Below, one piece after another: positions 1 to 64,000 of a stretch of 64,000 bases of DNA. The stretch spans positions 415,184 through 479,183 of the forward strand of contig VMEP01000001.1 in the NCBI GenBank assembly GCA_007375595.1, written 5' to 3'. The notes beneath the pieces were generated by a model, which was not told where the DNA came from, searched no databases, and saw only the letters and a program-made list of their open reading frames with translations. Made by a program: the position numbers and the translations under genes. Origin of the DNA: Parcubacteria group bacterium LiPW_30 (GTDB lineage Bacteria; Patescibacteriota; Minisyncoccia; Phycocordibacterales; VMEP01). Numbering within the stretch: the first letter of the stretch is position 1; every line of letters starts with the position of its first letter.

Positions 1-1251
1 ATTCGTGTGGTTAAGAAAAGTCTGGACACTTTGCGCGTTGAAGCAGAAAATGCTGAGATTCGCGCAGACCTAACTCGTGCGGCAGAAATTAGATACAGTA
101 AAATTCCTCTTCTTGAAAAAGATTTACAAACAAGAATGGCTCGACTAAAGAAACTCCAAAAAACACGACGTATCTTGCGTGAAGAAATTGTAGAAGAAGA
201 TATCGCAGATGTTGTGTCTCGTTGGACAAATATTCCAGTATCTAAAATGCTTGAAGAAGAAATCGAAAAACTTTCTCGAATGGAGGATGAATTGCGAAAG
301 AGGGTAATTGGGCAGGATGAAGCCATAAAGAAAGTTTCTGACGCAGTAAGACGCTCAAGAGCTGGTGTTTCCGATCCAAATCGTCCAATAGGCTCATTTA
401 TATTCCTAGGACCTACTGGTGTTGGTAAAACAGAGCTTACAAAAGCCTTGGCGCAATTTATGTTCAACGACGAGAGAGCTTTGATTCGCGTTGATATGTC
501 GGAATATATGGAGAGTCACTCAGTTTCAAAATTAATTGGTTCGCCTCCTGGATATATCGGACACGATGATTCCGGACAGCTAACAGAAGCTGTTCGTCAT
601 CGTCCATATTCCGTTATTCTTTTTGACGAAATTGAAAAAGCGCACCCAGAAGTATTCAACTTGTTACTTCAGGTTCTTGACGACGGAAGACTCACAGACG
701 CAAAGGGTCGTGTTGTTAACTTCAGAAACGCAGTGATTATTCTAACTTCAAATATTGGTTCACAGTTTATTTCTAAGATGGAATCAATGGGCTTTAGCTC
801 TAAAACAACTGCACAAGATTATTCTGGAACGAAAGAAAAAGTTTTGGGAACGTTGAAGGATTATTTCCGCCCAGAATTCTTGAACCGATTAGACGATATT
901 ATTGTCTTCGATATTCTCTCGGAGACGGCTATTCGTGAAATTGTTACCATCCAAACCGAAATTGTTCGTAAGCGCCTTGAAGCCAAAGAAATGAACTTGG
1001 AAATAAGCGAAGAAGCGCTTAAGTACTTGGCTCGTGAAGGATACAGCCCACATTATGGCGCACGACCATTGAAACGACTTATTCAGGAAAAAGTTTTGAA
1101 CAAGGTAGCAATGCTTATCATTTCAAAATCTATTTCGGCAGGGGACAAGGTTGTGGTTACGGAGAAAAACAATGATTTGGTTATTGAAATTAGCCGTGGA
1201 CGCATGAGCCCAATTAAAGGGAGAAGTACTCGCAAAAAAGTTACAGCGTAA
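1..1251 (+). CDS. clpB: ATP-dependent chaperone ClpB, C-terminal part (5' end outside window)
   Basis: Frame is open from position 1. It contains the end of the M-domain coiled coil and the complete second AAA+ domain (GPTGVGKTE Walker A, ILFDEIEKAH Walker B, sensor/arginine-finger region, C-terminal small domain). The sequence aligns closely to the bacterial ClpB D2 domain. Confidence 0.9.
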   Translation: MRVVKKSLDTLRVEAENAEIRADLTRAAEIRYSKIPLLEKDLQTRMARLKKLQKTRRILREEIVEEDIADVVSRWTNIPVSKMLEEEIEKLSRMEDELRKRVIGQDEAIKKVSDAVRRSRAGVSDPNRPIGSFIFLGPTGVGKTELTKALAQFMFNDERALIRVDMSEYMESHSVSKLIGSPPGYIGHDDSGQLTEAVRHRPYSVILFDEIEKAHPEVFNLLLQVLDDGRLTDAKGRVVNFRNAVIILTSNIGSQFISKMESMGFSSKTTAQDYSGTKEKVLGTLKDYFRPEFLNRLDDIIVFDILSETAIREIVTIQTEIVRKRLEAKEMNLEISEEALKYLAREGYSPHYGARPLKRLIQEKVLNKVAMLIISKSISAGDKVVVTEKNNDLVIEISRGRMSPIKGRSTRKKVTA

Positions 1252-1258
1252 TTCAATT

Positions 1259-1286
1259 AAAAAACCGGCATTATGCCGGTTTTTTA
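1259..1286 (+). terminator. rho-independent terminator of clpB
   Basis: Hairpin accggcattatgccggt followed by a TTTTT run. Confidence 0.7.
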
Positions 1287-1335
1287 ATTTTATATACAAA
1301 AATTTATTGCGAGCAGTACTATACTCTGCTAAAAT

Positions 1336-1716
1336 ATGGCTATGAATTCTAAAGAACGTGGTGACATTGCAGTTGGTCAGGCCATTAATTATTTTATGTC
1401 GCAAGGATATGAAGTTTGTTTGCCAATAGGCGATAAACGCCACTATGACATTATTGTTGAAAAAAATGGCACGTTAAACAGGGTGCAGATAAAGTTTGCC
1501 GGGTTATACAAAAGTAAAAATCAATGCCGAGTTGGTTTGAGAATTACCGGTGGTAATCAATCTTATTCTTATTCTAAAAAATACGATAACGATGCTTTTG
1601 ACTCACTTTTTGTATATACTGAGCGCGGGGAACGATATTTTATCCCCTGGAAAGAAGTGGATTGTCGAAACGAATTGACAATAGAGACCAATAAATATAA
1701 AACATATAGGGTTTAA
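1336..1716 (+). CDS. hypothetical protein, possible PD-(D/E)XK / Hjc-YraN-like nuclease fold
   Basis: 126-aa ORF. The pattern GDIAVGQAINYF..GYEV......YDIIVEKNG..NRVQIK resembles the G..E...L...G(Y/F).V..(D)IIa.k.g...IEvK core of Holliday-junction-resolvase-like nucleases. The ORF ends 2 nt before tRNA-Tyr. Confidence 0.4.
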   Translation: MAMNSKERGDIAVGQAINYFMSQGYEVCLPIGDKRHYDIIVEKNGTLNRVQIKFAGLYKSKNQCRVGLRITGGNQSYSYSKKYDNDAFDSLFVYTERGERYFIPWKEVDCRNELTIETNKYKTYRV

Positions 1717-1717
1717 T

Positions 1718-1804
1718 GCGTCGGTGGCGGAGTGGTCAATCGCAATAGACTGTAAATCTATCGGACTTAGTCCTTCGAAGGTTCGAATCCTTCCCGACGC
1801 ACCA
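1718..1804 (+). tRNA. tRNA-Tyr (GTA), type II with long variable arm, CCA encoded
   Basis: Acceptor stem GCGTCGG/CCGACGC. Anticodon stem ATAGA/TCTAT with loop CTGTAAA (anticodon GTA). Variable stem GGAC/GTCC. T arm GAAGG-TTCGAAT-CCTTC. Discriminator A followed by CCA. Confidence 0.85.
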
Positions 1805-1869
1805 TAAACAAATAAAGCTCAGTGTGAAAACATTTGGCTTTATTTGTTTTTAAAATTTTAAATTAAGAA

Positions 1870-1898
1870 AGGCTACCGCGGGGGTAGCCTTTTTGTTT
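1870..1898 (+). terminator. rho-independent terminator downstream of tRNA-Tyr
   Basis: Hairpin aggctaccgcgggggtagcct followed by TTTTGTTT. Confidence 0.6.
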
Positions 1899-1912
1899 GG
1901 GGTGTAGGGCTC

Positions 1913-2050
1913 TCAGAGTCCTGGAGGCATTTCCCGGTCGTGCGGTTTGACGCGCATCATCGTAAGCCAGAAAATAAACCAAGTGAAACCGCCGCTCGCC
2001 AAGAGTGCCAAGATGGCGATAACGAGCCCTTCTAGGAATTTGGGTTCCAT
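1913..2050 (-). CDS. small hydrophobic membrane protein (45 aa from the internal ATG)
   Basis: GGAGG RBS 7 nt upstream of ATG at 2050. One predicted TM helix (LVIAILALLASGGFTWFIFWL). No recognisable domain. Confidence 0.3.
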   Translation of the reverse strand: MEPKFLEGLVIAILALLASGGFTWFIFWLTMMRVKPHDREMPPGL

Positions 2051-2093
2051 GTTTTCCTCCAATGTTTGTCTAATTGAGACAATAAGGCACGCA

Positions 2094-2681
2094 CTAAAAG
2101 TTGTCAACAATACGCCCTAGCTTCTTAAATGACGCTTCAAACTGTTTCATTACTTTTGTCCCGCGCAAAGCGGCCGCAGGATGAAACATTGGAAATATTT
2201 TTCTGCCGTCGATTTCAAATATTTTTCCTTGGTCAACTGATATTTTTGCCGTTGGGAGAAAATAATTTGTTGCAAAACGACCAAGTGGAACGATAATTTT
2301 CGGATTGATAATCTCAATTTGTTTTGTGAGGTATGGTTTGAAACTTTCGATTTCTTTTTCATTTGGGTCGCGATTTAACAGCGGACGTTTTTTGACAATA
2401 TTTGTAATGTAAACGCCTCCACGCTTCCAATTGATTTTTTCCAGATTTTTGTTTATTAGTTGTCCGCTACGGCCAACAAAAGGTCTTTTTTCTAGGTCCT
2501 CGTTTTTTCCTGGAGCTTCGCCAATAAACATAACGGGGGAGTTGATGTCACCTTCGCCGAAAACGAGATTGCTCTTTTTTAGGGGGAGTTTGGTATTTGC
2601 CTCAATTTCTGACTTGAGCTTTTCCAGGGCCAGTTTCTTGTTCATTGGTTTATATTGTAATTCTTTTCTTTTAAATACCAA
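2094..2681 (-). CDS. uracil-DNA glycosylase, family 4
   Basis: GEGDINSPVMFIGEAPGKNEDLEKRPFVGRSGQLI matches the family-4 UDG motif GEAPG..E...G.PFvG.aG. HPAAALR is present near the C-terminus. An alternative start at Met-13 gives 2094..2645. Confidence 0.85.
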   Translation of the reverse strand: MVFKRKELQYKPMNKKLALEKLKSEIEANTKLPLKKSNLVFGEGDINSPVMFIGEAPGKNEDLEKRPFVGRSGQLINKNLEKINWKRGGVYITNIVKKRPLLNRDPNEKEIESFKPYLTKQIEIINPKIIVPLGRFATNYFLPTAKISVDQGKIFEIDGRKIFPMFHPAAALRGTKVMKQFEASFKKLGRIVDNF

Positions 2682-2759
2682 TACTCGCCCTTAAAATGCA
2701 TTACGGAGCCTGACGGATCTTCTCAAAAATATCAGTTGTATTTCTTTAAACACCCCCTA

Positions 2760-2848
2760 CTTTTCCCTTTAAAAACATTGCGCAGTGCGACCGGCACGAG
2801 CATAGCAAAAACTTAGCAAAGTTTTATGCGCGTTTTTAAAGGGAAAAG
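2760..2848 (-). repeat. MITE-like intergenic element, copy 1 (inverted relative to copies 2 and 3)
   Basis: Terminal 17-19 bp inverted repeats (t)acttttccctttaaaaac / gtttttaaagggaaaag(ta). The reverse-complemented core (..gctatgctcg..gcaatgtttttaaa) is homologous to the elements at 10712-10803 and 58364-58452. An extra partial copy, cattacggagcctgacgga, lies at 2698-2716. Confidence 0.6.
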
Positions 2849-2910
2849 TAAAAAGAAAGGCTGTTGCAAAATCTAGCGGATTATAGTATGCTCACGGGGA
2901 ATTAAATCAT

Positions 2911-3069
2911 ATGTCACAAGACCAACTTATAAAATTGTCGTGTACAACTTGTAAGCACACCAACTATTGGAGTCGCAAGAACCGCAAGAAAGTCGAACGA
3001 AAAATCGAGCTTAAAAAGTATTGCAAGTGGTGCGGAAAAGCTACAAAACATAAAGAATCGAAGAAATAA
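2911..3069 (+). CDS. rpmG: 50S ribosomal protein L33 (52 aa, below the ORF-track cutoff)
   Basis: MSQDQLIKLSCTTCKHTNYWSRKNRKKVERKIELKKYCKWCGKATKHKESKK. This is the L33 pattern (C-x2-C...Y.T.KNKR...KLELKKYC.xC.KHt.HKE.K) with a 4-Cys zinc ribbon. A terminator follows it. Confidence 0.8.
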   Translation: MSQDQLIKLSCTTCKHTNYWSRKNRKKVERKIELKKYCKWCGKATKHKESKK

Positions 3070-3071
3070 AA

Positions 3072-3098
3072 CAAAGCCCCCGAATGGGGTTTTTGTTT
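3072..3098 (+). terminator. rho-independent terminator of rpmG
   Basis: aaagcccccgaatggggtttttg. A near-identical hairpin, aaagccaccgaatggtggcttt, occurs at 3237-3260 on the other side of tRNA-Trp. Confidence 0.6.
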
Positions 3099-3104
3099 TA
3101 TTGG

Positions 3105-3178
3105 TGGCGGGCCCACGAGGACTCGAACCTCGGTCTGCTCTTTTGGAGAGAGATATTCTACCACTGAACTATAGGCCC
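3105..3178 (-). tRNA. tRNA-Trp (CCA)
   Basis: Reverse complement is GGGCCTATAGTTCAGTGGTAGAATATCTCTCTCCAAAAGAGCAGACCGAGGTTCGAGTCCTCGTGGGCCCGCCA. Anticodon loop CTCCAAA matches E. coli tRNA-Trp. Acceptor stem GGGCCTA/TGGGCCC, T arm CGAGG-TTCGAGT-CCTCG, CCA encoded. Confidence 0.75.
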
Positions 3179-3271
3179 TTGCTTTGCGAGTATATCAATT
3201 TACTAAAAGTGACGCCACTTTATAAATAAGACAAAGCCACCGAATGGTGGCTTTGTGGTTAAAACGGTGGC

Positions 3272-3556
3272 CTAATCCTCTACGCCGATAATTGTGTACG
3301 GCATTTCGTGTTGGTCGAAAACCAGAAATCCTTGATCGCCGAGTGGGTCTTGGAAAAATCGAACCCACCTGTCTGTTTCGGGAGAGAATCGAAAAACTAC
3401 CTCTTCTCCGTTTAAGAAATCAGACCTAATCCTGATTTGGTCGAGAACATCTGGCTCGAAGCCTTCATGCTGAACAGCTGTTACTCGTCCAGCATCAAAG
3501 AAGGCCTCGTTGGTGTCGTGTATCAACACCTTTTGTCCAACTTCAAGGTTTTCCAT
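3272..3556 (-). CDS. hypothetical protein (94 aa)
   Basis: Clean ORF with no recognisable motif. Compositionally somewhat more GC-rich than its neighbours. Confidence 0.45.
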   Translation of the reverse strand: MENLEVGQKVLIHDTNEAFFDAGRVTAVQHEGFEPDVLDQIRIRSDFLNGEEVVFRFSPETDRWVRFFQDPLGDQGFLVFDQHEMPYTIIGVED

Positions 3557-3594
3557 TTTGGACCTCCTGTGTGTGCTATTTAGCTATTTCAAGA

Positions 3595-4542
3595 CTACTT
3601 TTTTCTTTTTGATAAGTCAATTTTCAAAAACCTTCCCACTTCTTTTAAGATTTTTACCTTTTCATTAGGCCTAAACCATTTAATTTTCTTATCTCTTTTA
3701 AACCAAGTCGCTTGGCGTTTGGCGTATTGCCAGGTGTCTCTTTCTATACTCAAAAGCATTTCGTTTTTTGTGATTTTATTTTGAAGATAAAGTGATAAAT
3801 ATTTATATTCCAAACCGAGAGATTCTAGTCTTTTCCACGACAGACCATTTTTATGAAGATTCTTTGCTTCAGCCACCATCCCTTTTTTAATTCGCGAAAG
3901 TAGGCGAAGGTGAACTTTTTGTTTTAGCTCATCGTCTTTCAAATCAAGCCCAATTTTTAAAACATTAAATTTTGGAGGTGAAACCTCCAAAAGAGGGATA
4001 CTACCTAAAGCGGTGGCTATTTCGATGGCGCGGATAAGACGTCGTGGGTTGTTTGCGTCAATTTCTTTTGCACGACGTGAATCCAGTTTTTTTAAAATCA
4101 CAAATAATTGAGGTACGGTTTTTTTCTCAAGCTCTTTTCTTAATTTTTTATTTGGTGGCACTTCTGGTACTACAATATTTTTTAATACCGCGTCTATATA
4201 CAAACCCGTGCCACCGCAGATAATCGGTAGTTTTCCTCGAGAAATTATCTCGCCAATAGTTTTATCTGCAAGATTTTTATATTCCGAAACAGAAAATTGT
4301 TTTTTTGAGTCGGCAATATCTAATAAGTGGTGAGGGATACCTTTCATTTCACGTTTGGTTATTTTCCCCGTCCCTAAATCAAGGCCACGATAGATTTGGC
4401 GCGAGTCGGCTGAAATCACTTCGCCATCCCATTTTTTGGCAAGAAGAACAGCCAAGTCGCTTTTACCGGTTGCTGTTTTGCCTAAAATGGCGATAATCCA
4501 CGGTTTTTTTACATTCTTTTTCATTAAACCTAACGCTACCAT
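3595..4542 (-). CDS. miaA: tRNA dimethylallyltransferase
   Basis: P-loop IIAILGKTATGKSDLAVLLA. It also carries the MiaA motifs ISADSRQIYRGLDLGTGK, HHLLDI and PIICGGTGLYIDAVL. The start may be at Met-7 (4524). Confidence 0.9.
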   Translation of the reverse strand: MVALGLMKKNVKKPWIIAILGKTATGKSDLAVLLAKKWDGEVISADSRQIYRGLDLGTGKITKREMKGIPHHLLDIADSKKQFSVSEYKNLADKTIGEIISRGKLPIICGGTGLYIDAVLKNIVVPEVPPNKKLRKELEKKTVPQLFVILKKLDSRRAKEIDANNPRRLIRAIEIATALGSIPLLEVSPPKFNVLKIGLDLKDDELKQKVHLRLLSRIKKGMVAEAKNLHKNGLSWKRLESLGLEYKYLSLYLQNKITKNEMLLSIERDTWQYAKRQATWFKRDKKIKWFRPNEKVKILKEVGRFLKIDLSKRKK

Positions 4543-4627
4543 ATTTGTTGTTTTGCGCGATATCTAGCACCTGTATATAATGAGCAGATAAAAATTAAAA
4601 CATTATAAAAATTAATTAAAAAAATAT

Positions 4628-5164
4628 ATGAATCAAGAAGGAAAAAATGTTCCGAATGTAGTGTTCAAAACAAGGGTTCGTGACGAAGGTGTTGAAGGTC
4701 CAAATCCATATCGTTGGCAAGATGTCTCTTCAGACGATATTTTTAAAGGAAAGAAAGTTGTAGTTTTCGCTCTTCCTGGAGCATTTACCCCAACATGTTC
4801 TTCAACACACCTACCTGGTTATGAAGCAGCTTACGAGGAATTAAAAGCGCTTGGTGTTGATGAAGTTTATTGTCTTTCCGTTAATGATGCTTTTGTCATG
4901 TTTCAGTGGAGTAGACACCAGGGAGTAGAAAAGGTAAAGATGTTGCCTGATGGATCAGGGGAGTTTACTAGAGGAATGGGAATGCTTGTCAAAAAGGACA
5001 ACCTTGGTTTTGGTGAAAGATCTTGGCGTTATAGCATGTATGTTGAAGATGGCTTAATTAAGAAAATATTTTCTGAAGCAGGTTTTTCAAATAATTGCGA
5101 AACAGATCCATTCGAAGTTTCAGATGCGTTGACAATGGTTAATTATTTGAAAGAGAATAAGTAA
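4628..5164 (+). CDS. peroxiredoxin, Prx5-like (AhpC/TSA superfamily)
   Basis: VVFALPGAFTPTCS peroxidatic-Cys motif and overall similarity to Prx5/PrxD-type thiol peroxidases. Confidence 0.85.
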   Translation: MNQEGKNVPNVVFKTRVRDEGVEGPNPYRWQDVSSDDIFKGKKVVVFALPGAFTPTCSSTHLPGYEAAYEELKALGVDEVYCLSVNDAFVMFQWSRHQGVEKVKMLPDGSGEFTRGMGMLVKKDNLGFGERSWRYSMYVEDGLIKKIFSEAGFSNNCETDPFEVSDALTMVNYLKENK

Positions 5165-5174
5165 CAAACAAATT

Positions 5175-5207
5175 AAAAGACGCTCTAGAAAGAGCGTCTT
5201 TTAATTT
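5175..5207 (+). terminator. terminator of the peroxiredoxin gene; also the left copy of the tRNA-Leu-associated direct repeat
   Basis: Hairpin agacgctct-aga-agagcgtct followed by tttaatttt. Confidence 0.6.
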
Positions 5208-5229
5208 TCGGTGCCGGGAGGGAGAATCG
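5194..5229. repeat. 36-bp direct repeat (copy 1) identical to the 3' end and flank of the tRNA-Leu gene
   Basis: gcgtcttttaattttcggtgccgggagggagaatcg is identical to 5494-5529, exactly 300 bp away. A third partial copy, gtgccgggagggagaatcggtcac, lies at 5373-5396. Confidence 0.8.
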
Positions 5230-5493
5230 GTCACAACTCTTCTGCTTCGATAAATCTACGCGACGAAGGTCGTTACCACGCCTCACTGTCGCCTTGCGAC
5301 ATGTTCCGGCTTTCGATTCTCCCCGCGAGTGAAGCAGTTCACTCTCTCTCCCGTCCACTCACTTTGTTCGTTGTGCCGGGAGGGAGAATCGGTCACGCAT
5401 AATTTTCTGCTGAAAATTTGCGCGACCCCGCCTTGGCACGTCTGCCTCCGGCTTTCGATTCTCTCGCCAAAAATTAAAAAACACCCAAAGAGG

Positions 5494-5529
5494 GCGTCTT
5501 TTAATTTTCGGTGCCGGGAGGGAGAATCG
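5494..5529. repeat. 36-bp direct repeat (copy 2) overlapping the genuine 3' end of tRNA-Leu
   Basis: See copy 1. This copy contains the real acceptor/T-arm 3' half of the tRNA plus 18 nt of downstream flank. Confidence 0.8.
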
Positions 5530-5593
5530 AACTCCCATGGATTACTCCGCACGATTTTGAGTCGTGTGCGTCTACCAATTCCGCCATCCCGGC
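5512..5593 (-). tRNA. tRNA-Leu (CAA), type II
   Basis: Reverse complement is GCCGGGATGGCGGAATTGGTAGACGCACACGACTCAAAATCGTGCGGAGTAATCCATGGGAGTTCGATTCTCCCTCCCGGCA. Anticodon loop CTCAAAA, long variable arm. CCA is not fully encoded (CCG). Confidence 0.8.
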
Positions 5594-5742
5594 ATTTATC
5601 CTAAAAATAGGATTATCGATATTCTAGGGGACTAAAGCCCAAAAATCAATTTTTTGGATAAAATTTTTGTGATATAATAATCAACATAAAGAAAATTATA
5701 TTTTAGATATATTTTAATTTTCGCACCTTAATATTAAATTTT

Positions 5743-6744
5743 ATGTCCCAATTTCGTAATGACTCAGTTTTTTGGATAGAAGTTGAAAAAATCAAACCAA
5801 ATCCGTATCAACCACGACGGGAGTTTGATGAATTGAAACTAAAAGATCTCTCAGATTCTATTCGCCAATATGGAGTGCTTCAGCCGATTGTTATTACACG
5901 CCGTGAAATAGAGCGTGAAGACGGCGGTATTTCTGCAGAATACGAACTTGTTGCCGGCGAACGACGTTTGCGTGCGGCCAAAATGGCGGGGATTGCTCAA
6001 ATACCGGCTGTTATCCGCGCAGTTGAAGATGATGCTAAAACAAAACTTGAACTCGCTATTATTGAAAATCTTCAAAGAGAAGATTTAAATCCTGTTGATC
6101 GTGCTGTCGCCTTTGACCGTTTAAGGGAAGAATTTGGTTATAAGCACGCCGAGATTGCCCAAAAGGTTGGTAAGAGTCGTGAATATGTTTCAAACACAAT
6201 GCGACTCCTCTTACTTTCAGACGAAATGAGGCAAGGTTTGGCTCAGGGGAAAATTTCTGAAGGTCACACTCGTCCAATTTTAATGCTCGTTGATAGACCA
6301 GAAGAGCAGATGACACTTTATAAAGAAATTGTTTTTAAGCGCATTACTGTGCGCGAGGCAGAAAGTATTGCCCGTAAAATTGCTCACGACCGTGTTCGTA
6401 AAAAAGATATTATTTTTGATCCAGAAGCACTTGAGCTTGAAGGTAAAATTGCAGAAGCGCTCGGGACACGTGTTTCTCTTGAGAAAAGGGAGGTTGGGGG
6501 AAAGCTCGTGATTGATTTTTATTCAAACGACGACTTACGCGCAATCTTTCAATTGCTAAACGCAAACAAGGAAGACCGCCGAGAACTCCTAGAACAATTT
6601 ATTGAAGGGCGTGAACTTGAAAATAGTATAGTTGCTATAAGTGAAGCCGAAGCGGGGATTGAAGCGCCCCTCGACGATCGTTCAAAAGACGAAATACAAG
6701 AACAGGAAGAAGATTTATACTACGTGCGAAATTTCTCTCTTTAA
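5743..6744 (+). CDS. parB: chromosome partitioning protein ParB/Spo0J
   Basis: ParB N-terminal box (IVITRREIE..YELVAGERRLRAAKMAGI..IPAVIR) and an HTH (HAEIAQKVGKSREYVSNTMRLL). Confidence 0.9.
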   Translation: MSQFRNDSVFWIEVEKIKPNPYQPRREFDELKLKDLSDSIRQYGVLQPIVITRREIEREDGGISAEYELVAGERRLRAAKMAGIAQIPAVIRAVEDDAKTKLELAIIENLQREDLNPVDRAVAFDRLREEFGYKHAEIAQKVGKSREYVSNTMRLLLLSDEMRQGLAQGKISEGHTRPILMLVDRPEEQMTLYKEIVFKRITVREAESIARKIAHDRVRKKDIIFDPEALELEGKIAEALGTRVSLEKREVGGKLVIDFYSNDDLRAIFQLLNANKEDRRELLEQFIEGRELENSIVAISEAEAGIEAPLDDRSKDEIQEQEEDLYYVRNFSL

Positions 6745-8255
6745 CTTCCGCCCTTTAAAAACTTAGCGAATTGATTAGCTAACCCCTCTTGGGCGTGTAA
6801 TTTTATTTGTTTCCTAGCAAAAGCAGTTTTAGAAAATTCAAGCCACTTTGTTGATGGTTTGCTTCCTTCTTTGGTTATTATTTCCACAATGTCAGCATTC
6901 TTTAATTTGGTATTAAGCGCGACTAGTTTTCCATTAACTTTTGCTCCAAAGACGTGATTTCCAACATCAGAGTGAATTGCATACGCAAAATCAATTGGTG
7001 AGGATTCTTCTGGAAGCTCAATAACATCACCCTTTGGCGTGAAAACGAAAACGCGATTCTTAAAGAAATCTGTTTTTAAGTGTTCCAAAAATTCACCACT
7101 TTTAGAAACATTTTTTTGCCATTCTGTTAGTTCTTGAATCCACTCAAGTTTTTTACTCATGTGTTCCTCTTTTGATTTGTTTTTACCGACCTCTTTATAT
7201 CCCAAATGTGAGGCAATACCGAACTCTGCCTCTTCGTGCATTTCTTTTGTTCTTATTTGAATTTCCACCGTTCCCCCATCACCAGAAAAAACCGTTGTGT
7301 GAATACTTTGATACCCGTTTGGTTTTGGTAGGGCAATATAATCTTTTATTCTTCCAGGAAGGGGACGCCATTTTTTATGAATTACCCCAAGGGCACGATA
7401 ACAATCTTCAATTGTTGGCACGACAATACGTAAGGCAACAAGATCATATATCTTATCAATATCCATTTCGTGTCGTTTCAGTTTGAGATATAAGCTCCAA
7501 AGATGTTTTACGCGTGAATCAGTTTTAAAATTTTTTATTCCACTTATAGCCAACTCCTTTCTAAGAGAGCGTTTTATTTTTTCTGCTTCTAGCTCACTTG
7601 CCGTGGCGCGCTCCTTTAAAAGTTTTTTAACTTGTTCAAATTCTTTTGGGTACGCATATTCAAAAGAATAATCTTCGAGTTCTCCTTGAATTCTTCCGAT
7701 ACCAAGGCGATTGGCAATTGGGGCGTATATCTCAAGTGTTTCTAGTGCGATGCGTTTTCGTTTTGCCTCCGGTACGTGTTTTAAGGTACTTACGTTATGA
7801 AGACGGTCTGCGAGTTTAATAATAATAACTCGAGCATCTTGTCCCGTTGCAATAAAGAATTTACGAAGACTCTCAACGTGTCTTTCTACTCCGTGATACT
7901 TTAGTTTTCCGAGTTTGGTGACGCCCTTAACTAGAAAAGAAATTTCCGGACCAAACTCTTTTAATATTTCTTCGTCTGAAACATTTGAATCTTCAACCGT
8001 GTCATGAAGAAGTCCTGCGGCGATAGTTTTCGCATCCATATGAAGGAACGCAAGGTTTTTAGCAACTTCTACGACGTGAGATTCAAAATACGATTCTCCA
8101 GAAAAACGTTTTTGGTCGCCGTGTGATTTTTTTGCGAAAGAATAAGCCCTTTCAATAAGCGCCTCGTTTTCCTTGGTCCTTTTGGACATGTGATCGATAA
8201 TGTCTTTCGCAGAGCTCATAAAAACAATAGTAGAGCCTCGCGCTTGTTTTCGCAA
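6741..8255 (-). CDS. bifunctional (p)ppGpp synthetase/hydrolase RelA/SpoT family (short form without ACT)
   Basis: HD domain (HGDQKRFSGESYFESH..LLHDTVED). Synthetase domain (DLVALRIVVPTIEDCY..PGRIKDYIALPKPNGYQSIHTTV). TGS region (FVFTPKGDVIELPEESSPIDFAYAIHSDVG). Start may be at Met-13. Confidence 0.9.
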   Translation of the reverse strand: MRKQARGSTIVFMSSAKDIIDHMSKRTKENEALIERAYSFAKKSHGDQKRFSGESYFESHVVEVAKNLAFLHMDAKTIAAGLLHDTVEDSNVSDEEILKEFGPEISFLVKGVTKLGKLKYHGVERHVESLRKFFIATGQDARVIIIKLADRLHNVSTLKHVPEAKRKRIALETLEIYAPIANRLGIGRIQGELEDYSFEYAYPKEFEQVKKLLKERATASELEAEKIKRSLRKELAISGIKNFKTDSRVKHLWSLYLKLKRHEMDIDKIYDLVALRIVVPTIEDCYRALGVIHKKWRPLPGRIKDYIALPKPNGYQSIHTTVFSGDGGTVEIQIRTKEMHEEAEFGIASHLGYKEVGKNKSKEEHMSKKLEWIQELTEWQKNVSKSGEFLEHLKTDFFKNRVFVFTPKGDVIELPEESSPIDFAYAIHSDVGNHVFGAKVNGKLVALNTKLKNADIVEIITKEGSKPSTKWLEFSKTAFARKQIKLHAQEGLANQFAKFLKGGS

Positions 8256-8295
8256 ATTAATTATCCTATTTTCTTTCCCCCTTTCTTCTCTTCTA

Positions 8296-8357
8296 GTTTA
8301 TGCGGGTTATGCATTGGGCACGCTTTGTTACTACATCTTTCTGGAATTGTTTTTGGT
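8296..8357. repeat. intergenic duplicate of the 3' end of topA (62 bp, 1 mismatch)
   Basis: tagtttatgcgggttatgcattgggcaCgctttgttactacatctttctggaattgtttttg repeats 8492-8553, which encodes the topA C-terminus ..CPMHNPHKLAK. Confidence 0.8.
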
Positions 8358-8440
8358 CACAAGTCGGTTTTGTTCCGCCGAACAAAACCGCTTTCGACCC
8401 CGGCTCGCGATTTCGTCTGCTGACGAAATATCGCTCCGCC

Positions 8441-8470
8441 CCACAAAAACTAATTGCGTTTGCAACGCAA
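8441..8470 (-). terminator. rho-independent terminator of topA
   Basis: On the minus strand: hairpin ttgcgtt-gca-aacgcaa followed by ttagttttt. Two further hairpins follow: cggttttgttc-cgcc-gaacaaaaccg at 8366-8391 and cgatttcgtc..gacgaaatatcg near 8409-8437. Confidence 0.6.
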
Positions 8471-8480
8471 CACTGAACTC

Positions 8481-10736
8481 TTATTTCGCTAGTTTATGCG
8501 GGTTATGCATTGGGCATGCTTTGTTACTACATCTTTCTGGAATTGTTTTTGTGCCTTCCATCATTAGTGAATCGCAGAGCTTACAGATTTTACCTGTTGG
8601 TCTTGCCTTGATAGCGTTTTTACAGCCTGGATAGTCTGAACATGAATAGAAGACACCAAAACGGCCACGGCGTTCAATCATTTCTCCTTTTTTACATGTT
8701 GGACAAGTAACCCCAGTTTTTCCTTTGGCTTCTTCTTCGGCGCTTTTTTTAATGAATTTACACTTTGGATAATTTGCGCAAGCGATAAATTTACCGAAGC
8801 GTCCTTCACGCTCGATTAGCTTTCCTTTTCCGCAAGAAGGACAAATCTCTCCTGTTTCCTTTGGTCCTTCAAGTTCAGTCCCGTCTAATTTTCTTGCGCC
8901 AATACAATCTGGAAATTTTGAACAAGAAAGGAATTTTCCACTTTTACTTAGTTTTATAACCATTAAGCTTCCACACTTTGGACATTTAATGCTTGGGTCA
9001 GCGTCTCCTAGGTTTGTTAATTTGGCGATTTTATCTTTTGACTTTACGTCTTTAGAAAATGGTTTGTAGAAATCACGAAGAGTTTTTTCGTAATCACGTT
9101 TGCCGTCGGCAATATCATCCAACTTATCTTCCATTTCAGCAGTGAAAGAATCACTAATATAGTTTTCAAAATTTTGTTCAAGGAAAGTACTAACAACTTC
9201 GCCAACGTCTGTTCCGCGAAGAGATCGTCCTTCTTTTTCCACATACTCACGCTCAAGGATTGTTTTGATAATCGCCGCGTAAGTTGAAGGGCGACCGATT
9301 CCTCTTTTTTCGAGTTCTTTAATAAGACCAGCTTCTGTGTAGCGATTTGGTGGTTCAGTTTGTTTTTCTTCTTCGTCTATAGAGATGAGCGCTAGTGGTT
9401 CGTCCACCGAAGTTACCGGAAGCTCAACATCATCTTCTCTTGAATCTTTGTCTGCCTCGAGCCACCCCAAGAATAATATTCGGTGTCCCGTTGCAGTGAA
9501 ATCGGGAATATCACCCTTTTTTATGTTTGCTGTTATTTTAGTACGCAACATTACAGCATCTGTCATTTGAGAGGCGACGGTGCGTTGCCATATTAAATGA
9601 TAAAGTTTTTTCTCTGCATCGTTTGAACCACGCTCTTCAAAAGAAGCGTCAGTTGGACGAATTGCCTCGTGCGCCTCTTGGGCGTTTTTGCTTTTTGTTT
9701 TAAATACGCGGGCTGTTACAAATTTTTCTCCAAACCTCTTACCAACCATGGCAATGATTTGGGCTTGAGCTTCCTTTGATAGGTTTGGGCTATCGGTACG
9801 CATGTAGGTGATATAACCAGCTTCATAAAGTCGTTGAGCAAGAGACATCGTTCTTGATGGCGCAAAACCAAGTCTTGAGCTTGCCGCTTGTTGTAATGTC
9901 GATGTTATAAATGGTGGGCGAGGGGAGCGAGATGTTTCAGATTCTTCTAGTTTTTTTACAAACCAATCTCCTTTCTTTCCGGAAGTAAGAATTTTTTTAA
10001 CAACATCTTCATCTCGCGGTTCATCCACACACGTAACAGTAAGAGACGCTTTCTTCTTCGTTTTTACATCGGCTCGTATAACCCAGTATTTTTCTGGCAC
10101 AAATGCGCGGATTTCACGTTCGCGTTCAATTACAATACGCAAAGCAGGTGACTGCACGCGTCCAGCGGAAAGTCCGTAGCGAACCTTTTTCCAAATAAGA
10201 CCAGAAAGGTCGTAGCCGAAAAGTCGGTCTAGTACACGACGCGCTTCCTGCGCTTTTCGTAAATCTGTATCAATGTCACGTGGGTGCTTGAGAGCTTCCT
10301 TTACGGCCGTTTCGGTAATTTCATTAAAAACAATTCTTTTAATAGGGGTTTTCTTTTTTACCGACGACATCAAGATTTCCTTCACGTGCCAAGCAATAGC
10401 TTCTCCTTCACGGTCGGGGTCGGAAGCAAGGATTATTTCAGATGCCTTAGAAGCTTCTTTTTGGAGCTCAGCAACAACCTTTTCTTTGCCCTTAGATATT
10501 TCGTAACGAGGAATAAAACCACCCTCAATATCGATGGCGGTTTTGTTACTTTTTGGCAAATCTCGAACGTGTCCAACGCTCGCCAAAACGGTATAATCCT
10601 TCCCAACATATTTGGAAATTGTTTTTGATTTTGCTGGTGATTCAACTATAAGAAGTTTAGTCATTGACATAACTTGTACATTATTACATTTATTTTTGCA
10701 AATTTTTGAAATACTTTCGTTTTTAAAAACACGCAT
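8481..10736 (-). CDS. topA: DNA topoisomerase I with C-terminal zinc-ribbon repeats
   Basis: TOPRIM N-terminus LLIVESPAKSKTI..DPDREGEAIAWH. Active-site region GYITYMRTDS. Three or four C-terminal CPxCG zinc ribbons. The true start is probably MSMTKLL near 10670. Confidence 0.9.
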   Translation of the reverse strand: MRVFKNESISKICKNKCNNVQVMSMTKLLIVESPAKSKTISKYVGKDYTVLASVGHVRDLPKSNKTAIDIEGGFIPRYEISKGKEKVVAELQKEASKASEIILASDPDREGEAIAWHVKEILMSSVKKKTPIKRIVFNEITETAVKEALKHPRDIDTDLRKAQEARRVLDRLFGYDLSGLIWKKVRYGLSAGRVQSPALRIVIEREREIRAFVPEKYWVIRADVKTKKKASLTVTCVDEPRDEDVVKKILTSGKKGDWFVKKLEESETSRSPRPPFITSTLQQAASSRLGFAPSRTMSLAQRLYEAGYITYMRTDSPNLSKEAQAQIIAMVGKRFGEKFVTARVFKTKSKNAQEAHEAIRPTDASFEERGSNDAEKKLYHLIWQRTVASQMTDAVMLRTKITANIKKGDIPDFTATGHRILFLGWLEADKDSREDDVELPVTSVDEPLALISIDEEEKQTEPPNRYTEAGLIKELEKRGIGRPSTYAAIIKTILEREYVEKEGRSLRGTDVGEVVSTFLEQNFENYISDSFTAEMEDKLDDIADGKRDYEKTLRDFYKPFSKDVKSKDKIAKLTNLGDADPSIKCPKCGSLMVIKLSKSGKFLSCSKFPDCIGARKLDGTELEGPKETGEICPSCGKGKLIEREGRFGKFIACANYPKCKFIKKSAEEEAKGKTGVTCPTCKKGEMIERRGRFGVFYSCSDYPGCKNAIKARPTGKICKLCDSLMMEGTKTIPERCSNKACPMHNPHKLAK

Positions 10737-10803
10737 ATCTGTCTGCTGACAGATTGCTATACTCGCCTCGTCAGGCTCCGTAATGTTTTTAAAAACGAAA
10801 GTA
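10712..10803 (+). repeat. MITE-like intergenic element, copy 2
   Basis: 19-bp terminal inverted repeats tactttcgtttttaaaaac / gtttttaaaaacgaaagta, each containing the self-complementary 12-mer GTTTTTAAAAAC. Internal extended -10-like ttgcTATACTcgc (10758-10763), palindrome tctgtc-tgct-gacaga and conserved cgtcaggctccgtaatg. Confidence 0.65.
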
Positions 10804-10835
10804 TGGTGGTAGGAATTAGCCCTTTAAAATTAGTA

Positions 10836-10868
10836 ATAAAAAAACTCGCGTGAAGCGAGTTTTTTTAT
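10836..10868 (-). terminator. bidirectional rho-independent terminator (pilin gene / possible short plus-strand transcript)
   Basis: aaaaaaactcgcgtgaagcgagttttttt: a hairpin flanked by A-runs and T-runs. Confidence 0.65.
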
Positions 10869-10884
10869 TAAAGCCTATAAAAAA

Positions 10885-11349
10885 TTATGGCTTATAGTCA
10901 ACAATTAACGTAGGTGTATCGGCACCACTAAAATCAGCGCCGCTACCTGTGCAGGCAGTTCCTGCTGATGCATCGGCATCGCTTGCCAACGAATCATTTG
11001 CTCCTTCAAGTGTAGCTCCTAAGTGGTAGCTATCACATGTTGAACCTGTACCAAGACCTGCATACATGTACGGTGTTGATGTACTTGATGGGTCAACTGG
11101 AACAGCTGCCAAGAAACCACCCGTTACAAGACCTGAAAGGGCTGTAGGGTATTGCTTGTTTGTATCGAAGTAAAGCGTAAGAGCAGTTCGAACACTTCCT
11201 AAGTCACCAACGCGCTTTGCGTCACGGGCTTTGGCTCGAGCTGAGTTTAAGCTTGCCAAGACGATACTCGACAAAATTCCAATAATTGCAATCACGACTA
11301 ATAATTCTACGAGCGTAAAGCCGCTCTCGCTTTTTCTTGTTTTCATCAT
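10885..11349 (-). CDS. type IV pilin / pseudopilin (prepilin-type N-terminal cleavage-methylation domain)
   Basis: N-terminus MMKTRKSESGFTLVELLVVIAIIGILSSIVLASL carries the class III signal G/FTLVE and a hydrophobic helix. C-terminal Cys pair. The gene is GC-richer than the flanks. Confidence 0.8.
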   Translation of the reverse strand: MMKTRKSESGFTLVELLVVIAIIGILSSIVLASLNSARAKARDAKRVGDLGSVRTALTLYFDTNKQYPTALSGLVTGGFLAAVPVDPSSTSTPYMYAGLGTGSTCDSYHLGATLEGANDSLASDADASAGTACTGSGADFSGADTPTLIVDYKP

Positions 11350-11394
11350 AACTTAATTAGTATAGCAAATAAAAAGAACAATAACGCAAGGTTT

Positions 11395-12261
11395 TTAAGT
11401 TACCCTGTGGATTTCTCCAAATTGTTCTGAAATTAAACCTTTAATTTCAAGGAGAGAAATGATGGTGTTTAGTTGATGAATAGGGAAGTCTACATTTCTC
11501 GCGAGTTCGTCTCGTGATATAGGTTCCCTTAGAATCTCCAATACTTTTCTTTCTTCATTTGAACAATCAAGAAAAGCATTTTCATCCGACATCTTTTTTT
11601 CTACAGAAAATCCAAGGGCAGAAAGTAAATCCGCACTTTTAGTAATTGGTGTGGCGCCCTCGCGGATTAAACGATTTGTCCCGAAAGATGAAAATGAAAA
11701 AATATTTCCTGGAACAGCATAAACCTCACGATTGTAATCAAGAGCAAGTCGTGCGGTGATGAGTGTGCCAGATTTTTCTTCCGCTTCTATAATAAGTGTC
11801 GCTTTTGATACTCCAGCCATCAAACGATTTCTTTGGGGGAATGACCAAGTTGTGGCGCGGAAGTCTGGTTCGTGTTCGGAAATTAGCGCACCACCTGCTT
11901 TAACGATATCTTCAGCGAGTTGCACGTTAGTCGCTGGATATAAAACTTTTCTTGAAATACCAGAACCGGGAAAAGCGATTGTTTGAAGTCCTGATTTAAT
12001 TGCTGCGCGATGTGCAATGGAATCAAGGCCGAGGGCAAGACCAGAAACAATAACAATCGGATAGCCACGAAGCCCTTCAATTAATTTTTCGCATACCTCT
12101 CTTCCGTAAGAAGTATATTTCCTAGAGCCAACTACCGTGAGGAAAGTTTTAGATGAATCTGGAAATAATCCTTCTATAAAAAGATTTTTTGGTGGCTGTG
12201 GAATTTCTAGAATTTGCTTTGGAAATTCTTCTTTTGATAGTTTTCTTATGTTTTGAACCAT
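11395..12261 (-). CDS. dprA: DNA processing protein DprA (Smf)
   Basis: Rossmann-like DprA core VVGSRKYTSYGREV..IVSGLALGLDSIAHRAA..TIAFPGSGI..PQRNRLMAG..AVPGNIFS, plus a C-terminal winged-helix-like tail. Confidence 0.85.
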   Translation of the reverse strand: MVQNIRKLSKEEFPKQILEIPQPPKNLFIEGLFPDSSKTFLTVVGSRKYTSYGREVCEKLIEGLRGYPIVIVSGLALGLDSIAHRAAIKSGLQTIAFPGSGISRKVLYPATNVQLAEDIVKAGGALISEHEPDFRATTWSFPQRNRLMAGVSKATLIIEAEEKSGTLITARLALDYNREVYAVPGNIFSFSSFGTNRLIREGATPITKSADLLSALGFSVEKKMSDENAFLDCSNEERKVLEILREPISRDELARNVDFPIHQLNTIISLLEIKGLISEQFGEIHRVT

Positions 12262-12472
12262 ATTGGTTTAGTAAACAAAAAACAGTCCTTGTATTATAAC
12301 AAGTCATGATTATTTTTTATGTGTATTTCTTTTGTAATGTGTTTTGGGATATACTAAAAGTTAAGAAATAGGGCGTTTTTTTGTTATATAACATAACCCG
12401 CCCAAATTTTTGTTTACAAAAATTTATTTGAGTGGCGGTTTTTATAATCGCTTTACTCCTTAAAAATCAGCC

Positions 12473-13747
12473 ATGCTCGACATAAAATTCATCAAAGAAA
12501 ATCCAGACCTTATTCGTGAAGGTGCTCGCAAAAAACTTATCAATTTTAATGTTGATGATTTGCTCGCGGTTGAAGAAAAGCGCCTCGCAATCCTCCTTTC
12601 AGTAGAGAGCTTGCGCGCGGAGCAAAATCGAGCGAGCGACGAAGTCGCAAAAGGAATTGATCCTGCCGCGAGAGAGCTTTTGGTTTCTGAGATGAAGCTT
12701 TTAAAAGAGCAGTTGAAAATTAAAGAAGACGAACTAAAAGAAATAATGTCTTCTTGGCAATCGTTAATGCTTCAAGTACCAAACGTTCCAGACATGACTG
12801 TTCCCGACGGTTTAAGTGATGAAGATAACGAAGAGGTAAAAAAGTGGGGGAAAATTCCTGAGTTTAGTTTTGTGCCAAAAAACCACATCGACCTTATGCA
12901 ACAAAACGGAATGGTTGATTTTGAGCGCGGAGTTAAGGTCGCAGGCTTTCGTGGATATTTCTTAAAAGGAGACGGCGCGCTTCTTTCTTTTGCTGTCTGG
13001 CAATATGCTCAAAAATTTTTCTTAAGTAAGGGCTTCACTCCAATAATTGCTCCATCACTTGTTCGTAGGGAAGTATTTCTCGGCACTGGATATATTCCAC
13101 AAGGAGAAGAAGATTTGTATAAAACACAAGACGGTGATTTTTTGGCAGGAACTGCGGAAGTCGGAGTTATGGGTTATCACATGGACGAAGTTTTAAATAA
13201 AGAAGAATTCCCTAAAAAATATTTGGGATTTTCACCCTGTTTTAGGCGCGAAGCAGGAAGTCATGGCAAAGATACAAAAGGACTCATTCGTGTTCACGAG
13301 TTTTATAAATGGGAGCAAGTAATTTTGTGTGAAGCAAGCCACGAAGAATCGGTAAAACTGCATGAATGGTTAAATAGAAACACAGAAGAGTTCATCGAGT
13401 CTTTAGGTATCCCATATCACACTGTTGCCAATTGTGGTGGAGATTTAGGTTTAGGTCAGGTTAAAAAATATGATATTGAGCTTTGGGTTCCGGGCGAAAA
13501 TAAATATCGTGAAATCAGCTCCGCCTCATACTTCCATGATTTCCAGACGAGACGCCTCAATATTAAGTATAAAGACAGTGAAGGGAAGCTTCGTTTTGCG
13601 CACTCCTTAAATAGCACTGCTATCCCGACCCCTCGCATTTTAGTTTCAATCGTTGAGAATTTCCAAAATGTAGATGGTTCCATCACAGTTCCAGAAGCAC
13701 TTCGTCCATTTTTTGGAAAAGACACAATAAACAATATTAATAGCTAA
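12473..13747 (+). CDS. serS: seryl-tRNA synthetase
   Basis: N-terminal coiled-coil arm and class II core motifs FRREAGSHGKDTKGLIRVHEF and the motif-3 region. Typical length of 424 aa. Confidence 0.95.
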   Translation: MLDIKFIKENPDLIREGARKKLINFNVDDLLAVEEKRLAILLSVESLRAEQNRASDEVAKGIDPAARELLVSEMKLLKEQLKIKEDELKEIMSSWQSLMLQVPNVPDMTVPDGLSDEDNEEVKKWGKIPEFSFVPKNHIDLMQQNGMVDFERGVKVAGFRGYFLKGDGALLSFAVWQYAQKFFLSKGFTPIIAPSLVRREVFLGTGYIPQGEEDLYKTQDGDFLAGTAEVGVMGYHMDEVLNKEEFPKKYLGFSPCFRREAGSHGKDTKGLIRVHEFYKWEQVILCEASHEESVKLHEWLNRNTEEFIESLGIPYHTVANCGGDLGLGQVKKYDIELWVPGENKYREISSASYFHDFQTRRLNIKYKDSEGKLRFAHSLNSTAIPTPRILVSIVENFQNVDGSITVPEALRPFFGKDTINNINS

Positions 13748-13758
13748 TTTCAACTGCC

Positions 13759-14610
13759 ATGGAATTTGGGCGTAAGTTTAAAACAAAAACATCTACCGCC
13801 CGTCTACGCAGGCGGAAAGCATTAATTAAAAAAGCGATCATAGTGTCCGCTATTTCGTTTTTTATATTGATTGTTTTTGTTTTTATAGTAAATCTGTCTT
13901 CTTTGCGAATAGAAAAGACAGTTGTTTTTGGCACAAATATTCTTAAAGAAGATGACGTCCTTGAAGTGGTTAATGTTGGAATTTCTGGAAAATATCTTTT
14001 CCTTATCCCCAAAGACAGCATTTTCTTTTATCCAAAAGAAAGAATTAAAAATGCTTTGTTAAATAAATTTGGAAGAATTGAGGCCGTGTATCCAGCGCTT
14101 GATAATGGAAACGTGTTAGTAGTGTCTATTTCCGAACATTCTCCCAAATATTTATGGTGTGGGAATAAAAAGATAGAGGAGAATCAAGCGAGCGGGAATT
14201 GCTATTTTATGGATAAAACCGGACTAATTTTCGTTAAGTCTCCAGATTTTTCTTCAAACGTATTTTTCACTTTTTACGGACCACTTGCTTCAACGACAGA
14301 ACCAATCGGGGCGAGAATATTTTCAGTCGAAGAATTTGAGAGAGTTGTTTCGTTTAAAGATGCTGTTTCTAGGATGGGTTTTAAATCAAAAGGATTCGCG
14401 GTTTTAAATGATGGAGATTATGAGCTTAACCTTAGCCCCTCTGGAAAAATTCTTTTTAATACAAAAAACGATTTTGCAAAATCACTTGATAATATTCTTT
14501 TAGCTATTACCTCGCTCCCACTTTCCGATGAAATTAAAACAAAACTTGATTCACTTCTATATATAGATGTTCGTTTTGGTAATAAAGTTTTTTATAAGTT
14601 TGAAGATTAG
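13759..14610 (+). CDS. cell division protein FtsQ/DivIB-like (single TM + POTRA-like)
   Basis: Basic N-terminus, one TM helix (AIIVSAISFFILIVFVFIV), then an extracellular beta-rich region with POTRA-like start TVVFGTNILKEDDVLEVV. Assignment is by architecture only. Confidence 0.45.
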   Translation: MEFGRKFKTKTSTARLRRRKALIKKAIIVSAISFFILIVFVFIVNLSSLRIEKTVVFGTNILKEDDVLEVVNVGISGKYLFLIPKDSIFFYPKERIKNALLNKFGRIEAVYPALDNGNVLVVSISEHSPKYLWCGNKKIEENQASGNCYFMDKTGLIFVKSPDFSSNVFFTFYGPLASTTEPIGARIFSVEEFERVVSFKDAVSRMGFKSKGFAVLNDGDYELNLSPSGKILFNTKNDFAKSLDNILLAITSLPLSDEIKTKLDSLLYIDVRFGNKVFYKFED

Positions 14611-14673
14611 TCGAAATTGTCACCCCTTTTAATTTTTATGGGATTGTTGTAGTTTATCGAGAGCACAACTTCT

Positions 14674-15159
14674 TTGGAGAATTCCATGGGCAATATTGTT
14701 TCTTCTGGTTTCCCGATTCACCTTGCGTATACGCTCTCGGTCGCCATAGTTGAGGCGATGCAGGGCGGGCGCGATTTTGTCGGCAAGAACGACCTAAAGC
14801 GACTCCTTGAGTGGTATCAGGGCGCTGCTTATCCCTATAATGCCACCTTGTTTTCACGGGGCGGCGAAAGCGATGAGGGACAAGCGCTCTATATTTTGAT
14901 GCGACGCGCCCACGTGGAAAACGCCGTGAATGGGGTTCGAAGAAGGTCTTCGCTCTTTGGTCGTGTCATGGCGTTTATCCGTAGGTTTCCACGCGAAACA
15001 TATTCACATCACGATGCCTACTTCGCCCTCAACTTTTTCAATGACCTTGCTTCCGGAATAAGGGAGTACAGAGCTTCGGTTAGGCGGAGAAAGATGTTGG
15101 CGATGGCGCGGGGGAATGTTGTAAGGCTCAAAAACAGGATGGAACAGGCGCGAGTCTAA
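14674..15159 (+). CDS. hypothetical protein (GC-rich ORFan, ~55% GC)
   Basis: No motif. Strong GC3 bias, unlike the neighbours. Followed by a terminator. Confidence 0.45.
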   Translation: MENSMGNIVSSGFPIHLAYTLSVAIVEAMQGGRDFVGKNDLKRLLEWYQGAAYPYNATLFSRGGESDEGQALYILMRRAHVENAVNGVRRRSSLFGRVMAFIRRFPRETYSHHDAYFALNFFNDLASGIREYRASVRRRKMLAMARGNVVRLKNRMEQARV

Positions 15160-15177
15160 AATTCTGTAGATGTATAA

Positions 15178-15206
15178 AAGGGAGCACCAGTCGCTCCCTT
15201 TTTTAA
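15178..15206 (+). terminator. rho-independent terminator
   Basis: gggagcaccagtcgctccc followed by ttttttaatttt. Confidence 0.6.
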
Positions 15207-15240
15207 TTTTAAAAAAAGATTTTCAGCTTATGTTAATATC

Positions 15241-16209
15241 GTGGAAATGAAGGGATTTTGGAAAAATTTAAAAAAGCCATTTTTTGTTTTGGCGCCAATG
15301 GCCGATGTCACCGACGCGGCTTTTCGTCAGATTATTGCGAAGTATGGCAAACCTGATGTTTTTTGGACAGAGTTTGTTTCCGCTGATGGGTTGTGTAGCC
15401 CTATTGGTCGAGAGAAACTTTTAATTGATCTTGCTTACACAGAAGAAGAACGACCAATTGTTGCGCAAATTTTTTCGTCTAATCCAGATAATATCCGCGA
15501 GACGGCAAAACTAATTAAAGAGCTGGGTTTTGATGGGCTTGATATAAATATGGGTTGCCCAGATAGAACAATAGAAAAACAAGGCGCGGGAGCTTCTTTG
15601 ATGAAGAATCCAAAACTTGCACAAGAAATAATTCTTGCCGCCAAAGAAGGCGCAGGGGATATGCCAGTGTCTGTTAAAACTCGACTCGGATACAACAAAG
15701 ATATTTTGGAAGAGTGGTTGCCGGCGCTACTTGAAGCTCGCCCCGCGGTTATCACCGTGCACGCACGAAATAGAAAAGAGTTATCTGATTTTCCAGCGCG
15801 CTGGGAGATGGTTAAACGTGCCGTTGAAATTCGCGATGAGTTGAAAAGTGAAACGCTGATTATTGGCAATGGTGATGTTAAAGATATTAAGGACGCCGAA
15901 ATGAAAGTAAAAGAAACTGGCGCCGACGGCGTAATGCTTGGGCGGTCAATTTTTGGTAATCCGTTTCTTTTTAATCGTAAGCAAAAAGAAGTTGATATAA
16001 AAACGAGATTAGAAATTATGGTTGAGCATACAAAACTTTTCGAAGAGCTTTTCAATGGCAAGAAAAATTTTGCAGTAATGAAAAAGCACTATAAAGCATA
16101 TGCTCACGGATTTATCGGCGCTAAAGAGCTTCGAGTAGAACTAATGGAAACAAAAAACGCTAAAGAGGTGGAGGGGATTGTGGAGAAATTTCTAGGTGGT
16201 AGTCTGTAG
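15241..16209 (+). CDS. tRNA-dihydrouridine synthase
   Basis: LAPMADVTDAAFR, NMGCPDR..KQGAGASLM and VSVKTRLG..ITVHARNR match the Dus family TIM barrel, with a C-terminal helical domain. Confidence 0.9.
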   Translation: MEMKGFWKNLKKPFFVLAPMADVTDAAFRQIIAKYGKPDVFWTEFVSADGLCSPIGREKLLIDLAYTEEERPIVAQIFSSNPDNIRETAKLIKELGFDGLDINMGCPDRTIEKQGAGASLMKNPKLAQEIILAAKEGAGDMPVSVKTRLGYNKDILEEWLPALLEARPAVITVHARNRKELSDFPARWEMVKRAVEIRDELKSETLIIGNGDVKDIKDAEMKVKETGADGVMLGRSIFGNPFLFNRKQKEVDIKTRLEIMVEHTKLFEELFNGKKNFAVMKKHYKAYAHGFIGAKELRVELMETKNAKEVEGIVEKFLGGSL

Positions 16210-16234
16210 AAAGTAAAACGACGGAGGGTTCATT

Positions 16235-16762
16235 ATGAAATCAATTTTGACGCATCTTAATGGCGCGTTACAGCGCCTTGAGGAACGGCCTTATTTAGCC
16301 AATAGTATGTTTCCCGCCGAGATGGATAATTTCTGGAAGGGTGAAAAGCTTTTGTCTGCCGAGATTCAGATTCCTCGCTTAGAAAAATATTTGGAAAGCG
16401 AGGAAGGACAGATAGCCACTAACCTTTTCAAGCAGGTCTGGGAATTGTCCAGTACGATAAATTGGTGTCGACCCGAAAAGGAAGGGTGGTTACACTGGCG
16501 GGTTTTTCTGTATAGGGGTGAGCCACGCAGTGGCCTAAACAGGGCGGAAATAATTTGGTTTGGCGGAAACGGCCTGGAAATGTATTTTGCAGAAAGAGGG
16601 TCGCATAATTACCAAACCAAGCCCACAACTGCGCGCGAACTGGTTACTCGTGTTGCTTTCAATGATAGCAATTGGGACCAGGCTGGTATCTCAAGGCCAG
16701 AGCAAATTGTGCCCTACATCAGACTGAAGACGCTGGACTTGGTTCGTTACCTGAACCGCTAA
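16235..16762 (+). CDS. hypothetical protein (moderately GC-rich)
   Basis: 175-aa ORF with no motif, followed by a clear terminator. Confidence 0.5.
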   Translation: MKSILTHLNGALQRLEERPYLANSMFPAEMDNFWKGEKLLSAEIQIPRLEKYLESEEGQIATNLFKQVWELSSTINWCRPEKEGWLHWRVFLYRGEPRSGLNRAEIIWFGGNGLEMYFAERGSHNYQTKPTTARELVTRVAFNDSNWDQAGISRPEQIVPYIRLKTLDLVRYLNR

Positions 16763-16796
16763 AGCCAGATGTTCTTGTTGTTCTTGTGGAGAAAAG

Positions 16797-16836
16797 AAAC
16801 GGGGTTGCGCTAGTCGTACCCCGTTTTGTTTTTTTA
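16797..16836 (+). terminator. rho-independent terminator
   Basis: aaacggggttgcgctagtcgtaccccgttttgttttttt. Confidence 0.7.
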
Positions 16837-16896
16837 ATTAGAAAAATAAAAAGGTGTATAAGTCTATATTAGATTAACAATTTTTTTGTTATAATT

Positions 16897-17373
16897 TTGT
16901 TTATGAAAGAAAGGAATCTTTTTCTCGTTACTATAATCATAGTTGTTGGTGTTGTTTTGTTGTTTATATACAAAAAAGATTTAATTGAGAAAATTCAAGT
17001 TTTTAAAAAAGATACAACAGTTACGCAAGAGCCAGTAAGAACAGATTTTGGTTCTAATGTTCCCGCCGATTTTCCGGCAGACATTCCCATCGAAGAGGGG
17101 GTAAAAACCGAGCAGAGCTATAGCCTGAATTATGTCGGACAAAAACAACTGACTATTGTTTTTATTTCAACCAAGACAGTGAAAGAGAATTACGCGTTCT
17201 ACGCCGATTTTCTCGCGAAGCAGGGCTGGAACGTTTCCAATAAATTCGAAAGCCCGAAACTATCCTCTCTGTATGGCACGAAAGAGAGTAATGATATTAA
17301 CGTGACCATCAGCGAAAAGAAGTTAGATGCTTCAGTAAAATCACAAGTAAGTATTAGTTTCTTAAAAAAATGA
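16897..17373 (+). CDS. membrane-anchored hypothetical protein
   Basis: N-terminal TM helix LFLVTIIIVVGVVLLFI. Translationally coupled (ATGA overlap) to the following glycine-rich giant gene. Confidence 0.55.
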   Translation: MFMKERNLFLVTIIIVVGVVLLFIYKKDLIEKIQVFKKDTTVTQEPVRTDFGSNVPADFPADIPIEEGVKTEQSYSLNYVGQKQLTIVFISTKTVKENYAFYADFLAKQGWNVSNKFESPKLSSLYGTKESNDINVTISEKKLDASVKSQVSISFLKK

Positions 17374-19289
17374 TTAATATAATTCGTACAATTTTTGTTG
17401 GAATAATTCTATTTTTAATAAATCCAGGTGTTTCTTTTGGCGCATCAATTAAAACATACACTGATTCTTCTGGTTTAAACCCTCGTTCCTCCCCACCATA
17501 TGTTGGCGGCTATGTCGTAGAGACGTTTACTTCATCGGGGACTTTTACTCCACCTGCTGGAGTCACCTCCGTGGATTACCTTGTTGTTGCCGGTGGTGGA
17601 GGCGGAGGCTCTGTTAATGGTGGGGCTGGTGGGGCTGGTGGTTTTCGAACTGCTAGTAATTATGTTGTGGTACCAAATAACCCAGTGACCGTCGTTGTTG
17701 GGGCTGGTGGGGCGAAAGGTAATCCATACGGTGGGAATAATGGATATGATTCTATTTTTGATTCTATTATATCGATAGGTGGTGGCGGTGGCTCTGGTGG
17801 TGGAGGTGCTGTTGAGGCAAAGGTTGGTGGTTCTGGTGGTTCGGGTGGATATTGGGTTTCTGGCGCTGCTGGCACCTCGGGGCAAGGTTATGCGGGTGGC
17901 ACTGGTGCTGGTGGATATCCAATAACTGGTGCTGGTGGAGGTGGAGGTGCCGGGGAAGCAGGAGACTCCCCTTTGTATGATTACACAGCAACTGATGGGG
18001 GTAATGGGCTTTCTTCTTTTATATCCGGGGTTAATACTTATTATGCTGGCGGTGGTGGCGGATGGGGGTGGGAGCAAGAACTTAGTTTAGAAAGAGATGG
18101 ACTCGGGGGCTTGGGTGGTGGCGGTTCAGGTAGAGTTAGCGGAGATGCAGGCGATGGTAGCGTAAACACTGGCGGTGGTGGCGGTGGTTCAAGTGAAAGT
18201 GGTGGCAACGGCGGGTCCGGCATCGTCATATTGAGGTACCGTAGCCCAGGTACTGTAAACATTACCTCAAGTATTTCATCGTCTTGGGTGGTTACCGGCC
18301 CGGCGACGATTACCGGCTCGGGCACCTCGCAGTCCTCGCCATCACAGCCCGCAGGAACATACACCATCACCTGGGGCGAGGTGTCCGGTTACACCGCTCC
18401 TGCGACTCAGAGCCTCACACTCGCTTCTGCTGGCACAATCACGTTTAACGGTACTTATGTGGCATTAACACCACCAACTACCACTTTCTCTGCTTCGCCA
18501 GCAACTATTTCGTATAACACATCCTCAACACTTAATTGGAGTTCAACAGATGCAACATCTTGTACTGCCGGGGGTGATTGGTCGGGAACAAAAGATATAT
18601 CAGGTAGTGTTAGTACTGGAAATTTAACAACATCTAAAACATACACACTCTACTGTACGGGCCCTGGAGGAAATTCTGTTACACAATCAGCGGCGGTAAC
18701 AGTAGAATCAAACCCACCAACTACTTCAATCACTAGTCCAACAATCGACATCACAATCCCTGAAAACCAAGAGCAACAATTTACAGGAGAAGCAGTAGAC
18801 ACAGATGGGACGATAGTTGGATATCAATGGAGAATGGGAAATTGTACAACAGGTACCGTTCTTAGTTCTTTGATAAGTTTTGCCAGATCATTTACACCAG
18901 GAACATATGATGTTTATTTCAGGGCCCAAGATAACAACGGGTTTTGGTCATTAGATTGCCCGACACGCAGAATTGATGTTGTCGTAAGTAATCAAATACC
19001 TGGTGTTTGCGGGGCTTCTAATGGTGTGCCAACTCAAAAGAAACCAACGTCAAATCTTTGTAGTACAGTAGGCTTACCGGAACCCGTTGTCTCGCCGGAA
19101 AATATTAGTGTCTTACCAGAAAGCGGCAACCCTTCTTCATGGTCATGGACATGCTCTGGAGAAAACGGTGGCGCAGATGCTGCTTGTGGAACCGCGACTT
19201 CGTGTGGTGATAATAAATGCCAGGCATCTAAAGGAGAAAACCCCTCAACATGTAAGGCTGATTGCAAGATAAAGTTTTTTGAGTTTTAG
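17370..19289 (+). CDS. secreted glycine-rich repeat protein with Ig-like middle domains and a Cys-rich C-terminal module
   Basis: Signal peptide. Gly-rich block with VDYLVVAGGGGGGS..GGAGGAGG..GGNGGSGIVILRY (glycine-rich-protein type repeats). Then Thr/Ser-rich beta domains. C-terminus has 10 Cys (CGASNG..LCSTVG..WSWTCSGENGG..ACGTATSCGDNKC..CKADCK). Confidence 0.75.
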   Translation: MINIIRTIFVGIILFLINPGVSFGASIKTYTDSSGLNPRSSPPYVGGYVVETFTSSGTFTPPAGVTSVDYLVVAGGGGGGSVNGGAGGAGGFRTASNYVVVPNNPVTVVVGAGGAKGNPYGGNNGYDSIFDSIISIGGGGGSGGGGAVEAKVGGSGGSGGYWVSGAAGTSGQGYAGGTGAGGYPITGAGGGGGAGEAGDSPLYDYTATDGGNGLSSFISGVNTYYAGGGGGWGWEQELSLERDGLGGLGGGGSGRVSGDAGDGSVNTGGGGGGSSESGGNGGSGIVILRYRSPGTVNITSSISSSWVVTGPATITGSGTSQSSPSQPAGTYTITWGEVSGYTAPATQSLTLASAGTITFNGTYVALTPPTTTFSASPATISYNTSSTLNWSSTDATSCTAGGDWSGTKDISGSVSTGNLTTSKTYTLYCTGPGGNSVTQSAAVTVESNPPTTSITSPTIDITIPENQEQQFTGEAVDTDGTIVGYQWRMGNCTTGTVLSSLISFARSFTPGTYDVYFRAQDNNGFWSLDCPTRRIDVVVSNQIPGVCGASNGVPTQKKPTSNLCSTVGLPEPVVSPENISVLPESGNPSSWSWTCSGENGGADAACGTATSCGDNKCQASKGENPSTCKADCKIKFFEF

Positions 19290-19476
19290 TTCACAAAAGT
19301 ATTTATATTTCTAGTATTTTATTGCGTGGTTTTCGTTGTGTTGTTGATAGTAATGTTTTTTTGGGCGAACACCTTAAAAATAAAAAGGTGCATAAGTGGT
19401 GTTGTGATAAATTTTTGAAGTTATAGAATGAAGAGAGGAATTACCTATAACCTATAAAAAAGAGAGGAGCGACATT

Positions 19477-19905
19477 ATGCATACTGTGCGTAGGTCGGAA
19501 GAGGTGAAGTTCTTTGCCAGAGTCGAACGTCGCCGAGAAAGAATAATCGACTGTGTCGCCATTGTCACAGTCGTTAGGTCCCAGTACGGAATTCACACCG
19601 AGGTTGATGTCGTCTTATATCGCCTCAACCGGAGAGAAGTTCGTTTTGGAGGCAAAGAGACGTTCGAGTTGGTACGCTTTTTGCCACAGGACAAAGAGTT
19701 AGCTTTTAATTTCTTCCCACATGGACCACCGTTTTTGAACAGCGGTCCGGCGTGGAAGGAAACCACTGGCTGGCTTGCCCCTGTAATTGATTCGTACAGG
19801 ACAATTTATGACCCTGGTTTGGTGATAGTAGAAGAGTATCCTCAAAAAATACTACCCACACCTTTTAGGCCGAGTGCATGTCCAGATCTTCGCGTTTTAC
19901 GTTGA
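19477..19905 (+). CDS. hypothetical protein (GC-rich islet)
   Basis: ORF within the 19.47-20.94 kb segment of ~55-58% GC. No motif. Confidence 0.4.
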   Translation: MHTVRRSEEVKFFARVERRRERIIDCVAIVTVVRSQYGIHTEVDVVLYRLNRREVRFGGKETFELVRFLPQDKELAFNFFPHGPPFLNSGPAWKETTGWLAPVIDSYRTIYDPGLVIVEEYPQKILPTPFRPSACPDLRVLR

Positions 19906-20030
19906 AGACCCCAATTTTGTTTGCCGAGTTAATCGGTTAGCAGGGTTGGGGCTTTTTGTTTACAACTTTTGTATGTTGTGTTAGTATTTTTGCGGGAATG
20001 TTCCCATAATGAAAAAGAAGGAAGCTATTG

Positions 20031-20534
20031 ATGAAAAATCGTACAGTAGCAACGAACTCACTTTCCGTGACGCCAGCGGTGATGTTCGACCTCGAAAAGA
20101 GGATTGTGGCGTACATGAAGGGGGCCGAATGGCGGAAACTCATCCACCCGAATATCGGAGAAGATTTCTTTGTTCCGATGTGGAGGAAGGGGAAGGACGT
20201 CCATGGCGGTTTCGGCAAAAACGGGTTCATCGAAATCGAGAAGAATCCCGTTTTCGGGAAAAAGGACATTGTCCGCGTCGTCGCACTCAAGCAGGCGGTC
20301 GCGAACAGCATGGACCCGTCGATCTCCACCTTGGGCGGGAAGAAAGATATCGTTCAGGTCATCAAGGACTGGTCGCTTATCTCGATTCCCGATTCGGCCA
20401 AGATCAAGGTGATCGAGCACCGCGCTGAATGTGTCAAAGACAGCGCGAAGCGGGCGAAGTTGCCGTTGTCGGACCGCTCCGTTGCGTACAGTTCGCACGG
20501 TGGCACCTCCACCTCGGCGGGGATTACGGCTTAG
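20031..20534 (+). CDS. hypothetical protein (GC-rich islet)
   Basis: aagaaggaag RBS 8 nt upstream of ATG. This is one of several overlapping long ORFs in all frames caused by the high GC. This frame has the most protein-like composition and the RBS. Confidence 0.4.
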   Translation: MKNRTVATNSLSVTPAVMFDLEKRIVAYMKGAEWRKLIHPNIGEDFFVPMWRKGKDVHGGFGKNGFIEIEKNPVFGKKDIVRVVALKQAVANSMDPSISTLGGKKDIVQVIKDWSLISIPDSAKIKVIEHRAECVKDSAKRAKLPLSDRSVAYSSHGGTSTSAGITA

Positions 20535-20678
20535 CTTTCGAGCTTTAGCCGATCATTGGTCCGTCTCATCTTCTAGGTGAGGCGGGCCATTTCATTGCTT
20601 GCGCATATAATTGTTTTTGGTTAGTATATGCGCTTGCCGAAGTTCAACAGTAGTACAACCAGAAGAGGAGAAGCACAG

Positions 20679-20867
20679 ATGCATCAACAAGGTTCGGGTT
20701 CATCGCGCAGCTTCAATGCCCGTCGCGCGAACTATTTCGCGCGTCAGGGGACGCAAGCACAGCCGTTGTCGGGTGGAGCAGGGGTCGCCGCAAATGATCC
20801 CAAAGCCACTTCCGGCGAAGAAGAAATCGTCGTCGATTCCAAGGAGTCGTCGGCCAAAAAGCAATAA
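20679..20867 (+). CDS. small hypothetical protein (62 aa; GC-rich islet)
   Basis: gaggag RBS precedes the ATG. Low-complexity S/G/A-rich product. Followed by hairpin ccggccgtaggccgg. Confidence 0.3.
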   Translation: MHQQGSGSSRSFNARRANYFARQGTQAQPLSGGAGVAANDPKATSGEEEIVVDSKESSAKKQ

Positions 20868-20971
20868 CCGGCCGTAGGCCGGCAACAGGTCCGCAAATCG
20901 TCCTTCGACGAAGAGCGGGCCTTTTTCATTTGTCGTGGCGACCTGATATAATAATTTTTAACCAATAGATA

Positions 20972-22042
20972 ATGAAAAATTCTACTGAAAATAAGGCGAT
21001 GGAAAATGTCGCTTTCTATCGGAAATATCGTCCGCAGAAATTCGCCGATGTTTTAGGACAGGAGCACGTTATTTCGGTTATTGAAAATTCTCTCAAATCA
21101 GAAAGCATGGTGCACGCCTATCTTTTTGCGGGCTCGAGGGGCACGGGAAAAACATCTGTTGCTAGAATTCTTGCGCGCGAGCTCGGCACTTCCACAAACG
21201 ACCTATATGAAATAGACGCCGCTTCAAATCGTGGTATTGATGATGTTCGCGCGCTAAAAGAGTCGGTGCAGTCGCTTCCTTTTGATTCAAAATATAAAGT
21301 TTATATCATCGACGAAGTGCATATGCTCACCAAAGAAGCGTTTAACGCGCTTTTGAAAACTCTTGAAGAGCCACCTAAATATGTAATTTTTATTTTAGCG
21401 ACGACCGAAATTGAAAAATTGCCAGAGACCGTGGTGTCGCGTTGCCAGGTTTTTCAATTTAAAAAACCATCAATTGAAACATTGCGTGGGGTGATAGAAA
21501 AAATTGTTAAATCCGAAGGATATAAAATAGAGAAGTCGGCAGGGGAATTGATTGCGCTTTTGGGGGAAGGTTCATTTCGTGATACACAAGGAATACTTCA
21601 GAAAATAGTTGGGCTATCAAGCGACAAAGAAATTACTCGCGCAGAAGTTGAGAAAATAACCGGCGCGCCAAAAACAGAACTCGTTCGAGATTTTATTTCC
21701 GCGATTGCGACACACGATTTAGAACGCGGGCTTTCCGCCGTGGGCAACACGGGAAAAGAAAATCGCGATATGAAGGTATATATGAAGCTTGTTTTACGAC
21801 AGTTGCGCGCAGCGCTTTTGCTTAAATACGCGCCGGCAGGGGCGGGGAGTTTGCTTTCAGATTTCGACGAAGATGAAAAGAAATTTTTAAACACGCTCAT
21901 TAAAGAAAACGGGAAGAATATTACCTCAGGCGTATTAATAGAATTGCTCACCGCCTATCAGCTTCTCGACTATTCATATATTCCCGAACTTCCGCTAGAA
22001 CTTGCCCTGATTAAGATTGTCGGGCAAAATGACGCAAGTTAG
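20972..22042 (+). CDS. dnaX: DNA polymerase III subunit gamma/tau (short form)
   Basis: YRPQKFADVLGQEHV..AYLFAGSRGTGKTSVARILA..IIDEVHML..LKTLEEPP: clamp-loader AAA+ motifs. Start possibly at Met-10 (20999). Confidence 0.85.
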   Translation: MKNSTENKAMENVAFYRKYRPQKFADVLGQEHVISVIENSLKSESMVHAYLFAGSRGTGKTSVARILARELGTSTNDLYEIDAASNRGIDDVRALKESVQSLPFDSKYKVYIIDEVHMLTKEAFNALLKTLEEPPKYVIFILATTEIEKLPETVVSRCQVFQFKKPSIETLRGVIEKIVKSEGYKIEKSAGELIALLGEGSFRDTQGILQKIVGLSSDKEITRAEVEKITGAPKTELVRDFISAIATHDLERGLSAVGNTGKENRDMKVYMKLVLRQLRAALLLKYAPAGAGSLLSDFDEDEKKFLNTLIKENGKNITSGVLIELLTAYQLLDYSYIPELPLELALIKIVGQNDAS

Positions 22043-22064
22043 TTTAGTTTCGCGGGAAATACAT

Positions 22065-22135
22065 TGCCGGTTCGTCTAATGGTAGGACACCGCCCTTTGA
22101 AGGCGGGTATTGGGGTTCGAGTCCCTGACCGGCAG
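22065..22135 (+). tRNA. tRNA-Gln (TTG)
   Basis: TGCCGGTTCGTCTAATGGTAGGACACCGCCCTTTGAAGGCGGGTATTGGGGTTCGAGTCCCTGACCGGCAG. U1-A72 pair is typical of bacterial tRNA-Gln. Anticodon loop CTTTGAA, discriminator G. Followed by a T-run. Confidence 0.8.
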
Positions 22136-22202
22136 TTTTTGAGCGTAGTTCGAGAAGTGTTGTGTTTATATTAAACTCTAATCTGATATAATTAAGAAAA
22201 TT

Positions 22203-23027
22203 ATGTTAGTTACCAATAAAACAAAAATTCTTTCCCCTGTTAAACTAGCACCATATTTTCAAGAGGATAATTTTGTTCTATACAATAGCGACTCAATTAT
22301 TTTACTGAATCAATTACCAGAAAGTTCAGTAGATATGATATTTGCGGATCCTCCATACAATCTTTCGAATGACGGTTTTAGCGTACATGCTGGGCGAATG
22401 GTAAGTGTTAATAAAGGCGATTGGGATAAAAGTAAAGGATTCCAAGACGATTATGCCTTCCACTATCGTTGGATGGAAGCTTGTAGGCGAGTTCTTAAGC
22501 CAAACGGCACACTTTGGGTAAGCGGTACTTATCACTCAATTTACCAATGTGGACATGCCCTTCAATCACTCAGTTATCATATTTTGAATGATATAAGTTG
22601 GTTTAAACCAAACGCTTCACCGAATTTGAGCTGTAGATTTTTTACGGCAAGCCACGAGACACTTATTTGGGCGAGGAAAGAAAAAAAGGCAAAACATAAT
22701 TTTAACTATGATTTAATGAAAAACGGGGAATGGCCTGAGGATAAATTAAAGAAACCAGGTCTTCAAATGAGATCCGTTTGGTCTATGGGGACTCCTCGCC
22801 CCGAAGAGAAAAAATATGGTAAGCACCCAACACAAAAACCTCTAGATTTGCTCAAAAGAATAATTTTAGCAAGCACAAACAAAGGAGATGTTGTTTTAGA
22901 TCCGTTTACAGGTAGTTCTACTACCGGGATTGCGGCGGTGATGTACGAGAGAAAATTTATTGGAGTAGATCTTGAAAAAAAGTACCTTGATTTATCTGTT
23001 AAAAGATTTAATGATTTAAAAAAATGA
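22203..23027 (+). CDS. DNA methyltransferase, beta class (DPPY motif; N6-adenine or N4-cytosine)
   Basis: Motif IV IFADPPYNL precedes motif I VVLDPFTGSSTTG (the beta-class permutation). HPTQKP is also present. Confidence 0.85.
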   Translation: MLVTNKTKILSPVKLAPYFQEDNFVLYNSDSIILLNQLPESSVDMIFADPPYNLSNDGFSVHAGRMVSVNKGDWDKSKGFQDDYAFHYRWMEACRRVLKPNGTLWVSGTYHSIYQCGHALQSLSYHILNDISWFKPNASPNLSCRFFTASHETLIWARKEKKAKHNFNYDLMKNGEWPEDKLKKPGLQMRSVWSMGTPRPEEKKYGKHPTQKPLDLLKRIILASTNKGDVVLDPFTGSSTTGIAAVMYERKFIGVDLEKKYLDLSVKRFNDLKK

Positions 23028-23548
23028 TTAACAAAGGAAAAGGGGGAGGTAATACAATAACAGGACTTAATTTTGAAAAGGAAAAAGATATTCTTTCTCT
23101 TCTTAAAACTAAGAAAGGATATAGTGTTAAAGGAACAGCTATCTTTTATAACGGGAAGGAAGTTGCGAGGAACTATAAGAAAAATGCTCTATATAAATTT
23201 CTAGAATCTGAGAAGATAGATTACAAGAAAATTCTTTCTAAAAAACTTCTCCCCGATGAAGCTTTATATGTAATTGTTAATAACACCCTATTTATTATAG
23301 AGCTTAAGTTTCAGAAAGTAGCTGGGTCAGTCGATGAAAAATTACAGACATGTGATTTCAAAAGAAAACAGTATGCAAAATTGATGGCACCATTGAATAT
23401 AGAAGTTGAATATATCTATGTTTTAAGCGATTGGTTTAAAAAACCAGAATATAAAGATGTGCGAGATTATATAATTTCCGTAGGATGTCAGTATTATTTT
23501 GATTATCTTCCTCTACAAAAACTTGGGTTGCCTGTTCCACAAGATTAA
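23024..23548 (+). CDS. putative Type II restriction endonuclease (PD-ExK)
   Basis: Start overlaps the MTase stop (ATGA). PD..(E)xK signature LPDEALYVIVNNTLFIIELKFQK. 174 aa, otherwise novel. Confidence 0.5.
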   Translation: MINKGKGGGNTITGLNFEKEKDILSLLKTKKGYSVKGTAIFYNGKEVARNYKKNALYKFLESEKIDYKKILSKKLLPDEALYVIVNNTLFIIELKFQKVAGSVDEKLQTCDFKRKQYAKLMAPLNIEVEYIYVLSDWFKKPEYKDVRDYIISVGCQYYFDYLPLQKLGLPVPQD

Positions 23549-23574
23549 ATTTATTTTTTACAATCTTGGACGGA

Positions 23575-23615
23575 CAGTCTGTTTGAGATGGGTTCAGACT
23601 CTGAAGAAAATCGAA
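23575..23615 (+). promoter_or_regulatory. conserved upstream box (copy E): cagtctgtttgagatgggttcagactctgaagaaaatcgaa
   Basis: Homologous to 24852-24888 (tcagtttgagataagttcggactccgaagaacgtat). Both lie 5-15 nt before a start codon. It shares the YTCNGARGAAcgtcg core with the boxes at 24115 and 25813. Confidence 0.4.
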
Positions 23616-23619
23616 AAAC

Positions 23620-24105
23620 ATGGCGCAAATAATCAAAAAAGTATTTCATTGGCTTGGAACATTCCTTTGGAAGGATAAAACTTTAGCAATTATGGGTATT
23701 GTAATTGGGGTACTCGGCATTTATTTAGCTATAGATGCAAATAAAAGAACGGAAAAAGCTGAGGTTTTGCAAAAAATATCAGAGAAAAGCTATTTCGAGA
23801 CGACCTATAAGAAGATTTTCTTCAGTATTCCAATAGGAAATGGAATAGAAGATTTTAAAAAATTACCTAAAGAAACAGTAAATTCAATTCTGAATGACGC
23901 ACTCAGCGACATAGAATCGCAAATGAATAATAAATATCTTATTTCTAATACCGACTGCTTTAATAGTTGGAAGAGTTTTCAAGAATTTTTATATTTAGCC
24001 ATCAGATCTCCGGAAACTTTTGATTCTATGGGACCAGAACATAGCATCGCAAAGAACTATTACGCAAAATTGGATCCGCTATTGAATTATTGCCATAGTC
24101 TATGA
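23620..24105 (+). CDS. hypothetical membrane-anchored protein
   Basis: One TM helix (LAIMGIVIGVLGIYLAI). No motif. Confidence 0.5.
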   Translation: MAQIIKKVFHWLGTFLWKDKTLAIMGIVIGVLGIYLAIDANKRTEKAEVLQKISEKSYFETTYKKIFFSIPIGNGIEDFKKLPKETVNSILNDALSDIESQMNNKYLISNTDCFNSWKSFQEFLYLAIRSPETFDSMGPEHSIAKNYYAKLDPLLNYCHSL

Positions 24106-24153
24106 TTTTACCTATTCTGAGGAACGTCGGAGGGGCGGAATAAAAGTAATCAA

Positions 24154-24198
24154 AAAAGCCTTGTGGAGTTTGGTGGTATAATTTACGAGACCGAGGAG
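24154..24198 (+). promoter_or_regulatory. conserved promoter-like module P (copy A) with extended -10 TGGTATAAT
   Basis: aaaagccttgtggagtttggtggTATAATttacgagaccgaggag, preceded at fixed 26-nt spacing by box ttctgaggaacgtcgga (24115-24131). Confidence 0.5.
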
Positions 24199-24275
24199 AT
24201 CATCTTAAAACGACAACAGGCAATAGGAGGCCTTCGAGATTCGAGAGGAGATTCTAGTCATAAGTTTGTGTATAA

Positions 24276-24821
24276 TTGTCTATTATGGCAATCAAAAAAA
24301 CATCAGAGATTGGTAGTAAAGTAATCCGCTCTCGATCAAAAGAAGTTGAAAAAATAACTTCTTTGAGAGTTAAGAAAATAATAGTTGATCTCGTGGATAC
24401 TATGAGACATGTGAATTTGGTTGGTATGGCGGCACCCCAAATTGGAATAGGAAGTAGAATTTTTGTTACTGAAATTAGGAAAACAATAACACGAAAAAAT
24501 ATTTCTAAACCTGACCCACTTAAGGTTTTTATCAACCCCGAAATAACTAAGACATCAAAGAAACTTGTTGATGGATATGAGGGTTGCGGAAGCGTCGCCT
24601 CGGGGGGATTATTTGGAATCGTGAGAAGACCAGAAACTGTTTCCGTTCGAGCTTTTGATGAAACAGGTGAAGAATTTGAGTTAGAGACTTCTGGGTTGTT
24701 AGCAAGAATTATTCAACATGAGATTGACCATCTTGATGGAATTTGTTTTATTGATAAGGTTACAGACACTAAAAAATTGTTAGGTCGTCAAGAATATATC
24801 AAAATGGGAAGAAAAAAGTAG
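24276..24821 (+). CDS. def: peptide deformylase
   Basis: All three PDF motifs: GMAAPQIG, EGCGS, HEIDHLDG. Confidence 0.9.
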   Translation: MSIMAIKKTSEIGSKVIRSRSKEVEKITSLRVKKIIVDLVDTMRHVNLVGMAAPQIGIGSRIFVTEIRKTITRKNISKPDPLKVFINPEITKTSKKLVDGYEGCGSVASGGLFGIVRRPETVSVRAFDETGEEFELETSGLLARIIQHEIDHLDGICFIDKVTDTKKLLGRQEYIKMGRKK

Positions 24822-24851
24822 GCCGGACTTTTTTTAGAGAAAAGAATCTAA

Positions 24852-24888
24852 TCAGTTTGAGATAAGTTCGGACTCCGAAGAACGTATA
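24852..24888 (+). promoter_or_regulatory. conserved upstream box (copy F)
   Basis: See copy E. Follows the def terminator ggccggacttttttt. Confidence 0.4.
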
Positions 24889-24892
24889 TTTT

Positions 24893-25795
24893 ATGGAACT
24901 AAATCTTGGTTACAGAAACAAAATACTTATTTTAGGCGCGGGTGCGTCTAAAGACTATGGGCTACCAATCTGGAAAGAGTTGGATTCTTTGATAAAGGAG
25001 AGACTGAAAGATGGTGGAGAAAATCAATATTCACGCGCAAAGGATGTTTTGGCTTGGCTAGATAAGGTGGGAGAAAAAAACGAATATAAAACTATTGATG
25101 AATGCATTGAAAAGGAATCAGTAACAGGAATCTATCATTCAGATGGAGATAGTGTGGAAAACGATCTATTCTCGTCAGTCAAAGATATCTTCAACGAAGT
25201 TTATAAAGAAAATAACGAAGGTTGGATAACAAGGTTGAGTAATAAAATTTTACATAACTCTGAAAACCGATTGGAAGAGAGAGTGGCTTTCATAAATTAT
25301 AATTACGATAATGTTTTAGAGAAAAACCTCTTAAGATTTGGTCATCTGCCAGGGAAACATTTGCGTCTCAATAATAAACCTAGACTAGACCAGTTATCGT
25401 CGGTGCAGGTACCTGTTTTGTATGCTCATGGGAATCTTTATAAGAAATCTGAGGTACCCTTAGGGTCCCATACGGATAGATATTACAAAACCATGAAGAG
25501 TGGTTTCGTTGGGTATATAGATGTTGTTTCGTGTTATGAAAGCCACAACCATACAGTTAATCACGAGTTAGATGCCGACGAACTTGAAATGTATATTTTA
25601 GGATTGGGCGGGGGTCTTAAATTCAATCTTAGTAAACTTAATATTTCCAAGAAAGTGTCGCAAATTTCTGTGACAATTAGTAATGCTCATGACGATGAAG
25701 AAATTATAAAATTTTTAAGTACAAAATTTAAAGTTCCAGTAGAGAAAATTTTTATATATAGATCTTGTGCTGAGTTAATTGATACATGCTTCTAG
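24893..25795 (+). CDS. SIR2-like (SIR2_2 family) protein, stand-alone; putative NAD+-depleting defense effector
   Basis: N-terminus KILILGAGASKDYGLPIWKELDSLI matches the SIR2_2 signature (lFlGAGvS...GlPsW..L) used by ThsA/DSR-type antiphage proteins. 300 aa, no other domain recognised. Confidence 0.65.
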   Translation: MELNLGYRNKILILGAGASKDYGLPIWKELDSLIKERLKDGGENQYSRAKDVLAWLDKVGEKNEYKTIDECIEKESVTGIYHSDGDSVENDLFSSVKDIFNEVYKENNEGWITRLSNKILHNSENRLEERVAFINYNYDNVLEKNLLRFGHLPGKHLRLNNKPRLDQLSSVQVPVLYAHGNLYKKSEVPLGSHTDRYYKTMKSGFVGYIDVVSCYESHNHTVNHELDADELEMYILGLGGGLKFNLSKLNISKKVSQISVTISNAHDDEEIIKFLSTKFKVPVEKIFIYRSCAELIDTCF

Positions 25796-25851
25796 TAATA
25801 AATCGACTCTCATTCAGAGGAACGTCGAAATGGTACGATTAGAGATGTCAG

Positions 25852-25897
25852 AAAAGCCTTGTGGGGCTTGATGGGCAAATATACGAGACCGAAGAGG
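25852..25897 (+). promoter_or_regulatory. conserved promoter-like module P (copy B)
   Basis: aaaagccttgtggggcttgatgggcaaatatacgagaccgaagagg, preceded at 26-nt spacing by box ttcagaggaacgtcgaa (25813-25829). Confidence 0.45.
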
Positions 25898-26005
25898 CCA
25901 GTTTTTGAGCTGTTTTCTAGGGGTTATTCGTGCGAGGAATGATAAAGTAGTACTATAAAGCGACAAAGTTGTGTGTTTCGTTTGATAAACTTTTGGAATA
26001 AATTT

Positions 26006-26287
26006 ATGAACAATAAAGAAGCTAAAGCACGAATCAGAATAAACAGTCTACTCCAACAGTCTGGCTGGAGGTTTTTTGATGACGAAAACAGCAAGGCAAA
26101 CATTGCTCTAAATAAACTTTCAAAAAAATCAGTTGATGAATTAGGAAACGATTTTGAAAAAACAAAGAACAATTTTACCGATTTTCTTCTTCTTGATGAA
26201 AAAGGTTTCCCCTATGTTGTGTTTGCTGCAAAATCAAGCGCCGAACTGTTCGAGTTAAAAATAAAATCAAAAATCGATGAATTATGA
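26006..26287 (+). CDS. small HsdR_N-like (type I restriction R-subunit N-terminal nuclease-like) domain protein, catalytic Glu apparently replaced
   Basis: EAKARIRINSLLQQSGW and DFLLLDEKGFPYVVFAAK align to the EcoKI HsdR N-terminal motifs ESRFLIDAQLRKAGW and DYVLFVGLKPIAVVEAK. The ExK glutamate aligns to Ala. Start taken at the ATG at 26006. Confidence 0.5.
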   Translation: MNNKEAKARIRINSLLQQSGWRFFDDENSKANIALNKLSKKSVDELGNDFEKTKNNFTDFLLLDEKGFPYVVFAAKSSAELFELKIKSKIDEL

Positions 26288-26300
26288 GGAGAATAATTAT

Positions 26301-26483
26301 ATGAGCAGTAACATTATCAAACAACATTTAGCAGAGATGGTAAAAGACAAGAAACTGGATGCCGAGTTCATCCAGCTTTTGTCTGGTTCGAACGACAACA
26401 ACGAGGAAGGCAGAGATACTGCTATAAAGATTCTGTTTGCGATAAAAAAACGCTATGTTGAAAGTAAAAAAGATAACTCTTAG
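26301..26483 (+). CDS. small hypothetical protein (60 aa) inside the putative defense operon
   Basis: GAGGAG RBS 9 nt upstream of ATG at 26301. Overlaps the next gene by 29 nt. Helical, charged. Confidence 0.35.
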   Translation: MSSNIIKQHLAEMVKDKKLDAEFIQLLSGSNDNNEEGRDTAIKILFAIKKRYVESKKDNS

Positions 26484-28902
26484 TGGCTTCCGAGGGATTC
26501 TCAAACCTCAAGACCTAATCCTTACAGAAAAAGGAGACTCAAATCCGCACTCACTTGTTTTGTACGGACTCAATAGTTCTGGTAAAACTTCTTTCGTTGA
26601 CGGCATTGAGTGGTTTTTATCCGAAGAGAATAAGGTTGAATGGCTCACGCGTGAAGATGCCGAAGAGAAAGCCTACCCCCATTTAGCAGCCGACTCCAAA
26701 AAGGTTGAGAGCTTTGTAGAGTTGCAGTTCAATGACACAGACAAAAAGTTAGATTCTCTTCGCAAGACATACAGTCACAAAAAGATAACGCAACCCACAC
26801 TATCGTCCGAGAGTGATTTTGAAAACGTTTATAAGGTGTTCGTGATAAAGCCTTATCTTCGTTATCTGGAAGTTATAGATTTCGTTTATAACCACACGGG
26901 GCTAAAGAAGTATCAAAGGCTCGCGAATTGGATGGGATTTGAAAGTGAGCAGGCATTTCAAGAAAAGCTCGCCCTAAAGATACTCCCAGAGCTGAAAAGA
27001 AGAAAAGAAGAGTTATCAAATACCGTCGAAACTCTCGGCAGTCATCTATCGCGACTGACAGGAAGCAGCGACATATCGGAAATAGAGATTTTGAGAGTAA
27101 GTAATGGGATTTTAGCCTTGCATAAAATCGCCGAAAAGAAGAACGTTAGTGAGCTTATGGATTACATTCCAGAGTTTGCAAAGCTCCGTGCTATCTCCTC
27201 TGTAGGAATCACGGTAGATAAACTTACCCAAGCAGAAACCAATATTAGCTTGTTTGCTATAAATAAGACACTTCTTGAATCTCTTGCGGATGCAAAGAAA
27301 AAAGTTGATGACTTTAGTAAAGAACTAAAGAAAATTGAACAGATTAATGTCATCGGACTCTACGATCAGGCTTTAGAGGTTTTGAATAAGCAAACAGAGT
27401 CGGCAACTGTTTGTCCTGTATGCGGCACCAGTTGGAAGAAAGATGAGCTGGTAAAACATATCCAAGACGAACTGGGGTTACTCACAAAGGTAAAAGAAGA
27501 CAAAGAAGCGCTTGAGCTAACAGTTAGTCGACTCAAATCGGCAGTAAGAACTGAAATAACCGCAACAGAGAGACTGGTTTCAAAATACGATGACGTTCAA
27601 AAAATAATTCCAGTTCTTACATACGAAAAGGTAAAATCGTATAAAGATGCTCTGTCCATAATGGAGAGCGGTTGGCTAACTAAACCTCTGGGCAGTAATA
27701 CTGAAATAACACTCACACAGGAACTTCGCGACCAGAGTGAAGAAGAGCAGCAACAAATACTAAAGACCATCACTGCTGAAAAGACGAAGATTCAGCCATC
27801 AGAGAAAGACATCAAGATTGCAGAGGATATTGAAAAACTGACTCAAATACGGACGAAGCTCATAGAAGTCAAAGATGCCGAAGCTGAACGGGAGTTTACG
27901 GAAAAGGAGATTGAAAAGTTCATTGCAGTAAGCAATAAGCTCGTCACTTTGATTCAAGAGAACATCAAGTCTCGATTCAATGAGATTTCCGAGCGCATTG
28001 GCAAATACTTTTCAATTTTGAGGAACGATAAAGATATAAAAAACATCGAGATTGTCTTGAACGAAGAAAAAGGACGTGCGGCGGGGCGTTCAGCAGAGAT
28101 ACAGCTCCACTACTACGATGTGACCGTAAAGCCCGCCTATAAAGTTTTGAGTGAGTCATTGTTAAACAGTTTGGGGTTGGCGGTGTATTTCACCTGCATC
28201 AAGCAGTTCAATCAGGACTGCAAGTTTATAGTGCTTGACGATATAATGAACAGCCTCGACATAGATAAAAGAGACACACTACTTGATTTGATTGAGCAGG
28301 AGTTCGGTGATTATCAGGTTATTCTTTTCACACACGATTATTATTGGTTTCAAAAGATATTGAGACGATTTCCAAAATGGATACGAAAGAAAATAAAAAG
28401 TTGGGGCTACGAAACAGGCGCCCTTATTGATGTTGCTGCAACAACTCAAGGAGAGATTGAGGAATGTCTGGCGGATGCAACCAAGATTGAGGATGCTGGC
28501 TGGAAACTCGGAAGATATGTTGAGAGCACGCTAAACGAGTTTTGCGAGAATCTGTGGGCAAAAGTTCGCTACCGCTATACAAAGAACGACCCGCCCGCAA
28601 TGGAAGAGCTATTTGATGCACTGTGCGGGCGCCTAAAAGACAAGCTGAACGAACACCCAGTAGTAAAACAAATACAGGAGGCTAAAAAATATGAACCTAT
28701 ACTGCGCAATTTTGTGTCTCACGCAAGAACAAATAGTGGCTCTACGGTTTCGCCTCAAGAGATAAAACGAGCAGCGAAAGAATGGTTCAAACTTGAGAGT
28801 CAACTTTGGTGTAACGACTGTAGTCAATTCGTTGAATATCATAAAACCAAATCGTCAATCGAATGTCACTGCGGGAAGTTGAAACTGGAGAAAGTAAAAT
28901 GA
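26455..28902 (+). CDS. Rad50/SbcC/RloC-like ABC ATPase with coiled-coil zinc hook and C-terminal extra domain
   Basis: N-terminal ITLSGFRGI..LYGLNSSGKTSFVDGIEW (Walker A). Roughly 500 aa of coiled coil containing a CxxC hook (TVCPVCGTSW, ~res 320). Walker B/D-loop FIVLDDIMNSLD. H-loop ILFTHD. Then a ~190-aa C-terminal domain ending in a C-x2-C..C-x-C ribbon. Confidence 0.8.
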   Translation: MLKVKKITLSGFRGILKPQDLILTEKGDSNPHSLVLYGLNSSGKTSFVDGIEWFLSEENKVEWLTREDAEEKAYPHLAADSKKVESFVELQFNDTDKKLDSLRKTYSHKKITQPTLSSESDFENVYKVFVIKPYLRYLEVIDFVYNHTGLKKYQRLANWMGFESEQAFQEKLALKILPELKRRKEELSNTVETLGSHLSRLTGSSDISEIEILRVSNGILALHKIAEKKNVSELMDYIPEFAKLRAISSVGITVDKLTQAETNISLFAINKTLLESLADAKKKVDDFSKELKKIEQINVIGLYDQALEVLNKQTESATVCPVCGTSWKKDELVKHIQDELGLLTKVKEDKEALELTVSRLKSAVRTEITATERLVSKYDDVQKIIPVLTYEKVKSYKDALSIMESGWLTKPLGSNTEITLTQELRDQSEEEQQQILKTITAEKTKIQPSEKDIKIAEDIEKLTQIRTKLIEVKDAEAEREFTEKEIEKFIAVSNKLVTLIQENIKSRFNEISERIGKYFSILRNDKDIKNIEIVLNEEKGRAAGRSAEIQLHYYDVTVKPAYKVLSESLLNSLGLAVYFTCIKQFNQDCKFIVLDDIMNSLDIDKRDTLLDLIEQEFGDYQVILFTHDYYWFQKILRRFPKWIRKKIKSWGYETGALIDVAATTQGEIEECLADATKIEDAGWKLGRYVESTLNEFCENLWAKVRYRYTKNDPPAMEELFDALCGRLKDKLNEHPVVKQIQEAKKYEPILRNFVSHARTNSGSTVSPQEIKRAAKEWFKLESQLWCNDCSQFVEYHKTKSSIECHCGKLKLEKVK

Positions 28903-29378
28903 CCTGGTATCAAAAGACGTTAAAGAAATACGGGAAAGAAATCCTGACAGGGGCAATCTTTTCTGTTATCTGTACACTCGCATTCCTACTCTGGATTTAT
29001 GGAATGGGTAAGACGTTCACATGGACAGATATCAGTCCAATAGATCCGCCTTCAATCTTTGTCAGATTTCTCTATAGCGCTCTTACATTTGTCACCTTAG
29101 GGCGAATTTTGTATGTCACAGGCTTTTACAAAGCCTTGTATCAAATCATTGGCGATTGGCAGTCATTCAAGGAGGCGAAAGTAATTATTTGGTTATTACT
29201 TATGGGCGCTATGTTCTTCGTGATTGTTCCTACTATCGTAGATATACTCAATGGCATTCTCTCAGTCGGATATAACTTGTTCGCTTTGATACTTTACGCA
29301 TTTCCACCAGTAGGCGTCTCATTAATCTTTTTTGTATTTTACTTCTATTTCAAAAGGAAACTCCGACCGATATCCTAA
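28899..29378 (+). CDS. 4-TM membrane protein translationally coupled to the ABC ATPase
   Basis: ATG overlaps the ATPase TGA (ATGA). Four predicted TM helices. No known domain. Confidence 0.6.
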   Translation: MTWYQKTLKKYGKEILTGAIFSVICTLAFLLWIYGMGKTFTWTDISPIDPPSIFVRFLYSALTFVTLGRILYVTGFYKALYQIIGDWQSFKEAKVIIWLLLMGAMFFVIVPTIVDILNGILSVGYNLFALILYAFPPVGVSLIFFVFYFYFKRKLRPIS

Positions 29379-29412
29379 GGGGACTGTTATTTTTATCACT
29401 TTTTATAAAACT

Positions 29413-29874
29413 ATGAAATATTTTGCTTACGGATCAAATATGCTGCAGGGTCGTCTTGAAGACCAAAAGAATGTTCGAGACGAAAGCATTGGCTCGGTTC
29501 AGGACATAGGAACAGCTAGTCTGCCAGATTATCGATTGGTTTTTAATAAAATCGGTAAGAAGGATGGAATAAGTGGTAAGGCGAATATAGTTCAAGAGCA
29601 AGGCGCAGAGACACTAGGAGTTGTGTATGAATTGTCCAATGAGCAAATCAATCTTTTGGATAGTATTGAGGGAAAGGGCTACAAAAGAATTCCAGTTGGT
29701 ATTAATTTCAATGGCGAACAGCTTGAGATTGATACTTATGTTGCTCAAGCTAATAGTGTTCAAGAAGGACTATCACCAACAAGAGAGTATTTGAACTTTG
29801 TAATTCAAGGCGCTGTAATTCATGGCTTTCCAGAAGCGTACGTTTCGTTCCTCAGATCTATCAAAGTTCAATAA
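29413..29874 (+). CDS. gamma-glutamyl cyclotransferase-like (AIG2/GGCT fold) protein
   Basis: MKYFAYGSNM..RL N-terminal signature (YGSN motif) and catalytic Glu candidate (GVVYEL). 35 nt downstream of the membrane-protein gene. Confidence 0.65.
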   Translation: MKYFAYGSNMLQGRLEDQKNVRDESIGSVQDIGTASLPDYRLVFNKIGKKDGISGKANIVQEQGAETLGVVYELSNEQINLLDSIEGKGYKRIPVGINFNGEQLEIDTYVAQANSVQEGLSPTREYLNFVIQGAVIHGFPEAYVSFLRSIKVQ

Positions 29875-29963
29875 TTAGGGGCGCACGAGACGCGTCGTTC
29901 TGATAAACTAAGATTAGTAAAGGCTATTACAAGTAACATCAAAACGATAAAAGAAAAGTGATC

Positions 29964-30009
29964 AAAAACCTTGTGGGGCTTGATGGTATAATTTATGAGA
30001 CCGAGGGGG
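29964..30009 (+). promoter_or_regulatory. conserved promoter-like module P (copy C)
   Basis: aaaaaccttgtggggcttgatggTATAATttatgagaccgaggggg. A fourth partial copy, aaaaagccttgtgtgg, lies at 30558-30573. Confidence 0.5.
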
Positions 30010-30035
30010 TCAGTAAATTATCGTAGAATAATATA

Positions 30036-30482
30036 ATGAATGAAATAACACTTCACAATCAATGGGTCGTTAAAGCTCCGATAGATGACGTATTCAGAAT
30101 AATGACCGACTTTGAAAAATTTCCAGAACATTTTCCAAAGGTTGCCGAGGTGGTAGAGATTAAAAAGCGGGAAGGAGACTATCTCGAGATAGAAGCAATA
30201 GTAAGATCCTTCGGTAAAAAATTTCAGGTGAAAATGAAGACTCGAATTCTTCCGGGGAAAGGATTCATCTCAGATAATGATAGCTATCAGTTTGGGACTT
30301 CTGGACATGAAGAGGTGTTGTTATCTCCACACGCCGAAGGAACTTTGATTGACTATACCTATCAAGTCACTATTCATAAAAAATGGCTACGTATAGTTGC
30401 TGTGCCACTATTACGCTGGTATTCGATGAAATACTGGGAAAAAGCAGTTATTCAGGAGCTTAAAAAGATTCTGGAGAAATAA
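30036..30482 (+). CDS. SRPBCC (START/Bet v1/polyketide-cyclase-like) family protein
   Basis: W.V.APIDDVFRIMTDFEKFPEHFP N-terminal signature of the polyketide_cyc2 / SRPBCC fold. Confidence 0.65.
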   Translation: MNEITLHNQWVVKAPIDDVFRIMTDFEKFPEHFPKVAEVVEIKKREGDYLEIEAIVRSFGKKFQVKMKTRILPGKGFISDNDSYQFGTSGHEEVLLSPHAEGTLIDYTYQVTIHKKWLRIVAVPLLRWYSMKYWEKAVIQELKKILEK

Positions 30483-30590
30483 AAATGGGTGCAACCATAA
30501 CTACAAATATGTAGGTTTCAAAGAGTGGTAAAATAAAAATTTTAGAATAAAAATAATAAAAAGCCTTGTGTGGTTTTTGAAAAATAAAGT

Positions 30591-30842
30591 ATGGTTAAAA
30601 AAGAAATTGCTACTGGTACGATACATAAATTACCTGATGATTTAAAAAAGGCGCTTCTTTCCGCACCGCAGTCGCTAGTAACATGGGAAGAAACCACACC
30701 GCTTGCACGCAATGAATGGATTTGTTGGGTTACATCGGGTAAAAAAGCGGAGACGAGAAATATTCGTATTGAAAAAGCTCTTTCAAAGCTTAAGGGTGGA
30801 ATGCGTAGACCTTGTTGCTGGGCGGGCTGTACTCATCGCTAG
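30591..30842 (+). CDS. YdeI/OmpD-associated family protein
   Basis: LPDDLKKAL...P.....W..TTPLARNEWICWVTSGKKAETRNIRIEKAL matches the YdeI_OmpD-associated pattern (..rrey..WI..AKK.ETR..RI). Confidence 0.6.
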   Translation: MVKKEIATGTIHKLPDDLKKALLSAPQSLVTWEETTPLARNEWICWVTSGKKAETRNIRIEKALSKLKGGMRRPCCWAGCTHR

Positions 30843-30917
30843 AATTAACACTCGTAATTTGTGATAAAGAAGTTGGTTATCTAACATTTTGGTTATAACT
30901 TTCGTTATAACGTCTAT

Positions 30918-31238
30918 ATGAAGAAATCATTTCTATACGCATCATCGGCTATTTTATATATTGTCGGTTTAGTTTCTCTTGTGAATCTTGCGGTTCATGC
31001 TCTACAAGATAAACCAGAAACTATACTCATTCCGATGACCATGTTGAGTTTGTTTGTATTATCGGCATCTATCATGGGATTTTTGTTTTTATCTGAACCG
31101 CTAAGTCTGCTTATAGAAAACAAAAAGCACGAGGCTGTTGTTTGCTTTGCCCAAATTGTCGGATTCTTTGCCTGTTTTGTCGCCCTTTTTATACTTTTAC
31201 TTTTCTTCAGTCCAATTCCTTTCCCGCAGGGTTTTTAG
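30918..31238 (+). CDS. small membrane protein (3 TM), hypothetical
   Basis: Hydrophobic 106-aa ORF. Confidence 0.45.
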   Translation: MKKSFLYASSAILYIVGLVSLVNLAVHALQDKPETILIPMTMLSLFVLSASIMGFLFLSEPLSLLIENKKHEAVVCFAQIVGFFACFVALFILLLFFSPIPFPQGF

Positions 31239-31276
31239 AAAGTACATCAGACTAGAACTTTGATATAATAGTTTTA

Positions 31277-31411
31277 ATGAAAGTATATATTGCTGCGCCG
31301 TTATTCAACGAGTTTGAAAAAAATCGCAATGTCGAAATAAGTGAGTATTTGAATAGTGTAGGCATTTATACTTATTTACCCCAGAAAGACGAAAAAATCT
31401 ATATTTTTTGA
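31277..31411 (+). pseudogene. N-terminal remnant (44 codons) of a nucleoside 2-deoxyribosyltransferase-family gene
   Basis: MKVYIAAPLFNEFEKNRNVEISEYLNSVGIYTYLPQKDE matches the Rcl/NDT N-terminus (YlAGPlF..e......l...L...g..v.lPq.d). The ORF stops after 44 codons, whereas full-length proteins are ~140-160 aa. Confidence 0.45.
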
Positions 31412-31459
31412 TAAAATGTAAAAAGTATTAAAATAAGTAATAATCTTTAATGTATAAAA

Positions 31460-32152
31460 ATGTTTAATTTTACTTCAAAAATTCAAAAAGTTATTGCGAT
31501 TAACGACCTTAATGTGCGTATCGGTGAACCTTCAACAACAGCGAGTTCGTCTCCATTCCCGAAAGGAACAATTTTCGACGTTATAGGGTTTATTTCTAAT
31601 GGAGACACCGTACGAGAAAATTCTGTTTGGTATAAGTGTGATAATGGTAGTTATCTTTGGTCTGGTAACGTCAAAGTGATTGACGATGTACAAAAAATAT
31701 TAACTTCCCCTCTCCCGTATTTAGTTTGTACTCAAAAGTTTGGGGAACGCCCTGAGGTATATAAAAATTACGGATCTCCAAAGGGGCATAATGGACTTGA
31801 TTTTCGCACGTGGGTAAATAATGATCCGCATAATTTCAAGCAAGATGTTTTCTCTGTTTTAGATGGTAAAGTAACTGAGGCAGATTTTGATCAGGTATTT
31901 AAGGGGAACTTTATTCGTATAAAACATGAGAAATATGAATCAATTTACCTTCATTTATCTCGCCTAGATGTGAAAAGTGGAGATCTAGTAAAAGCAGGAC
32001 AACAGATTGGAAAGGCAGGGAACACGGGGTCAGTTAGCGAAGCCCCACATTTACATTTTGGAGTTCGCCCAATTAACTTTGATAAAAATAATGGCTATAT
32101 GGGGTATATAGATCCTAGTCTTCTTTTTGTCGATGAAATAAAATATGTGTAA
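31460..32152 (+). CDS. M23 family metallopeptidase with N-terminal SH3b-like domain (peptidoglycan hydrolase)
   Basis: HNGLDF...H.H (HLHFGVRP) LytM/M23 motifs. N-terminal SH3b-like GTIFDVIGFISNGDTVRENSVWYKCDNGSYLW. Confidence 0.85.
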   Translation: MFNFTSKIQKVIAINDLNVRIGEPSTTASSSPFPKGTIFDVIGFISNGDTVRENSVWYKCDNGSYLWSGNVKVIDDVQKILTSPLPYLVCTQKFGERPEVYKNYGSPKGHNGLDFRTWVNNDPHNFKQDVFSVLDGKVTEADFDQVFKGNFIRIKHEKYESIYLHLSRLDVKSGDLVKAGQQIGKAGNTGSVSEAPHLHFGVRPINFDKNNGYMGYIDPSLLFVDEIKYV

Positions 32153-32201
32153 TTCATGTTTTTGGTATTGATAACTATTTTTGAGATAACACAAAAATCA
32201 T

Positions 32202-32666
32202 ATGTCTTTAGAAGAAACACCTATAGAAAAAAATAAACACGAAGTAATGGAAAGCACAGAAGAAGAGTCTGATGTGATTGAGCGTTATGTTGATATTAGG
32301 GCAGAAGTTTTTCGTGTAGATATGACAAGAGAAGAAAGAAGTGATTTTGCTCAAAAAATTATTGACGTTGTAAAAAGTTTAAATGAATCAAAAAATATAG
32401 ACTCGTCTTTTAGGGAAGAAATACTACAGCAAATAAAAGCTGTAGAAGAACAATATTTGGCATTTAGAAAAGCAGTGGAACTGGTTAAACAATTAGAAAG
32501 AGAAAGCCGTGGTGGAATTCTTGTTCCTAATTTGTATGAACAAGCTGTGGAGGCTGGTAAAAAAGCAATTGAGGCTGGCGTTCCTGCCGATAACCTTAAT
32601 TCACTACGTGAAATTCTCAATGAATATTTGGCGACGGTAAGAAGGTTGGCAACGGGTCAAAAGTAA
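32202..32666 (+). CDS. hypothetical acidic coiled-coil protein
   Basis: 154-aa ORF, helical, no motif. Confidence 0.5.
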   Translation: MSLEETPIEKNKHEVMESTEEESDVIERYVDIRAEVFRVDMTREERSDFAQKIIDVVKSLNESKNIDSSFREEILQQIKAVEEQYLAFRKAVELVKQLERESRGGILVPNLYEQAVEAGKKAIEAGVPADNLNSLREILNEYLATVRRLATGQK

Positions 32667-32699
32667 AATAAAAAAAGATACTCGTTAGGAAAAAATAAA

Positions 32700-34619
32700 A
32701 TGGAACACGACCACTCAAATCATCACAAACAACCAGAATCACACAATAAACACGACGGGCATAATACAGTAGATTTTTTAAAGAAGTTTTGGATCTCTTT
32801 AGTTATTACCATACCCATCTTTTTTTATTCTGAGATGGCAAAAGAGGTTTTTAATATTCGTGGTCCCGAGTTTGATGGCTGGCAATATGTTCTGCTTGTT
32901 CTCGGATCAATTATTTATTTTTATTGTGGTTTAACATTTCTTCAAGGTGCTTATCGTGAATTAAAAGAACGTTTGCCTGGGATGATGGTACTTATTTTTA
33001 TCGCCGTTACATCTGCGTATGCGTATAGTGTCTTCTCAATATTTTTTGGGGGAATGCATGATTTGATGTTTGAGCTTGCTTCACTTATCACAATTATGCT
33101 CCTTGGTCATTGGATAGAGATGAAGTCGGTTATGGGCGCTCAGGGGGCTCTTAAAGAACTATCAAAGCTTTTGCCTGATAAAGCAGAAGTTTTTAGTGGT
33201 AACACAATTATGGTCGTCCCTCTTTCTCAACTTAAGGTTGGTGATATCGTGTTAATCAGACCTGGTTCTAAAGTTCCCACTGATGGAAAAGTTATTGAAG
33301 GTCAGTCAAGCGTAAACGAAGCTATTTTAACAGGAGAATCAAAACCTGTTCATAAAAATATCGGTAGTGCAGTTATTGCTGGTTCAATCAACGGCGAAGG
33401 AAGTCTTAAAGTGGAGGTTGGTAGTATTGGAGAAAAAACATTTCTCGCGGGGGTAATGCGGTTGGTCGCAGAAGCACAGGCTTCAAAATCACGTCTACAA
33501 ATACTTTCGGATCGAGCTGCTTTCTATCTTACTATAATCGCTATTGTTGGAGGTGGAATTACTTTTGTCGCGTGGCTAGCAGTTGGGGCTGGGACTATAA
33601 CTGCGGTAGAGCGTTTAGTTGCTGTTTTGGTTATTACTTGTCCTCACGCACTCGGATTGGCTGTTCCATTAGTAGCGTCAATTTCTACAACAATGGCGGC
33701 GCGAAATGGCCTTTTGGTTCGTGAACGAATAGCTCTTGAAGAAGCTCGAAAGATTGACGTGGTGTTATTTGATAAAACAGGAACACTCACGAAAGGTGAA
33801 TTTGGCGTTGTTTCCGTGACTTCTGATGAAGTGCTCGCGCTTGCCGCTGCCGTTGAAACGCACTCCGAACATCCGATTGGCAAGGCAATTTTAAAAGAAG
33901 CCCAAAAAAGAAATCTTCAGATTGGAGAGATGCGTGATTTTAAAACAATCGCTGGAATAGGAGCGGAAGCAAACGTTGATGGAGACACAGTGTTTGTTGG
34001 GCACCGTGGTGGCCGAGATATAGTTGTTGAAAAAAACGGTGAACAAGTGGGTGCGATAATAGTTGCCGATGTTGTTCGCCCCGAAGCAAAAGAAGCAGTA
34101 TTAAAACTTAAACAAGCTGGACTTTCTGTTTCAATGATTACTGGAGATTCAGAGGAGGTTGCAAAAGAGGTTGCAGAAGAACTTGGTATTGATGAATATT
34201 TTGCACGAGTTCATCCGGGAGATAAATCTGAAAAAGTTAAGTTGCTTCAAAGCAACGGTCGCAAGGTCGCGATGGTTGGTGACGGGGTAAACGATGCGCC
34301 AGCTCTTGTTCAAGCAAATCTTGGAATTGCTATTGGAGCAGGAACGAATGTTGCTATTGAATCTGCGGGAATAATTCTTGTAAAAAATGATCCGCGAGAT
34401 ATTTCAAAAATATTTAATTTATCAAGACTTACTTATAATAAAATGGTTCAAAATCTATTTTGGGCAACTGGTTATAATGTGGTTGCGATTCCGCTTGCGG
34501 CGGGAGCGCTAGCTTCAAACGGCATTATATTGCAACCATGGCTCGCAGCAGTGTTTATGTCTGTCTCTACAGTTATCGTGGCTATTAACGCTATGTTTCT
34601 TCGCAACAAAATATTATAA
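32700..34619 (+). CDS. P1B-type heavy-metal (copper, CopB-like) transporting ATPase
   Basis: His-rich N-terminus MEHDHSNHHKQPESHNKHDGHN. CPH metal-binding motif in TM6 (ITCPHAL). DKTGTLT phosphorylation site, GDGVNDAPAL hinge. Confidence 0.9.
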   Translation: MEHDHSNHHKQPESHNKHDGHNTVDFLKKFWISLVITIPIFFYSEMAKEVFNIRGPEFDGWQYVLLVLGSIIYFYCGLTFLQGAYRELKERLPGMMVLIFIAVTSAYAYSVFSIFFGGMHDLMFELASLITIMLLGHWIEMKSVMGAQGALKELSKLLPDKAEVFSGNTIMVVPLSQLKVGDIVLIRPGSKVPTDGKVIEGQSSVNEAILTGESKPVHKNIGSAVIAGSINGEGSLKVEVGSIGEKTFLAGVMRLVAEAQASKSRLQILSDRAAFYLTIIAIVGGGITFVAWLAVGAGTITAVERLVAVLVITCPHALGLAVPLVASISTTMAARNGLLVRERIALEEARKIDVVLFDKTGTLTKGEFGVVSVTSDEVLALAAAVETHSEHPIGKAILKEAQKRNLQIGEMRDFKTIAGIGAEANVDGDTVFVGHRGGRDIVVEKNGEQVGAIIVADVVRPEAKEAVLKLKQAGLSVSMITGDSEEVAKEVAEELGIDEYFARVHPGDKSEKVKLLQSNGRKVAMVGDGVNDAPALVQANLGIAIGAGTNVAIESAGIILVKNDPRDISKIFNLSRLTYNKMVQNLFWATGYNVVAIPLAAGALASNGIILQPWLAAVFMSVSTVIVAINAMFLRNKIL

Positions 34620-34683
34620 CCATATCTTTGGCCGGATATATTTAACCAAAAAACAAAAAAGAGACCTTTAGTTCGGTCTCTTT

Positions 34684-35046
34684 TCAAGCCGCCTTTCGGT
34701 CGGCCCTTTCTCTTTCTCTATCCTCTTTTTCCCACTCACGTCTCATTTCTTCTTCAAGGTCTCGGAGACGTTCTGGGTATTCAGGGTAGTGGCGTTTTTC
34801 TACCCACACGTGACTTTTTTCTCCGTTTTGTTTCGATACGTAGACATAAGCCTCGTAGTAATCGCCAGGGCTTATGGATTCGTTGCAGTACGAGCAGTCG
34901 TGGTGTTGCCATGCGATTCGATCGTAACGACGGAGAAGACGAGTGTAGTTTCTGTATGATCGGTCATTGGCCTCAGATGGAGAATCCCAGCTTTGGATAT
35001 CTACACGAAGTGGTTTTGCCACTTCATGCAAAATGATTTCATGCAT
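34684..35046 (-). CDS. hypothetical protein (GC-rich ORFan)
   Basis: 120 aa, ~50% GC, C-terminal charged ERERADRK tail. No motif. Confidence 0.4.
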   Translation of the reverse strand: MHEIILHEVAKPLRVDIQSWDSPSEANDRSYRNYTRLLRRYDRIAWQHHDCSYCNESISPGDYYEAYVYVSKQNGEKSHVWVEKRHYPEYPERLRDLEEEMRREWEKEDRERERADRKAA

Positions 35047-35148
35047 GGTGGCTACTCCTAAAAAGAACGAAACTGTTCGAAAAACACTTTACCACAACAT
35101 CAGAAATTTAAAATTATGAAGAATCCCGCCGAGTATCGGCGGGATGGT

Positions 35149-35652
35149 TTAGGGCTTCTCCACGGGCTTTCTTTGGAGAAATGTTTTTGCTTTTTCGAGA
35201 ACTTTCAGGCCGTACCTTGTGACGGGCGAAAGGATTTCGCTGTCACCAAGCTCAAAGCGAACGCCAGAACGATTGGCTGTAGTTACGAACCAGTCAATCG
35301 TGAGAAAGGTGTACCCATTCCAGTCTTTTTCTGGCATCGTGAGCAAGGGCGTCGTCCAGAGATTCAACAGCCGAAGTCTGAGGCTTTCGGTCGTAATCCA
35401 AGACTGCTCACTTCGCGAGAAGGTGAAGCTTCCTGCACCAGGAAAGCCAATTCGTTTTTTATCGAGAATGAAACGAACGGTTTTTGTGTCGGTGTTGTTG
35501 TGCTTGGAGAACGGGCCATACTGGGGTGAACACTCGAAAATGTCCTCGCGGGCGATTAACCCATCAAGAAAATCATATTGAGAAAAGCTTTGTCCCAATG
35601 CCAAGATTGGCAGTGACGGTATTACAGCAATATCGTTCATGGGTCCCCCCAA
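35149..35652 (-). CDS. hypothetical protein (GC-rich ORFan)
   Basis: 167 aa. Followed on the minus strand by hairpin cccgccgatactcggcggg. Confidence 0.4.
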   Translation of the reverse strand: MGGPMNDIAVIPSLPILALGQSFSQYDFLDGLIAREDIFECSPQYGPFSKHNNTDTKTVRFILDKKRIGFPGAGSFTFSRSEQSWITTESLRLRLLNLWTTPLLTMPEKDWNGYTFLTIDWFVTTANRSGVRFELGDSEILSPVTRYGLKVLEKAKTFLQRKPVEKP

Positions 35653-35767
35653 ATTAAAAAAATGGAAAAGAAGTTACTGCCAAAACTTTATACTGATTAT
35701 GGATTGTTGTAAACACGAAATAAAAATCTTTTTAGTGGAATTTTATGTAAGTGATATAATTTTCGAA

Positions 35768-36517
35768 ATGAAACGAGTTATCGTAAAAATTGGAACAAGA
35801 GTTTTGTCTAAAGAAGATGGAACGTTAGATTTAAATTTTTTGGAACATATTGTCGAGCAGATTGTAGAGCTTCGAAAAATGGGAATACAGGTTGTGCTTG
35901 TGACTTCCGGCGCCGTCGGCGCCGGAAAGAGTTTGATTTCTCTTCCGGAGGTAAAATCGGATGTTGTGCGGAAACAAGCTTTTGCTGCGGTTGGACAAGT
36001 GAAATTAATGAATACTTATTCTGAGTTTTTTGCAAAGCATAATTATTATTGCGCTCAAGTGCTGGCAACCAAGGAAGATTTTCGTGACGAAACGCACTAC
36101 TTAAATATGAAAAATTGTTTTGAAGGTCTGCTTTTAGACAACGTGATTCCAGTGGTGAATGAAAACGACGTTGTCGCGATTGCAGAACTTCTCTTTACCG
36201 ACAACGACGAACTCGCGGGGCTTGTGGCAAAACAACTTGAAGTTGATGCAGTGATAATCCTCACAGGCACAGACGGAATCTTGGATGAAAAAAATAAAAC
36301 TGTGCCTGAAGTTAATACTTCAAATATTGATGAAGTTGCCTCACTTATCAGTATTAATAAGTCGGCATCTGGGCGAGGTGGTATGGTTTCTAAGTTTTCT
36401 GTTGCAAAAGAATTGTCGCAAAAAGGAATAACTGTGCACATAGTTGTTGGGAAAAGAAAAAATATTTTAGTTGACGTGGTGCGTGGAGAAAAAGTCGGCA
36501 CTCGGTTTGTATCTTAA
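35768..36517 (+). CDS. proB: amino-acid kinase family protein, glutamate 5-kinase-like
   Basis: KRVIVKIGTRVL...VVLVTSGAVGAGK N-terminal signature of glutamate-5-kinase/AAK fold. No PUA domain. Start at the ATG at 35768 (the ORF-track start is upstream junk). Confidence 0.7.
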   Translation: MKRVIVKIGTRVLSKEDGTLDLNFLEHIVEQIVELRKMGIQVVLVTSGAVGAGKSLISLPEVKSDVVRKQAFAAVGQVKLMNTYSEFFAKHNYYCAQVLATKEDFRDETHYLNMKNCFEGLLLDNVIPVVNENDVVAIAELLFTDNDELAGLVAKQLEVDAVIILTGTDGILDEKNKTVPEVNTSNIDEVASLISINKSASGRGGMVSKFSVAKELSQKGITVHIVVGKRKNILVDVVRGEKVGTRFVS

Positions 36518-36558
36518 TTGCGTTCGGTATTTGCGGTTTGTTTTGATATGATTTAAAA

Positions 36559-36777
36559 ATGGAAAATAAATCAATTGAGACACATCACCGTTCGGCAATA
36601 AAATCTATTAGTTATCGCGCGCTATCTGTTAGTGTTGATTCTACTGTCGCCTATTTTTTCACACACAATATAGCTCTCTCTGCTGGAATTGTTCTTTTTG
36701 TAAATTTATACAGCACTTTACTTTATTATTTTCACGAACGAGCTTGGGCTCGTGTGCGTTGGGGGAGCCGAAGCTAG
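36559..36777 (+). CDS. DUF2061-like small membrane protein
   Basis: YR..SVSVDSTVAYFFTHNIALSAGIVLFVN...LYYFHERAW pattern. Confidence 0.55.
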   Translation: MENKSIETHHRSAIKSISYRALSVSVDSTVAYFFTHNIALSAGIVLFVNLYSTLLYYFHERAWARVRWGSRS

Positions 36778-36786
36778 TTGATGTTT

Positions 36787-37404
36787 TTACCTTTCAATTA
36801 GTGGAACAAAAGCAAAGCCGTGATGTTTTTCTATTTCTAGATTTCCGCTAGCTTCTTTTTCAATTTTCCAAATATCATTGCCGATAGGCGCCACCATAAC
36901 CCCGCCAATTTTAAGCTGATCAATTAAAGCTTTTGGAATTTTCCCCGCAGAAGCAGAAACGAGTATTTTGTCGTAAGGAGCTTCCTCGGGGATTCCTAAT
37001 GTATCGCCGGCTTGTTTTATTTCGGCATTTGTAAAATTATATTTACTCAAATTATTTCTTCCTAAAGTAACAAGCTCGGGAATAATCTCCACGCCAACGA
37101 TTTTGCCAGCATTTCCAACCAGATGAGAAAGAAGGGCTGTTGTGTATCCCGATCCAGAACCAACATCAAGCACATGCTCGCCCTTTTGTGGTTTGAGAAG
37201 TTCCAATATAAACGCAATCGTGAAGGGTTGGGAAATTGTTTGCTCTCCGCCGATAGGGAGAGGACTATCTTCGTAGGCAAAGCTGAGGAATTCTTCTTTT
37301 ACAAAATCTTTTCGGTCAATTTCTTTGAACGCATTAATAATAGACTCGGTGCGTAACACCCTGGTCTGTTTTAGGTGGGCAATTAATGATTCGAGTGAGT
37401 TCAT
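36787..37404 (-). CDS. pcm: protein-L-isoaspartate O-methyltransferase
   Basis: DRKDFV..E.LSFAYEDSPLPIGGEQTISQP and SAM motif VLDVGSGSGY. Confidence 0.9.
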   Translation of the reverse strand: MNSLESLIAHLKQTRVLRTESIINAFKEIDRKDFVKEEFLSFAYEDSPLPIGGEQTISQPFTIAFILELLKPQKGEHVLDVGSGSGYTTALLSHLVGNAGKIVGVEIIPELVTLGRNNLSKYNFTNAEIKQAGDTLGIPEEAPYDKILVSASAGKIPKALIDQLKIGGVMVAPIGNDIWKIEKEASGNLEIEKHHGFAFVPLIER

Positions 37405-37520
37405 ATTTTAAGTATATTCCTTTTCTTTTTTTGAAACATCATTTTTGTGATGGAAAAGAGCCCGAAATTAGAATTCCCCAAAAGACAAGACAAAAATTAA
37501 TAATCTGCTATCTTTTAGAT

Positions 37521-38207
37521 ATGGAAAGACAAAAAGCTGGAATTATAGAGGAAACCTTGGAAAAGGAGCTCAGTAAAGAAGCGCAGGTCGTTTATGCTGA
37601 GATTATAAAAAAGCCAGAAATTCTTGAGGCTTTTGCCATACTCGACCAATTACCGGGCGAACTCCACTATCACAACAAGACTCACACAGAAGATGTTATT
37701 CGTGAGGCAATTTTGTTTGCTCTTGCCGATGGTGCAAGTAGGGAGACAATAGAACAGCAAGCTGTCGCTGCCGCGTGGCACGACGTTGGTTTTATTAAGG
37801 AATATCAAAAGAACGAACCTATCGCTGTAGAATTATTTAAACAAAGCGAGGCCTATAAAACATTATCCGAAGAAGCACGAGAAGAAGTTATCGCAAATAT
37901 TTTAGATACACAAATTGTTGTTGATGGGGGGATCCCGTCGTTATCTCACGAGAGAAGTAGTAATAGATATATCTTAGACGCTGATGTTAGTAATTTTGGT
38001 AGAGACGATTTTTTTGTTAATAGAAAAAAAATTGCAGACGAGCTTAAGATTGATTTATCTGACCCGGCAGCGAAAAAAGGTTTTTATAGTTTTGCCTTAG
38101 ATCTTTTGAAAAACCACAAATGGGAAACAAATTCCGCAAGAATGTTGAGGCAAGCAAAGAAAGATGAGAACTTAAGAAAAGCGGAAGAAGAATTCGCTAG
38201 TTTATAG
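37521..38207 (+). CDS. HD-domain phosphohydrolase
   Basis: H..HTEDV...A......D.......VAAAWHDVG: HD-motif spacing. Start taken at the ATG at 37521. Confidence 0.7.
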   Translation: MERQKAGIIEETLEKELSKEAQVVYAEIIKKPEILEAFAILDQLPGELHYHNKTHTEDVIREAILFALADGASRETIEQQAVAAAWHDVGFIKEYQKNEPIAVELFKQSEAYKTLSEEAREEVIANILDTQIVVDGGIPSLSHERSSNRYILDADVSNFGRDDFFVNRKKIADELKIDLSDPAAKKGFYSFALDLLKNHKWETNSARMLRQAKKDENLRKAEEEFASL

Positions 38208-38355
38208 TTTTTGCAATAATTATTTGACATTATATTTTTGTCATGTAATATAGCCCAGTCGACCAATGGTGGTCGATTTCATTTGTTCCCAGGTGGGAGC
38301 ATTTGAATGTACATTCCGTTTCAATTCTTTCGTCAATTTTCTGGAGGTATTACCC

Positions 38356-38676
38356 ATGAATTCGAAAACCACCACCGGCCACGGCCAAAATGGCACTGTT
38401 GCGCACCCGAAGCTTTCCGTCATCTTCGCCAACGGCGCCGCCGGCTTCTCCGATCGCTCGATCCTCAAGCACGATGGCTGGAAGAAGCACTCCGGCAAGG
38501 CGCCGGTTTCCGGCACGATGGTCCATACGCTGCACAGCCAGAAGATCGAAGGGACCGATTCGTTCGCCATTTGTCGTGAAGGCGACCAAATCGACGGCCA
38601 GGTCCTCTCTGCCACCAAGGCCGAACTCGAGGTCCTGATGGCCGGCTTCGGCTACGAGCTCAAGCTCAAAGCTTGA
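38356..38676 (+). CDS. hypothetical protein (106 aa; ~60% GC islet)
   Basis: GGAGG RBS 8 nt upstream. Very strong GC3 codon bias, foreign to this genome. Followed by a terminator. Three other overlapping frames are also open because of the GC content. Confidence 0.45.
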   Translation: MNSKTTTGHGQNGTVAHPKLSVIFANGAAGFSDRSILKHDGWKKHSGKAPVSGTMVHTLHSQKIEGTDSFAICREGDQIDGQVLSATKAELEVLMAGFGYELKLKA

Positions 38677-38717
38677 CGAAGAACGAAACCACCCGTCGAT
38701 AGAAATATCGGCACCCC

Positions 38718-38746
38718 CAAGACGCCCAAGGCGTCTTTTTTTGTTT
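38718..38746 (+). terminator. rho-independent terminator
   Basis: aagacgcccaaggcgtctttttttg. Confidence 0.65.
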
Positions 38747-38788
38747 CAAATTTAAAACAGCGAAAAGTTTGGTATATAATGCCTGTAT

Positions 38789-39751
38789 ATGAACCCAATA
38801 CTTAAACAAATCTTAGTTCTTGTTGCGGTAATTATTATTTTATTATTAGGGATGAAGTTTTTACCACCACCAAGCAATTCCAATCTAAAAAATGGTGATG
38901 TTCCAAGGATACAACCTGCTTCAAGTTATCTTGATGCGATATATATTATTGAAGGAAAAGAGGTCACTTTAGCAAACGGCGTGTCAGAGATTGAAGTTGT
39001 TCCAGGTTCGGTCTCAAAAATAGTTACCCGTTTTTTTGGTAGTGAAGTTAAACACGATTTTAATGATGACGGAAGAGAAGACATCGCTTTTCTTTTAACC
39101 CAAGAGACGGGCGGTAGTGGTGTATTCTTTTACGTTGTTGCCGCACTAAATACTCCTGATGGGTATATTGGCTCACATGCTGTTTTATTGGGTGACCGTA
39201 TTGCCCCACAGACAATGCACATGGAGGAAGGGAATACAGTTATGGGGACGAGTAGGCAAAACGTTATTGTTGTTAATTATGTCGTTCGTCTTCCTGGAGA
39301 ACCAATGACAGTACGTCCGTCTTTAGGAAAAAGTATTTGGTTGAAGCTTGATCCAAAAACAATGCAATTTGGTGAAGTTGCTCAAAATTTTGAAGGAGAA
39401 GCGAATACACCGCAAATGACACTTGGAATGAAGAAGTGGTCATGGTCCTCGACCTCTTATAATGATGGTAAAAAAATATTACCAAACAAAGAAAATACTT
39501 TTATTCTTGTTTTAAAAGATGATGGAAATTTTTCAGCGACAACAGATTGCAACACTATAAACGGCAGATATTCAACGAAAGGAAATAAAATAACATTTAG
39601 CGAAATGTTTTCTACTTTGATGTATTGCGAAGGTTCACAAGAAGCTCTATTTTCTAAAATGCTCACCGAAACGGAAAGCTATCACTTTACTGCAAAAGGG
39701 GAATTGGTTTTTGGGCTAAAGCTTGATAGTGGTTCATTTATTTTTCGATAA
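38789..39751 (+). CDS. membrane-anchored protein with C-terminal META (HslJ-like) domain
   Basis: N-terminal TM helix. The C-terminal ~110 aa (MTLGMKKWSWSS..TDCNTINGRYSTKGNKITFSEMFSTLMYC) fits the META/DUF306 pattern. Confidence 0.65.
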   Translation: MNPILKQILVLVAVIIILLLGMKFLPPPSNSNLKNGDVPRIQPASSYLDAIYIIEGKEVTLANGVSEIEVVPGSVSKIVTRFFGSEVKHDFNDDGREDIAFLLTQETGGSGVFFYVVAALNTPDGYIGSHAVLLGDRIAPQTMHMEEGNTVMGTSRQNVIVVNYVVRLPGEPMTVRPSLGKSIWLKLDPKTMQFGEVAQNFEGEANTPQMTLGMKKWSWSSTSYNDGKKILPNKENTFILVLKDDGNFSATTDCNTINGRYSTKGNKITFSEMFSTLMYCEGSQEALFSKMLTETESYHFTAKGELVFGLKLDSGSFIFR

Positions 39752-39868
39752 AATAAATCTGTACGGCATAAATTGACAGAGCGCAGATTTGCGGTAGTTT
39801 ATGCTTAGTTGTAATTGCTCTGCGACATTCTGTCGTGTTGGCAACCTTTATATACAGGAGGTCGAAAG

Positions 39869-40396
39869 ATGAAGAAAAGAGTCGAAATTCTTGTCGGCGC
39901 CAAAGAAGCTTTTTTCCATGCGATGTCGCTTGGATGGGCATCTGGGTCAAAGGCCGCCGCAAAGGTGGTGGATGTTTTGGGAAGTTCTGGTGGCGAGGAA
40001 ACCGCCTACATCACAGGACTTCTGTACAAGAATGAGTGGTTCCGCGTCGTTGACCGCTACTGTGTTTCAGAGGCGGGTAAGTCTGCCGGCACAACGACCA
40101 TTTGGTTCCACAATGATCCAGTTTGGTTTATGAGCTACGGCGGTTCCTACCTGAAGGAGGATATCCCTTTTCTGAAGGATGCACTCATGCGTGTTTACTC
40201 CACGAAGCAGTTTTTCGGAGGGCGAGGTCCGACTAGTCTTGCCCAAGGGGTACCGCATCTCAAGAGTGGCGTCCTTGTCTACGCAAACGAAATCGAGAAG
40301 GATAGCACTTTCGACAAGTTTCGTGGAAAAGAGGCGATCATCGGCCCAGTCGGTATTCGTGGTCAACATGATTACTGGGGGATGGCCCTTATCTAG
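39869..40396 (+). CDS. hypothetical protein (GC-rich ORFan, ~52% GC)
   Basis: AGGAGG RBS 8 nt upstream of the ATG at 39869. Followed by a terminator. Confidence 0.45.
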   Translation: MKKRVEILVGAKEAFFHAMSLGWASGSKAAAKVVDVLGSSGGEETAYITGLLYKNEWFRVVDRYCVSEAGKSAGTTTIWFHNDPVWFMSYGGSYLKEDIPFLKDALMRVYSTKQFFGGRGPTSLAQGVPHLKSGVLVYANEIEKDSTFDKFRGKEAIIGPVGIRGQHDYWGMALI

Positions 40397-40425
40397 TTCT
40401 CCGTTCGCCACGTTTTTGTTTTATT

Positions 40426-40457
40426 GCGCCCCGGTTTATCCGGGGCGCTTTTGTTTT
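40426..40457 (+). terminator. rho-independent terminator
   Basis: gcgccccggtttatccggggcgc followed by ttttgtttt. Confidence 0.7.
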
Positions 40458-40489
40458 AGGTAATCTAAATAGTAGGGTATTATATTTAT

Positions 40490-40885
40490 ATGGATAACTT
40501 CTCTTCTTATCAGGAATTAATTAGACCAACTTGGGCGCCACCCGCATGGATTTTCGGACCAGTGTGGAGTGTTCTCTATATTCTGATAGCTATTTCTTTT
40601 GGAAAAGTTTTTTTGATGTTGTGGCAAAAACAGATTACTTTAATAGTTGCTTTGCCTTTCATCTTAAACCTAATTTTTAATTTTTCTTTTACTTGGATTC
40701 AGTTTGGTTTAAAAAACAATATCCTCGCATCAGTAGATATTCTTTTAGTTCTCGCAACACTTATTTGGGCGATGTTTTCTATTTGGCCAAAAGCCCGATG
40801 GATTGCTTTAATAAATATTCCATATCTTTTCTGGGTTTCTTTCGCGACAATTCTTCAATTAACCATAACGTTTTTAAATAAATAG
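40490..40885 (+). CDS. tspO: TspO/MBR family (tryptophan-rich sensory protein) membrane protein
   Basis: RPTWAPPAWIFGPVWSVLYILIAISF matches the TspO N-terminal signature (kPsWaPP.w.FgpVW..LY). Five TM helices. Confidence 0.75.
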   Translation: MDNFSSYQELIRPTWAPPAWIFGPVWSVLYILIAISFGKVFLMLWQKQITLIVALPFILNLIFNFSFTWIQFGLKNNILASVDILLVLATLIWAMFSIWPKARWIALINIPYLFWVSFATILQLTITFLNK

Positions 40886-40888
40886 ATT

Positions 40889-40966
40889 ATGAATATTATG
40901 ATGATAATAATTTTAGTTGTTGTGATAGGGGTAGTAGCTTTTATTTTAATTGGAGACAAAAAATGA
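40889..40966 (+). CDS. possible 25-aa hydrophobic micropeptide (MNIMMIIILVVVIGVVAFILIGDKK), stop overlapping the next start
   Basis: ATG..TGA frame with ATGA overlap to the DUF1653 gene. Single TM-like peptide. Speculative. Confidence 0.2.
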   Translation: MNIMMIIILVVVIGVVAFILIGDKK

Positions 40967-41178
40967 ACGACGAAATTGAACTAGGGAAGTATAGGCATTA
41001 CAAAGGTGGTCTGTATGAGGTTATTGGGATAGCAAACCATAGCGAAACGATTGAAAAGATGGTTGTATACAAACATTTAGATGATGATGGTGGTTTGTGG
41101 GTGAGACCACTTGCGATGTTTAAGGAATTTATAGAAAAAGACGGCGAAAAAATACCAAGATTTAAAAAGGTTGATTAA
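40963..41178 (+). CDS. DUF1653 family protein
   Basis: YRHYKGGLYEV...A.HSET.E.MVVYK...DG.LWVRPL.MF pattern. Confidence 0.65.
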   Translation: MNDEIELGKYRHYKGGLYEVIGIANHSETIEKMVVYKHLDDDGGLWVRPLAMFKEFIEKDGEKIPRFKKVD

Positions 41179-41223
41179 ACAAAAAAACCGCACGATATTA
41201 GGTGCGGTTTTTTATTGTTTTGT

Positions 41224-41859
41224 TTAATTAACAAATTCAACAACTTCGTCAAAATCTCGGCGAGCTTTTGGTAATTCTGCAAAAGAATCATCCCCCCTGT
41301 GTCCTAAAGCAAGCATTGTCACTGTTGCTAGGTTTTTCTCTTTTAGTCCTAGTATGTTGTCGATTTCGGTTGCAGTGAATCCTTCCATTGGTCCAGTGTC
41401 TATCCCTAAAAGCGCTGCTGTTTCAAGCATCATTCCAAGTGGAATATATGTTTGAGATTGTGCCCAAGCGCTCAATGTTTCGTCTGATTTGTATGAGATT
41501 GCTCCATTAACCATGTCTTCCAACCCCTTCAACTCAGAAACATCTTTCCCTTGAGCTTTTGCGGTTCTTTCTACAAGTTCACGGGTAATGTTTTCGCGGA
41601 TATCTGTACGGCGAGCAATCACTATCAAATGAGAAGCGTCGGTTACTTTTGTTTGATCATAACTAACGGCTCTTATTTTTGCTCTGATTTCTGGATTAGA
41701 GACAACGATAAATTTCCAAGGTTCTACACCAAAAGAACTAGGTGCCATACGGGCACTTTCTAGGATGGTGTTAACCTCTGATTCACTTAATTTTTTAGAG
41801 GAATCAAATGTTTTAACTGCGTAACGCCAAGAAAGCGCTTTCTTTATTTCATCTTGCAT
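41224..41859 (-). CDS. NAD(P)H nitroreductase family protein
   Basis: RYAVKTFD..KLSESEVNTILESARMAPSSFGVEPWKFIVV matches the nitroreductase fold signature. Divergent from the HxlR regulator. Confidence 0.85.
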   Translation of the reverse strand: MQDEIKKALSWRYAVKTFDSSKKLSESEVNTILESARMAPSSFGVEPWKFIVVSNPEIRAKIRAVSYDQTKVTDASHLIVIARRTDIRENITRELVERTAKAQGKDVSELKGLEDMVNGAISYKSDETLSAWAQSQTYIPLGMMLETAALLGIDTGPMEGFTATEIDNILGLKEKNLATVTMLALGHRGDDSFAELPKARRDFDEVVEFVN

Positions 41860-41939
41860 AATTTTAATTTTATTGTACGATATTGTTATTGCTAATATTT
41901 TTATAGTACTATAAAAACTATAGTATTCTATTTAAAACA

Positions 41940-42287
41940 ATGAGTCAAGTAATTTCTAAAAAAACTGATAAAAAAATAAAAAACGAGCCAGTTTGTGGTA
42001 AAGCTTTAGCTCGTGGTTTGAAGATATTTGGAGATACTTGGACTCTTTTTATAATAAATTCACTGTCTTCCGGGGAAAAACGTTTTTGTGAACTACAACG
42101 TGAGGTTGGCGATTTGAATCCTGTCACTTTAACAAACAGACTAAAGACTCTTGAAGGCGAAGGTTTTATCGATAGAAAAAAAGAAGCTATAGATAAGCTT
42201 TCGGTTTCTTATCTTTTAACAAAAAAAGGTCGTGGAATGTTACCAGTACTTAAAAAAATAGAATCTTTTGCTAAACAATATGTCTAA
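41940..42287 (+). CDS. HxlR-family transcriptional regulator
   Basis: C.....L...GD.WTLFIINSL..G.KRFCELQREV..LNPVTLTNRLKTLEGEGFIDR: HxlR winged-helix pattern. Confidence 0.8.
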   Translation: MSQVISKKTDKKIKNEPVCGKALARGLKIFGDTWTLFIINSLSSGEKRFCELQREVGDLNPVTLTNRLKTLEGEGFIDRKKEAIDKLSVSYLLTKKGRGMLPVLKKIESFAKQYV

Positions 42288-43161
42288 ATATATGAGAAAC
42301 AGCATAATTGGGATTTTGGTTTTGATTTTCGTGGCTATCGCTATGGCTGTGTATTTTACTGAAAACAAAAAAATAGTGACGGTAAGTAGCTTTGAAGAAT
42401 GTGCTTCTTTGGGTGGGCCAATTATGGAAAGTTATCCACGCCAATGTAGATACGACGGACAGACGTTTTCTGAAAATATCGGAAATGAATTGGATAAAGC
42501 AAATTTAATCGTTGTTGATTCACCTCGTCCGAATCAAACTATAAGTAGCCCGCTTGTGATTAAAGGAAAAGCTAGAGGGAATTGGTTTTTTGAGGCGAGT
42601 TTTCCTGTTGTCTTAACCAATTGGGATGGACTTATAATCGCGAGCGGAATTGCGACAGCAGAAGGAGATTGGATGACGACAGAGTTTGTTCCGTTTACGG
42701 CTGAGCTTCGATTTGAAAATCCTGATTATAAAAATAATGGATTTTTGATTTTAAAGAAAGATAACCCTTCTGGTTTACCAGAAAATGACGAGGCTCTTGA
42801 AATTCCAGTATTATTTGAAAAAATAAATAACTCCGCTGGTATCTTGCCATTTAAATCTGGAGTTAATGGAAAGGTTTTACTCGGACCAACTTGTCCTGTG
42901 ATACAAAACCCAGCTGATTCAAAGTGTGATGATAAGCCATATCAAACAAACATCTCTGTGCGCCACGTCGACGCAAGCTCTGTGTTCGTTGTTGGTAGAT
43001 CAGACGAGAACGGCATTTTTAATTTCTCCCTTCCGCCTGGGTCATATGTCATTTCTGCTTCTAGTGGAGAAAAATTTCCCAATTGCGTTGATACAGAAAC
43101 TACTATTTCCCCAGATAAATATACAGACGTAATAATTTCTTGCGATACGGGTATTCGTTGA
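42268..43161 (+). CDS. membrane-anchored protein with Gmad2 (Ig-like, germination-associated) domain
   Basis: TM helix, then a Gmad2-like segment IVVDSPRPNQTISSPLVIKGKARGNWFFEASFPVVLTNWDGLIIASGIATAEGDWMTTEFVPFTAEL. Confidence 0.6.
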   Translation: MLNNMSKYMRNSIIGILVLIFVAIAMAVYFTENKKIVTVSSFEECASLGGPIMESYPRQCRYDGQTFSENIGNELDKANLIVVDSPRPNQTISSPLVIKGKARGNWFFEASFPVVLTNWDGLIIASGIATAEGDWMTTEFVPFTAELRFENPDYKNNGFLILKKDNPSGLPENDEALEIPVLFEKINNSAGILPFKSGVNGKVLLGPTCPVIQNPADSKCDDKPYQTNISVRHVDASSVFVVGRSDENGIFNFSLPPGSYVISASSGEKFPNCVDTETTISPDKYTDVIISCDTGIR

Positions 43162-43204
43162 GACAAACAGTTGAGAGAGGGGAAACGTGGTAGACTTTAC
43201 TTAA

Positions 43205-43855
43205 ATGAAGAGAAATATTGCTATCTTTATTGTTCTCGTCGCCTTTGCTGTTGTTTTTGTTGCATTAACTTTATTTCAAACAGATTTTAGTAAAGTAGAA
43301 AATGCTGTTAGCTCTTATATTATCGAGAATGAAATAATCGGAGTGGTTGTTTTCATTTTCTTTGCGGCTTTCTCCGCAGTGCTTTCACCGCTTTCTAGTA
43401 TTCCCGCGGTGCCGTTCGCAGTTTTAGCTTGGGGTGAAACATTAACATTTATTTTTCTCATTGTTGGCTGGATTATCGGGGCTCTCATCTCTTATGCAGT
43501 TGGAAAATACGGTTTACATGTTCTTTTTAGGCGCGTTCTTCCTCTTAAAAAAATGGAGATATATCAGAAAAAATTTTCTGAACATTCCGAGTTTATTTTG
43601 GTCGTACTTTTCCGTTTAGCCTTACCGTCTGAAGTGACAGGTCTTGTCTTGGGAAGCTTGCGTTATAACTTTACTAAATATCTCGCAGCAACAATTATTT
43701 CTGAAATACCATTTGCTCTTGTCGTGGTGTATTCAAGTGGAGCTCTCATCTTTAGTGATTTTTGGGGACTTTTTTTATGGATTGCCATAGGAGTTACTTG
43801 TTTTTTTGCCGCAGCGGCAATTTTTAGAAAAAAAATTCGCGGTAGTTCTAACTAG
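43205..43855 (+). CDS. TVP38/TMEM64 (DedA-like, SNARE-associated) family membrane protein
   Basis: Multi-TM with the VLSPLSSIPAVPFAVLAWGE and LALPSEVTGLVLG re-entrant-loop-like motifs typical of the family. Confidence 0.7.
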   Translation: MKRNIAIFIVLVAFAVVFVALTLFQTDFSKVENAVSSYIIENEIIGVVVFIFFAAFSAVLSPLSSIPAVPFAVLAWGETLTFIFLIVGWIIGALISYAVGKYGLHVLFRRVLPLKKMEIYQKKFSEHSEFILVVLFRLALPSEVTGLVLGSLRYNFTKYLAATIISEIPFALVVVYSSGALIFSDFWGLFLWIAIGVTCFFAAAAIFRKKIRGSSN

Positions 43856-43891
43856 GCTCAAAAAGAAAGGCTATTTTGAGGAGGTGGGTGT

Positions 43892-44608
43892 TTGGGTTTC
43901 ATAATGATATATAATATTCGTATGAAGAAAGTCGCTATTTTTGATATAGATGGAACAATTTTTCGTTCTAGTCTTTTAATTGAGCTTATGGAGGTGCTTA
44001 TTGAGCGAGGGAATATAGATGAGTCGGTACGTAAAGAATACGAAAGAGAGCACAAACATTGGCTTGTGCGTAAAGGAGACTACGGTGCATATATTGGTGC
44101 GGTGGTTAAATCGTTCGAAGAACACATTAAAGGGGTTTATTATGCTGATTTTGCTGAAGCATCGGAGACGGTGATAGAGAGATATCAAAATCATACTTAT
44201 CGTTATACTCGCGATTTAATCGCCAAACTAAAAAAAGAAAAATATTTTCTTTTGGCAATCACTCACTCGCCAAAAGGAATCGCCGAAAAGTTTTGTAAGG
44301 GACTAGGTTTTGATAAGGTTTACGGTCGACTTTTAGAAATAGGTCCGACAGACAGGTTTACAGGAAAATCAATTGATGAGCACTTAATTATGAATAAGGC
44401 CAACATTGTGAAGCGTGCAGTGGAAAAAGAAAACTTAACGCTTGATGGGTCAATCGGCGTTGGTGACACAGAGAGTGACATTCCACTTTTGGAGAGCGTA
44501 GAAATCCCAATTTGTTTCAATCCAAATATGAAATTATATAAACATGCACAACGTAATGGGTGGAAAATAATTGCGGAGAGAAAGGATGTTGTTTATGAAA
44601 TAGATTAA
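43892..44608 (+). CDS. HAD-superfamily hydrolase (subfamily IB-like)
   Basis: KKVAIFDIDGTIF (motif I DxDGT) and a later GDTESD (motif IV). Start possibly at Met-11 (43922). Confidence 0.75.
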   Translation: MGFIMIYNIRMKKVAIFDIDGTIFRSSLLIELMEVLIERGNIDESVRKEYEREHKHWLVRKGDYGAYIGAVVKSFEEHIKGVYYADFAEASETVIERYQNHTYRYTRDLIAKLKKEKYFLLAITHSPKGIAEKFCKGLGFDKVYGRLLEIGPTDRFTGKSIDEHLIMNKANIVKRAVEKENLTLDGSIGVGDTESDIPLLESVEIPICFNPNMKLYKHAQRNGWKIIAERKDVVYEID

Positions 44609-44666
44609 AAAGATCCCCCGATTTTAAGATACTGTCTTTTTGTGAAGATTTAATAGATGAGCTACA

Positions 44667-45614
44667 TTGACACAGTGCTATTTTTGTGCTAGTTTGTCGA
44701 TAGAGATCTTAACATTCGATTTATTTTTTGAGGAGAGTCCTTTGTTAGACACACAACTTGAGGCGTTAACTCAAAGGGTCCGCGAGACACTTTTGGCCGG
44801 TCGTGTCGTCGTGATTATGGGGTGGAGAGTAAACCATCACACCCCATTTACTAAAAGTTTGCCGGAAAGAAAGGTTCGATTTTATCTAAATGACAGGCCA
44901 CCGAAATCACTTAGTGGTACGGTTGGCCTAGTGCTTTATCCCGAATATTTGTCACACCGTGATGTGGAACGGCTAAAGAGAGGGTTAAACAGTAGGATAG
45001 TTTATCCGATTGTAGTGCATTATCGGACAATCATATCAACAATAGAATCCTGTAAGGATTTGATGGTTGTTCAGCCATGCACTTGCGCCAACCTCCAGTG
45101 CGACGAAACAAGAGCGGTGACCAAAGTAGAGCCCGCGGTCGGAGCGATACCTTTGATTCAGGATTTGAGCGAAGATGTTCTTGATTTTTTGACAACTCCA
45201 CCTTTGAAGGAGAAACACGAAATGAACAAAATGGAATGTTTTGCTAAAGCGTTTCTAGAAGCTGCCACGTCCGACGGCGAAGGCCGTGTTGGCAAGGTAA
45301 CACTGGGGAAACTTCGCACGCAGTGTGGTGTTGAAGAATCCGTTTCGAAACTTATCCGCGATGGCTGGCTTGAGTCGGTCGTAACGCCGGGTAAGCAAAA
45401 GGCTGGCTGGTATAAGGCCGGCCAGACGATGCTTCAAAGCAGTGCTGATCAGAAGAATGTTGAACCCGAAGATCCGTACGAGCTGGCGAAATTTCTTGTC
45501 GCCCAGAAACCTGGGGTTCTTGCCGAGTTCGCCGAAGCTGAAAAAAAGCTCGCAAGGATTGAACTTGCGGAAAAAGTACTCGAACAGCTAGCCGGCCTCA
45601 AGAAGTCGGAATAG
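44667..45614 (+). CDS. hypothetical protein (GC-rich ORFan, ~50% GC)
   Basis: Long ORF with no motif. A possible internal TTG start after a GAGGAG RBS near 44740. Followed by a terminator. Confidence 0.4.
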   Translation: MTQCYFCASLSIEILTFDLFFEESPLLDTQLEALTQRVRETLLAGRVVVIMGWRVNHHTPFTKSLPERKVRFYLNDRPPKSLSGTVGLVLYPEYLSHRDVERLKRGLNSRIVYPIVVHYRTIISTIESCKDLMVVQPCTCANLQCDETRAVTKVEPAVGAIPLIQDLSEDVLDFLTTPPLKEKHEMNKMECFAKAFLEAATSDGEGRVGKVTLGKLRTQCGVEESVSKLIRDGWLESVVTPGKQKAGWYKAGQTMLQSSADQKNVEPEDPYELAKFLVAQKPGVLAEFAEAEKKLARIELAEKVLEQLAGLKKSE

Positions 45615-45639
45615 TGCCACAAGCCCGCACCAAATGAAG

Positions 45640-45673
45640 AGCCCGCCTCTTTTTTATTGGGGCGGGTTTTTTG
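45640..45673 (+). terminator. rho-independent terminator
   Basis: cccgcctcttttttattggggcggg followed by ttttttg. Confidence 0.7.
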
Positions 45674-45840
45674 TTGAAAGGATGAATTATTGTGTAAAAA
45701 AATACAAAGAATATTTTGATTTGATATACTTAATGTATTAAAAATTAATCTAAAAATTTAAATTTTATGGCAAAAGGAAACGATCGCCCACGTAAGGAAA
45801 AAAAGAAACCAAAGAAGAATAAGTAGTAATGATAGGAACA

Positions 45841-45911
45841 GAAAATCCGCCCAGCACTTAATTTTCAAATCGAGTTTGTCTAATTTAAAATTAAGTGCTG
45901 GGCGGATTTTC
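45841..45911 (+). other. perfect 25-bp inverted repeat (long hairpin, 21-nt loop) followed by a T-run
   Basis: gaaaatccgcccagcacttaatttt ...21 nt... aaaattaagtgctgggcggattttc, then ..gattttttacgg. It lies downstream of a 19-codon basic sORF (45767-45826) and upstream of cspA. Confidence 0.7.
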
Positions 45912-46017
45912 TAATTCTTGATTTTTTACGGCTTTTATGTTATACATATAGGCAAGCACAGGAGCAGAGTCGAGTTTCGTAGTAGCAATTTAAGCAGCAA
46001 TAAATATAGAAATCAAT

Positions 46018-46215
46018 ATGCAAGGAACAATCAAGACTATCACGGATAGAGGATTTGGATTCATTTCTCGCGAAGGCGAGGCAAAGGATCTTTTCTTTCA
46101 TTCGAAAGAATTGAATGGTGTCACATTTGACGAACTAAAAGTTGGCGATGTCGTTAGCTTTGAAGTTGTTGACGGTGAAAAAGGACCATCAGCTACAAAC
46201 GTATCACGCGTATAG
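46018..46215 (+). CDS. cspA: cold-shock protein (CSD)
   Basis: GTIKTITDRGFGFISREG..DLFFH: RNP1/RNP2 motifs of the cold-shock domain. Confidence 0.9.
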   Translation: MQGTIKTITDRGFGFISREGEAKDLFFHSKELNGVTFDELKVGDVVSFEVVDGEKGPSATNVSRV

Positions 46216-46302
46216 GCGTCCGTTTGGAAGAAGGCACCTCGATCACTCGGGGTGCTTTTCTTTTTAGGGTGTAATAATTTTTATGTGGTAGAGTAATATT
46301 TT

Positions 46303-47766
46303 ATGGCAAAAGCAGACAGTATAATTTCATTTGAAAAAGTATCTTTTGAGTACGGGCCAAACAAGCCTATTTTAGACACGGCCGATTTTGTCATTCGTCG
46401 TGGAACGAAGATTACTTTGATGGGACAAAATGGCGCAGGGAAAAGCACCATTTTTGGTCTTATTACAAAAGCGCTTACACCAGAAAGTGGAAAAATAAAT
46501 ATCGTTAATAATCTATCAATCGCATTGTCTAGACAGGTTATTCCAAGAGAGGATTTAGATCTTACGGTGCGCGCTTTTTTTGAAAAATGTTTTACCAGCA
46601 AGGTTTATGATATTGATCCTCGGATTGATGAAGTTTTAGAAGTTGTTAATTTAAAGGGTCATGAAAAATTACATGAAAGAATAGTGAGATCTTTTTCTGG
46701 CGGACAACAAGCGCGCCTACTCCTTGCTTCAGCCTTAATCCAGAATCCAGATTTGCTTCTTTTAGACGAGCCGACTAACAACTTAGACACAGCGGGAATT
46801 GAACATCTTACAAAGTTTCTTGTTGATTATAAAAAGACGGTTATTGTTATTTCTCACGATGCTGAATTTTTGAATTCATTTTCTCATGGTGTTTTGTATC
46901 TTGATTTGTATACACGAAAGGTTGAACAATACGCCGGCAATTATTTTGACGTGGTTAAGGAAATTTCAGCACGTATTGAAAAAGAAAACAGAAAGAATGC
47001 TCAACTCGCGAAAGAAATTCAAGAGAATAAAGATAAATCAAACTTTTTCGCACACAAAGGAGGGCAAATGCGTCTTGTTGCTAAGAAAATGAGAGAAAGA
47101 GCAGAAGCGCTTGAAGAAGAAATGGTTGATGTTCGTAAAGAAGATAAGACAATACGTTCGTTCATTATTCCCGCGCAAGATGGAGTTGTTGGGGAAGTTT
47201 TGAATATAACCTCTTTTTCCGTTATTGGTAAAAACCATAAACCAGTTGAAAGGAAAGCCAAACTTTCTCTAAAGCGCGGACAGCACCTACTACTTAAGGG
47301 ACCAAATGGAATTGGAAAAAGTACGCTACTTGAAGCGCTTGCTGGTGGAAAAGCCAAGGGTGCTGTTATCGCAAAAGGGGTGAAGGTTGGTTATTACCGA
47401 CAAGATTTTTCAACACTTAATTTCAATGACACAGTTTTTGATTCTTTGATGGAAGTGATGGACACGAAAGACGAAGACAAAATGCGAAGCGTTGCAGCGG
47501 GGTTCCTTTTGACTGGAGAGGTTGTACGTACAAAAATAGGAAGTTTATCTGAAGGGCAGAAAGGACTTGTTGCTTTTGCGCGATTGGTTCTTGAAAGACC
47601 GGGACTTCTTATTTTAGACGAACCAACAAACCACATAAATTTCCGACACATTCCAATTATTGCGCAGGCTCTAGATAAATATCTCGGGGCGATGATTATT
47701 GTTTCTCACGTGCCAGAGTTTGTGGAACAGATTCGTATTGATGAAACTTTAGATTTGGAGAAATAG
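46303..47766 (+). CDS. ABC-F family ATPase (tandem NBDs, no TMD; translation-associated EttA/Uup-like)
   Basis: Two Walker A motifs (GQNGAGKST, GPNGIGKST). Two signature motifs (LSGGQQARL, LSEGQKGLV). Two Walker B motifs (LLLDEPTN). An inter-domain linker is present. Confidence 0.9.
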   Translation: MAKADSIISFEKVSFEYGPNKPILDTADFVIRRGTKITLMGQNGAGKSTIFGLITKALTPESGKINIVNNLSIALSRQVIPREDLDLTVRAFFEKCFTSKVYDIDPRIDEVLEVVNLKGHEKLHERIVRSFSGGQQARLLLASALIQNPDLLLLDEPTNNLDTAGIEHLTKFLVDYKKTVIVISHDAEFLNSFSHGVLYLDLYTRKVEQYAGNYFDVVKEISARIEKENRKNAQLAKEIQENKDKSNFFAHKGGQMRLVAKKMRERAEALEEEMVDVRKEDKTIRSFIIPAQDGVVGEVLNITSFSVIGKNHKPVERKAKLSLKRGQHLLLKGPNGIGKSTLLEALAGGKAKGAVIAKGVKVGYYRQDFSTLNFNDTVFDSLMEVMDTKDEDKMRSVAAGFLLTGEVVRTKIGSLSEGQKGLVAFARLVLERPGLLILDEPTNHINFRHIPIIAQALDKYLGAMIIVSHVPEFVEQIRIDETLDLEK

Positions 47767-47797
47767 AATATTTACTTTATCACCATGTGCTTCTTAT

Positions 47798-47825
47798 ATT
47801 CTAGTATTTTGCAAAATACTAGAAT
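47798..47825. promoter_or_regulatory. 28-bp perfect palindrome, putative ArsR-family operator overlapping the -35 of the arsR-like gene promoter
   Basis: attctagtattttgcaaaatactagaat. A -10 ggTGtATAATtt follows 18 nt downstream, and the regulator gene starts at 47870. Confidence 0.6.
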
Positions 47826-47869
47826 AGATAAACGGGGTGGTGTATAATTTATTTACTAAATATAAATAG

Positions 47870-48142
47870 ATGGCTATCAATTACCGGAAAATTGAAAGAA
47901 TTATTAAAGGGTTTGCCAACCATAGGCGGATTCAAATTCTCGATGTATTGAAAAAAGAACCAGAGCTTTCAGTGGACGATATAGCAAAGAAGCTTAATAT
48001 AGGGTATATGAACGCATCAGACCACGTACGCAAGATGACCATTTCTGGACTAGTCATAAAACGTAGCGATGGTAACAGTGTTCGCCACAAGTTAACACCA
48101 TTAGCAGAATCTATTCTAGTATTTTGCAAAAAACTAGAATGA
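47870..48142 (+). CDS. ArsR/SmtB-family transcriptional regulator
   Basis: FANHRRIQILDVLKKEPELSVDDIAKKLNIGYMNASDHVRKMTISGLV: ArsR HTH pattern. Confidence 0.8.
   Translation: MAINYRKIERIIKGFANHRRIQILDVLKKEPELSVDDIAKKLNIGYMNASDHVRKMTISGLVIKRSDGNSVRHKLTPLAESILVFCKKLE
48113..48139. promoter_or_regulatory. second copy of the operator palindrome (1 mismatch) inside the 3' end of the regulator gene, immediately before the flavoprotein start
   Basis: attctagtattttgcaaaaaactagaat. The regulator TGA (48140-48142) overlaps the downstream ATG (48139). Confidence 0.55.
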
Positions 48143-49392
48143 CTGTAAAAAATAAAAAAATAATTGATGTTGTTGTAATCGGTGGAGGACCAGCTGGGAT
48201 GATGGCTGCGGGGCGTGCGGCCGAACTTGGGCGTTCGGTTGTCCTTCTTGAAAAAAATCAGACACTCGGCAAAAAACTTTTAATTACTGGTGGCGGGAGG
48301 TGTAACGTCACAAACAACAAGAAAGATGTTCGCACCATGCTTTCTAAATACAAAGGAAGTGATAAATTTCTTTTCTCTGCTTTTTCTCGGTTTGGAGTGA
48401 GAGAGACTTTGGAATTCTTCAATAAACGAGGAATGGAAACTAAAGAGGAAAATGAAGGTAGAATTTTTCCAGCTTCAAATAAATCTCAATCTGTCTGGGA
48501 TGTTTTAGTAAAATATATGAAAGAAGGTAAGGTGAGAGTGCAGACAGACGCAGATGTTTCCGGGATATCTTTGGATAAAAAAACGAAGGATTTCTGTATC
48601 AAATTGAAAGACGGGCAAGAAATAATTGCGAAAAAATGTATTTTAGCAACCGGCGGAACTTCACACCCAGAAACAGGGTCAACCGGGGAAGGCTTCTCTT
48701 GGCTTAAAAAGTTGGGACATAAAACATCGGGGAGTAACGTGGCCCTTGTGCCTGTCCGTCTTAAAGATTTTTGGACAAAAGAATTAAGTGGAATAACTTT
48801 GTCTGATATTAAACTTACTGTATTTCAAAACAACGAAAAACGCGGAGTAGAAAAAGGGAAGTTATTGTTTACCCACTTTGGTATTAGTGGACCAACAGTT
48901 TTAAACATGAGCAAAGACATAGGTGAATATGTTCAGTATGGTGAAGTTCGGATTGATATTGATTTATTTCCAAAACTAGACCACAAGGAGTTAAAGAAAA
49001 AACTCCAAGATATCTTGGTAAAAGAGAGTAATAAAAAATTAAAAAATACTATCGACAAATTAGTTCAATCGGCACTCGGAAAAGCTATACTCGAAATCGC
49101 AAAGATAGATGGCGAAACTTTTAACCACAGCGTGAGTAGTGAAGACAGAATTAAATTGGTAGCAATAATGAAAGCTCTCTCACTCAATGTTAAAGGACTA
49201 CTTGGTGCTGACAAGGCTATTGTTACGTCTGGTGGAGTTTCTTTAGAGGAAGTTGATTTTAAAACAATGCAATCGCGAATAGTGCCAAACCTTTATTTGG
49301 TTGGGGATGTTTTAAATATTGATAGGCCGTCAGGAGGGTATAGCCTCCAGATTTGTTGGACCAGCGGGTATGTCGCAGGAAGTAATTGCTAA
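48139..49392 (+). CDS. FAD-dependent flavoprotein, HI0933/BaiN family
   Basis: DVVVIGGGPAGMMAAGRAAELGRSVVLLEKN..GKKLLITGGGRCNVTN N-terminal signature. The ORF track starts at an upstream TTG (48124); the ATG at 48139 is preferred. Confidence 0.85.
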   Translation: MTVKNKKIIDVVVIGGGPAGMMAAGRAAELGRSVVLLEKNQTLGKKLLITGGGRCNVTNNKKDVRTMLSKYKGSDKFLFSAFSRFGVRETLEFFNKRGMETKEENEGRIFPASNKSQSVWDVLVKYMKEGKVRVQTDADVSGISLDKKTKDFCIKLKDGQEIIAKKCILATGGTSHPETGSTGEGFSWLKKLGHKTSGSNVALVPVRLKDFWTKELSGITLSDIKLTVFQNNEKRGVEKGKLLFTHFGISGPTVLNMSKDIGEYVQYGEVRIDIDLFPKLDHKELKKKLQDILVKESNKKLKNTIDKLVQSALGKAILEIAKIDGETFNHSVSSEDRIKLVAIMKALSLNVKGLLGADKAIVTSGGVSLEEVDFKTMQSRIVPNLYLVGDVLNIDRPSGGYSLQICWTSGYVAGSNC

Positions 49393-49437
49393 CGCTTAAA
49401 TTGAAATCAGACATGTCTATAAGTTAGAATATTAATT

Positions 49438-49800
49438 ATGAACGAACAACTTTCCACACAATTTGAAAAGAAAAGCGACCTTGAAGAGGCCGCATATGAC
49501 GCTAGATTAAGAAAAGATGTTATTTTGCCGAAAGAGGGAACTGGGGCTTATGAAGCTTTAGAAAAAACATGCAATGATTATTCAAATATTGTTGCTCAAG
49601 AAATGACTGCTTCTTCCCTTAAGTTTTTTGAGATAAGTGGTAAAAATAGAAGAGCTCTGCACGCAGAGCTCTGTGTAAAACTTTATGGCACGTCTTGGCA
49701 GGAAACCTCCCGAGACGATACTGACGCTGCTAGACGTTTTGCCCACTATGTCGCTGGGCGTCCTTCGTTTGCAGAGGACTTAAACACTGGCGGGCATTGA
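49438..49800 (+). CDS. hypothetical protein
   Basis: 120 aa, no motif. Stop shares the palindromic TGATCA with the convergent gene. Confidence 0.45.
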   Translation: MNEQLSTQFEKKSDLEEAAYDARLRKDVILPKEGTGAYEALEKTCNDYSNIVAQEMTASSLKFFEISGKNRRALHAELCVKLYGTSWQETSRDDTDAARRFAHYVAGRPSFAEDLNTGGH

Positions 49801-50046
49801 TCAGCACTCCACTTCGTCGCCGATGTATTGAAACCTCTTGCCTTCGACCGTGACAACGGTCTTGAAAGTGCCGTCGCCCTGGTCAACGTTGAGCTGGCAG
49901 GTGTCGTACTTGGCTGAGCACAAGAGGAAACGCAGTTCCTCAAGCTCAATCCAGTAGCTTTTCTTGCTCCCGTTTTCATTGACGCGATTGCGGAGCTTTT
50001 CAAGCAATTTCTCCAGCTTTTTCTTGTCACCATGCGTCGTTGCCAT
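49801..50046 (-). CDS. hypothetical protein (GC-rich ORFan)
   Basis: 81 aa, ~52% GC. Confidence 0.4.
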   Translation of the reverse strand: MATTHGDKKKLEKLLEKLRNRVNENGSKKSYWIELEELRFLLCSAKYDTCQLNVDQGDGTFKTVVTVEGKRFQYIGDEVEC

Positions 50047-50178
50047 TTATGCCTCCTCGAAAAAGATCACGTTGAGTAACTAATTAAAAGGATATAACAC
50101 ATATCAAATATTGTCAATACACTTAAAATTTGTAAGATTTTAGTGGAAAAGTAAGGTAAATTGAGATAAAATCGATAC

Positions 50179-50571
50179 ATGTCATACAGAACTAACATCC
50201 TCAAACAAACAGAAGAAAATATAAATTTTCGAAAAGTTGTTTTTACTGGTGGAAAAAGCCAACTTGTTGTTATGGATATTCCTGTTGGTGGTGAGATTGG
50301 TGAAGAAAAACACGAACACGTGGAACAGACTTTATTTTTTATGAGTGGAAACGGAAAGGCGGTTTTAAATGGAGAAGAAAGCGCTGTTAATTCTGGAGAT
50401 GTGGTTGTTGTTACTCCAGGTACAACGCACAATTTTGTGAACACAGGGAACGAACCATTAAAGGTTTATACTATTTATGCCCCAGCAAACCATATTGATG
50501 GCCGTATTCATAAAACAAAAAATGACGCAGATAATGATAAAGAAGACGAAGCGTTTGGTCACGCTGTTTAA
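50179..50571 (+). CDS. cupin-domain protein
   Basis: G.E.GEEKHEH.EQTLFFMSGNGKAVLNGEE..V..GDVVVVTPGTTHNFVNTGNEPLKV: cupin_2 two-motif pattern. Confidence 0.75.
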   Translation: MSYRTNILKQTEENINFRKVVFTGGKSQLVVMDIPVGGEIGEEKHEHVEQTLFFMSGNGKAVLNGEESAVNSGDVVVVTPGTTHNFVNTGNEPLKVYTIYAPANHIDGRIHKTKNDADNDKEDEAFGHAV

Positions 50572-50598
50572 TTATTAGTTAATTTTAAAATCATTTTT

Positions 50599-50907
50599 AT
50601 GAAAGGATTTTTAGATTTTATTCGTGAGCAAGGGGTTGTCGGGTTAGCTGTTGGTTTTATTTTAGGCGGAGCTGTTTCTAAGGTTGTTGCTGGTTTGGTC
50701 ACAGACATTATTAATCCGATTATAGGTGTTGCCTTAGGCGCAGCAGGTGAGCTTAAGAGTGCGACGTTTGCGATTGGCCCAGTTCAGATTCTTTGGGGAG
50801 ATTTCGTGAGTATTTTGATTGATTTTGTAATTATTGCGCTTGTTGTTTATTTTGGAGTTAAGTTTATCGGTCTTGATAAGTTAGATAAAAAGAAGGAAAA
50901 CGCCTAA
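50599..50907 (+). CDS. mscL: large-conductance mechanosensitive channel
   Basis: MKGFLDFIREQGVVGLAVGFILGGA..DIINPIIG: classic MscL N-terminus/TM1. Confidence 0.9.
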   Translation: MKGFLDFIREQGVVGLAVGFILGGAVSKVVAGLVTDIINPIIGVALGAAGELKSATFAIGPVQILWGDFVSILIDFVIIALVVYFGVKFIGLDKLDKKKENA

Positions 50908-50967
50908 CCAAAGCTTAACTAAAGGATTTTTTTAAGTAAGAAAAGCCGTTTTTGTTCGTCTTAACCA

Positions 50968-51477
50968 ATGGAGAAGAATATAAAATATATTGAAAATATT
51001 TTTTTTGACGCGCACTCTATGTACGCAGATGCTATTTTTCGTTACTGCTACTTTAAGGTTGGGGACAGGGAGGTCGCCAAAGATATCACCCAAGATGTTT
51101 TTGTAAAAATTTGGGAGTTTTTAGTAAAAGGTGAAAATATAGAAAACATGAAGGCGTATTTATATAAAGTAGCCCATAATGCGGTAATTGATTTTTGGAG
51201 AAAGAGTAAATCAATTCCGGATAGTAATTTATCTCCTTTAGTTTTTGAAAATGCTCAAGCAAGTGAAAAAACAGAATTGCGGGCAGAATATTCGGTTTTT
51301 CTTTCAATGTTGAAGAAAATATCAGAGGAAGACAGGGATTTAATTGTTATGAGATATGTTGAAGACATGACCCCAGGAGAAATTGCTCAAGTTTTAGGAG
51401 TTCGAGAAAATACAATTTCTGTAAGAATCACACGTGCTGTATCTCGTCTGCGTGATATAGCAGATGGCAACAAATGA
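50968..51477 (+). CDS. RNA polymerase sigma-70 factor, ECF subfamily
   Basis: Region 2 (ITQDVFVKIWEF..YLYKVAHNAVIDFWRK) and region 4 HTH (MTPGEIAQVLGVRENTISVRITRAVSRLR). Confidence 0.85.
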   Translation: MEKNIKYIENIFFDAHSMYADAIFRYCYFKVGDREVAKDITQDVFVKIWEFLVKGENIENMKAYLYKVAHNAVIDFWRKSKSIPDSNLSPLVFENAQASEKTELRAEYSVFLSMLKKISEEDRDLIVMRYVEDMTPGEIAQVLGVRENTISVRITRAVSRLRDIADGNK

Positions 51478-51483
51478 AATAAT

Positions 51484-52734
51484 ATGAGTCAAGATTTTGA
51501 GAAAAACTTAAGAAATTTAAAAAACATTTCCCTCTCGGAAAACGAGAAGGTTCTTATGCGTGATAACCTTGAGATACATATTAAAAACACGACTCCATCT
51601 AAAGTTGAATCAAGTGTAAGAAAAGGTATTGAAGAACGTCTAAATAACTGGAGGGATTTAAAAGGTCCTAAATTATCAATTATAAGTTTATATTTTAATC
51701 AATTCAAAAATATGCCAGCATTAATTATCGCACTCATAGTAGCCCTCTCAGGGGGAACATCAGCCGTCGCCGTTAACTCATTACCAGGTGATATGTTGTA
51801 TCCGGTTAAGGTTTCAGTAAATGAGCCTATTGCCGGATTGTTTACTGTTTCTCAAGAAGCAAAAACGGTTCGACAAGGAAAGCTCGCAGAACGTAGGTTA
51901 CAGGAAGTAGAAGAGCTTGTCGCTAACGGTGTTTTTGACGAAGAAAAAAGAAGTGAAATAGAAGCCAGGTTAAACGACCACATTAATAAGTTTTCTGTAA
52001 ATGCATCAATACTTGCATCTGATAAAAATAAAGCTATTAGTTCGTCAGAGCTTACAGCTAGACTTGAAGCAGCGTTGATAGCACACCAAGACGTTCTTGG
52101 TAAGGTAACGATCAAGATTGATACCTCAACAAGCACAAGAGAAGAACTAGTTGCGATTATTTCTTTATTAAAAAAATCTGAAGGAGATGTTAAGGGTCAT
52201 CGTGAAAAAATTGACTTAAAACTCGGAGAGGACTCTTCTGATGAAGATGATAATGCCACTACTACAAAAGCCACCACCACAAAAGAAAGTTTACTCGGTA
52301 AACAAGGTGCGGCAGAGAACGTTTTAGCTTCAGCATTGAGAGCTTATGAAAGAGTTAAGCCAGAGCTATCTTCAGAAGTTAACTTTAAGGCTAGTGAAAT
52401 CTTTGCGAAAGCCACAAGTACTCTTGCGGAAGGTAAAGCTAAGGCAGAAAAAGGTGAGTATGCCGATGCTTCAGAAAAATTTCATGAAGTTATTAAATTA
52501 GCTAATAATGGTCGGGTCATTGTTTTATCGAACTCAATTTCTCGCAAAATAGAAGGATCTGACGATAAGGGCCGAAAAGATGAGTTTAGAAAAGATAAAG
52601 AAAGAGATGGTGAAGATAAAGGAAACGCATCATCTACTAGAATTCGTGATAACAACGACGATAATGATGACGACAACGACAGCGACAGTGAAAGAGATAG
52701 TGCTAATAGAGAAAGAGAAGAAGGACGTAGATAA
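51484..52734 (+). CDS. putative membrane-anchored anti-sigma-factor-like protein (DUF5667-like extracytoplasmic domain, acidic low-complexity tail)
   Basis: Immediately downstream of the ECF sigma gene. One TM helix (LIIALIVALSGG). LPGDMLYPVKV...NEPI segment. Long coiled coil. C-terminal D/N-rich tail. Confidence 0.45.
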   Translation: MSQDFEKNLRNLKNISLSENEKVLMRDNLEIHIKNTTPSKVESSVRKGIEERLNNWRDLKGPKLSIISLYFNQFKNMPALIIALIVALSGGTSAVAVNSLPGDMLYPVKVSVNEPIAGLFTVSQEAKTVRQGKLAERRLQEVEELVANGVFDEEKRSEIEARLNDHINKFSVNASILASDKNKAISSSELTARLEAALIAHQDVLGKVTIKIDTSTSTREELVAIISLLKKSEGDVKGHREKIDLKLGEDSSDEDDNATTTKATTTKESLLGKQGAAENVLASALRAYERVKPELSSEVNFKASEIFAKATSTLAEGKAKAEKGEYADASEKFHEVIKLANNGRVIVLSNSISRKIEGSDDKGRKDEFRKDKERDGEDKGNASSTRIRDNNDDNDDDNDSDSERDSANREREEGRR

Positions 52735-52840
52735 TATTTATAGATATACAAAAAACACCCTAGCCATATCTAGGGTGTTTTTTGTATATTGTATTTTTTA
52801 CGGTAAAATTACGGCTTAAATATTAATTAGTTGTTTTTAT

Positions 52841-53236
52841 ATGAAGAATATTTTAATTGGAGTAATTGTTATTATTGTTTTAGGCGGCCTTGGTTTTTAT
52901 ATCGTGAAAAATAAAGACGCAAGTAATTATGGTGGTGGTTCACTTCTAAGCCAAAACACAGAAACTTCTCAAACACCAACAACTACGGCATTAAAAGAAA
53001 AAACCTACACATTGGCAGATTTTTCCACACATAACTCAAAAGAGAGTTGTTGGTCAGTTATCAATGGAAAAGTTTATGATTTAACACCTTGGGTTTCAAA
53101 GCACCCAGGCGGGGAAAGTGCGATACTTTCTATTTGTGGTAAGGACGGCACAGACAACTTTCTTGGTAAACATGAGGGAGACGAAAAACCAGAAGCAAAA
53201 TTAGCCACGTTTTATATCGGAGTTCTTGCTCAGTAA
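52841..53236 (+). CDS. membrane-anchored cytochrome b5-like heme-binding domain protein
   Basis: H....CW..I.GKVYDLT.W...HPGG......CGKDGT..F...H: cyt-b5 fold signature. Confidence 0.75.
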   Translation: MKNILIGVIVIIVLGGLGFYIVKNKDASNYGGGSLLSQNTETSQTPTTTALKEKTYTLADFSTHNSKESCWSVINGKVYDLTPWVSKHPGGESAILSICGKDGTDNFLGKHEGDEKPEAKLATFYIGVLAQ

Positions 53237-53260
53237 TTTTTATTAGTATAAATTATAAAT

Positions 53261-53689
53261 ATGTCTATTTCAGACATCGTCGCCCCAATACACGTTGCAG
53301 CCCTTGTTTTTTCCGTAGTCGGGATTTTTTTGGCTGACCACCAAGCCTTCAACTGGATTTTGGGAAAGACGCCAACTCTCGACAAGAAAACACTTTTGAA
53401 ATATCACCACTGGGTTCTTTTAGGTTTATTTTTAATGATTATTACGGGGGCCATCCTTTTTTGGCCAATGCGAGAATATTTACTTCAGGACTTTGTTTTT
53501 GGTATAAAAATGTTTTTTGTTGCAGTCCTAATTGTTAACGGGTTCTTTATTGGGAAACTAATGAATGTTGCAATTGAAAAGCCGTACTCAACACTTAGTA
53601 ATAGAGAGCGTTTTCCGTTAATGTTAAGTGGAGCCGCCTCAACTACTGGTTGGCTAGGAGCATTCATCGCAGCAAACTTTTTGTTTTAG
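53261..53689 (+). CDS. hypothetical 4-TM membrane protein
   Basis: Hydrophobic, no motif. A terminator (ggccgaggcggcc + T-run, 53736-53759) follows. Confidence 0.45.
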   Translation: MSISDIVAPIHVAALVFSVVGIFLADHQAFNWILGKTPTLDKKTLLKYHHWVLLGLFLMIITGAILFWPMREYLLQDFVFGIKMFFVAVLIVNGFFIGKLMNVAIEKPYSTLSNRERFPLMLSGAASTTGWLGAFIAANFLF

Positions 53690-53769
53690 GAGATATTGCA
53701 GGAACTCGCAAAGTGTGTTAATGTCTATCTATATTCGGCCGAGGCGGCCTATTTTTTTGTTTAAATAAT

Positions 53770-55560
53770 ATGGAAATTAGAAATATAGCTATTATCGCCC
53801 ACGTTGACCACGGCAAGACCACCTTGACCGATGCTTTGATGCGTCAAACTGGTGTTATGAAGGAAGGTGTCACAATGGACTCAAATGCGCTTGAACTTGA
53901 GCGCGGGATTACTATTTATGCAAAGAATACATCAGTTCCATATAAAGGAACGAAAATAAATATTGTTGATACTCCAGGACACGCCGATTTCGGATCTGAA
54001 GTTGAGCGAGTTTTGCGTTCTATAGACTCAGTGCTTTTGGTCGTAGACGCTCAGGAAGGACCAATGCCACAGACTCGTTTCGTTTTGAAAAAATCTCTTG
54101 AGCTTGGATTAAAGCCAATTGTTGTTATTAATAAAATTGATAAACCAGCTGCAGACCCAAAGCACTGTGAAGATTTGGTATTAGAGCTTTTCTTGGAACT
54201 TGGGGCCAATGATGAGCAAGCAGATTTTCCAATTGTGTACGCAATAGGTAGACAAGGTATCGCCAAGACAAATTTAAACGACGATTCTAAAGACCTCACT
54301 CCGTTACTTGATACAATTTTGGAGAAAGTTCCAGCAGCTTCATCTGCCGATTTAATAAACAAGACTCTAGAATTTCAACCATTCAATTTAGGTTACGATA
54401 ATTTCCTTGGACGCCTTGCAGTAGGACGTGTTTATCAAGGGGTGCTTAAGACAAATACAAATTTGTTTATAAAAAAACCAACAGGAGAAACACGAACTGG
54501 AAAAGTTTTAAAAATTTTTACGTTTAACGGGACTGATCGCGTGGAAGAAAAAGAGGCGGTGGCTGGCGATATTGTCTTAATTTCTGGTTTGCCAGATATT
54601 TATATTGGAGAAACAATCACAGACGACACAAATTCTGAGCCTCTTCCTGCAATAAATATTGATGAGCCAACAATTGCTCTTTCTTTTTTGGTTAATAATT
54701 CTCCTTTTGCTGGGCGCGAGGGTAAATATGTTACATCACGACAAATACGTGAGTACTTGGAACGAGAGCTTGAAGTTAACGTCGGGCTAAAGGTTGATTT
54801 TGACTCAGCTGGTGGTGATAGCTTCCGTGTTTTTGGTCGTGGTGAATTACACATTTCTATTTTGCTCGAAAACATGCGACGCGCTGGATATGAAGTGCAG
54901 GTTTCCCAACCACAGGCAATCATTCGAGAAATAAATGGCGAGAAACAAGAACCATTTGAGGAAGTTGTTGTTGATACCCCCAGTGAATTTCAGGGAGCAA
55001 TTATTGAGCGCTTGAGCATGAGAGGTTTTCTTATGAAGAATATGCACCACGCTGAGAAAACAGTGCGCATGATTTTTGAAGGACCAACGCGTGGCCTTTT
55101 GGGTTATCGCGGACAGTTTGTTATTGATACAAAAGGGGAGGGTATTTTGGCCGCACATTTTATTGGATTTAAACCATATGCAGGAGAAATAAAGAAACGC
55201 GCAGTAGGCTCAATGATTTCTATGGCAGCTGGCAAAACACTTGGTTTTTCATTATGGACACTACAAGAACGCGGTGTTTTGTATATTAGTCCCGCAACTG
55301 AAGTTTACGAAGGAATGGTTATTGGAAATACTTCTAAGGGAGAAGAAATGAACGTTAACCCAACAAAAGGAAAACAACTTTCAAACATGCGTTCGTCTGG
55401 TACAGATGAAGCCATTAACTTGGTGCCACCATTTACGCTCTCTATTGAAAGAGGGCTTGAGGTTATGGCGGAAGATGAATATTTGGAAATTACCCCGGGG
55501 AATGTGCGTTTACGAAAACAGTTTTTAACAGAAAACGATCGTACAAAATCACGTCGATAA
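53770..55560 (+). CDS. typA: GTP-binding protein TypA/BipA
   Basis: [19 protein letters not shown] (G1), DTPGHADF (G3), NKIDK (G4). Full EF-G-like domain layout at the length typical of BipA. Confidence 0.95.
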
Positions 55561-55569
55561 AAATATCAA

Positions 55570-55602
55570 ACAAAAACCCTCGCCTATGCGAGGGTTTTTG
55601 TT
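55570..55602 (+). terminator. rho-independent terminator of typA
   Basis: aaaaaccctcgcctatgcgagggtttttgtttg. Confidence 0.7.
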
Positions 55603-55621
55603 TGATAATATTGCTTGATTA

Positions 55622-55640
55622 TATACCCCCTAGGGGTATA
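55622..55640. promoter_or_regulatory. putative CsoR operator (TACCC-N-GGGGTA-type inverted repeat) overlapping the -10 of the SHOCT-csoR operon promoter
   Basis: tataccccctaggggtata sits between -35 ttgatt (55615-20) and -10 tataat (55637-42). It closely resembles the B. subtilis copZA CsoR site ATACCCTACGGGGGTAT. Confidence 0.55.
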
Positions 55641-55673
55641 ATGGGACTATATTAAATTTAATTATTTTTTATT

Positions 55674-55904
55674 ATGATGTATTACTATGGTAATTTTTTC
55701 CCGTTTGATTGGTTAGGTTTTGGTTTAATGCCTGTGCTAATGATTTTATTTTGGGGTTTGGTTGTTTACGGGGTAGTTCTTTTGTTTCGCGGATTTTCAA
55801 ACAAAGACAATAATAACCGTTCGATTGATATAATTAAGGAGCGTTACGCCAAAGGCGATATCACAAAAGAACAATTTGAGTCGATGAAGAAGGATCTTGG
55901 TTAG
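55674..55904 (+). CDS. SHOCT-domain small membrane protein
   Basis: Two TM helices plus the C-terminal RYAKGDITKEQFESMKKDL (SHOCT motif). Confidence 0.6.
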   Translation: MMYYYGNFFPFDWLGFGLMPVLMILFWGLVVYGVVLLFRGFSNKDNNNRSIDIIKERYAKGDITKEQFESMKKDLG

Positions 55905-56169
55905 TATGAGTCCTAAGAAATCAAAATTAATTCGACGGCTCAATATTATCGAAGGGCAGGTACGTGGCTTGAGGGAGATGATAGAGAAAGATAAGTATTG
56001 TATTGATATAATTACTCAAAGTTCTGCTGTTAAACAGGGTCTTTCGAGTGTAGAGGATATACTTATGGAAGAACATTTATCAGACTGCACTATAAAGCAA
56101 ATAAAAAGTGGTAACTCCAAGAAAGCAATTGGTGAAATTATTGAAGTTTATAAATTGAAGAGAAAATAA
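55897..56169 (+). CDS. csoR: CsoR/RcnR/FrmR-family metal-sensing transcriptional repressor
   Basis: RL..IEGQVRGL..M.E....C.DI..Q..A...AL....L....HL..C: the DUF156 four-helix pattern with conserved Cys/His. Confidence 0.8.
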   Translation: MVSMSPKKSKLIRRLNIIEGQVRGLREMIEKDKYCIDIITQSSAVKQGLSSVEDILMEEHLSDCTIKQIKSGNSKKAIGEIIEVYKLKRK

Positions 56170-56172
56170 ATT

Positions 56173-56994
56173 ATGCCTAACCCAGACTCTACAATTAAAG
56201 AAAATAAAAGTATCAAATGGGGGGAGTTCACTTACGCGCTCCCGATTGCCGTGTTGGTTATTTTTGGATTCGTTATTTTACAAAAGGCAGGGTTGGCTAA
56301 CTTTATTAATTCATCTGATATTGGTTACGGCACGGCTTTTGTTATTGGTCTTATCGCGTCTGTTTCAACCTGTCTTGCTGTTGTTGGTGGGGTTGTCTTG
56401 TCTTTATCGGCCAACTCAGCAAAAAGCGGGGGAACATGGCGTCCACAGGCTCTTTTCCACGCGGGACGACTTGTTGGGTTTTTTGTTCTCGGTGGAATAA
56501 TCGGGCTTATTGGTAGTACATTTCATTTTAGTATTACAGCCAATGTCGTTCTTGGAATTATTGTTGGAGTGGTAATGCTTATTTTGGGAATAAACCTTCT
56601 TGATGTTTTTAGTCCTATAAAGAAGTTTCAGTTGCGATTACCCAAAAGTTTTTCGCGTTATGTAATGAATATAAGCGAGCGGGATTATTATTTTGCCCCA
56701 GCGTTATTTGGAGTTGGCACTTTCTTTTTGCCGTGTGGTTTCACTCAGTCTATGCAAGTATATGTTTTAACAACGGGAAGTTTTATTGAAGGGTCTATGA
56801 TTATGTTTATTTTTGCGTTAGGGACTTTTCCAATGTTAGCCCTACTTTCTTTTGGTTCTCTTAATATTTCTAATAGTTCTTGGAGGGGAACATTCTTTAA
56901 GACTGCCGGTATTTTGGTTATTGCACTTGCTCTCCTTAATATCATGAATTCTCTTGCAGTTCTAGGGATTATGGCGCCACTTTTTAATTTTTAA
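56173..56994 (+). CDS. DsbD_2/CcdA-like multi-TM protein with two intramembrane Cys
   Basis: Seven or eight TM helices. Conserved Cys in TM segments (VSTCLAVVGG, FLPCGFTQS). Within the csoR cluster. Confidence 0.45.
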   Translation: MPNPDSTIKENKSIKWGEFTYALPIAVLVIFGFVILQKAGLANFINSSDIGYGTAFVIGLIASVSTCLAVVGGVVLSLSANSAKSGGTWRPQALFHAGRLVGFFVLGGIIGLIGSTFHFSITANVVLGIIVGVVMLILGINLLDVFSPIKKFQLRLPKSFSRYVMNISERDYYFAPALFGVGTFFLPCGFTQSMQVYVLTTGSFIEGSMIMFIFALGTFPMLALLSFGSLNISNSSWRGTFFKTAGILVIALALLNIMNSLAVLGIMAPLFNF

Positions 56995-57001
56995 ATACTA
57001 T

Positions 57002-57394
57002 ATGAATAAACAAATAATTTTAGCTCTTATGGTAACCGCACTTCTTGTCGGAGGAGCGGTTGTTTTTACAAAAAGTGATTCTCCAGAGAAGACTTTAGGA
57101 GAAGTTTATTCGGCGACAATTGTGGAGGGGAAACAAATTATAGAAATTAAGGCAAATAGTGGTTATTCCCCACGCCTTATTAGTGCAAAAGCGGGGATAC
57201 CAACGACCATTAAAATGGAAACTCTTAACACTTTTGATTGTTCAGCAAGTTTGGTTATCCCAGAAATTTCTTACCAGAAGTTCTTAAAACCAACTGGGAC
57301 CGAAGAAATAGAAATTCCGGCTGAAAAAGCTAAAGGTACAATGCAAGGACTATGTTCAATGGGCATGTATAGTTTTCAGATTGAGTTCATCTAA
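57002..57394 (+). CDS. secreted cupredoxin-like small protein (possible Cu-binding)
   Basis: Signal/TM anchor then a ~100-aa beta domain with candidate ligands C..H-less C/M pair (GLCSMGMYSF). Assignment is tentative. Confidence 0.4.
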   Translation: MNKQIILALMVTALLVGGAVVFTKSDSPEKTLGEVYSATIVEGKQIIEIKANSGYSPRLISAKAGIPTTIKMETLNTFDCSASLVIPEISYQKFLKPTGTEEIEIPAEKAKGTMQGLCSMGMYSFQIEFI

Positions 57395-57432
57395 AGGTTG
57401 CTTTTCGGTTTTATGGCGGTAGAATCTTTTAA

Positions 57433-58353
57433 ATGAGAAACAATACTTCAGTCTTTGTGCTTACATCATTTATCTTTATTTTTAGCGCTTTTGGGTTGAG
57501 CGCTAGCGCGGTGACGCTACCGACCGTTGATAGCCTTATTAACGATACGGCTTCTCAGATATATGTTGATCGTGATGGTCACGCCATTATTGGCGGAGTT
57601 AAGGTTACGCAAGTTGCAGGGGTTACTTACTTTTCTCGTTTAATATGGGGAGAAAGTTTTATTAGGCTTACGGTAAAAACAAATAGTAAGACTAAGTTTG
57701 CAAATAAATTTGGTGAACCTATTTCGGCGAAAGAACTTAAAGAAGGAGATATTTTGGTTGTTGAAGGTGAGCTCGAATCGGCGTCTCAAACAATGACAAT
57801 TATTCCGAGAACTGTGCGCAATATTTCGAATCAGACAGAAAATAATGAATTTTCTGGAACGGTAAGTAATATTCGTTTTGATTCTGATACCTTTACTCTT
57901 ACCACAAAGACTAAAGGGCCAATTACAATTTCGGTAAATAACGGCACTACGACTGAAATAAAAAAAGGGAGCCGAATAATTAATCTTTCCTCGTTGCGTA
58001 GCGGAGATAAGGTGACCAAAGTAGACGGAGTGTTGAATCATGCAACAAACCAGATGGTTGCTAAAAACATTGTCGTTTATGTTGATATGAATACTTTTAA
58101 GCCAAGAAATTTTCAGGGTGTTATTAAAGAAATCTCTGGGGCAACACTTCCCTTAAACTTTACCGCGACAATCGGTGGGGCTGATTATCTCGTTAAGTTG
58201 AATGAAAAAACCACTATTTTAAATAATCTTAAGAATAGCGCAAAATTATCACGCTTTGAGGCTGGAGATAGAGTTCGTTTTTATGGGGCGATAGAAGAAT
58301 CGGACTCCTTAATTGTTGGGAAAGTTGAGGTGTTGAGGAACCTTGATTTATAG
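57433..58353 (+). CDS. secreted hypothetical protein with internal duplication
   Basis: Signal peptide. Repeated ~90-aa segments (..FSGTVSNIRFDSDTFTLT.. / ..FQGVIKEISGATLPLNFTAT..). Confidence 0.5.
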   Translation: MRNNTSVFVLTSFIFIFSAFGLSASAVTLPTVDSLINDTASQIYVDRDGHAIIGGVKVTQVAGVTYFSRLIWGESFIRLTVKTNSKTKFANKFGEPISAKELKEGDILVVEGELESASQTMTIIPRTVRNISNQTENNEFSGTVSNIRFDSDTFTLTTKTKGPITISVNNGTTTEIKKGSRIINLSSLRSGDKVTKVDGVLNHATNQMVAKNIVVYVDMNTFKPRNFQGVIKEISGATLPLNFTATIGGADYLVKLNEKTTILNNLKNSAKLSRFEAGDRVRFYGAIEESDSLIVGKVEVLRNLDL

Positions 58354-58363
58354 GAGATATTTT

Positions 58364-58452
58364 GGCTTTTGTTTTTAAAAACACGATAAAATTCTGTTGA
58401 ATTTTTCTATACTCGCGCCAAGCGCTCCGTAATGTTTTTAAAAATAAAAGCC
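58364..58452 (+). repeat. MITE-like intergenic element, copy 3 (upstream of the glycerate kinase gene)
   Basis: Terminal IRs ggcttttgtttttaaaaac / gtttttaaaaataaaagcc (17/19). Internal ttctATACTcgc (58408-58413) and gctccgtaatgtttttaaaaa shared with copy 2. Confidence 0.65.
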
Positions 58453-58509
58453 TAGGGAATAAAGACAAGATAAGAAAAATTCACGTATAAATATGTTACA
58501 ATTTGCGGA

Positions 58510-59826
58510 ATGCAGAAGGTAGAGGTTGGTAAAATTAAAAATTTTAAAGAACTTGCGATAAACGATTCGCGAAAGGTTGCCTTAGAAATCGCCGAGGCTG
58601 GTCTTTTTGCTATTGATACAAAAATGGCGGTACATAACTTTATTACTGTAGATAAGAATCAAATAGTTTTTGGGAATGGTTTAGTGGTGAAATCTCTTGA
58701 TGTTGGTAAAAGAATTTTTTTTATCGGGATTGGTAAATGTGCTTATGATGCAGCGGTTGCCGTTGAGGAAATTTTGGGGGACAAATTGACTGGCGGAATT
58801 GTTTTTGACGTGAATCTTCCTGAAGTGAATACTCTGAAATATATTAGAAGTTTTGTTGGCACCCACCCTTTCCCTTCAGAAGGAAATGTTGCTGTTTCTA
58901 AAGAGATTGTTCATTTACTAAAAGACCTCTCAGAAGACGATTTTGTGATTATGGCTATTTCTGGCGGTGGTTCAACTTTACTTTGCCTTCCACACAATAA
59001 TCGCACTTGTCTTGATGAGAAATTGATTATTGAAGAACTCTTTAGCGTTGGCGCAACTATTCAGGAAATTAATACAATAAGAAAGCATATCTCCAGTGTT
59101 CGTGGTGGTTTTTTAGCAAAACACGCATACCCAGCTCGAGTTGTTTCCCTTATTTTCTCTGACGTGCCAGGGAATAACCCCGGGTTTATTTCTTCGGGTC
59201 CCACTATTAGAGATGAAACTACAGTGGGAGATGCAATAGAGATTTTTAATCGTTATAAAATGACGATGCCAGACGAAATAGGAGAGATATTACTTGAAAC
59301 ACCAAAGGAAACTAAATATTTTGAAAATGTTTATAATACAATAGTTGTCTCAAATGACGTTGCCTTAAGGGCAATGGAAAAAAGAGCTAATGAGCTTTTA
59401 TTTGAGGCTAGAATTGTGGACGATAAGTTGACTGGGGAGGCAAGAGAGGTTGGTCCTAAAATATTGGAAACTATCAGGAAGGCGCACGGACGGGCTGTAT
59501 TTTTGTACGGAGGGGAAACAACCGTTAAAGTGAGCGGTCTTGGTTCTGGTGGCAGGAACCAAGAACTTGTTTTAAGTGTGCTTCCTGATATCAGATTTGG
59601 CGAAGTCGTACTGTCTTTTGCGTCCGATGGACGCGACAACGGTGAGTATATGGGGGCGATTGCCGATAATGTTTTAAAGAAAGAAGCCGAAAAGCTGTCA
59701 TTAAAACCAGAGGAATTTTTAGACAAGAACGACAGCACTTCTTTTTTTAAGAAAACAGGGGGTTTACTGAAGTCGGGGTATACTGGTTCAAACGTTTCAG
59801 ATTTGATTATAGGAATAAAATTTTAA
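58510..59826 (+). CDS. glycerate kinase (MOFRL/glycerate 2-kinase family)
   Basis: DUF4147 N-domain and MOFRL C-domain pattern (ISGGGSTLL..IRKHISSVRGG..FLYGGETTVKV..GSGGRNQE). Confidence 0.8.
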   Translation: MQKVEVGKIKNFKELAINDSRKVALEIAEAGLFAIDTKMAVHNFITVDKNQIVFGNGLVVKSLDVGKRIFFIGIGKCAYDAAVAVEEILGDKLTGGIVFDVNLPEVNTLKYIRSFVGTHPFPSEGNVAVSKEIVHLLKDLSEDDFVIMAISGGGSTLLCLPHNNRTCLDEKLIIEELFSVGATIQEINTIRKHISSVRGGFLAKHAYPARVVSLIFSDVPGNNPGFISSGPTIRDETTVGDAIEIFNRYKMTMPDEIGEILLETPKETKYFENVYNTIVVSNDVALRAMEKRANELLFEARIVDDKLTGEAREVGPKILETIRKAHGRAVFLYGGETTVKVSGLGSGGRNQELVLSVLPDIRFGEVVLSFASDGRDNGEYMGAIADNVLKKEAEKLSLKPEEFLDKNDSTSFFKKTGGLLKSGYTGSNVSDLIIGIKF

Positions 59827-59838
59827 TGAGATAAATAT

Positions 59839-62274
59839 ATGAGTGAGATGAATGAAAATAAATATGTTGTCTGGATGGAAGATGTTGGTATCGAAGATGT
59901 CGCAACAGTTGGAGGAAAAAATGCTTCGCTTGGCGAAATGATAAAAAACTTAGGCGAGAAAGGTGTTGCTGTGCCATCTGGTTTTATTATTACAGCCGAC
60001 GGATATCGTTACTTCATGGAAGAGACTGGAATGGAGCAATTTGTAAAAACTGCGCTTAAAGGATTGGATACAAAAAATTTAAAAGATTTATCAAAGCGCG
60101 GTAAATTGGTTCGCGAAAGTATTATCGCAACGAAAGTGCCAGTTGAACTAGATAGACAAATTGCGCTTTGTTATGAAATGATGGAGAAGAGATACGGCAA
60201 AAATATTGACGTTGCTGTGCGTTCTTCTGCTACCGCCGAAGATTTACCAGGGGCATCATTTGCGGGAGAACACGAAACATATTTAGGAATTCGCGGAGCA
60301 AAGGATGTGACACAAGCTACAAAAGCGGCGTTTGCTTCCCTTTTTACCAATCGCGCTATCTCATATCGTGTTGATAAGGGTTTTGATCATTTCACAATCG
60401 CGCTTTCTGTCGGAGTTCAAAGAATGATTCGTTCTGATAAGGGCGTGTCAGGTGTGATGTTTACCGTTGATACTGAATCTGGTTTTAGAGATACAGTTGT
60501 TATAAATGGATCTTACGGTCTTGGGGAGATGGTTGTTCAAGGGCAAGTGACACCAGATGAATTTTTTGTTTTTAAAAATACAATAGAGACGGCGCCAAAA
60601 GCCATTATCTCAAAAACGCTTGGAGAGAAGGCTGATAAAATGATTTATGTTGCAGGCGCAAAAGGAATTCGACCTGTAAAAATTATTAAAACAACTCCGG
60701 CCGAACGAAGTAAATTCTGTCTTTCTGATGAAGAAATTTTAAAACTTGCCCGTTGGGGAATGATTATTGAGAAACATTATTCAGATAAAGGTGGGAAGTG
60801 GACACCGATGGATATGGAGTGGGCCAAAGATGGTAATACTGGTGAACTTTTTATTGTTCAAGCAAGACCAGAGACAGTACAGGCTTTAAGAGATTTTTCA
60901 AAGGTTAAAGAATATATTCGCAAAGAAGAAGGCAAGGTTCTAACAGCGGGGGTGTCGGTTGGAAGTTCCATTGCTGTTGGAAAAGCTCGTATTATTATGG
61001 ATGCTAAAAAAATTGGTGAATTCAAGCACGGCGAAGTCTTGGTTACCGACATGACAGATCCAGATTGGGAGCCAATTATGAAAATTGCTTCGGCTATTAT
61101 TACGGATAAAGGTGGACGCACATCGCACGCTGCGATTGTCGCTCGTGAACTTGGAATCCCAGCAGTTGTCGGGTCAGGCGATGCAACTCGAAAAATAAAA
61201 ACTGGAATGACGGTGACTGTTGATACAACTGGTTCAGATGGCGTTGTTATGTCCGGGGCGCTCAAATTTGATATAGTCACGCACGACTTAAAGACGATAC
61301 CTAAAACAAAAATAAAAATTGCGCTTAATATTGCAACCCCAGATACTGCCTTTGAAAAATCATTTTTACCGGCGGATGGTGTTGGGCTTGCGCGCGAGGA
61401 GTTTATAATTGCTTCAGAGATTGGTATTCATCCACTCGCTTTACTTAATTACAAGAAGTTGTCGCCTGCGCTTCGTAAAAAAATTGATGCGAAAACGATT
61501 GGTTATACCGACAAGACTCAGTTTTATGTTGATCGTCTTGCTTACGGAATTGGTAAAATTGCAGCTGCTTTTTATCCAAGAGAAACAATCGTTCGTTTTT
61601 CCGACTTTAAAACGAATGAATACAGAACTCTTTTGGGTGGAGATGCTTATGAGCCAGCGGAAGAAAACCCAATGATAGGGTGGCGCGGGGCGTCTCGTTA
61701 TTACGATCCTAAGTTTAAAGAGGCCTTTAAACTTGAATGTTTGGCAATCAGAAAGGTCCGCGAAGAGATGGGACTTGATAACGTTACTCCAATGGTTCCG
61801 TTCTGTCGTACAGTTGAGGAAGGGAAACAAACACTTCAAATTATGGCCGAAGCCGGACTTGTCGCAAAATCTATGGCAAAGGCGGGGCAAAAAGGTGTGC
61901 CTGTTTATGTGATGTGCGAGATTCCGTCCAATGTCATGTTGGCTGATGAGTTTTTGGACATCTTTGATGGTATGTCTATTGGTTCTAATGATCTTGCTCA
62001 ATTAACACTTGGTTTGGACAGAGATTCAGGAATTGTTAGTCATGTCGCAAATGAAAATAACGAAGCGGTAAAGAAGATGATTAGTGAGGCGATAAAGAAA
62101 TGCCGCGCGCGAGGTAAATATGTTGGTATTTGCGGACAGGCGCCATCGGATTACCCAGATTTCGCGGCATTTTTGGTTGAAGCAGGAATTGAAAGTATGT
62201 CACTTAATCCAGACACAATCATAAAAACAAGGGGGGTGGTCGCAGAAAAAGAAAAGGCGCTTCAAATTAATTAA
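59839..62274 (+). CDS. ppsA: phosphoenolpyruvate synthase (pyruvate, water dikinase)
   Basis: PEP-utilisers mobile domain GGRTSHAAIVARELGIPAVVG, N-terminal ATP-grasp-like region, C-terminal TIM-barrel PEP-binding domain. 811 aa. Confidence 0.95.
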   Translation: MSEMNENKYVVWMEDVGIEDVATVGGKNASLGEMIKNLGEKGVAVPSGFIITADGYRYFMEETGMEQFVKTALKGLDTKNLKDLSKRGKLVRESIIATKVPVELDRQIALCYEMMEKRYGKNIDVAVRSSATAEDLPGASFAGEHETYLGIRGAKDVTQATKAAFASLFTNRAISYRVDKGFDHFTIALSVGVQRMIRSDKGVSGVMFTVDTESGFRDTVVINGSYGLGEMVVQGQVTPDEFFVFKNTIETAPKAIISKTLGEKADKMIYVAGAKGIRPVKIIKTTPAERSKFCLSDEEILKLARWGMIIEKHYSDKGGKWTPMDMEWAKDGNTGELFIVQARPETVQALRDFSKVKEYIRKEEGKVLTAGVSVGSSIAVGKARIIMDAKKIGEFKHGEVLVTDMTDPDWEPIMKIASAIITDKGGRTSHAAIVARELGIPAVVGSGDATRKIKTGMTVTVDTTGSDGVVMSGALKFDIVTHDLKTIPKTKIKIALNIATPDTAFEKSFLPADGVGLAREEFIIASEIGIHPLALLNYKKLSPALRKKIDAKTIGYTDKTQFYVDRLAYGIGKIAAAFYPRETIVRFSDFKTNEYRTLLGGDAYEPAEENPMIGWRGASRYYDPKFKEAFKLECLAIRKVREEMGLDNVTPMVPFCRTVEEGKQTLQIMAEAGLVAKSMAKAGQKGVPVYVMCEIPSNVMLADEFLDIFDGMSIGSNDLAQLTLGLDRDSGIVSHVANENNEAVKKMISEAIKKCRARGKYVGICGQAPSDYPDFAAFLVEAGIESMSLNPDTIIKTRGVVAEKEKALQIN

Positions 62275-62291
62275 TGTAGTAAAATACACAC

Positions 62292-63311
62292 ATGACAAAA
62301 ATTTCATTTTACGGAGTTAAACAGTGGGAAAGAGAATATCTACAGGAGAAAGTGGCACAAGTTGCAGGAGATGCAGAAATTCTGTTTTCTGAAGAAATTC
62401 TAGATAAGAGCCATGTTCCAACAGACACTAGCGCTGATATTGTTTCGGTGTTTGTTGACTCAACTCTTGATAATGAGGTTTTATCAAAATTTCCTAACTT
62501 AAAATTTATTGCGACTCGTTCAACTGGATATGACCATGTTGATTTAGCCACATGTAAAGAAAGAGGTATTGTTGTTTCGTCCGTTCCGTCCTACGGAGAA
62601 AATACTGTCGCCGAATTTGCCTTTGCTTTAATTTTGTCACTTTCCCGAAAAATTTTTGAAGGATACGACAGAATTAAAGAAAAAGGGAGTTTTAGTTTTG
62701 ACGGGCTACAAGGTTTTGATTTGATGGGGAAAACAATTGGAGTTGTTGGAGCAGGACACATTGGGCAGTTTTCTATAAAAATTGCTAAAGGTTTTGGGAT
62801 GAAAGTTGTTGCTTATGATCCATATCCAAATGAAAATTTAGCGAAAGAGCTTGGTTTTGAATACAAAGATTTTGATGAGTTACTTAAAGAAAGTGATGTA
62901 ATAACAATTCATGTTCCTTATCTTAAAACAACACACCATCTTTTTAGCGAAGAGAAGTTTTCACTAATGAAGAAAACAGCAATTCTTGTTAATACTAGTC
63001 GTGGACCAATTATTGATACCCAAGCTTTAGTGAGCGCGCTTAAAGATGGGAAGATTGCCGGAGCTGGACTAGATGTTCTTGAAGAGGAGTCTGTGATAAA
63101 AGATGAGATGGAGTTTTTGAAAAAGGGTAATGGTGAAGGACATGATTTAAAAACAATTATCGCAAACCACGTACTCGTTGATTTGCCGAATGTTGTCATG
63201 ACTCCGCACAATGCGTTCAATACAGGAGAAGCTCTTCGCCGTATCTTGGACACTACGATTGAAAACATTAAGGGTTATTTAGCGGGCACACCAATAAATT
63301 TAGTTAAATAA
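62292..63311 (+). CDS. D-isomer-specific 2-hydroxyacid dehydrogenase (glycerate/lactate/phosphoglycerate DH family)
   Basis: NAD-binding GVVGAGHIGQ. Catalytic R/E/H arrangement (NTSRG..MTPHNAF). Confidence 0.9.
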   Translation: MTKISFYGVKQWEREYLQEKVAQVAGDAEILFSEEILDKSHVPTDTSADIVSVFVDSTLDNEVLSKFPNLKFIATRSTGYDHVDLATCKERGIVVSSVPSYGENTVAEFAFALILSLSRKIFEGYDRIKEKGSFSFDGLQGFDLMGKTIGVVGAGHIGQFSIKIAKGFGMKVVAYDPYPNENLAKELGFEYKDFDELLKESDVITIHVPYLKTTHHLFSEEKFSLMKKTAILVNTSRGPIIDTQALVSALKDGKIAGAGLDVLEEESVIKDEMEFLKKGNGEGHDLKTIIANHVLVDLPNVVMTPHNAFNTGEALRRILDTTIENIKGYLAGTPINLVK

Positions 63312-63313
63312 AA

Positions 63314-64000
63314 ATGTACGAGATAGACGACATCACAGCCAGAATTATCCTCGACTCTCGAGGTGAAAAAACAATAGAGGCAATGGTCAGACTCTCTGAT
63401 GGTTCAGTTGCCTCAGCTTCTGTTCCGCAAGGGAAAAGCCGTGGCTCTGGTGAGGCGACTTATGTTTCCGTAGAACAGGCAATGATTAATATTAAGGAAT
63501 TAGTTTTACCTGCCCTTAAGAATTCTTTAAGCATTATGCAAAAAGAAATTGACGGGCGACTTAAAATTCTCGACGGAACAGCAAATAAAGAACGTCTTGG
63601 GGCAAACACTATTCTTGCTGTTTCTATCGCTGTCGCGCGCGCTGCAGCTAATGCTCGTGGTATTCCGCTTTGGGCTCACCTTCGTGAAATGGCAGGGGTG
63701 CCAATATTAGAGGCAAGCCACCCTCGTCTTTTTGTTAATTTAATAAATGGAGGAGAACACGCAAAAAATAAGCTTGCTTTTCAAGAGTACTTAGCGATTA
63801 TTGACGGTGCTAATTTTACAGAAATGATTGAAATACAAGCATCTCTTTGGAGTAATCTAAAGAAAATGTTTAATGATCAGTACGGTGATGCATTGCCACT
63901 AGGAGATGAGGGCGGTTTTGCCCCAGAGATTAGTGATAACCTTGAACCGTTCCGCTTAATTAAATTGGCAGCCGGAGAGCTTATAGAGGACGGATTTGTT
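63314..64000 (+). CDS. eno: enolase, N-terminal part (3' end outside window)
   Basis: MYEIDDITARIILDSRGEKTIEAMV..SASVPQGKSRGSGEA: enolase N-terminus. Frame open to the window edge. Confidence 0.9.
   Translation, partial: MYEIDDITARIILDSRGEKTIEAMVRLSDGSVASASVPQGKSRGSGEATYVSVEQAMINIKELVLPALKNSLSIMQKEIDGRLKILDGTANKERLGANTILAVSIAVARAAANARGIPLWAHLREMAGVPILEASHPRLFVNLINGGEHAKNKLAFQEYLAIIDGANFTEMIEIQASLWSNLKKMFNDQYGDALPLGDEGGFAPEISDNLEPFRLIKLAAGELIEDGFV

Follow-up and report, generated by a model that had tools for sequence, protein, structure and literature searches.

The three palindromic repeats found in the 64,000-nt stretch of DNA analysed here (the window) probably belong to a large and lineage-restricted family of palindromic DNA repeats, mobile but non-autonomous, in the Patescibacteria, a reading to which we give a rough probability of 0.6. 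In all three copies an outer stem (P1) closes a three-way junction of two inner hairpins (P2 and P3), and the element is therefore referred to here as the three-way-junction palindromic repeat, or 3WJ repeat (Table 1).

The copies in the window and the range of the family

All three repeats that an earlier note on this DNA had located were found, and a gapped pattern derived from them (AAAAAC..CTATRCTC..CGYAATGTTTTT) matched the window 3 times, compared to 0.00 matches expected from 100 shuffles. A covariance model (CM) built from 67 relatives ranked copies 2, 1 and 3 first (scores in Table 1), with the next-best match in the window at 26 bits. The sense strand of copy 1 is opposite to that of copies 2 and 3, and the outer inverted repeats of the window copies are 19-20 bp long. 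The 12-mer GTTTTTAAAAAC, which had been placed at each end of every copy, is exact at both ends of copy 2 and at one end of copy 3 (the other being mismatched), but copy 1 ends in TTTAAAAAC/GTTTTTAAA with no exact 12-mer at either side; with up to one mismatch allowed it matches the window 6 times, compared to 1.7 expected. Similarly, the shared TATACT core described earlier holds for copies 2 and 3, which have TATACT and CTCCGTAATG, and not for copy 1, which has TATGCT and CTGCGCAATG. The neighbours of copy 1 are a family-4 UDG gene and rpmG. Copy 2 is flanked by topA and by a pilin-like gene found downstream of dprA, and points into the 3' end of this convergent gene; copy 3 has a hypothetical gene on one side and glycerate kinase/ppsA on the other. 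A distant relative, the "family B" unit beside tRNA-Leu, has the P2 module of the 3WJ repeat and a P3-like hairpin but differs in its junctions and outer stem; the P2 hairpin is common to the modules of families A, B and C.

Table 1. Positions of the 3WJ repeats, their parts and related units in the window
Feature	Positions	Strand	Basis
3' remnant of older element E0, P3 loop to CTCCGTAATG to P1 3' arm GCATTTTAAGGGCGAGTA	2682-2715	minus	
G-rich 3' tail and spacer arriving with copy 1, GGGGGTGTTTAAAGAAATACAACTGATATTTTTGAGAAGATC	2716-2756	minus	alignment of window with L001, L003
Copy 1, full 3WJ repeat	2757-2851	minus	sequence, fold, CM 105 bits
Copy 1, P1 5' arm	2851-2832	minus	
Copy 1, core	2831-2777	minus	
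Copy 1, P2 hairpin	2805-2829	minus	
Copy 1, P3 hairpin	2785-2797	minus	
Copy 1, P1 3' arm	2776-2757	minus	
Distant relative, "family B" unit beside tRNA-Leu	5372-5474	plus	CM 26 bits, E ~4e-4
Copy 2, full 3WJ repeat	10711-10804	plus	sequence, CM 116 bits
Copy 2, P1 5' arm ATACTTTCGTTTTTAAAAAC	10711-10730	plus	
Copy 2, core including CTCCGTAATG	10731-10784	plus	CM 116 bits, covariation
Copy 2, P2 hairpin	10733-10757	plus	
Copy 2, TATACT box, part of junction helix P3a	10758-10763	plus	
Copy 2, P3 hairpin	10765-10776	plus	
Copy 2, P1 3' arm GTTTTTAAAAACGAAAGTAT	10785-10804	plus	
Copy 2, 18-nt G-rich 3' tail GGTGGTAGGAATTAGCCC, within block missing from empty alleles	10805-10822	plus	
Copy 3, full 3WJ repeat	58364-58452	plus	sequence, fold, CM 91 bits
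Copy 3, P1	58364-58382 / 58434-58452	plus	
Copy 3, P2	58385-58407	plus	
Copy 3, TATACT	58408-58413	plus	
Copy 3, P3	58415-58425	plus	

A scan of species-representative genomes yielded 88 loci, about 70 of them true 3WJ repeats, almost all in Patescibacteria MAGs, and about 18 of them unstructured chance matches in other phyla. A scan of metagenomes with a looser pattern, in which the AAAAAC/GTTTTT ends were not required, gave at least 120 matches, from Hainich and other groundwater, aquifer and wetland samples, while in viral contigs the strict pattern gave no matches and none of the 9 matches to a relaxed pattern passed the CM. The densest MAG has about 13 pattern matches, and at least 14 3WJ repeats when partial array members are counted, whereas several genomes have just 1-2 pattern matches per ~700-kb contig. 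Near-identical 3WJ repeats are found at many loci within single MAGs, and in some MAGs they form tandem arrays, alternating with a second palindromic repeat of ~140 bp. A protein identical to the MiaA of the window is encoded on Hainich groundwater metagenome contigs, and the best-named homologues of its TopA are from Paceibacterota/Parcubacteria, which places the window in a groundwater CPR/Patescibacteria genome of Parcubacteria/Paceibacteria-like kind.

Across the family the repeat is ~95-130 bp long, with a P1 of 15-35 bp that is free in sequence and encloses a conserved core of ~55 nt. The consensus of the copies found by the CM and by the looser pattern is CACGnATA-P2-yTmTGCTCG-P3-CTsCGyAAkG, with UGCU as the P2 loop and CGUC as the P3 loop, and the inner stem in other subfamilies reads AGGA/TCTT, GAAATG/CATTTC or GCAGAG/CTCTGC. 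Orientation with respect to neighbouring genes is random (11 (-,-), 8 (+,+), 6 convergent and 4 divergent).

An Rfam 15 scan at gathering thresholds returned tRNAs only, scans of the three copies at E<=10 returned generic miRNA-hairpin noise far below threshold, and the Rfam 15 families tested, which included hammerhead, twister, twister-sister, pistol and hatchet, gave no match to the 3WJ repeat. Self-cleaving ribozyme cores (hammerhead CUGAUGA/GAAA and others) were considered and rejected, being absent from both strands by inspection. The family was not found in the literature on MITEs, REPs and palindromic repeats of the CPR/Patescibacteria, coverage of which was incomplete, leaving novelty unproven, and a 2024 review of MITEs does not mention the Patescibacteria; the 3WJ repeat family is apparently undescribed so far.

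Fold and covariation

The three window copies take one shape whichever strand is folded and whether RNA or DNA is assumed (z -6 to -11), the three-way-junction fold of copy 1 having z values of -6.5 (RNA) and -7.9 (DNA), and folds with DNA parameters are equally strong on both strands (z -7 to -11). Compensatory differences are present in every helix already among these three copies; P2, for example, reads ATCTGTC/GACAGAT, AAAATTC/GAATTTT and AAAACTT/AAGTTTT. RNAalifold and pairing counts were based on an alignment of 67 sequences (A2), from which 32 pairs were predicted, 23 of them with compensatory changes. Here 96.2% of cells were paired, a share that fell to 71% on shuffling and to 39-50% when partners were slid, the score for covariation was 0.62 compared to 0.16 (shuffled) and ~0.1 (slid), and single-sided changes were rare relative to double changes. 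The TATACT/TATGCT box takes part in this pairing: at its R position the partner is the Y of CGYAA (G-C 110, A-T 3), and its second position forms an extra junction pair with the K of AAKG (A-T 50, C-G 61, C-T 2, A-G 0). An A/G-U pair at alignment columns 32/89 was set aside as probably mis-assigned, column 89 covarying with the box position.

Among ~2,000 paired cells, G.U pairs (21-26) were no commoner than A.C pairs (25), which indicates Watson-Crick pairing on both strands. In the P1 stems of the metagenome set, sense-strand wobbles (22) were fewer than antisense ones (51), and picking the folded strand from G.U versus A.C counts was dropped as there was no consistent bias. The strand-symmetric, Watson-Crick-only pattern, together with the random orientation and the equal folding of both strands, speaks for structure formed by the DNA, single-stranded or cruciform, or for palindrome-templated correction, rather than for an RNA of one strand. 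This lack of wobble bias is indirect evidence and could also arise in RNA, in that frequent inversion of the core would purge G.U pairs, and the conserved loops (UGCU and CGUC) and junction may serve as a signal read at the protein or RNA level.

Turnover at orthologous spacers and in rsmE

Presence/absence at orthologous sites in close relatives, the generic criterion for a mobile repeat and a check that the earlier note had proposed, was seen in spacers of the window copies and in rsmE. Between the pilin gene and topA, the window and four further contigs (L109-L112) carry a ~113-nt block consisting of P1, core and 18-nt tail, and this spacer is empty in contigs from three other samples (L113, L114 and L116) whose pilin protein is identical to that of the window; the strains without the element keep intact neighbouring genes. 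In relatives, the same spacer holds a stem only, ACATTTCTGTTTTTAAAAACAAAAATGT (L097, 90% TopA identity), the copy-2 element with a second element of ~110 nt nested in its P3 loop (L095/L096, a 96% relative), a similar stem with a different core (L008, an 84%-nt relative) or a plain terminator, AAAAACGCCCTTCGGGGCGTTTTT, alone (L098, a 70% relative). The unit nested in L095 is a family B core, as found beside tRNA-Leu in the window, and its insertion distinguishes genomes that are 91-95% identical in nucleotides.

In the UDG-rpmG spacer, an older element (E0) is intact in the 99%-identical strain contigs L001-L003, that of L001 scoring 94.9 bits with the CM, whereas the window has copy 1 and a ~44-nt tail in place of the 5' two-thirds of E0, with the break in the P3 loop. 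Breakpoints were seen in the CGTC and TGCT loops. The tail and spacer listed in Table 1 are missing from L001-L003, and the extra partial copy that had been noticed at 2698-2716 is real, being the remnant of E0 listed there. In the glycerate-kinase spacer of a 90%-nt relative (L019), two unrelated members of the 3WJ family stand instead of copy 3. The earlier claim of a miniature mobile element family is supported by these findings, with many copies across the Patescibacteria and a content that differs between near-identical strains and close species.

Flanking duplications, which had also been suggested as a check, gave a different answer, as no target-site duplication of variable sequence was detected in the flanking-repeat test. 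Flanking direct repeats had a mean length of 2.3 nt, compared to 2.0 in permuted controls, and the excess came from a recurring TCGCTC, which in one large subfamily is a direct repeat immediately outside both P1 arms; the single clean empty/filled pair (pilin-topA) shows at most a TTAA-like 4-mer. Clustering of 458 ORFs from ~70 loci in search of a linked transposase produced only syntenic housekeeping clusters, and no recurrent, multi-copy or transposase-like ORF was found within 8 kb of ~70 copies. The MITE-like reading is supported as far as a mobile family is concerned, but this is not a classic MITE, as the terminal inverted repeats vary in sequence and neither a variable target-site duplication nor a transposase near the copies was found.

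The stem-only alleles L097 and L119 suggested that only the core inserts, its target being an outer stem already in place as a hairpin; the truly empty allele weakens this idea. In the examined loci there were no stem-only copies among 38 elements of the CAZCND/DAOQRR type (AAGATT…AATCTT stem), and just one solo hairpin was seen in all of the loci examined. Loss of the core from a complete element fits the stem-only alleles better than a pre-existing hairpin target does.

Copies of the 3WJ repeat also lie in frame and free of stop codons within rsmE, directly before the GPEGGW motif (L010, L028, L031 and L044); RsmE is the 16S rRNA m3U1498 methyltransferase, and its gene is the sole coding host seen so far. 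The lengths of 120 RsmE homologues are bimodal (~230 and ~254 aa), about half of the homologues carrying the repeat (a 23-aa insert); in the long forms the flanks encoded by P1 stay the same, while the element between them may have either orientation, as in ..FEMH[CGGWRAEHSKFSAENYVR]ISKDNSP and ..FETH[GYFSTEKFLVLAPSRSQG]VSKDNSP. Frame variants, deletion remnants and empty alleles are also present among the homologues, and at the DNA level there are filled (L120, CM 70 bits, minus), inverted (L121, 67.5 bits, plus) and stem-only (L119) alleles. The two orientations encode unrelated peptides, which places the conservation at the level of nucleic acid and not of protein, and as both lie inside one mRNA the transcribed strand differs between lineages. 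Some sites, such as that in rsmE, look to have been anciently and vertically retained, and this retention, like the low copy number of some genomes, is as compatible with a domesticated or functional element as with a selfish one.

Possible explanations and known systems

We infer that a structure-recognising DNA enzyme is behind the movement of 3WJ repeats. The fold itself would be the recognised feature, and an enzyme whose gene lies elsewhere in the genome would move the repeat in trans, acting on folded single-stranded or cruciform DNA, the likeliest kind being an HUH/Y1-type nickase-transposase or a structure-specific recombinase. Copying would be limited to those repeats still able to fold, and the P1 arms may be re-perfected by template switching within the palindrome, and the two processes together would leave both strands with covariation of Watson-Crick pairs only. 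Once the repeat is inserted, its core could be flipped or deleted when the P1 arms recombine or when replication slips between them. A more far-reaching proposal, which we regard as speculative and on balance unlikely, is that the ~55-nt core in its free-sequence stem is the substrate of a novel structure-guided DNA (or RNA) mobility/recombination system that is widespread in the CPR, in which an enzyme would recognise the branched hairpin and insert, flip or excise it, and one module could be placed in the hairpin loop of another (families A, B and C). If true, a major uncultured radiation would contain hairpin-targeted mobile elements of a new class, or else a novel functional fold of nucleic acid.

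The 3WJ repeat might instead be a structured RNA module acting post-transcriptionally in cis, as a bidirectional terminator, an RNase III site or a stabiliser of mRNA 3' ends; the DNA repeat would still spread by mobility or recombination but would be kept for its RNA effect on neighbouring transcripts. The very strong covariation and the conservation of loop and junction nucleotides across deep lineages are consistent with this, as is the position of the copies, which usually start 0-80 nt past a stop codon and in L044, L066 and L080 fill the whole spacer between convergent genes. The core of many subfamilies lies between an A-run and a T-run, an arrangement resembling that of bidirectional intrinsic terminators, a plain terminator (AAAAACGCCCTTCGGGGCGTTTTT) occupies the pilin-topA spacer of L098, and perfect stems of 20-30 bp would suit RNase III, for which Correia and ERIC elements provide precedents (PMC10969869). 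However, G.U pairs are no commoner than A.C pairs, which is unusual for an RNA under selection, orientation is random with some copies in divergent promoter spacers, and both orientations occur within one rsmE mRNA. Using the criterion of a GC-rich hairpin with a T-run 0-2 nt after it, the only intrinsic terminator called was a separate canonical one at 10834-10870, which adjoins copy 2; none was called at any window copy, where the U-run is 9 nt from the P3 hairpin, and the neighbouring genes are intact in strains without the element. By analogy with ERIC and Correia elements, which alter mRNA decay, an RNA role is conceivable, and it is the main rival, but we consider it rather improbable.

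Considerably less probable is an inverton, in which an invertase would flip the core at the P1 inverted repeats and so make the neighbouring genes phase-variable. Such systems typically have inverted repeats of 20-30 bp, and in RsmE homologues the core is indeed found in both orientations between identical P1-encoded flanks, but recombination can also invert the loop of a long-stemmed hairpin passively, the 7 same-strain contigs spanning copy 2 showed no polymorphism of orientation, no invertase gene is adjacent, the core lacks a conserved promoter, and the internal hairpins and their covariation would be left unexplained.

It is also very doubtful that the copies are functionless quasi-palindromes, relics of one ancient family that are immobile now and whose stems are perfected by intrastrand template switching. 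Strand-symmetric compensation restricted to Watson-Crick pairs is what palindrome-templated correction would produce, and loss and inversion of the core are events that hairpins undergo passively; against this, a 113-nt block has been inserted as a unit at a site that is empty beside a 100% identical flanking protein, near-identical copies occupy many loci in single MAGs, a nested insertion separates genomes 91-95% identical in nucleotides, and template switching cannot account for the conservation of unpaired loop and junction nucleotides across classes.

The last and least credible alternative is that put forward in the earlier note, an outward extended -10 promoter (TGnTATACT) bracketed by palindromic 12-mers bound by a dimeric regulator. 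In its favour, the second and sixth positions of TATACT/TATGCT are A and T, a TG lies one base upstream of the box in about half of the copies and the nearby rpmG appears to use TTGCAA-N17-TATGCT. Against it, most members have TATGCT as the box and many others have TCTGCT, TCCGCT or TCGTGCT, variants without the A at -11 that is essential, and two box positions form covarying base pairs with the CGYAAKG segment on the 3' side. In addition, the "TG" is itself a covarying pair of helix P2, GTTTTTAAAAAC is confined to the subfamily of the window genome and absent from most of the family, no -35/-10 (two-hexamer) pair was called inside any window copy, copy 2 points at a convergent gene from its 3' side, 3WJ repeats are present inside rsmE and orientation relative to neighbouring genes is random. 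The TATACT box and GTTTTTAAAAAC are local sequence variants of paired positions, not a promoter or operator, and this role is effectively excluded as the function of the family.

Returning to the reading of a mobile palindromic DNA repeat, a number of known systems bear comparison. The terminal inverted repeats of classic, IS-derived MITEs are conserved across copies as binding sites for the transposase, whereas the sequence of the 3WJ outer stem differs between subfamilies and copies, with complementarity kept by double changes. Integron attC sites carry RYYYAAC/GTTRRRY boxes at the base of the stem and form cassette arrays next to intI. Together with the attP of CTX phage, they resemble the 3WJ repeat in conserving structure over sequence, in their covarying stems and possible branched terminal structure, and in recognition as a hairpin, as proposed here for the 3WJ repeat. 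An attC identity was nevertheless rejected: the conserved triplets are misplaced for attC, the conserved bases of the 3WJ repeat being those of the junction at its apex, and the copies are dispersed among housekeeping genes, with no arrays of the attC kind and no integrase next to them; TAAAAAC/GTTTTTA ends are found in one 3WJ subfamily only and, unlike attC boxes, are internal to the stem.

Rickettsia palindromic elements (RPE) are likewise palindromic and gene-less, ~100-150 bp long, and found in a host-dependent lineage with reduced genomes, where they lie both between genes and in frame, free of stop codons, within genes for conserved proteins (PMC10969869), as the 3WJ repeat does in rsmE. 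They differ in that the 3WJ repeat has a conserved three-way-junction core in a stem of variable sequence and occurs in both orientations at one coding site, and in that RPE are found in dozens of coding genes compared to one so far for the 3WJ repeat; sequence homology between the two is not expected as the lineages are unrelated. REPs and REPINs are also non-autonomous, hairpin-forming, ~100 nt long, mostly vertically inherited, intergenic and clustered or in tandem, and it is presumably their folded single-stranded DNA that is recognised by a RAYT (HUH Y1) transposase, encoded elsewhere as a single copy (PMC3116915, PMC3337134). A REPIN, however, consists of two inverted copies of one short REP with a conserved GTAG, whereas the loop of the 3WJ repeat holds two different hairpins (P2 and P3), its conserved bases lie in the junction, and no GTAG-type tetranucleotide was found in alignment A2.

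ERIC and Correia/NEMIS elements share with the 3WJ repeat their nature as imperfect palindromes of ~100-150 bp occurring in both orientations, with size variants through internal insertions at fixed points and a copy number that is polymorphic between strains, and their transcripts can undergo processing by RNase III or RNase E (PMC10969869). The arms of ERIC and Correia elements are conserved in sequence, whereas 3WJ arms vary freely with only pairing kept, and Correia elements, unlike the 3WJ repeat, have TA duplications and IS-like terminal inverted repeats. TIGR-Tas arrays, which are frequent in the CPR, also have variable palindromic stems around short conserved motifs, with box C (RUGAUGA) and box D (CUGA) flanking two spacers of 8-12 nt and an accompanying tas gene (PMC12045711). 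Inspection of A2 against that description led us to reject a TIGR-Tas identity, there being no box C/D motifs, spacers, adjacent Tas gene or regular array, and the loop segments of the 3WJ repeat being covarying hairpins. By analogy, the closest relatives in behaviour would be RPE for the in-frame insertions, REPINs for hairpins moved in trans and ERIC/Correia for polymorphic palindromes with internal insertions; the 3WJ repeat differs from all of these in its free-sequence outer stem and the conserved branched junction at its apex.

To our knowledge, mobile and repetitive DNA is almost uncharted in the CPR/Patescibacteria, whose genomes are tiny and tightly packed. The 3WJ family is gene-less DNA that is gained, lost, nested and inverted in these genomes, and that is tolerated within a gene for an essential-type rRNA methyltransferase. 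Its conserved branched fold points to a putative, specific recognition machinery, and should an enzyme turn out to use the fold as its substrate, a new chemistry of structure-guided DNA insertion could come to light. On a practical level, 3WJ repeats could be used as strain-typing markers for uncultured groundwater CPR. They also break assemblies, with contigs ending at copies (L108) and several loci starting or ending inside an element, and they mislead gene callers, topA models of 716-781 aa beginning within or past the element.

Effect on gene calls and assembly

Public gene calls for topA in the relatives compared at the pilin-topA spacer (L095, L096 and L109-L116) vary in length between 716 and 781 aa, since the predicted starts fall within or upstream of the element, and contig ends coincide with the element in three further loci (L108, L046 and L053). 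The element therefore disturbs annotation as well as assembly.

Nested, tandem and related units

A unit of family B, the distant relative of the element with which it has the P2 module in common, of approximately 110 nt lies inside the P3 loop of the copy-2 orthologue in L095 (2874-3076) and L096 (831-1033). The CGTC loop of P3 is the breakpoint site both in this nesting and in E0, the older element of the window, suggesting that this hairpin loop is a hotspot.

The 3' end of tRNA-Leu(CAA), GTGCCGGGAGGGAGAATCG, occurs three times within positions 5170-5600 of the window (at 5211, 5373 and 5511), and the repeats are separated by two units of approximately 140-160 nt, both starting with GGTCAC, the second of which contains a family-B core with a P2 module identical in kind to that of the element. 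This looks like two small insertions made in succession at the tRNA-Leu 3' end and accompanied by target duplication. In the close relative L095, a LAGLIDADG_3 homing-endonuclease gene (8021-8346) adjoining parB occupies the position where the window carries the tRNA-Leu and family-B units.

A 196-nt block that separates the topA stop from the relA/spoT-HD gene (8293-8488) is missing from L095 (a 96% relative), where the spacer is 5 nt. It consists of a 63-nt duplication of the topA 3' end (98% identity to 8489-8551) and a stretch of approximately 133 nt, which starts with GGTCAC and contains two hairpins, GGTTTTGTTCCGCCGAACAAAACC and the P2-like CGCGATTTCGTCTGCTGACGAAATATCG; the block is a third type of related element, with a long target duplication.

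Among the array loci (L012-L018, L023, L041, L064 and L069-L072, from MAGs CAZCND01 and DAOQRR01), the element alternates with a second palindromic repeat of approximately 140 bp (CCACGAAAAGAATAGTTCCACAAAAGAGGCTAGCTCGAGCGA...CTCTTTTGTGGAAGCTATTCTT), and there are also head-to-tail arrays of the element with a 15-nt spacer, GGTAGCTGTATTTCA.

Other palindromes and repeats in the window

Features in the window
Feature	Position	Strand
tRNA-Leu(CAA)	5510-5593	minus
196-nt block, topA stop to relA/spoT-HD gene	8293-8488	
Near-perfect long intergenic hairpins, coreless	45840-45912, 55559-55612	
Palindromic 28-mer ATTCTAGTATTTTGCAAAATACTAGAAT, two copies	47798-47829, 48109-48140	

The two 28-mers bracket a small ORF of approximately 90 aa and could be operator sites for a small regulator under autoregulation. 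The long hairpins, with arms of 34 nt and 25 nt and loops of 4-5 nt, could represent long terminators, or else remnants of other palindromic elements of which just the stem is left.

Three segments of 50-85 nt (24114-24198, 25812-25896 and 29964-30012; 74-86% identity) are not obviously a DGR template/variable-region pair, because their differences are not restricted to A positions, and are probably conserved motifs of paralogous genes. A large ORF has an internal glycine-rich coding stretch of GGT/GGC repeats (17595-18204), with 13 imperfect repeats of 31 nt.

Follow-up and report, generated by a model that had tools for sequence, protein, structure and literature searches.

The window analysed here, a 64,000-nucleotide stretch of the genome of the groundwater Parcubacteria group bacterium LiPW_30 (contig VMEP01000001.1), harbors eight short GC-rich segments with 11 ORFs, referred to as islets i1, i2, i3a-c, i4a-b, i5, i6, i7 and i8 (Table 1). 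These are the sole coding outliers in GC and GC3 within the window, ranging from 47 to 60% GC and from 0.44 to 0.79 in GC3, an excess over the genome of 8-20 GC points and 0.13-0.48 GC3. The median ORF of the window has a GC content of 38.4% and a GC3 of 0.32 (MAD about 0.05), its intergenic DNA is 36.7% GC, and the window as a whole is 39.6% GC, instead of the ~37% that the original prediction had assumed for the genome. Every segment proposed there as GC-rich and GC3-biased is an outlier in both measures; of the proposed span of 50-60% GC, four segments fall short at 47-48%. In the islets, G3 and C3 are both raised, across every amino acid, and the encoded proteins contain more R, G, P, W and H and less I, K and N. 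GC rises abruptly at the start codon. Nine of the 11 islets have 32-43% GC in the 60 nt that precede it, and coding begins at 46-61% GC over its first 90 nt in every islet but i7, whose GC climbs towards the 3' end. In a greedy ORF set, just three other ORFs have a GC of at least 46%. One of them, 5329-5604, is spurious and covers a tRNA-Leu and two partial tRNA-Leu copies; the other two, 10885-11349 and 17370-19289, carry their high GC at codon position 2 (in the latter from glycine GGN codons) and have a GC3 of only 0.34 and 0.32, respectively.

Table 1. The GC-rich islets, in window coordinates; for dN/dS, the relative is named where a single one was compared.
Islet	ORF	Strand	Likely coding sequence	GC (%)	GC3	Product	dN/dS	Terminator
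i1	14674-15159	+	14686-15159	51.9	0.58	157-aa orphan; ORF opens at TTG 14674, likely start ATG 14686	0.09-0.20	15176-15202
i2	16235-16762	+	16235-16762	47.2	0.52	175-aa orphan; hypervariable slot after Dus		
i3a	19477-19905	+	19477-19905	47.8	0.46	142-aa orphan	0.07-0.19	
i3b	20028-20534	+	20031-20534	54.8	0.75	167-aa orphan	0.22-0.28	20557-20589 (15-bp stem)
i3c	20628-20867	+	20679-20867	55	0.56	62-aa low-complexity protein; ORF opens at 20628, Shine-Dalgarno before ATG 20679	0.21 (L013)	
i4a	34684-35046	-	34684-35046	47.1	0.44	120-aa putative zinc-binding protein; C-x2-C...H...C motif		34685-34656
i4b	35149-35652	-	35149-35640	48.4	0.54	163-aa orphan; called as 163 aa in L001	0.20 (L093)	
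i5	38356-38676	+	38356-38676	59.8 (highest)	0.79	106-aa orphan	0.28-0.39	38719-38737
i6	39869-40396	+	39869-40396	51.3	0.56	175-aa DUF5680 protein; hypervariable slot		40426-40448
i7	44667-45614	+	44667-45614	47.0	0.47	orphan of about 315 aa; start uncertain	0.20 (L093)	
i8	49801-50046	-	49801-50046	51.2	0.71	81-aa orphan; abuts convergent gene 49438-49800	0.07 (L094)	

The islets are real protein genes. Of 18 slot-genome pairs across four congeneric genomes, 16 have an orthologue that keeps both frame and syntenic slot, dN/dS is 0.07-0.39 overall, protein length is kept even at 34-48% identity, and most islets follow the order GC3 > GC1 > GC2 in the annotated frame. As had been proposed, each usually carries its own signals: GGAGG-like sites lie 5-10 nt before ten of the 11 starts (GGAGGG in i2, GGAGG in i5; i7 is the exception), and a hairpin with a T-run terminator follows all islets but i8. 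The proposal of six open frames holds only in a loose sense: no more than one stop is present in 4-5 frames of i3b, i3c and i5, and the others have 3-26 stops in their alternative frames, below ordinary genes. The absence of recognisable domains holds for ten islets, which had no match in Pfam, NCBIfam, PHROGs or PADLOC, and fails for i6, a member of DUF5680 (PF18931; E = 5.7e-7, 30.3 bits, cut-off 25). It is scarcely credible that the islets are structured RNAs, or spurious ORFs kept open by the GC-poor nature of stop codons, a reading that draws on the nearly stop-free extra frames, on the flat GC of i3c over the three codon positions and on the folding of i3b with its terminator (z = -3.6), and that is opposed by the dN/dS below 0.4, the conserved lengths and the codon-position order, by an Rfam search of the islets that gave no hit, by the folding z of i5 (-1.5) and i8 (-0.5), by the Pfam membership of i6 and by confident AlphaFold2 models of i6 (pLDDT 92) and i4a (pLDDT 86). 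Coding status is weakest for i3c. Searched against the PDB, the i4a model has no match and the i6 model no significant neighbour.

The islets lie in slots that can be followed through relatives of the same gene order. In L014 (86% amino acid identity), L013 (82%) and L098 (43%), the i1 orthologue has an FtsQ-like gene on one side and Dus on the other. The L014 allele of i2 is only 43% identical, with saturated dS (2.4), between flanking genes that are 90-97% identical; the gene is missing from L013, and its syntenic homologue in L189 (44% identity) has a GC3 of 0.54, equal to the L189 background. For i3a, identity is 93% in L014 and 52% in L013, and syntenic homologues occur in L098 (37%, GC3 0.58) and L189 (35%, GC3 0.57). 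For i3b, the nearer allele is that of L013 (85%, GC3 0.72), followed by L014 (47%, GC3 0.65) and L098 (34%, GC3 0.61-0.64), so that the window combines an i3a like that of L014 with an i3b like that of L013, a mosaic of shared alleles. L013 also shares i3c (81% identity; cluster representative of 62 aa), for which L014 retains just 54% over 31 aa. Further along the window, L093 carries i4a (70% identity; the protein has a conserved C-terminal Ala-Ala), i4b (83%, GC3 0.60) and i7 (85%), and both L093 and L094 carry i5 in the same slot (78-79% identity, GC3 0.78-0.79). The i6 alleles of L093 and L094, 48% identical to that of the window, branch as a deep lineage of their own, and their dS is saturated. 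L094 lacks i7 together with its terminator, the difference being a clean indel of some 1.06 kb, and keeps i8 (88%, GC3 0.68). Presence thus varies for two of the 11 islets, i2 and i7.

These families are restricted to one Parcubacteria clade, with i4a and i6 as partial exceptions: the i4a family, with about 28 representative clusters, is somewhat wider, on CPR contigs, and i6 belongs to DUF5680, its homologues forming 32 clusters, all from MAGs or metagenomes and nearly all with the domain precomputed. Eight islet proteins other than i5 have together just 46 matches among 1.84 billion representatives, with two clusters each for i1 and i4b and three for i8, and i5 has only six clusters among 5.8 billion proteins, all of metagenome or MAG origin. 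Every homologue context opened, a subset of the matches, was a Parcubacteria contig in synteny with the window or a contig of other CPR bacteria. Around Dus or ABC-F (within 10 kb), 158 more distant Parcubacteria loci are free of islet homologues. Relatives with core proteins 64-91% identical to those of the window (84-91% in L098, 64-77% in L189) have homologues of i1, i2, i3a and i3b in the matching slots. Since the slots are shared by congeners and, for several islets, by more distant relatives, the islets are older than the genus; they have long occupied fixed chromosomal positions, and are not recent arrivals. Their dinucleotide signature, as close to the home genus as to anything (delta* 0.056-0.065, ranks 4 and 6 of 148 loci) and no nearer to higher-GC relatives (delta* 0.09-0.11), also points to long residence.

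The original prediction had favored repeated, recent import, one gene at a time, from donors of high GC, possibly the host (for example Actinobacteria). For such import, taken as coming from outside the CPR, speak the atypical composition, the single-gene units with their own Shine-Dalgarno and terminator, and the variable presence of i7 and i2. Nevertheless, it is very improbable, because the best matches are confined to close relatives: all traced homologues in the two protein collections come from Parcubacteria or CPR contigs, MAGs or unassigned metagenome contigs, and nothing was found for the islets in phages, plasmids, IMG/VR, PHROGs or PADLOC (for i7, the PDB was also without a match). 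Flanking repeats and mobility genes were looked for and not found at the islets, and the truly strain-specific DNA of the window, a defence island at 22.2-29.4 kb, has no GC enrichment. The occupation of the same slots throughout the genus and beyond is equally against import, as is the lack of an amelioration signature in the polarised changes described next.

The high GC3 is shared by every congeneric orthologue, as in i5 (0.79/0.78/0.79). Synonymous changes were polarised by parsimony on three taxa, a method prone to bias at high divergence, giving 82 changes in total and 28 in the cleanest subset. At fourfold-degenerate sites of the islets, 33 changes are AT>GC and 49 GC>AT, where background rates predict 21% AT>GC (p = 6e-5), and the implied equilibrium GC4 is 0.57 in the islets and 0.34 in the background. 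In the subset of i1 and i5, whose dS is not above that of flanking genes (0.25-0.38 for i5), there are 12 AT>GC and 16 GC>AT changes, with an equilibrium of 0.68 (p = 6e-4). With the two directions of synonymous change almost balanced, the islets do not seem to be decaying towards the composition of the genome; the current islet GC4 of 0.67 exceeds the implied equilibrium, a mild GC>AT excess, so that slow decay is possible. Codon positions 1 and 2 have an equilibrium of 0.48 in the islets versus 0.42 (p = 0.04). This higher equilibrium agrees with the shift of amino acids to R, G, P and W.

The composition is not intrinsic to the families, since homologues in L189, L187, L100 and L101 match their own genomes. 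This applies to i2, i3a and i6 in two higher-GC relatives of 48-51% GC (for i6 in L187, GC3 0.61, the L187 background), and to i4a in L100 (43% GC) and L101 (30% GC). An ancestral origin of the high GC is unlikely, though it has some points in its favor. It would suppose that the genus drifted or was streamlined to low GC in its constitutive genes, and that accessory genes of rare expression were spared this pressure, remaining close to an ancestral or neutral state. The successive outgroups with the same gene order are indeed higher in GC (44%, 48% and 51%), the GC3 of the window's i2 and i3a (0.52, 0.46) is near that of their L189 homologues (0.54, 0.57), and a Parcubacteria genus at the field site is reported to have lost GC on its way from soil into groundwater (PMC11188291). 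However, i1, i3b and i8 exceed the GC3 of their homologues in higher-GC relatives (0.58 vs 0.46, 0.75 vs 0.61-0.64 and 0.71 vs 0.34), fast-evolving genes are expected to follow a mutational shift sooner rather than later, and the other fast-evolving genes of the window have ordinary GC3 (0.26-0.33). The low GC of intergenic DNA, and the generally AT-biased mutation of bacteria, also count against relics.

A better supported alternative, though a doubtful one, is a shared allele pool, in which transformation and recombination spread the islets among related Parcubacteria with 44-58% GC; composition would then reflect the pool and not local mutation, and apparent substitutions would be imported differences. 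In its favor, genomes that are otherwise near-identical contain deep allele classes, their dS saturated. The composition-matched homologues of the relatives with the same gene order, the variable presence of i7 and i2, and the i8 module, whose homologue stands with the same convergent partner in another context in L188 (GC3 0.34, below the L188 background), agree with such a pool, and Parcubacteria of 58% GC reside at the same field site (PMC11188291). Among 102 other Parcubacteria loci, GC3 outliers are high in low-GC genomes and low in high-GC genomes, a regression to the mean that fits inter-genome gene flow better than a universal GC-raising force. On the other side, the dS of i1, i4b, i5 and i7 is not above that of flanking genes, and therefore these have diverged in place, and i1 and i5 are still under a GC-favouring regime. 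The higher-GC contexts opened gave no homologue above 50% identity, the GC3 of i3b, i5 and i8 (0.71-0.79) is above the background of every sampled relative (maximum 0.60-0.62), and the dinucleotide signature is nearest the home genus.

The reading preferred here, to which we give about even chances, is that of hypervariable, lineage-restricted genes kept GC-rich in place by a gene-specific bias, either selective or resembling GC-biased gene conversion (gBGC). The evidence thus favors what the original prediction had offered as its alternative, lineage-specific genes under unusual compositional constraint. In this reading the islets are eleven genuine genes, mostly monocistronic and coding for small proteins of the cytoplasm, and high GC belongs to these genes within this genus and not to their protein families. 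Several slots are hypervariable, with alleles of close relatives that are only 43-52% identical and saturated in dS, which points to replacement of alleles by homologous recombination; this saturation affects i2, i3a, i3b and i6, whose flanking genes have a dS of 0.3-0.9. The mosaic of i3a and i3b alleles also speaks for recombination, and a DprA and a competence-type pilin are encoded in the window beside the islets. The proposed cause would be a nucleotide-level, GC-favouring bias acting on recombination-prone genes, holding their synonymous sites near balance at 57-68% GC, with neighbour genes near 34%. Conversion would be the first choice for this bias; the second would be selection on nucleotide or codon content, for example an enrichment in rare codons that throttles translation. 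Against the preferred reading, a conversion-driven effect should not end abruptly at the start codon, although promoter and Shine-Dalgarno sequences are constrained to be AT-rich. It may be speculated that the small size, the fast evolution (2-10 times that of neighbours at the protein level), the deep allele classes and the presence/absence variation reflect proteins of conflict or partner interaction.

Compared with known systems, the islets fit none completely. Membership in DUF5680, which concerns i6 only, says nothing about its composition, because members elsewhere match the GC of their own genomes. In the model of Lawrence and Ochman, acquired genes of atypical composition ameliorate with time. 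The islets resemble acquired islands in atypical composition and codon usage, self-contained signals and presence variation in two of 11 genes, and differ from them in lacking an identifiable donor, mobility genes and att-like repeats, in synteny beyond the genus, and in changes near balance instead of the roughly fourfold GC>AT excess that the background predicts. Like bacterial ORFans, they are short, fast-evolving, domain-less, narrow in lineage and sometimes variable in presence; bacterial ORFans are usually AT-richer than their genome, as in E. coli (PMC3514957; see also the review PMC12315717), whereas in the islets the sign is reversed, with 8-20 GC points and 0.13-0.48 GC3 above the genome, stable across species. 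With gBGC in recombining bacterial genes they share high GC3, signs of recombination, fast proteins and amino acids of GC-rich codons. The bacterial effects described by Lassalle et al. in 2015 reportedly amount to a few percent of GC3, far below 0.13-0.48; the islet effect would be an order of magnitude above such values, it is limited to single short genes with a sharp 5' boundary, and its link to recombination comes from few divergent alleles. In Streptomyces, the bldA-dependent TTA codon provides rare-codon control of a special gene set. By analogy, the islets may be a small accessory or regulatory set enriched in genome-rare codons, of opposite polarity (GC-ending codons in a low-GC genome) and with codon positions 1 and 2 shifted too.

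The stretch as a whole has a GC content of 39.6%, and the 72 non-overlapping ORFs of a greedy set have medians of 38.4% for GC and 0.32 for GC at third codon positions (GC3). The eight segments of raised GC and GC3 pointed out in the original prediction are all true compositional outliers, their 11 ORFs (the islets i1 to i8, with i3 comprising a, b and c, and i4 comprising a and b) having a GC content of 47-60% and a GC3 of 0.44-0.79; the figure of 50-60% GC given for them holds for some segments, but four lie at 47-48%. Both G and C are raised at third positions, across every amino acid, the encoded proteins are richer in R, G, P, W and H and poorer in I, K and N, and the GC shift sets in abruptly at the start codon. 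The only further ORFs of the window set at 46% GC or more are 5329-5604, 10885-11349 and 17370-19289. The first is spurious, as it covers tRNA-Leu and two partial copies of it, and the GC peak in 5170-5595 is due to these repeats. In the other two the rise is at codon position 2, with ordinary GC3 (0.34 and 0.32, respectively), and 17370-19289 is GC-rich purely because of its glycine GGN codons. High-GC3 outliers make up ~14% of the crude ORFs of the window versus ~6% in other low-GC Parcubacteria loci, where they are mostly domain-less. Among ten such ORFs of other Parcubacteria loci (L081, L172, L165, L073, L057, L050 and others are loci that hold them) scanned against Pfam, seven had no domain, and the remaining three were an inositol monophosphatase, an AIR-synthase-like protein and a collagen-repeat protein. 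The window is an enriched example of a broader, undescribed Parcubacteria tendency, and not a unique case.

Coordinates of the GC-rich small ORFs (islets) and of other features of the window
Feature	Position (nt)	Strand	Remarks
Islet i1	14686-15159		
Islet i2	16235-16762		hypervariable slot
Islet i3a	19477-19905		hypervariable slot (in L013)
Islet i3b	20031-20534		hypervariable slot (in L014)
Islet i3c	20679-20867		
Islet i4a	34684-35046	minus	
Islet i4b	35149-35640	minus	
Islet i5	38356-38676		
Islet i6	39869-40396		hypervariable slot (in L093 and L094)
Islet i7	44667-45614		
Islet i8	49801-50046	minus	
tRNA-Leu(CAA)	5510-5593	minus	
63-nt direct repeat	8293-8355, 8489-8551		98% identical, copies 196 nt apart
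Glycine-rich protein gene	17370-19289		639 aa; 48% GC, GC2 (GC at second codon positions) 0.61
Defence island	22203-29378 (22.2-29.4 kb)		strain-specific, largely without counterpart in relatives; N6/N4 DNA methylase, PD-(D/E)XK nuclease, AbiH-like protein, 815-aa AAA_21/SMC ATPase
Three-copy repeated element	24114-24202, 25812-25900, 29964-30012		up to ~85 nt; third copy aligns over 49 nt
19-aa ORF MAKGNDRPRKEKKKPKKNK	45767-45826		identical DNA in three species, surrounding spacers diverge
Cold-shock protein gene	46018-46215		dS ~0-0.02 versus two relatives; neighbours 0.4-0.6
32-nt palindrome	47798-47829, 48109-48140		two copies, 97% identical, bracketing a 90-aa HTH/MarR-like gene (47870-48142)

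The islets are real small-protein genes, old, fast-evolving and confined to one Parcubacteria clade. Congeneric contigs (L013, L003/L014, L093 and L094; GC 38-40%), whose core proteins are mostly 92-99% identical to those of the window at a core dS of 0.2-0.9, carry them in the same slot and the same frame in 16 of 18 slot-genome combinations over the four congeners. Their dN/dS, 0.07-0.39 versus 0.01-0.19 in neighbouring genes, clearly points to purifying selection, and neither length nor frame is lost even at 34-48% identity. That they are non-coding, for instance structured RNAs, is effectively excluded by their codon periodicity, by dN/dS below 0.4, by the lack of any Rfam match inside them (four tRNAs are the sole Rfam or ARAGORN matches in the window) and by unremarkable folding z-scores of -1.5 (i5), -3.6 (a stretch of i3b together with a terminator stem of 15 bp) and -0.5 (i8). 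The description of the islets as open in all six frames fits only i3b, i3c and i5, with four or five nearly stop-free frames, whereas the absence of a recognisable domain stands for ten of the 11 in Pfam, NCBIfam, PHROGs and PADLOC, the exception being i6, and their own ribosome-binding site and terminator are found in all but one islet each, as Shine-Dalgarno sites (10/11) and hairpin-plus-T-run terminators (10/11).

The exception, i6, belongs to DUF5680 (PF18931; 30.3 bits versus a cut-off of 25, E = 5.7e-7), and 27 of its 32 homologue clusters, all from MAGs or metagenomes, have a precomputed PF18931 domain. Its AlphaFold2 model (pLDDT 92) consists of a duplicated helix-plus-antiparallel-sheet unit and that of i4a (pLDDT 86) of a small beta-sheet and, after it, a long helix; a Foldseek search of the PDB with both models returned nothing significant, and i7 has no PDB sequence match. 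At E <= 0.01, PHROGs and PADLOC matched no islet except i4a, to phrog_7314 of unknown function (E = 0.009), and none of the islet proteins matches a known phage or defence family. In the i4a protein there is a C-x2-C...H...C motif, and its C-terminal residue is an invariant alanine. With its homologues (P0042-P0076) it forms a family of ~28 clusters of 80-130 aa, sharing R-x-x-R...C-x2-C...H...C, an acidic helical tail and the final Ala, usually Ala-Ala, an ending reminiscent of a C-terminal degradation tag; contexts were opened for two distant members, and both lie on CPR contigs. In turn, i8 and a convergent, abutting neighbour of 120 aa (49438-50046) recur as the same pair on the distant CPR contig L188 (1957-2552), between S1 and Cmk, which suggests a two-gene module moved between contexts.

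As for their range, 5.8 billion proteins yielded six homologue clusters for i5 (68-98% identity), and a concatenate of eight other islet proteins gave 46 matches among 1.84 billion representatives, with one to five clusters per protein and i4a as the exception. All homologues come from metagenomes or MAGs, and each context opened turned out to be a contig of Parcubacteria or of other CPR. Searches of phages, plasmids, IMG/VR, PHROGs and PADLOC were otherwise negative: the IMG/VR close-relative scans, queried with i7 and i3b, and tblastn against phages and plasmids, queried with i7, gave nothing. Around Dus or the ABC-F ATPase, 158 more distant Parcubacteria loci have no islet homologue within 10 kb. 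The 80 metagenome ABC-F loci, all <=76% identical and likewise devoid of islet homologues, served as a compositional comparison set only. The distant homologues that could be placed are syntenic. In L097/L098 (core proteins 84-91% identical, 43.7% GC) the SerRS-Dus-dnaX neighbourhood holds homologues of i1, i3a and i3b at 43%, 37% and 34% identity, and in L189 (core proteins 64-77% identical, 47.6% GC) the gene order is SerRS, a 287-aa gene, Dus, the i2 homologue, the i3a homologue and dnaX; therefore, the islet genes predate the genus. A nearly identical contig, L001, comes from Hainich groundwater.

The GC excess is genus-specific and common to all members of the genus, and it is not a property of the protein families. 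High GC3 is kept in every islet orthologue of the genus of the window, with values across the window and its congeners of 0.79/0.78/0.79 for i5, 0.75/0.72/0.65 for i3b and 0.71/0.68 for i8. In more distant genomes, the i2 and i3a homologues of L189 have a GC3 of 0.54 and 0.57 on a background of 0.52-0.57, the DUF5680 homologue of L187 (51% GC) has 0.61 on 0.53-0.60, the i8 homologue of L188 has 0.34, under a background of ~0.45, and i4a homologues match the composition of their own genomes at 43% and 30% GC. In L098 the i1 homologue is at background (0.46), with a moderate rise in those of i3a (0.58) and i3b (0.61).

Four of the slots hold alleles that share only 43-52% identity and have a saturated dS (1.5 to over 2), in the midst of flanking genes with a dS of 0.3-0.9. 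Sharing is mosaic, since the i3a allele of the window is that of L014 and its i3b allele that of L013, and the two allele classes of i6 are as far apart as DUF5680 proteins of different families. In L094 both i7 and its terminator are gone in a clean 1.06-kb indel, and in L013 i2 is absent along with the two following genes. Saturated dS, mosaic sharing and these absences indicate that the divergent alleles were probably brought in through replacement by recombination, the first two being indirect signs of local recombination in i2, i3a, i3b and i6. DprA and a competence-type pilin are encoded at the locus.

Polarisation of substitutions by three-taxon parsimony gave 33 AT>GC versus 49 GC>AT changes at fourfold-degenerate sites of the islets (70 versus 83 when all synonymous third positions had first been counted). 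The AT>GC share of 0.40 exceeds the 0.21 predicted from background rates (p = 6e-5), and its departure from balance is not significant (p = 0.10); per AT site, changes to GC run at twice the background rate, and the implied equilibrium GC at fourfold sites is 0.57 in islets and 0.34 in the background. The islets i1 and i5, which diverged in place since their dS is no higher than in flanking genes, by themselves give 12 versus 16 changes, which implies an equilibrium of 0.68 and departs from the background regime (p = 6e-4). AT>GC is also slightly raised at codon positions 1 and 2 (equilibrium 0.48 versus 0.42, p = 0.04). The GC>AT excess expected of amelioration under the host regime does not appear in these small counts, and it can be said with moderate confidence, because they are small and parsimony-based, that the GC of the islets is not decaying at the rate predicted by the background regime.

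We tentatively propose that a genus-wide, gene-specific, GC-favouring process might hold dispersed hypervariable small proteins at a GC3 of up to 0.8 in a genome whose other genes stay at ~0.3. A nucleotide-level fixation bias toward GC would act on the islet genes, and its first candidate cause would be GC-biased gene conversion (gBGC) linked to their recombination at recombination-prone slots, which could also account for faster protein evolution and for the shift to amino acids with GC-rich codons; both were reportedly tied to gBGC by Lassalle et al. in 2015. An alternative cause could be selection on GC or codon content, as in GC-rich rare-codon messages, and a weak-to-strong substitution pattern like this one is equally expected from selection on GC content. 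Against gBGC stand the very large size of the effect, which if true would be by far the strongest gene-scale gBGC-like effect known to us in a bacterium, the sharp 5' boundary of the GC rise, and the regression of GC3 outliers to the mean in 102 other Parcubacteria loci: where the median GC3 is 0.3-0.4, high outliers amount to 6.2% and low ones to 0.8%, and in high-GC loci to 1.0% and 5.1%, respectively. This regression fits a flow of genes among genomes of different GC, and it keeps alive an explanation of the islets by a shared allele pool, which we nevertheless consider rather unlikely. It is less likely still, and in our view improbable, that the islets are relics of a GC-richer ancestor, accessory genes that escaped streamlining selection, as i1, i3b and i8 are GC-richer here than in higher-GC relatives.

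The main claim of the original prediction, repeated recent acquisition of single genes from high-GC donors such as a host, is effectively excluded by the old syntenic slots, the contexts opened, all on CPR contigs, and the missing signature of amelioration. The islets do have the atypical composition and codon usage of recent foreign genes, and yet their presence is not patchy, with only i2 (L013) and i7 (L094) missing; homologues also occupy the same slots in L098 and L189, and no donor lineage was found among the metagenome and MAG homologues. Neither repeat families common to islet flanks nor att-like sites, either of which would mark a mobile cassette, were found, and the junctions of the i7 indel show no target-site duplication. 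The GC-normalised dinucleotide delta* of the islets, 0.065, is just beyond what same-sized core samples give (95th percentile of this null, 0.053), and their signature is as near to this genus as to any of 148 loci and not nearer to higher-GC relatives. In integron cassettes, promoterless small ORFs form an array beside intI, with an attC inverted repeat behind each one; the islets stand one by one between housekeeping genes and have no common 3' repeat, and their 3' hairpins are ordinary hairpin-plus-T-run terminators. Two further candidates were rejected: codon adaptation of highly expressed genes, given that G3 and C3 rise together in every amino acid and that the cold-shock gene of the window, presumably highly expressed, has a GC3 of 0.33, and motif avoidance as an escape from an AT-specific nuclease, for which only common TTA/TTAA depletion was seen against a null of synonymous-codon shuffling.

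Several other features accompany the islets. The defence island is not GC-rich, its GC3 being 0.23-0.44; in relatives, other defence genes occur close by (RadC, AIPR, MutH and Dcm in L003; Z1 and Mrr in L001). The three-copy element lies upstream of genes within and beside the island, contains an extended -10 box (TGGTATAAT) and a GAGG site, also flanks the different island of L003 and may act as a promoter that can be carried along or as an anchor for recombination. Two extra copies of the 3' 20-24 nt of tRNA-Leu(CAA), at 5211 and 5373 (region 5170-5595), look like att-site scars of integrative elements, and the same terminator-like hairpin precedes the 5211 copy and the tRNA gene (5170-5229, 5470-5529). 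The glycine-rich protein, whose gene is absent from L013, has an N-terminal hydrophobic stretch, possibly a signal peptide, and aligns with its L014 orthologue only over the C-terminal 410 aa (55% identity). The 63-nt repeat lies where the genes 6741-8255 and 8481-10736 (topoisomerase I) meet, and the palindrome is probably an operator for autoregulation and for a downstream HI0933-like flavoprotein gene. The 19-aa ORF may encode an unannotated, very basic micro-protein; the terminator after it has grown in the window to a hairpin with 34-nt arms (45840-45912). The near-invariance of the cold-shock gene and of its 5' leader speaks for synonymous sites or an RNA structure under strong constraint, or else for a recent sweep.

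The result corrects a tempting inference of horizontal transfer and exposes a compositional puzzle, and it stops short of demonstrating a new mechanism. If the pattern is genome-wide and extends to other low-GC Parcubacteria, composition-based calls of horizontal transfer in CPR genomes would be misleading. GC3 would then be a cheap flag for fast-evolving, recombining small proteins in not-yet-culturable organisms, those most likely to mediate interactions with hosts, phages and competitors, and the islets would offer a natural test case in bacteria for biased gene conversion versus selection on GC content. If the proposed process is real, genes for conflict or partner interaction in an uncultivated episymbiont would be recognisable from their base composition alone. 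Atypical composition is routinely taken as a mark of recent horizontal transfer. Bacterial ORFans, the nearest known category, are described as normally AT-rich (PMC3514957, PMC12315717), so that in the GC-rich islets the compositional sign is reversed. Neither rule holds here: the GC-rich genes are old, syntenic and lineage-restricted, with a composition apparently held in place, and the genuinely strain-specific defence island is compositionally ordinary.

Follow-up and report, generated by a model that had tools for sequence, protein, structure and literature searches.

Variable cargo lodged beside a tRNA gene, differing between relatives, enriched in restriction-modification (R-M) and abortive-infection-type genes and lower in GC, is characteristic of tRNA-adjacent genomic and defence islands, and genomic islands with R-M systems have been described in Patescibacteria as well (PMC12455944). 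Defence proteins can also be tied to R-M loci one by one: in RloC, ABC motifs occur together with a CXXC-hooked coiled coil and an ACNase at the C-terminus, an hsdR relic flanks the rloC gene of G. kaustophilus (PMC2610378), and ABC-HEPN proteins occur embedded in R-M loci (PMC3710099). In the present study, we analysed a 64,000-nt stretch of DNA (the window) from Parcubacteria bacterium LiPW_30, a groundwater patescibacterium of the Paceibacteria type with a tiny genome, in which the DNA past a tRNA-Gln gene shares these island traits. Unlike such islands, however, it has no integrase, its tRNA end is not duplicated as an att site, its right edge cannot be defined, and it was put together from separate modules and bears the scars of internal deletions. 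It is an island of a known, ordinary kind, and we consider it probable that it represents an accessory/defence hotspot that received several independent insertions and was later eroded by deletions, not one integrated element.

The left anchor of the variable region is a tRNA-Gln (UUG) gene at 22064..22136 (ARAGORN; Rfam, 57.7 bits) with dnaX (20972-22042) just upstream; the tRNA gene and the features of the region listed below lie on the + strand of the window. The nearest relative, L002/L003 (dnaX 94% aa and 83% nt identical; tRNA-Gln 100% identical in L002), is collinear at the nucleotide level with window 10916-22137 (~11 kb), and this collinearity stops no more than 2 nt past the tRNA-Gln 3' end, a sharp synteny breakpoint which bears out the earlier note, made from the letters alone, in its reading of a genuine tRNA-Gln behind dnaX and a switch from housekeeping genes to cargo right after it. 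Within the ~1.5 kb of L002 sequence compared 3' of the tRNA, the cargo is different, namely a 250-aa ORF and an Mrr_N/Mrr_cat enzyme. Relatives at 53-65% dnaX identity (L004 to L013) keep dus-dnaX-tRNA-Gln and differ from each other in the downstream genes, so that the synteny comparison suggested by the earlier note found no relative, among those examined, which keeps the gene order of the window past the tRNA. Defence cargo follows the tRNA-Gln in three genomes (R-M in the window, Mrr in L002, R-M in L009). Because of the synteny break at the tRNA end and the different defence genes that relatives hold at the same site, there is good support for a variable defence hotspot whose left edge is the tRNA-Gln 3' end.

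It might be argued that there is no special hotspot, that gene order decays fast throughout genomes of this kind and that the break at the tRNA is a coincidence. L002 also lacks window 16.2-19.5 kb, and variability therefore extends beyond the tRNA-Gln slot; in L087 and L088, the P-type ATPase gene and further genes downstream of the region lie scattered or in a different arrangement; and GC is heterogeneous among the flanking genes too, along the entire window. General decay, however, fits poorly with an upstream block, dprA-serS-dus-dnaX-tRNA-Gln, that persists down to 53-65% dnaX identity while the first gene past the tRNA differs in every relative, with a break this close to the tRNA end, and with defence cargo coming first after the tRNA in three genomes, so we regard this explanation as unlikely. 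A 15-nt motif, TTGAGNNNRRTTCGR, lies directly 3' of the tRNA-Gln (22139..22153), as it likewise does in L004, and recurs at 24857..24871, the exact left edge of a SIR2 block that the window has in common with L167 and L168, a pattern defined post hoc for which any chance estimate is circular.

The hotspot cargo opens with a type II beta-class N6/N4 DNA methyltransferase gene (MTase; 22203..23027; Pfam N6_N4_Mtase, 2.5e-59; PADLOC MTase_II, 5.8e-99), the closest solved relative of its product being CcrM (7.9e-57). It shares a 4-nt overlap with the ORF of a 174-aa PD-(D/E)xK nuclease (23024..23548), the presumed cognate restriction enzyme, which has a weak Pfam match (PDDEXK_11, 5.8e-4) and belongs to a family in which P77, D78, E93 and K95 (P77-D78...E93-x-K95) are near-invariant. 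Both the overlap and these residues uphold the type II MTase-REase pair that had been proposed; the nuclease had also been called novel, a description at odds with the 815 representative clusters of its family (E<=0.001), and a search for solved structures gave no relative of it. The pair is like HinfI/CcrM-like and DpnA-like beta-class MTases with type II REases, a beta-class N6_N4 MTase gene overlapping that of a small PD-ExK nuclease, but it differs in that the 75%-identical MTase of L009, located 1.6 kb past the tRNA-Gln there, has an unrelated MutH-like (MutH/Sau3AI-like) nuclease as its partner. As an intact R-M pair, the two enzymes would restrict incoming unmethylated DNA.

Further along, at 24893..25795, is the gene of a stand-alone 300-aa SIR2-like protein, a predicted NAD+-consuming effector verified as SIR2-like by its motifs, AF2 model and Foldseek matches. 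The motifs GAGxS...GLPxW, N137-Y-D139 and H179-G180 are invariant (64 homologues), the model has a pLDDT of 94.9, and its best Foldseek matches are all defence SIR2 domains (SPARSA, FAM118B, SIR2-HerA and DSR2; TM-scores 0.41-0.45). Although the fold and the GAGxS, NxD and HG motifs are those of the SIR2 domains of ThsA, DSR2, SIR2-HerA, SPARSA and human FAM118B, the protein of the window is without a fused sensor or conserved partner gene. With its NAD-binding and catalytic motifs complete, it would deplete NAD+ once triggered. Our homologue search found this family in Patescibacteria only, and homologues at 73-77% aa identity sit in three other contexts, i.e., after a tRNA-Gln(CTG) beside the ATP synthase operon, in a CBASS/recombinase island, and between an EcoRI-like methylase and GmrSD.

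The SIR2-type effector gene lies 660 nt upstream of, and on the same strand as, the gene of an 815-aa Rad50/SMC-like ABC ATPase (26455..28902; Pfam SMC_N and AAA_21), which verifies the ABC-ATPase module of the earlier note. Lamassu-Sir2 subtypes are known, and the two genes invite the reading that they form one Lamassu (ABC-3C) system, with SIR2 (24893-25795) as its LmuA effector and LmuC encoded by the small ORFs in between; the best PADLOC match of the ATPase is indeed LmuB (9.2e-25; model positions 26-604 of 611), likewise a coiled-coil ATPase of the Rad50/SMC-like kind. The partnership, however, does not recur, a SIR2 neighbour being present in 0/5 ATPase-homologue contexts and such an ATPase in 0/3 SIR2-homologue contexts. 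In place of a conserved LmuA or LmuC partner, the ATPase has R-M or helicase genes as its conserved neighbours and carries its own C-terminal RNxxxH domain, an effector-like domain fused in cis; no match to the LmuC/middle-component family was returned by Pfam or PADLOC; and the DNA that separates it from SIR2 is a restriction-gene stub with a deletion scar. Judged from these sequence comparisons, the Lamassu reading is largely refuted and appears highly improbable.

The stub in question (26006..26287; 93 aa), aligned with L172 and L179, fuses the N-terminal part of an HSDR_N-helicase restriction subunit to the final codons of a methylase gene. Window 26015-26221 aligns to L172 1830-2045 (72% nt) and window 26247-28898 to L172 6793-9444, and the homology to L179 begins at window 26257, within the 3' end of the L179 methylase gene. 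By these alignments, the stub is the scar of a ~4.7-kb deletion with its junction at about 26221-26257. A conserved 68-aa ORF (26277..26483) overlaps the ATPase start and has copies, 45-79% aa identical, at the same position in L172, L175, L177, L179 and L181; on the other side, a 159-aa multi-pass membrane protein gene (28899..29378) overlaps the ATPase stop at ATGA, and L179 holds a 54%-identical gene at the same position. The original type I/ISP-like R-M cassette read res-mod-small ORF-ATPase-membrane protein, and the deletion took most of res (the helicase body) and all of mod (the methylase), leaving the stub, the 68-aa ORF, the ATPase and the membrane protein. The stub, the 68-aa ORF, the membrane protein gene and the GGACT/AIG2 gene described below had all been overlooked in the earlier note.

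In the ATPase itself, the coiled coil bears a CPxC hook, and an RNxxxH (HEPN-like) domain and a Zn ribbon are found at the C-terminus. Across homologues, the ABC motifs (Walker A, Q-loop, signature, Walker B and H-loop) are invariant, as are C320/C323 of the hook, R751/H756 and C786/C789/C804. Comparison with the PDB gave weak Rad50-hook matches. Profile searches with the C-terminal domain gave no match, and among the structural matches of its model the top ones are HEPN proteins, none significant (best Foldseek E 0.38), so that the domain is called HEPN-like on the model and the invariant RNxxxH. Homologues at 60-89% aa identity always have the small upstream ORF and follow a type ISP-like R-M, a type III R-M, a GHKL ATPase or a 1517-aa SF1 helicase, in five different DNA-targeting contexts, and the family is mostly restricted to Patescibacteria. 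With the RloC and PrrC anticodon nucleases (PMC2610378, PMC3458546, PMC3710099) it shares an ABC head split by a coiled coil that has CxxC at its centre, a helical domain at the C-terminus in which Arg and His are conserved (the His preceded by Ser), a length of ~800 aa and a linkage to type I/III R-M, for which rloC beside an hsdR relic is a precedent. It differs from them in having no Pfam AAA_13 match, the C-terminal domain failing to align to an AAA_13 (RloC/PrrC-family) protein; in its RNxxxH motif in place of the R-x3-E-x36-52-H triad; in the additional C-terminal Zn ribbon; in the 60-77-aa ORF that always precedes the gene, sometimes with a membrane protein following; and in having a GHKL ATPase and an SF1 helicase among its partners as well.

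The remaining genes would be passengers. They comprise a 161-aa ORF whose N-terminus carries a membrane anchor (23620..24105; no Pfam, NCBIfam or PADLOC match), a peptide deformylase (24276..24821; Pfam, 1.1e-45; NCBIfam, 9.5e-43, above cut-off), a GGACT/AIG2-like protein (29413..29874; Pfam AIG2_2, 2.5e-12; GGACT, 2.6e-11), an SRPBCC (polyketide cyclase-like) protein (30036..30482; Pfam, 3.5e-6), a YdeI/OmdA-like 83-aa protein (30591..30842; Pfam OmdA, 1.6e-16), a 106-aa membrane protein (30918..31238; no family match), a 44-aa stub of a nucleoside 2-deoxyribosyltransferase gene (31277..31411; Pfam Nuc_deoxyrib_tr positions 1-38 of 117, E 0.0039, below cut-off) and an M23 peptidoglycan peptidase (31460..32152; Pfam Peptidase_M23, 1.6e-22). 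The deformylase, SRPBCC and YdeI-like genes and the truncated deoxyribosyltransferase pseudogene are thus present as had been noted, and of the supposed SH3b-M23 hydrolase the peptidase stands, but SH3b was not detected by Pfam even at E<=5; its N-terminal 110 aa have no Pfam match. The deformylase, SRPBCC, YdeI and GGACT genes are not defence-related; in L168 and L169 a GGACT gene lies directly 3' of the SIR2 homologue, and the deformylase, which the earlier note had called extra but which is single copy within the 64-kb window, may be the sole copy, in which case the region would hold an essential gene. Also overlooked was a repeated intergenic element at 24114..24202 (upstream of the deformylase gene), 25812..25900 and 29920..30012, with a partial fourth copy at 30558..30576.

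Could the whole region be a single degraded integrative element (a prophage, ICE or IME remnant) that entered once at the tRNA-Gln and has since lost its integrase and att sites? It adjoins a tRNA, all its genes are on the same strand, gene GC at 22.2-32.7 kb is lower (0.365 vs. 0.421 in the flanks, p = 0.002; a difference that speaks for a hotspot as well), the M23 peptidase is endolysin-like with no signal peptide seen, and in L172 the ATPase cassette adjoins Prim-Pol/PriCT and HTH_17 genes, of a kind often met in integrative elements. However, the MTase, SIR2 and ATPase modules differ in their closest relatives and in their contexts elsewhere, GC spans 0.305 to 0.433 among modules, and no relatives on viral contigs were found for SIR2 or the ATPase. 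Domain searches found no recombinase domain in any ORF of the region, as had been stated, and the proposed search for a distant direct repeat of the tRNA-Gln 3' end gave none, even when as many as 3 mismatches were tolerated over 21-24 nt. Of the old, degraded integration envisaged earlier, "degraded" fits the two gene stubs, but a mosaic whose modules have histories of their own, and from which at least one 4.7-kb stretch was lost internally, is not one integration, and we hold a single element to be quite unlikely. The island end previously set at 32152 is arbitrary, and a boundary there cannot be demonstrated: the P-type ATPase encoded downstream has its nearest available homologue in L087 (82% aa), inside a copper operon with no flank in common.

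Within this mosaic hotspot, we prefer to see in the ATPase an R-M-linked, RloC-like module that has been orphaned, not a system standing by itself or the partner of SIR2 in a Lamassu pair; its action may be most like that of RloC/PrrC, although by sequence it stands outside that family. By analogy with both, it would be a second-line guard, in which the Rad50-like head, together with the zinc-hooked coiled coil, would detect either DNA ends or the state of the restriction complex that it is partnered with and would then free the C-terminal RNxxxH RNase, resulting in translation shutdown. Since it has lost its cis partner in LiPW_30, it would be either served in trans or heading to decay, and this one module of an otherwise ordinary island merits a closer look.

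The region downstream of tRNA-Gln is a mosaic of modules. Its left edge lies at the 3' end of tRNA-Gln(UUG) (22064-22136, + strand, called by ARAGORN and Rfam), and dnaX (356 aa, identified by family scan) ends 22 nt before this tRNA. The closest available relative, represented by the contigs L002/L003 (dnaX 94% identical in amino acids and 83% in nucleotides), is collinear with positions 10916-22137 of the window and carries an identical tRNA-Gln; similarity stops 2 nt past the tRNA, and the rest of the 64-kb window has no match to the L002/L003 contig beyond this collinear block. In L002 the tRNA is followed by a 250-aa ORF and then by a type IV restriction enzyme with Mrr_N and Mrr_cat domains. 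The dnaX relatives are Paceibacterota-type Patescibacteria, and a dnaX search of genome contigs returned only relatives of at most 58% identity. The order dprA-serS-...-dus-...-dnaX-tRNA-Gln is kept in the more distant contigs L004-L013 (53-65% dnaX identity) and the genes 3' of the tRNA differ in each of them, while defence cargo recurs at this slot in three genomes. From the break at the tRNA 3' end, together with the differing and recurrently defensive cargo of the relatives, we conclude that the hotspot has a genuine boundary here, at the left edge. The switch from dnaX through tRNA-Gln to cargo, as described in the earlier note, is thereby confirmed, and the synteny comparison that it proposed showed a gene order after tRNA-Gln that is not conserved, with different cargo each time.

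All convincing genes from tRNA-Gln to 34.6 kb lie on the + strand. The genes at 22.2-32.7 kb have a GC content of 0.365 against 0.421 in the flanks (Mann-Whitney p = 0.002), where single genes span 0.33-0.56. As the earlier note had stated, no integrase or recombinase is present: no domain of a tyrosine or serine recombinase was found in any ORF of 22.1-32.7 kb. The distant direct repeat of the tRNA-Gln 3' end that the note had suggested looking for was sought as well, and neither the terminal 21 nt nor the terminal 24 nt occurs a second time in the 64 kb with up to three mismatches. On the right, no boundary could be placed via homologues of the P-type ATPase (32700-34619) in metagenome contigs. 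The best homologue (L087, 82% amino acid identity) is part of a csoR-ATPase-multicopper oxidase operon and is the only gene in common with the window, and a second (L088, 63%) is placed between serS and dus. The L087 organism is more distant, its other shared genes being only about 50% identical, and the P-type ATPase may itself be mobile cargo. A second indel sets the window apart from its nearest relative at positions 16235-19500: L002/L003 is devoid of a 175-aa ORF, a 158-aa ORF and a 639-aa Gly_rich_2/PKD protein, genes with a GC content of 0.47-0.48. Small genes of high GC content past the end of the island as first drawn (35116-35529, 38266-38676 and 39815-40396; 0.50-0.56 versus a window mean of 0.396), including one for a DUF5680 protein, are further candidates for foreign origin.

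The first module of the cargo is a putative type II restriction-modification (R-M) system, consisting of a beta-class N6/N4 methyltransferase (22203-23027, + strand; full-length Pfam N6_N4_Mtase match, 2.5e-59) and a predicted PD-ExK nuclease of 174 aa (23024-23548, + strand). Family scans thus upheld the overlapping pair described earlier, the overlap being 4 nt; the nuclease had been called novel, but its family holds 815 representative clusters. The P77-D78...E93-x-K95 motif is near-invariant in 56 members, so that the methyltransferase is adjoined by a nuclease whose predicted active site is intact. The closest solved structure to the methyltransferase is that of CcrM (7.9e-57). Among 4-mer palindromes, GATC is the most strongly depleted in the window (90 observed versus 185 expected, ratio 0.49); GGCC (0.63) and GCNGC (0.62) are also low and GANTC (1.19) is not depleted. 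A methyltransferase of 75% identity lies 1.6 kb past tRNA-Gln in L009 (7513-8983), a relative whose dnaX is only 56% identical, and its partner is a MutH/Sau3AI-like nuclease unrelated to the 174-aa PD-ExK protein. The restriction partner of one and the same methylase is thus swapped between the two genomes. The GATC depletion and the MutH-like partner are the only hints, both indirect, to a specificity and cleavage activity of the system.

The R-M pair belongs to a 2.7-kb segment that also holds a 161-aa ORF and a peptide deformylase (24276-24821, + strand, from family scans), which had been considered an extra copy; within the 64-kb window it is the sole one. This segment is bracketed by two copies of a 15-nt motif, TTGAGNNNRRTTCGR, the first 2 nt past tRNA-Gln (22139-22153) and the second at 24857-24871; the pattern was defined post hoc, and any statistics on it are circular. 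The second copy, at 24857, coincides exactly with the point where the SIR2 blocks of L167 and L168 begin to match the window in nucleotide sequence; these two contigs carry homologues of the SIR2-like protein. Outside the window, the motif lies directly after tRNA-Gln in L004 (12459-12473) and before SIR2 in L167 (1030-1044). These positions fit an ancestral tRNA-Gln-SIR2 arrangement, into which one 2.7-kb piece, with the R-M pair, the 161-aa ORF and the deformylase on it, would later have been inserted, and the motif itself could represent either a scar of insertion or a repeat of att type.

Another repeated element, of about 90 nt, occupies intergenic positions, with copies at 24114-24202, 25812-25900 and 29920-30012 in full and at 30558-30576 in part. 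Within the window its copies are confined to the island and are always followed, 60-130 nt further on, by a + strand gene, and one copy follows tRNA-Gln in L004 (12736-12804; 65% dnaX identity). Its conserved cores, CCTTGTGGGGCTTGRTGG and TAYGAGACCGAGG, could fold by mutual pairing into an imperfect hairpin of 12 bp, in which one base pair covaries. No Rfam family matches the element. A sigma-70 promoter was considered and discarded, as a consensus scan makes no call and the -10-like hexamer varies among the copies; an integron attC site was likewise rejected, as inspection by eye revealed no R''/L''-L'/R' inverted repeats and no integrase is present.

The SIR2-like protein (300 aa, 24893-25795, + strand) was identified by family scans, motifs and an AF2 model. 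Its 98 homologues are all about 300 aa long, and all the named ones are Patescibacterial. The motifs GAGxS (G15-A-G17-x-S19)...GLPxW, N137-Y-D139 and H179-G180 are invariant across 64 homologues, the model reaches a pLDDT of 94.9, and its top ~30 PDB matches are SIR2 domains (probability about 0.9-1.0, TM 0.4-0.45), the best of which all come from defence proteins, namely SPARSA, FAM118B, SIR2-HerA, DSR2 and KomC. The protein combines the Rossmann GAGxS NAD-binding motif, the catalytic Asn/Asp and His and, in the model, a SIR2 fold. A sensor or partner that would gate the predicted NADase was sought in vain, with no conserved neighbour in L167, L168 or L170 and no fused domain. In L167 the homologue (77% amino acid identity) directly follows tRNA-Gln(CTG) and precedes the ATP synthase operon. 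The homologue of L168/L169 (73%) shares its island with a serine recombinase, a methyltransferase and CD-NTase/Cap15, and is directly followed by a GGACT/AIG2 gene (L168 8001-9521; L169 2133-3653). The homologue of L170 (46%) begins 2 nt past the end of an EcoRI-like methylase gene, with GmrSD/HNH on its far side; there (6959-10010), as in L171, the SIR2 protein holds the position of a restriction enzyme. Additionally, L168 1-6020 comprises a large serine recombinase, an N6_N4 methyltransferase, a CD-NTase (CD_NTase_C) and a Cap15-like effector, which amounts to a CBASS-like system within a genome of the CPR (Candidate Phyla Radiation). The window has a GGACT gene too (29413-29874), parted from SIR2 by a 3.6-kb ATPase cassette, and its product is only 33% identical to those of L168/L169. 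The adjacency of SIR2 and GGACT elsewhere may point to a functional link or to a former adjacency here.

The intervening cassette centres on an SMC/ABC ATPase of 815 aa (26455-28902, + strand, from family scans; 100% identical to LiPW30_453). Its homologues (60-89% amino acid identity) always come with an overlapping ORF of 60-77 aa and sit 3' of five different partner sets: HTH_17, an 838-aa HSDR_N-helicase and an 832-aa N6_Mtase/Eco57I/Methylase_S fusion (L172-L174); a methyltransferase-S fusion (L179); a type III mod/res pair with DUF5655 (L175/L176); a GHKL HATPase_c_3 protein with a 295-aa protein (L177/L178); and a 1517-aa SF1 helicase (L181/L182). In the window, 26015-26221 corresponds to codons 1-72 of the helicase gene in L172 and 26247-28898 to L172 6793-9444, and the match to L179 starts within its methylase gene, some 40 nt from the 3' end. 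Taken together, both L172 alignments and the start of the L179 match indicate that mod and the body of res, about 4.7 kb in all, were deleted here, the scar of which is a 93-aa ORF (26006-26287, + strand). The ORF of a 159-aa membrane protein has an ATGA overlap with the stop of the ATPase gene, and its product has a counterpart in L179 (54% amino acid identity). ATPase cassettes are opened by a small HTH_17 (excisionase/AlpA-like) gene in L172 (1-1800), L175 (1300-1482) and L181 (70-297), and that of L172 adjoins a Prim-Pol/PriCT_1/AAA_25 primase; these neighbours suggest that the cassettes travel on integrative elements. Scans of viral contigs with the ATPase and SIR2 profiles found no relatives.

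What, then, is this ATPase? Walker A, Q-loop, signature, Walker B and H-loop are invariant in 58 homologues (G38-K44, Q169, S566-E-S568, D595-D596 and H627), and so are C320-P-x-C323 in the middle of a coiled-coil insert and C786, C789 and C804. Towards the C-terminus, R751 and H756 (LRNFVSH, RNxxSH) are invariant, and E718, 38 residues before the His, is nearly so. A PDB profile search retrieved SMC and Rad50 heads and, weakly (E 0.03-0.06), two structures of the Rad50 hook, 1l8d and 6zff. Residues 640-815 were modelled as a helical bundle with a small ribbon (pLDDT 79.5), for which the Foldseek list is topped by HEPN proteins (YutE, HepT, 1wwp, 5yep, 4nqf and 2hsb), none of them significant. 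The PADLOC model of LmuB also matches the ATPase (9.2e-25), as do the ABC models mad3, AbiLi and AriA. SIR2 and the ATPase were also considered as a Lamassu system. The gene context of the homologues led us to reject this reading: the SIR2-ATPase pairing is absent from eight homologue contexts, the 815-aa ATPase is absent from the surroundings of SIR2 in L167, L168/L169 and L170, and Pfam and PADLOC scans gave no model match for LmuC. The LmuB match probably reflects the Rad50-like head in common.

A closer parallel is RloC, in which ABC motifs are combined with a CXXC-hooked coiled coil and a C-terminal ACNase, and of which one gene lies beside an hsdR relic (PMC2610378). The ATPase of the window likewise has the ABC motifs and a coiled-coil insert bearing a CXXC in its centre, a predicted zinc hook, and in its architecture and R-M linkage it resembles both RloC and the ABC-HEPN proteins, which are embedded in R-M loci (PMC3710099). 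It differs from RloC/PrrC in having RNxxSH instead of the R-x3-E-x36-52-H triad, R-x3-E being absent from its C-terminal domain. We do not file it as RloC, because Pfam AAA_13 gives no match, hhalign to an AAA_13 protein aligns the ABC head and nothing beyond, and C-terminal-only profiles are without matches. By analogy, the chances that the ATPase works like RloC/PrrC are about even. A bolder and rather unlikely thought is that the 60-77-aa ORF and the ~815-aa ATPase make up an undescribed, portable 'guard' module that sits behind unrelated defence systems and fires an RNase. Such a module, found mostly in Patescibacteria, would consist of a Rad50-like head, a CPxC hook, a C-terminal RNxxxH domain and a Zn ribbon; it would dock behind type ISP-like R-M, type III R-M, a GHKL/MORC-like ATPase or an SF1 helicase, and its RNase would be fired when the DNA-targeting systems are blocked or DNA ends accumulate. 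The copy in the window would have been caught just after the loss of its partner. If true, the guard module would be a functional analogue of RloC/PrrC, of an origin separate from the AAA_13 family.

For the remaining cargo, family scans bore out the peptide deformylase, SIR2-like, SMC/ABC ATPase, SRPBCC and YdeI/OmdA genes. The supposed SH3b-M23 hydrolase retains its M23 peptidase, and no SH3b domain was found in the protein; for the N-deoxyribosyltransferase stub, 44 aa do match the first third of the model, at an E-value (0.0039) that falls short of the cut-off. A GGACT/AIG2 gene, two membrane-protein ORFs, the restriction-gene stub, a conserved 68-aa ORF and the repeated intergenic element had all been missed. 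Nevertheless, the core reading of the earlier note holds, i.e., a tRNA-anchored, integrase-less and degraded accessory and defence region. Genomic islands that carry R-M systems have been described in Patescibacteria (PMC12455944), and the present island is an object of this known and ordinary kind. What our analysis adds is the demonstration of its mosaic nature, the mapping of the deletion that orphaned an RloC-like ATPase module, and two protein families, mainly Patescibacterial and complete in their motifs, which carry no annotation and deserve experiments.

The genomes of Patescibacteria are tiny and, to our knowledge, mostly do without CRISPR, which raises the question of their phage resistance. 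Even this genome, with a contig of about 680 kb, retains a dedicated slot adjoining tRNA-Gln, whose occupants (restriction systems, a stand-alone SIR2, an RloC-like ATPase) are exchanged, inserted into one another and worn down. The 300-aa SIR2 protein and the pair of small ORF and ATPase are concrete candidates for experiments on CPR defence.
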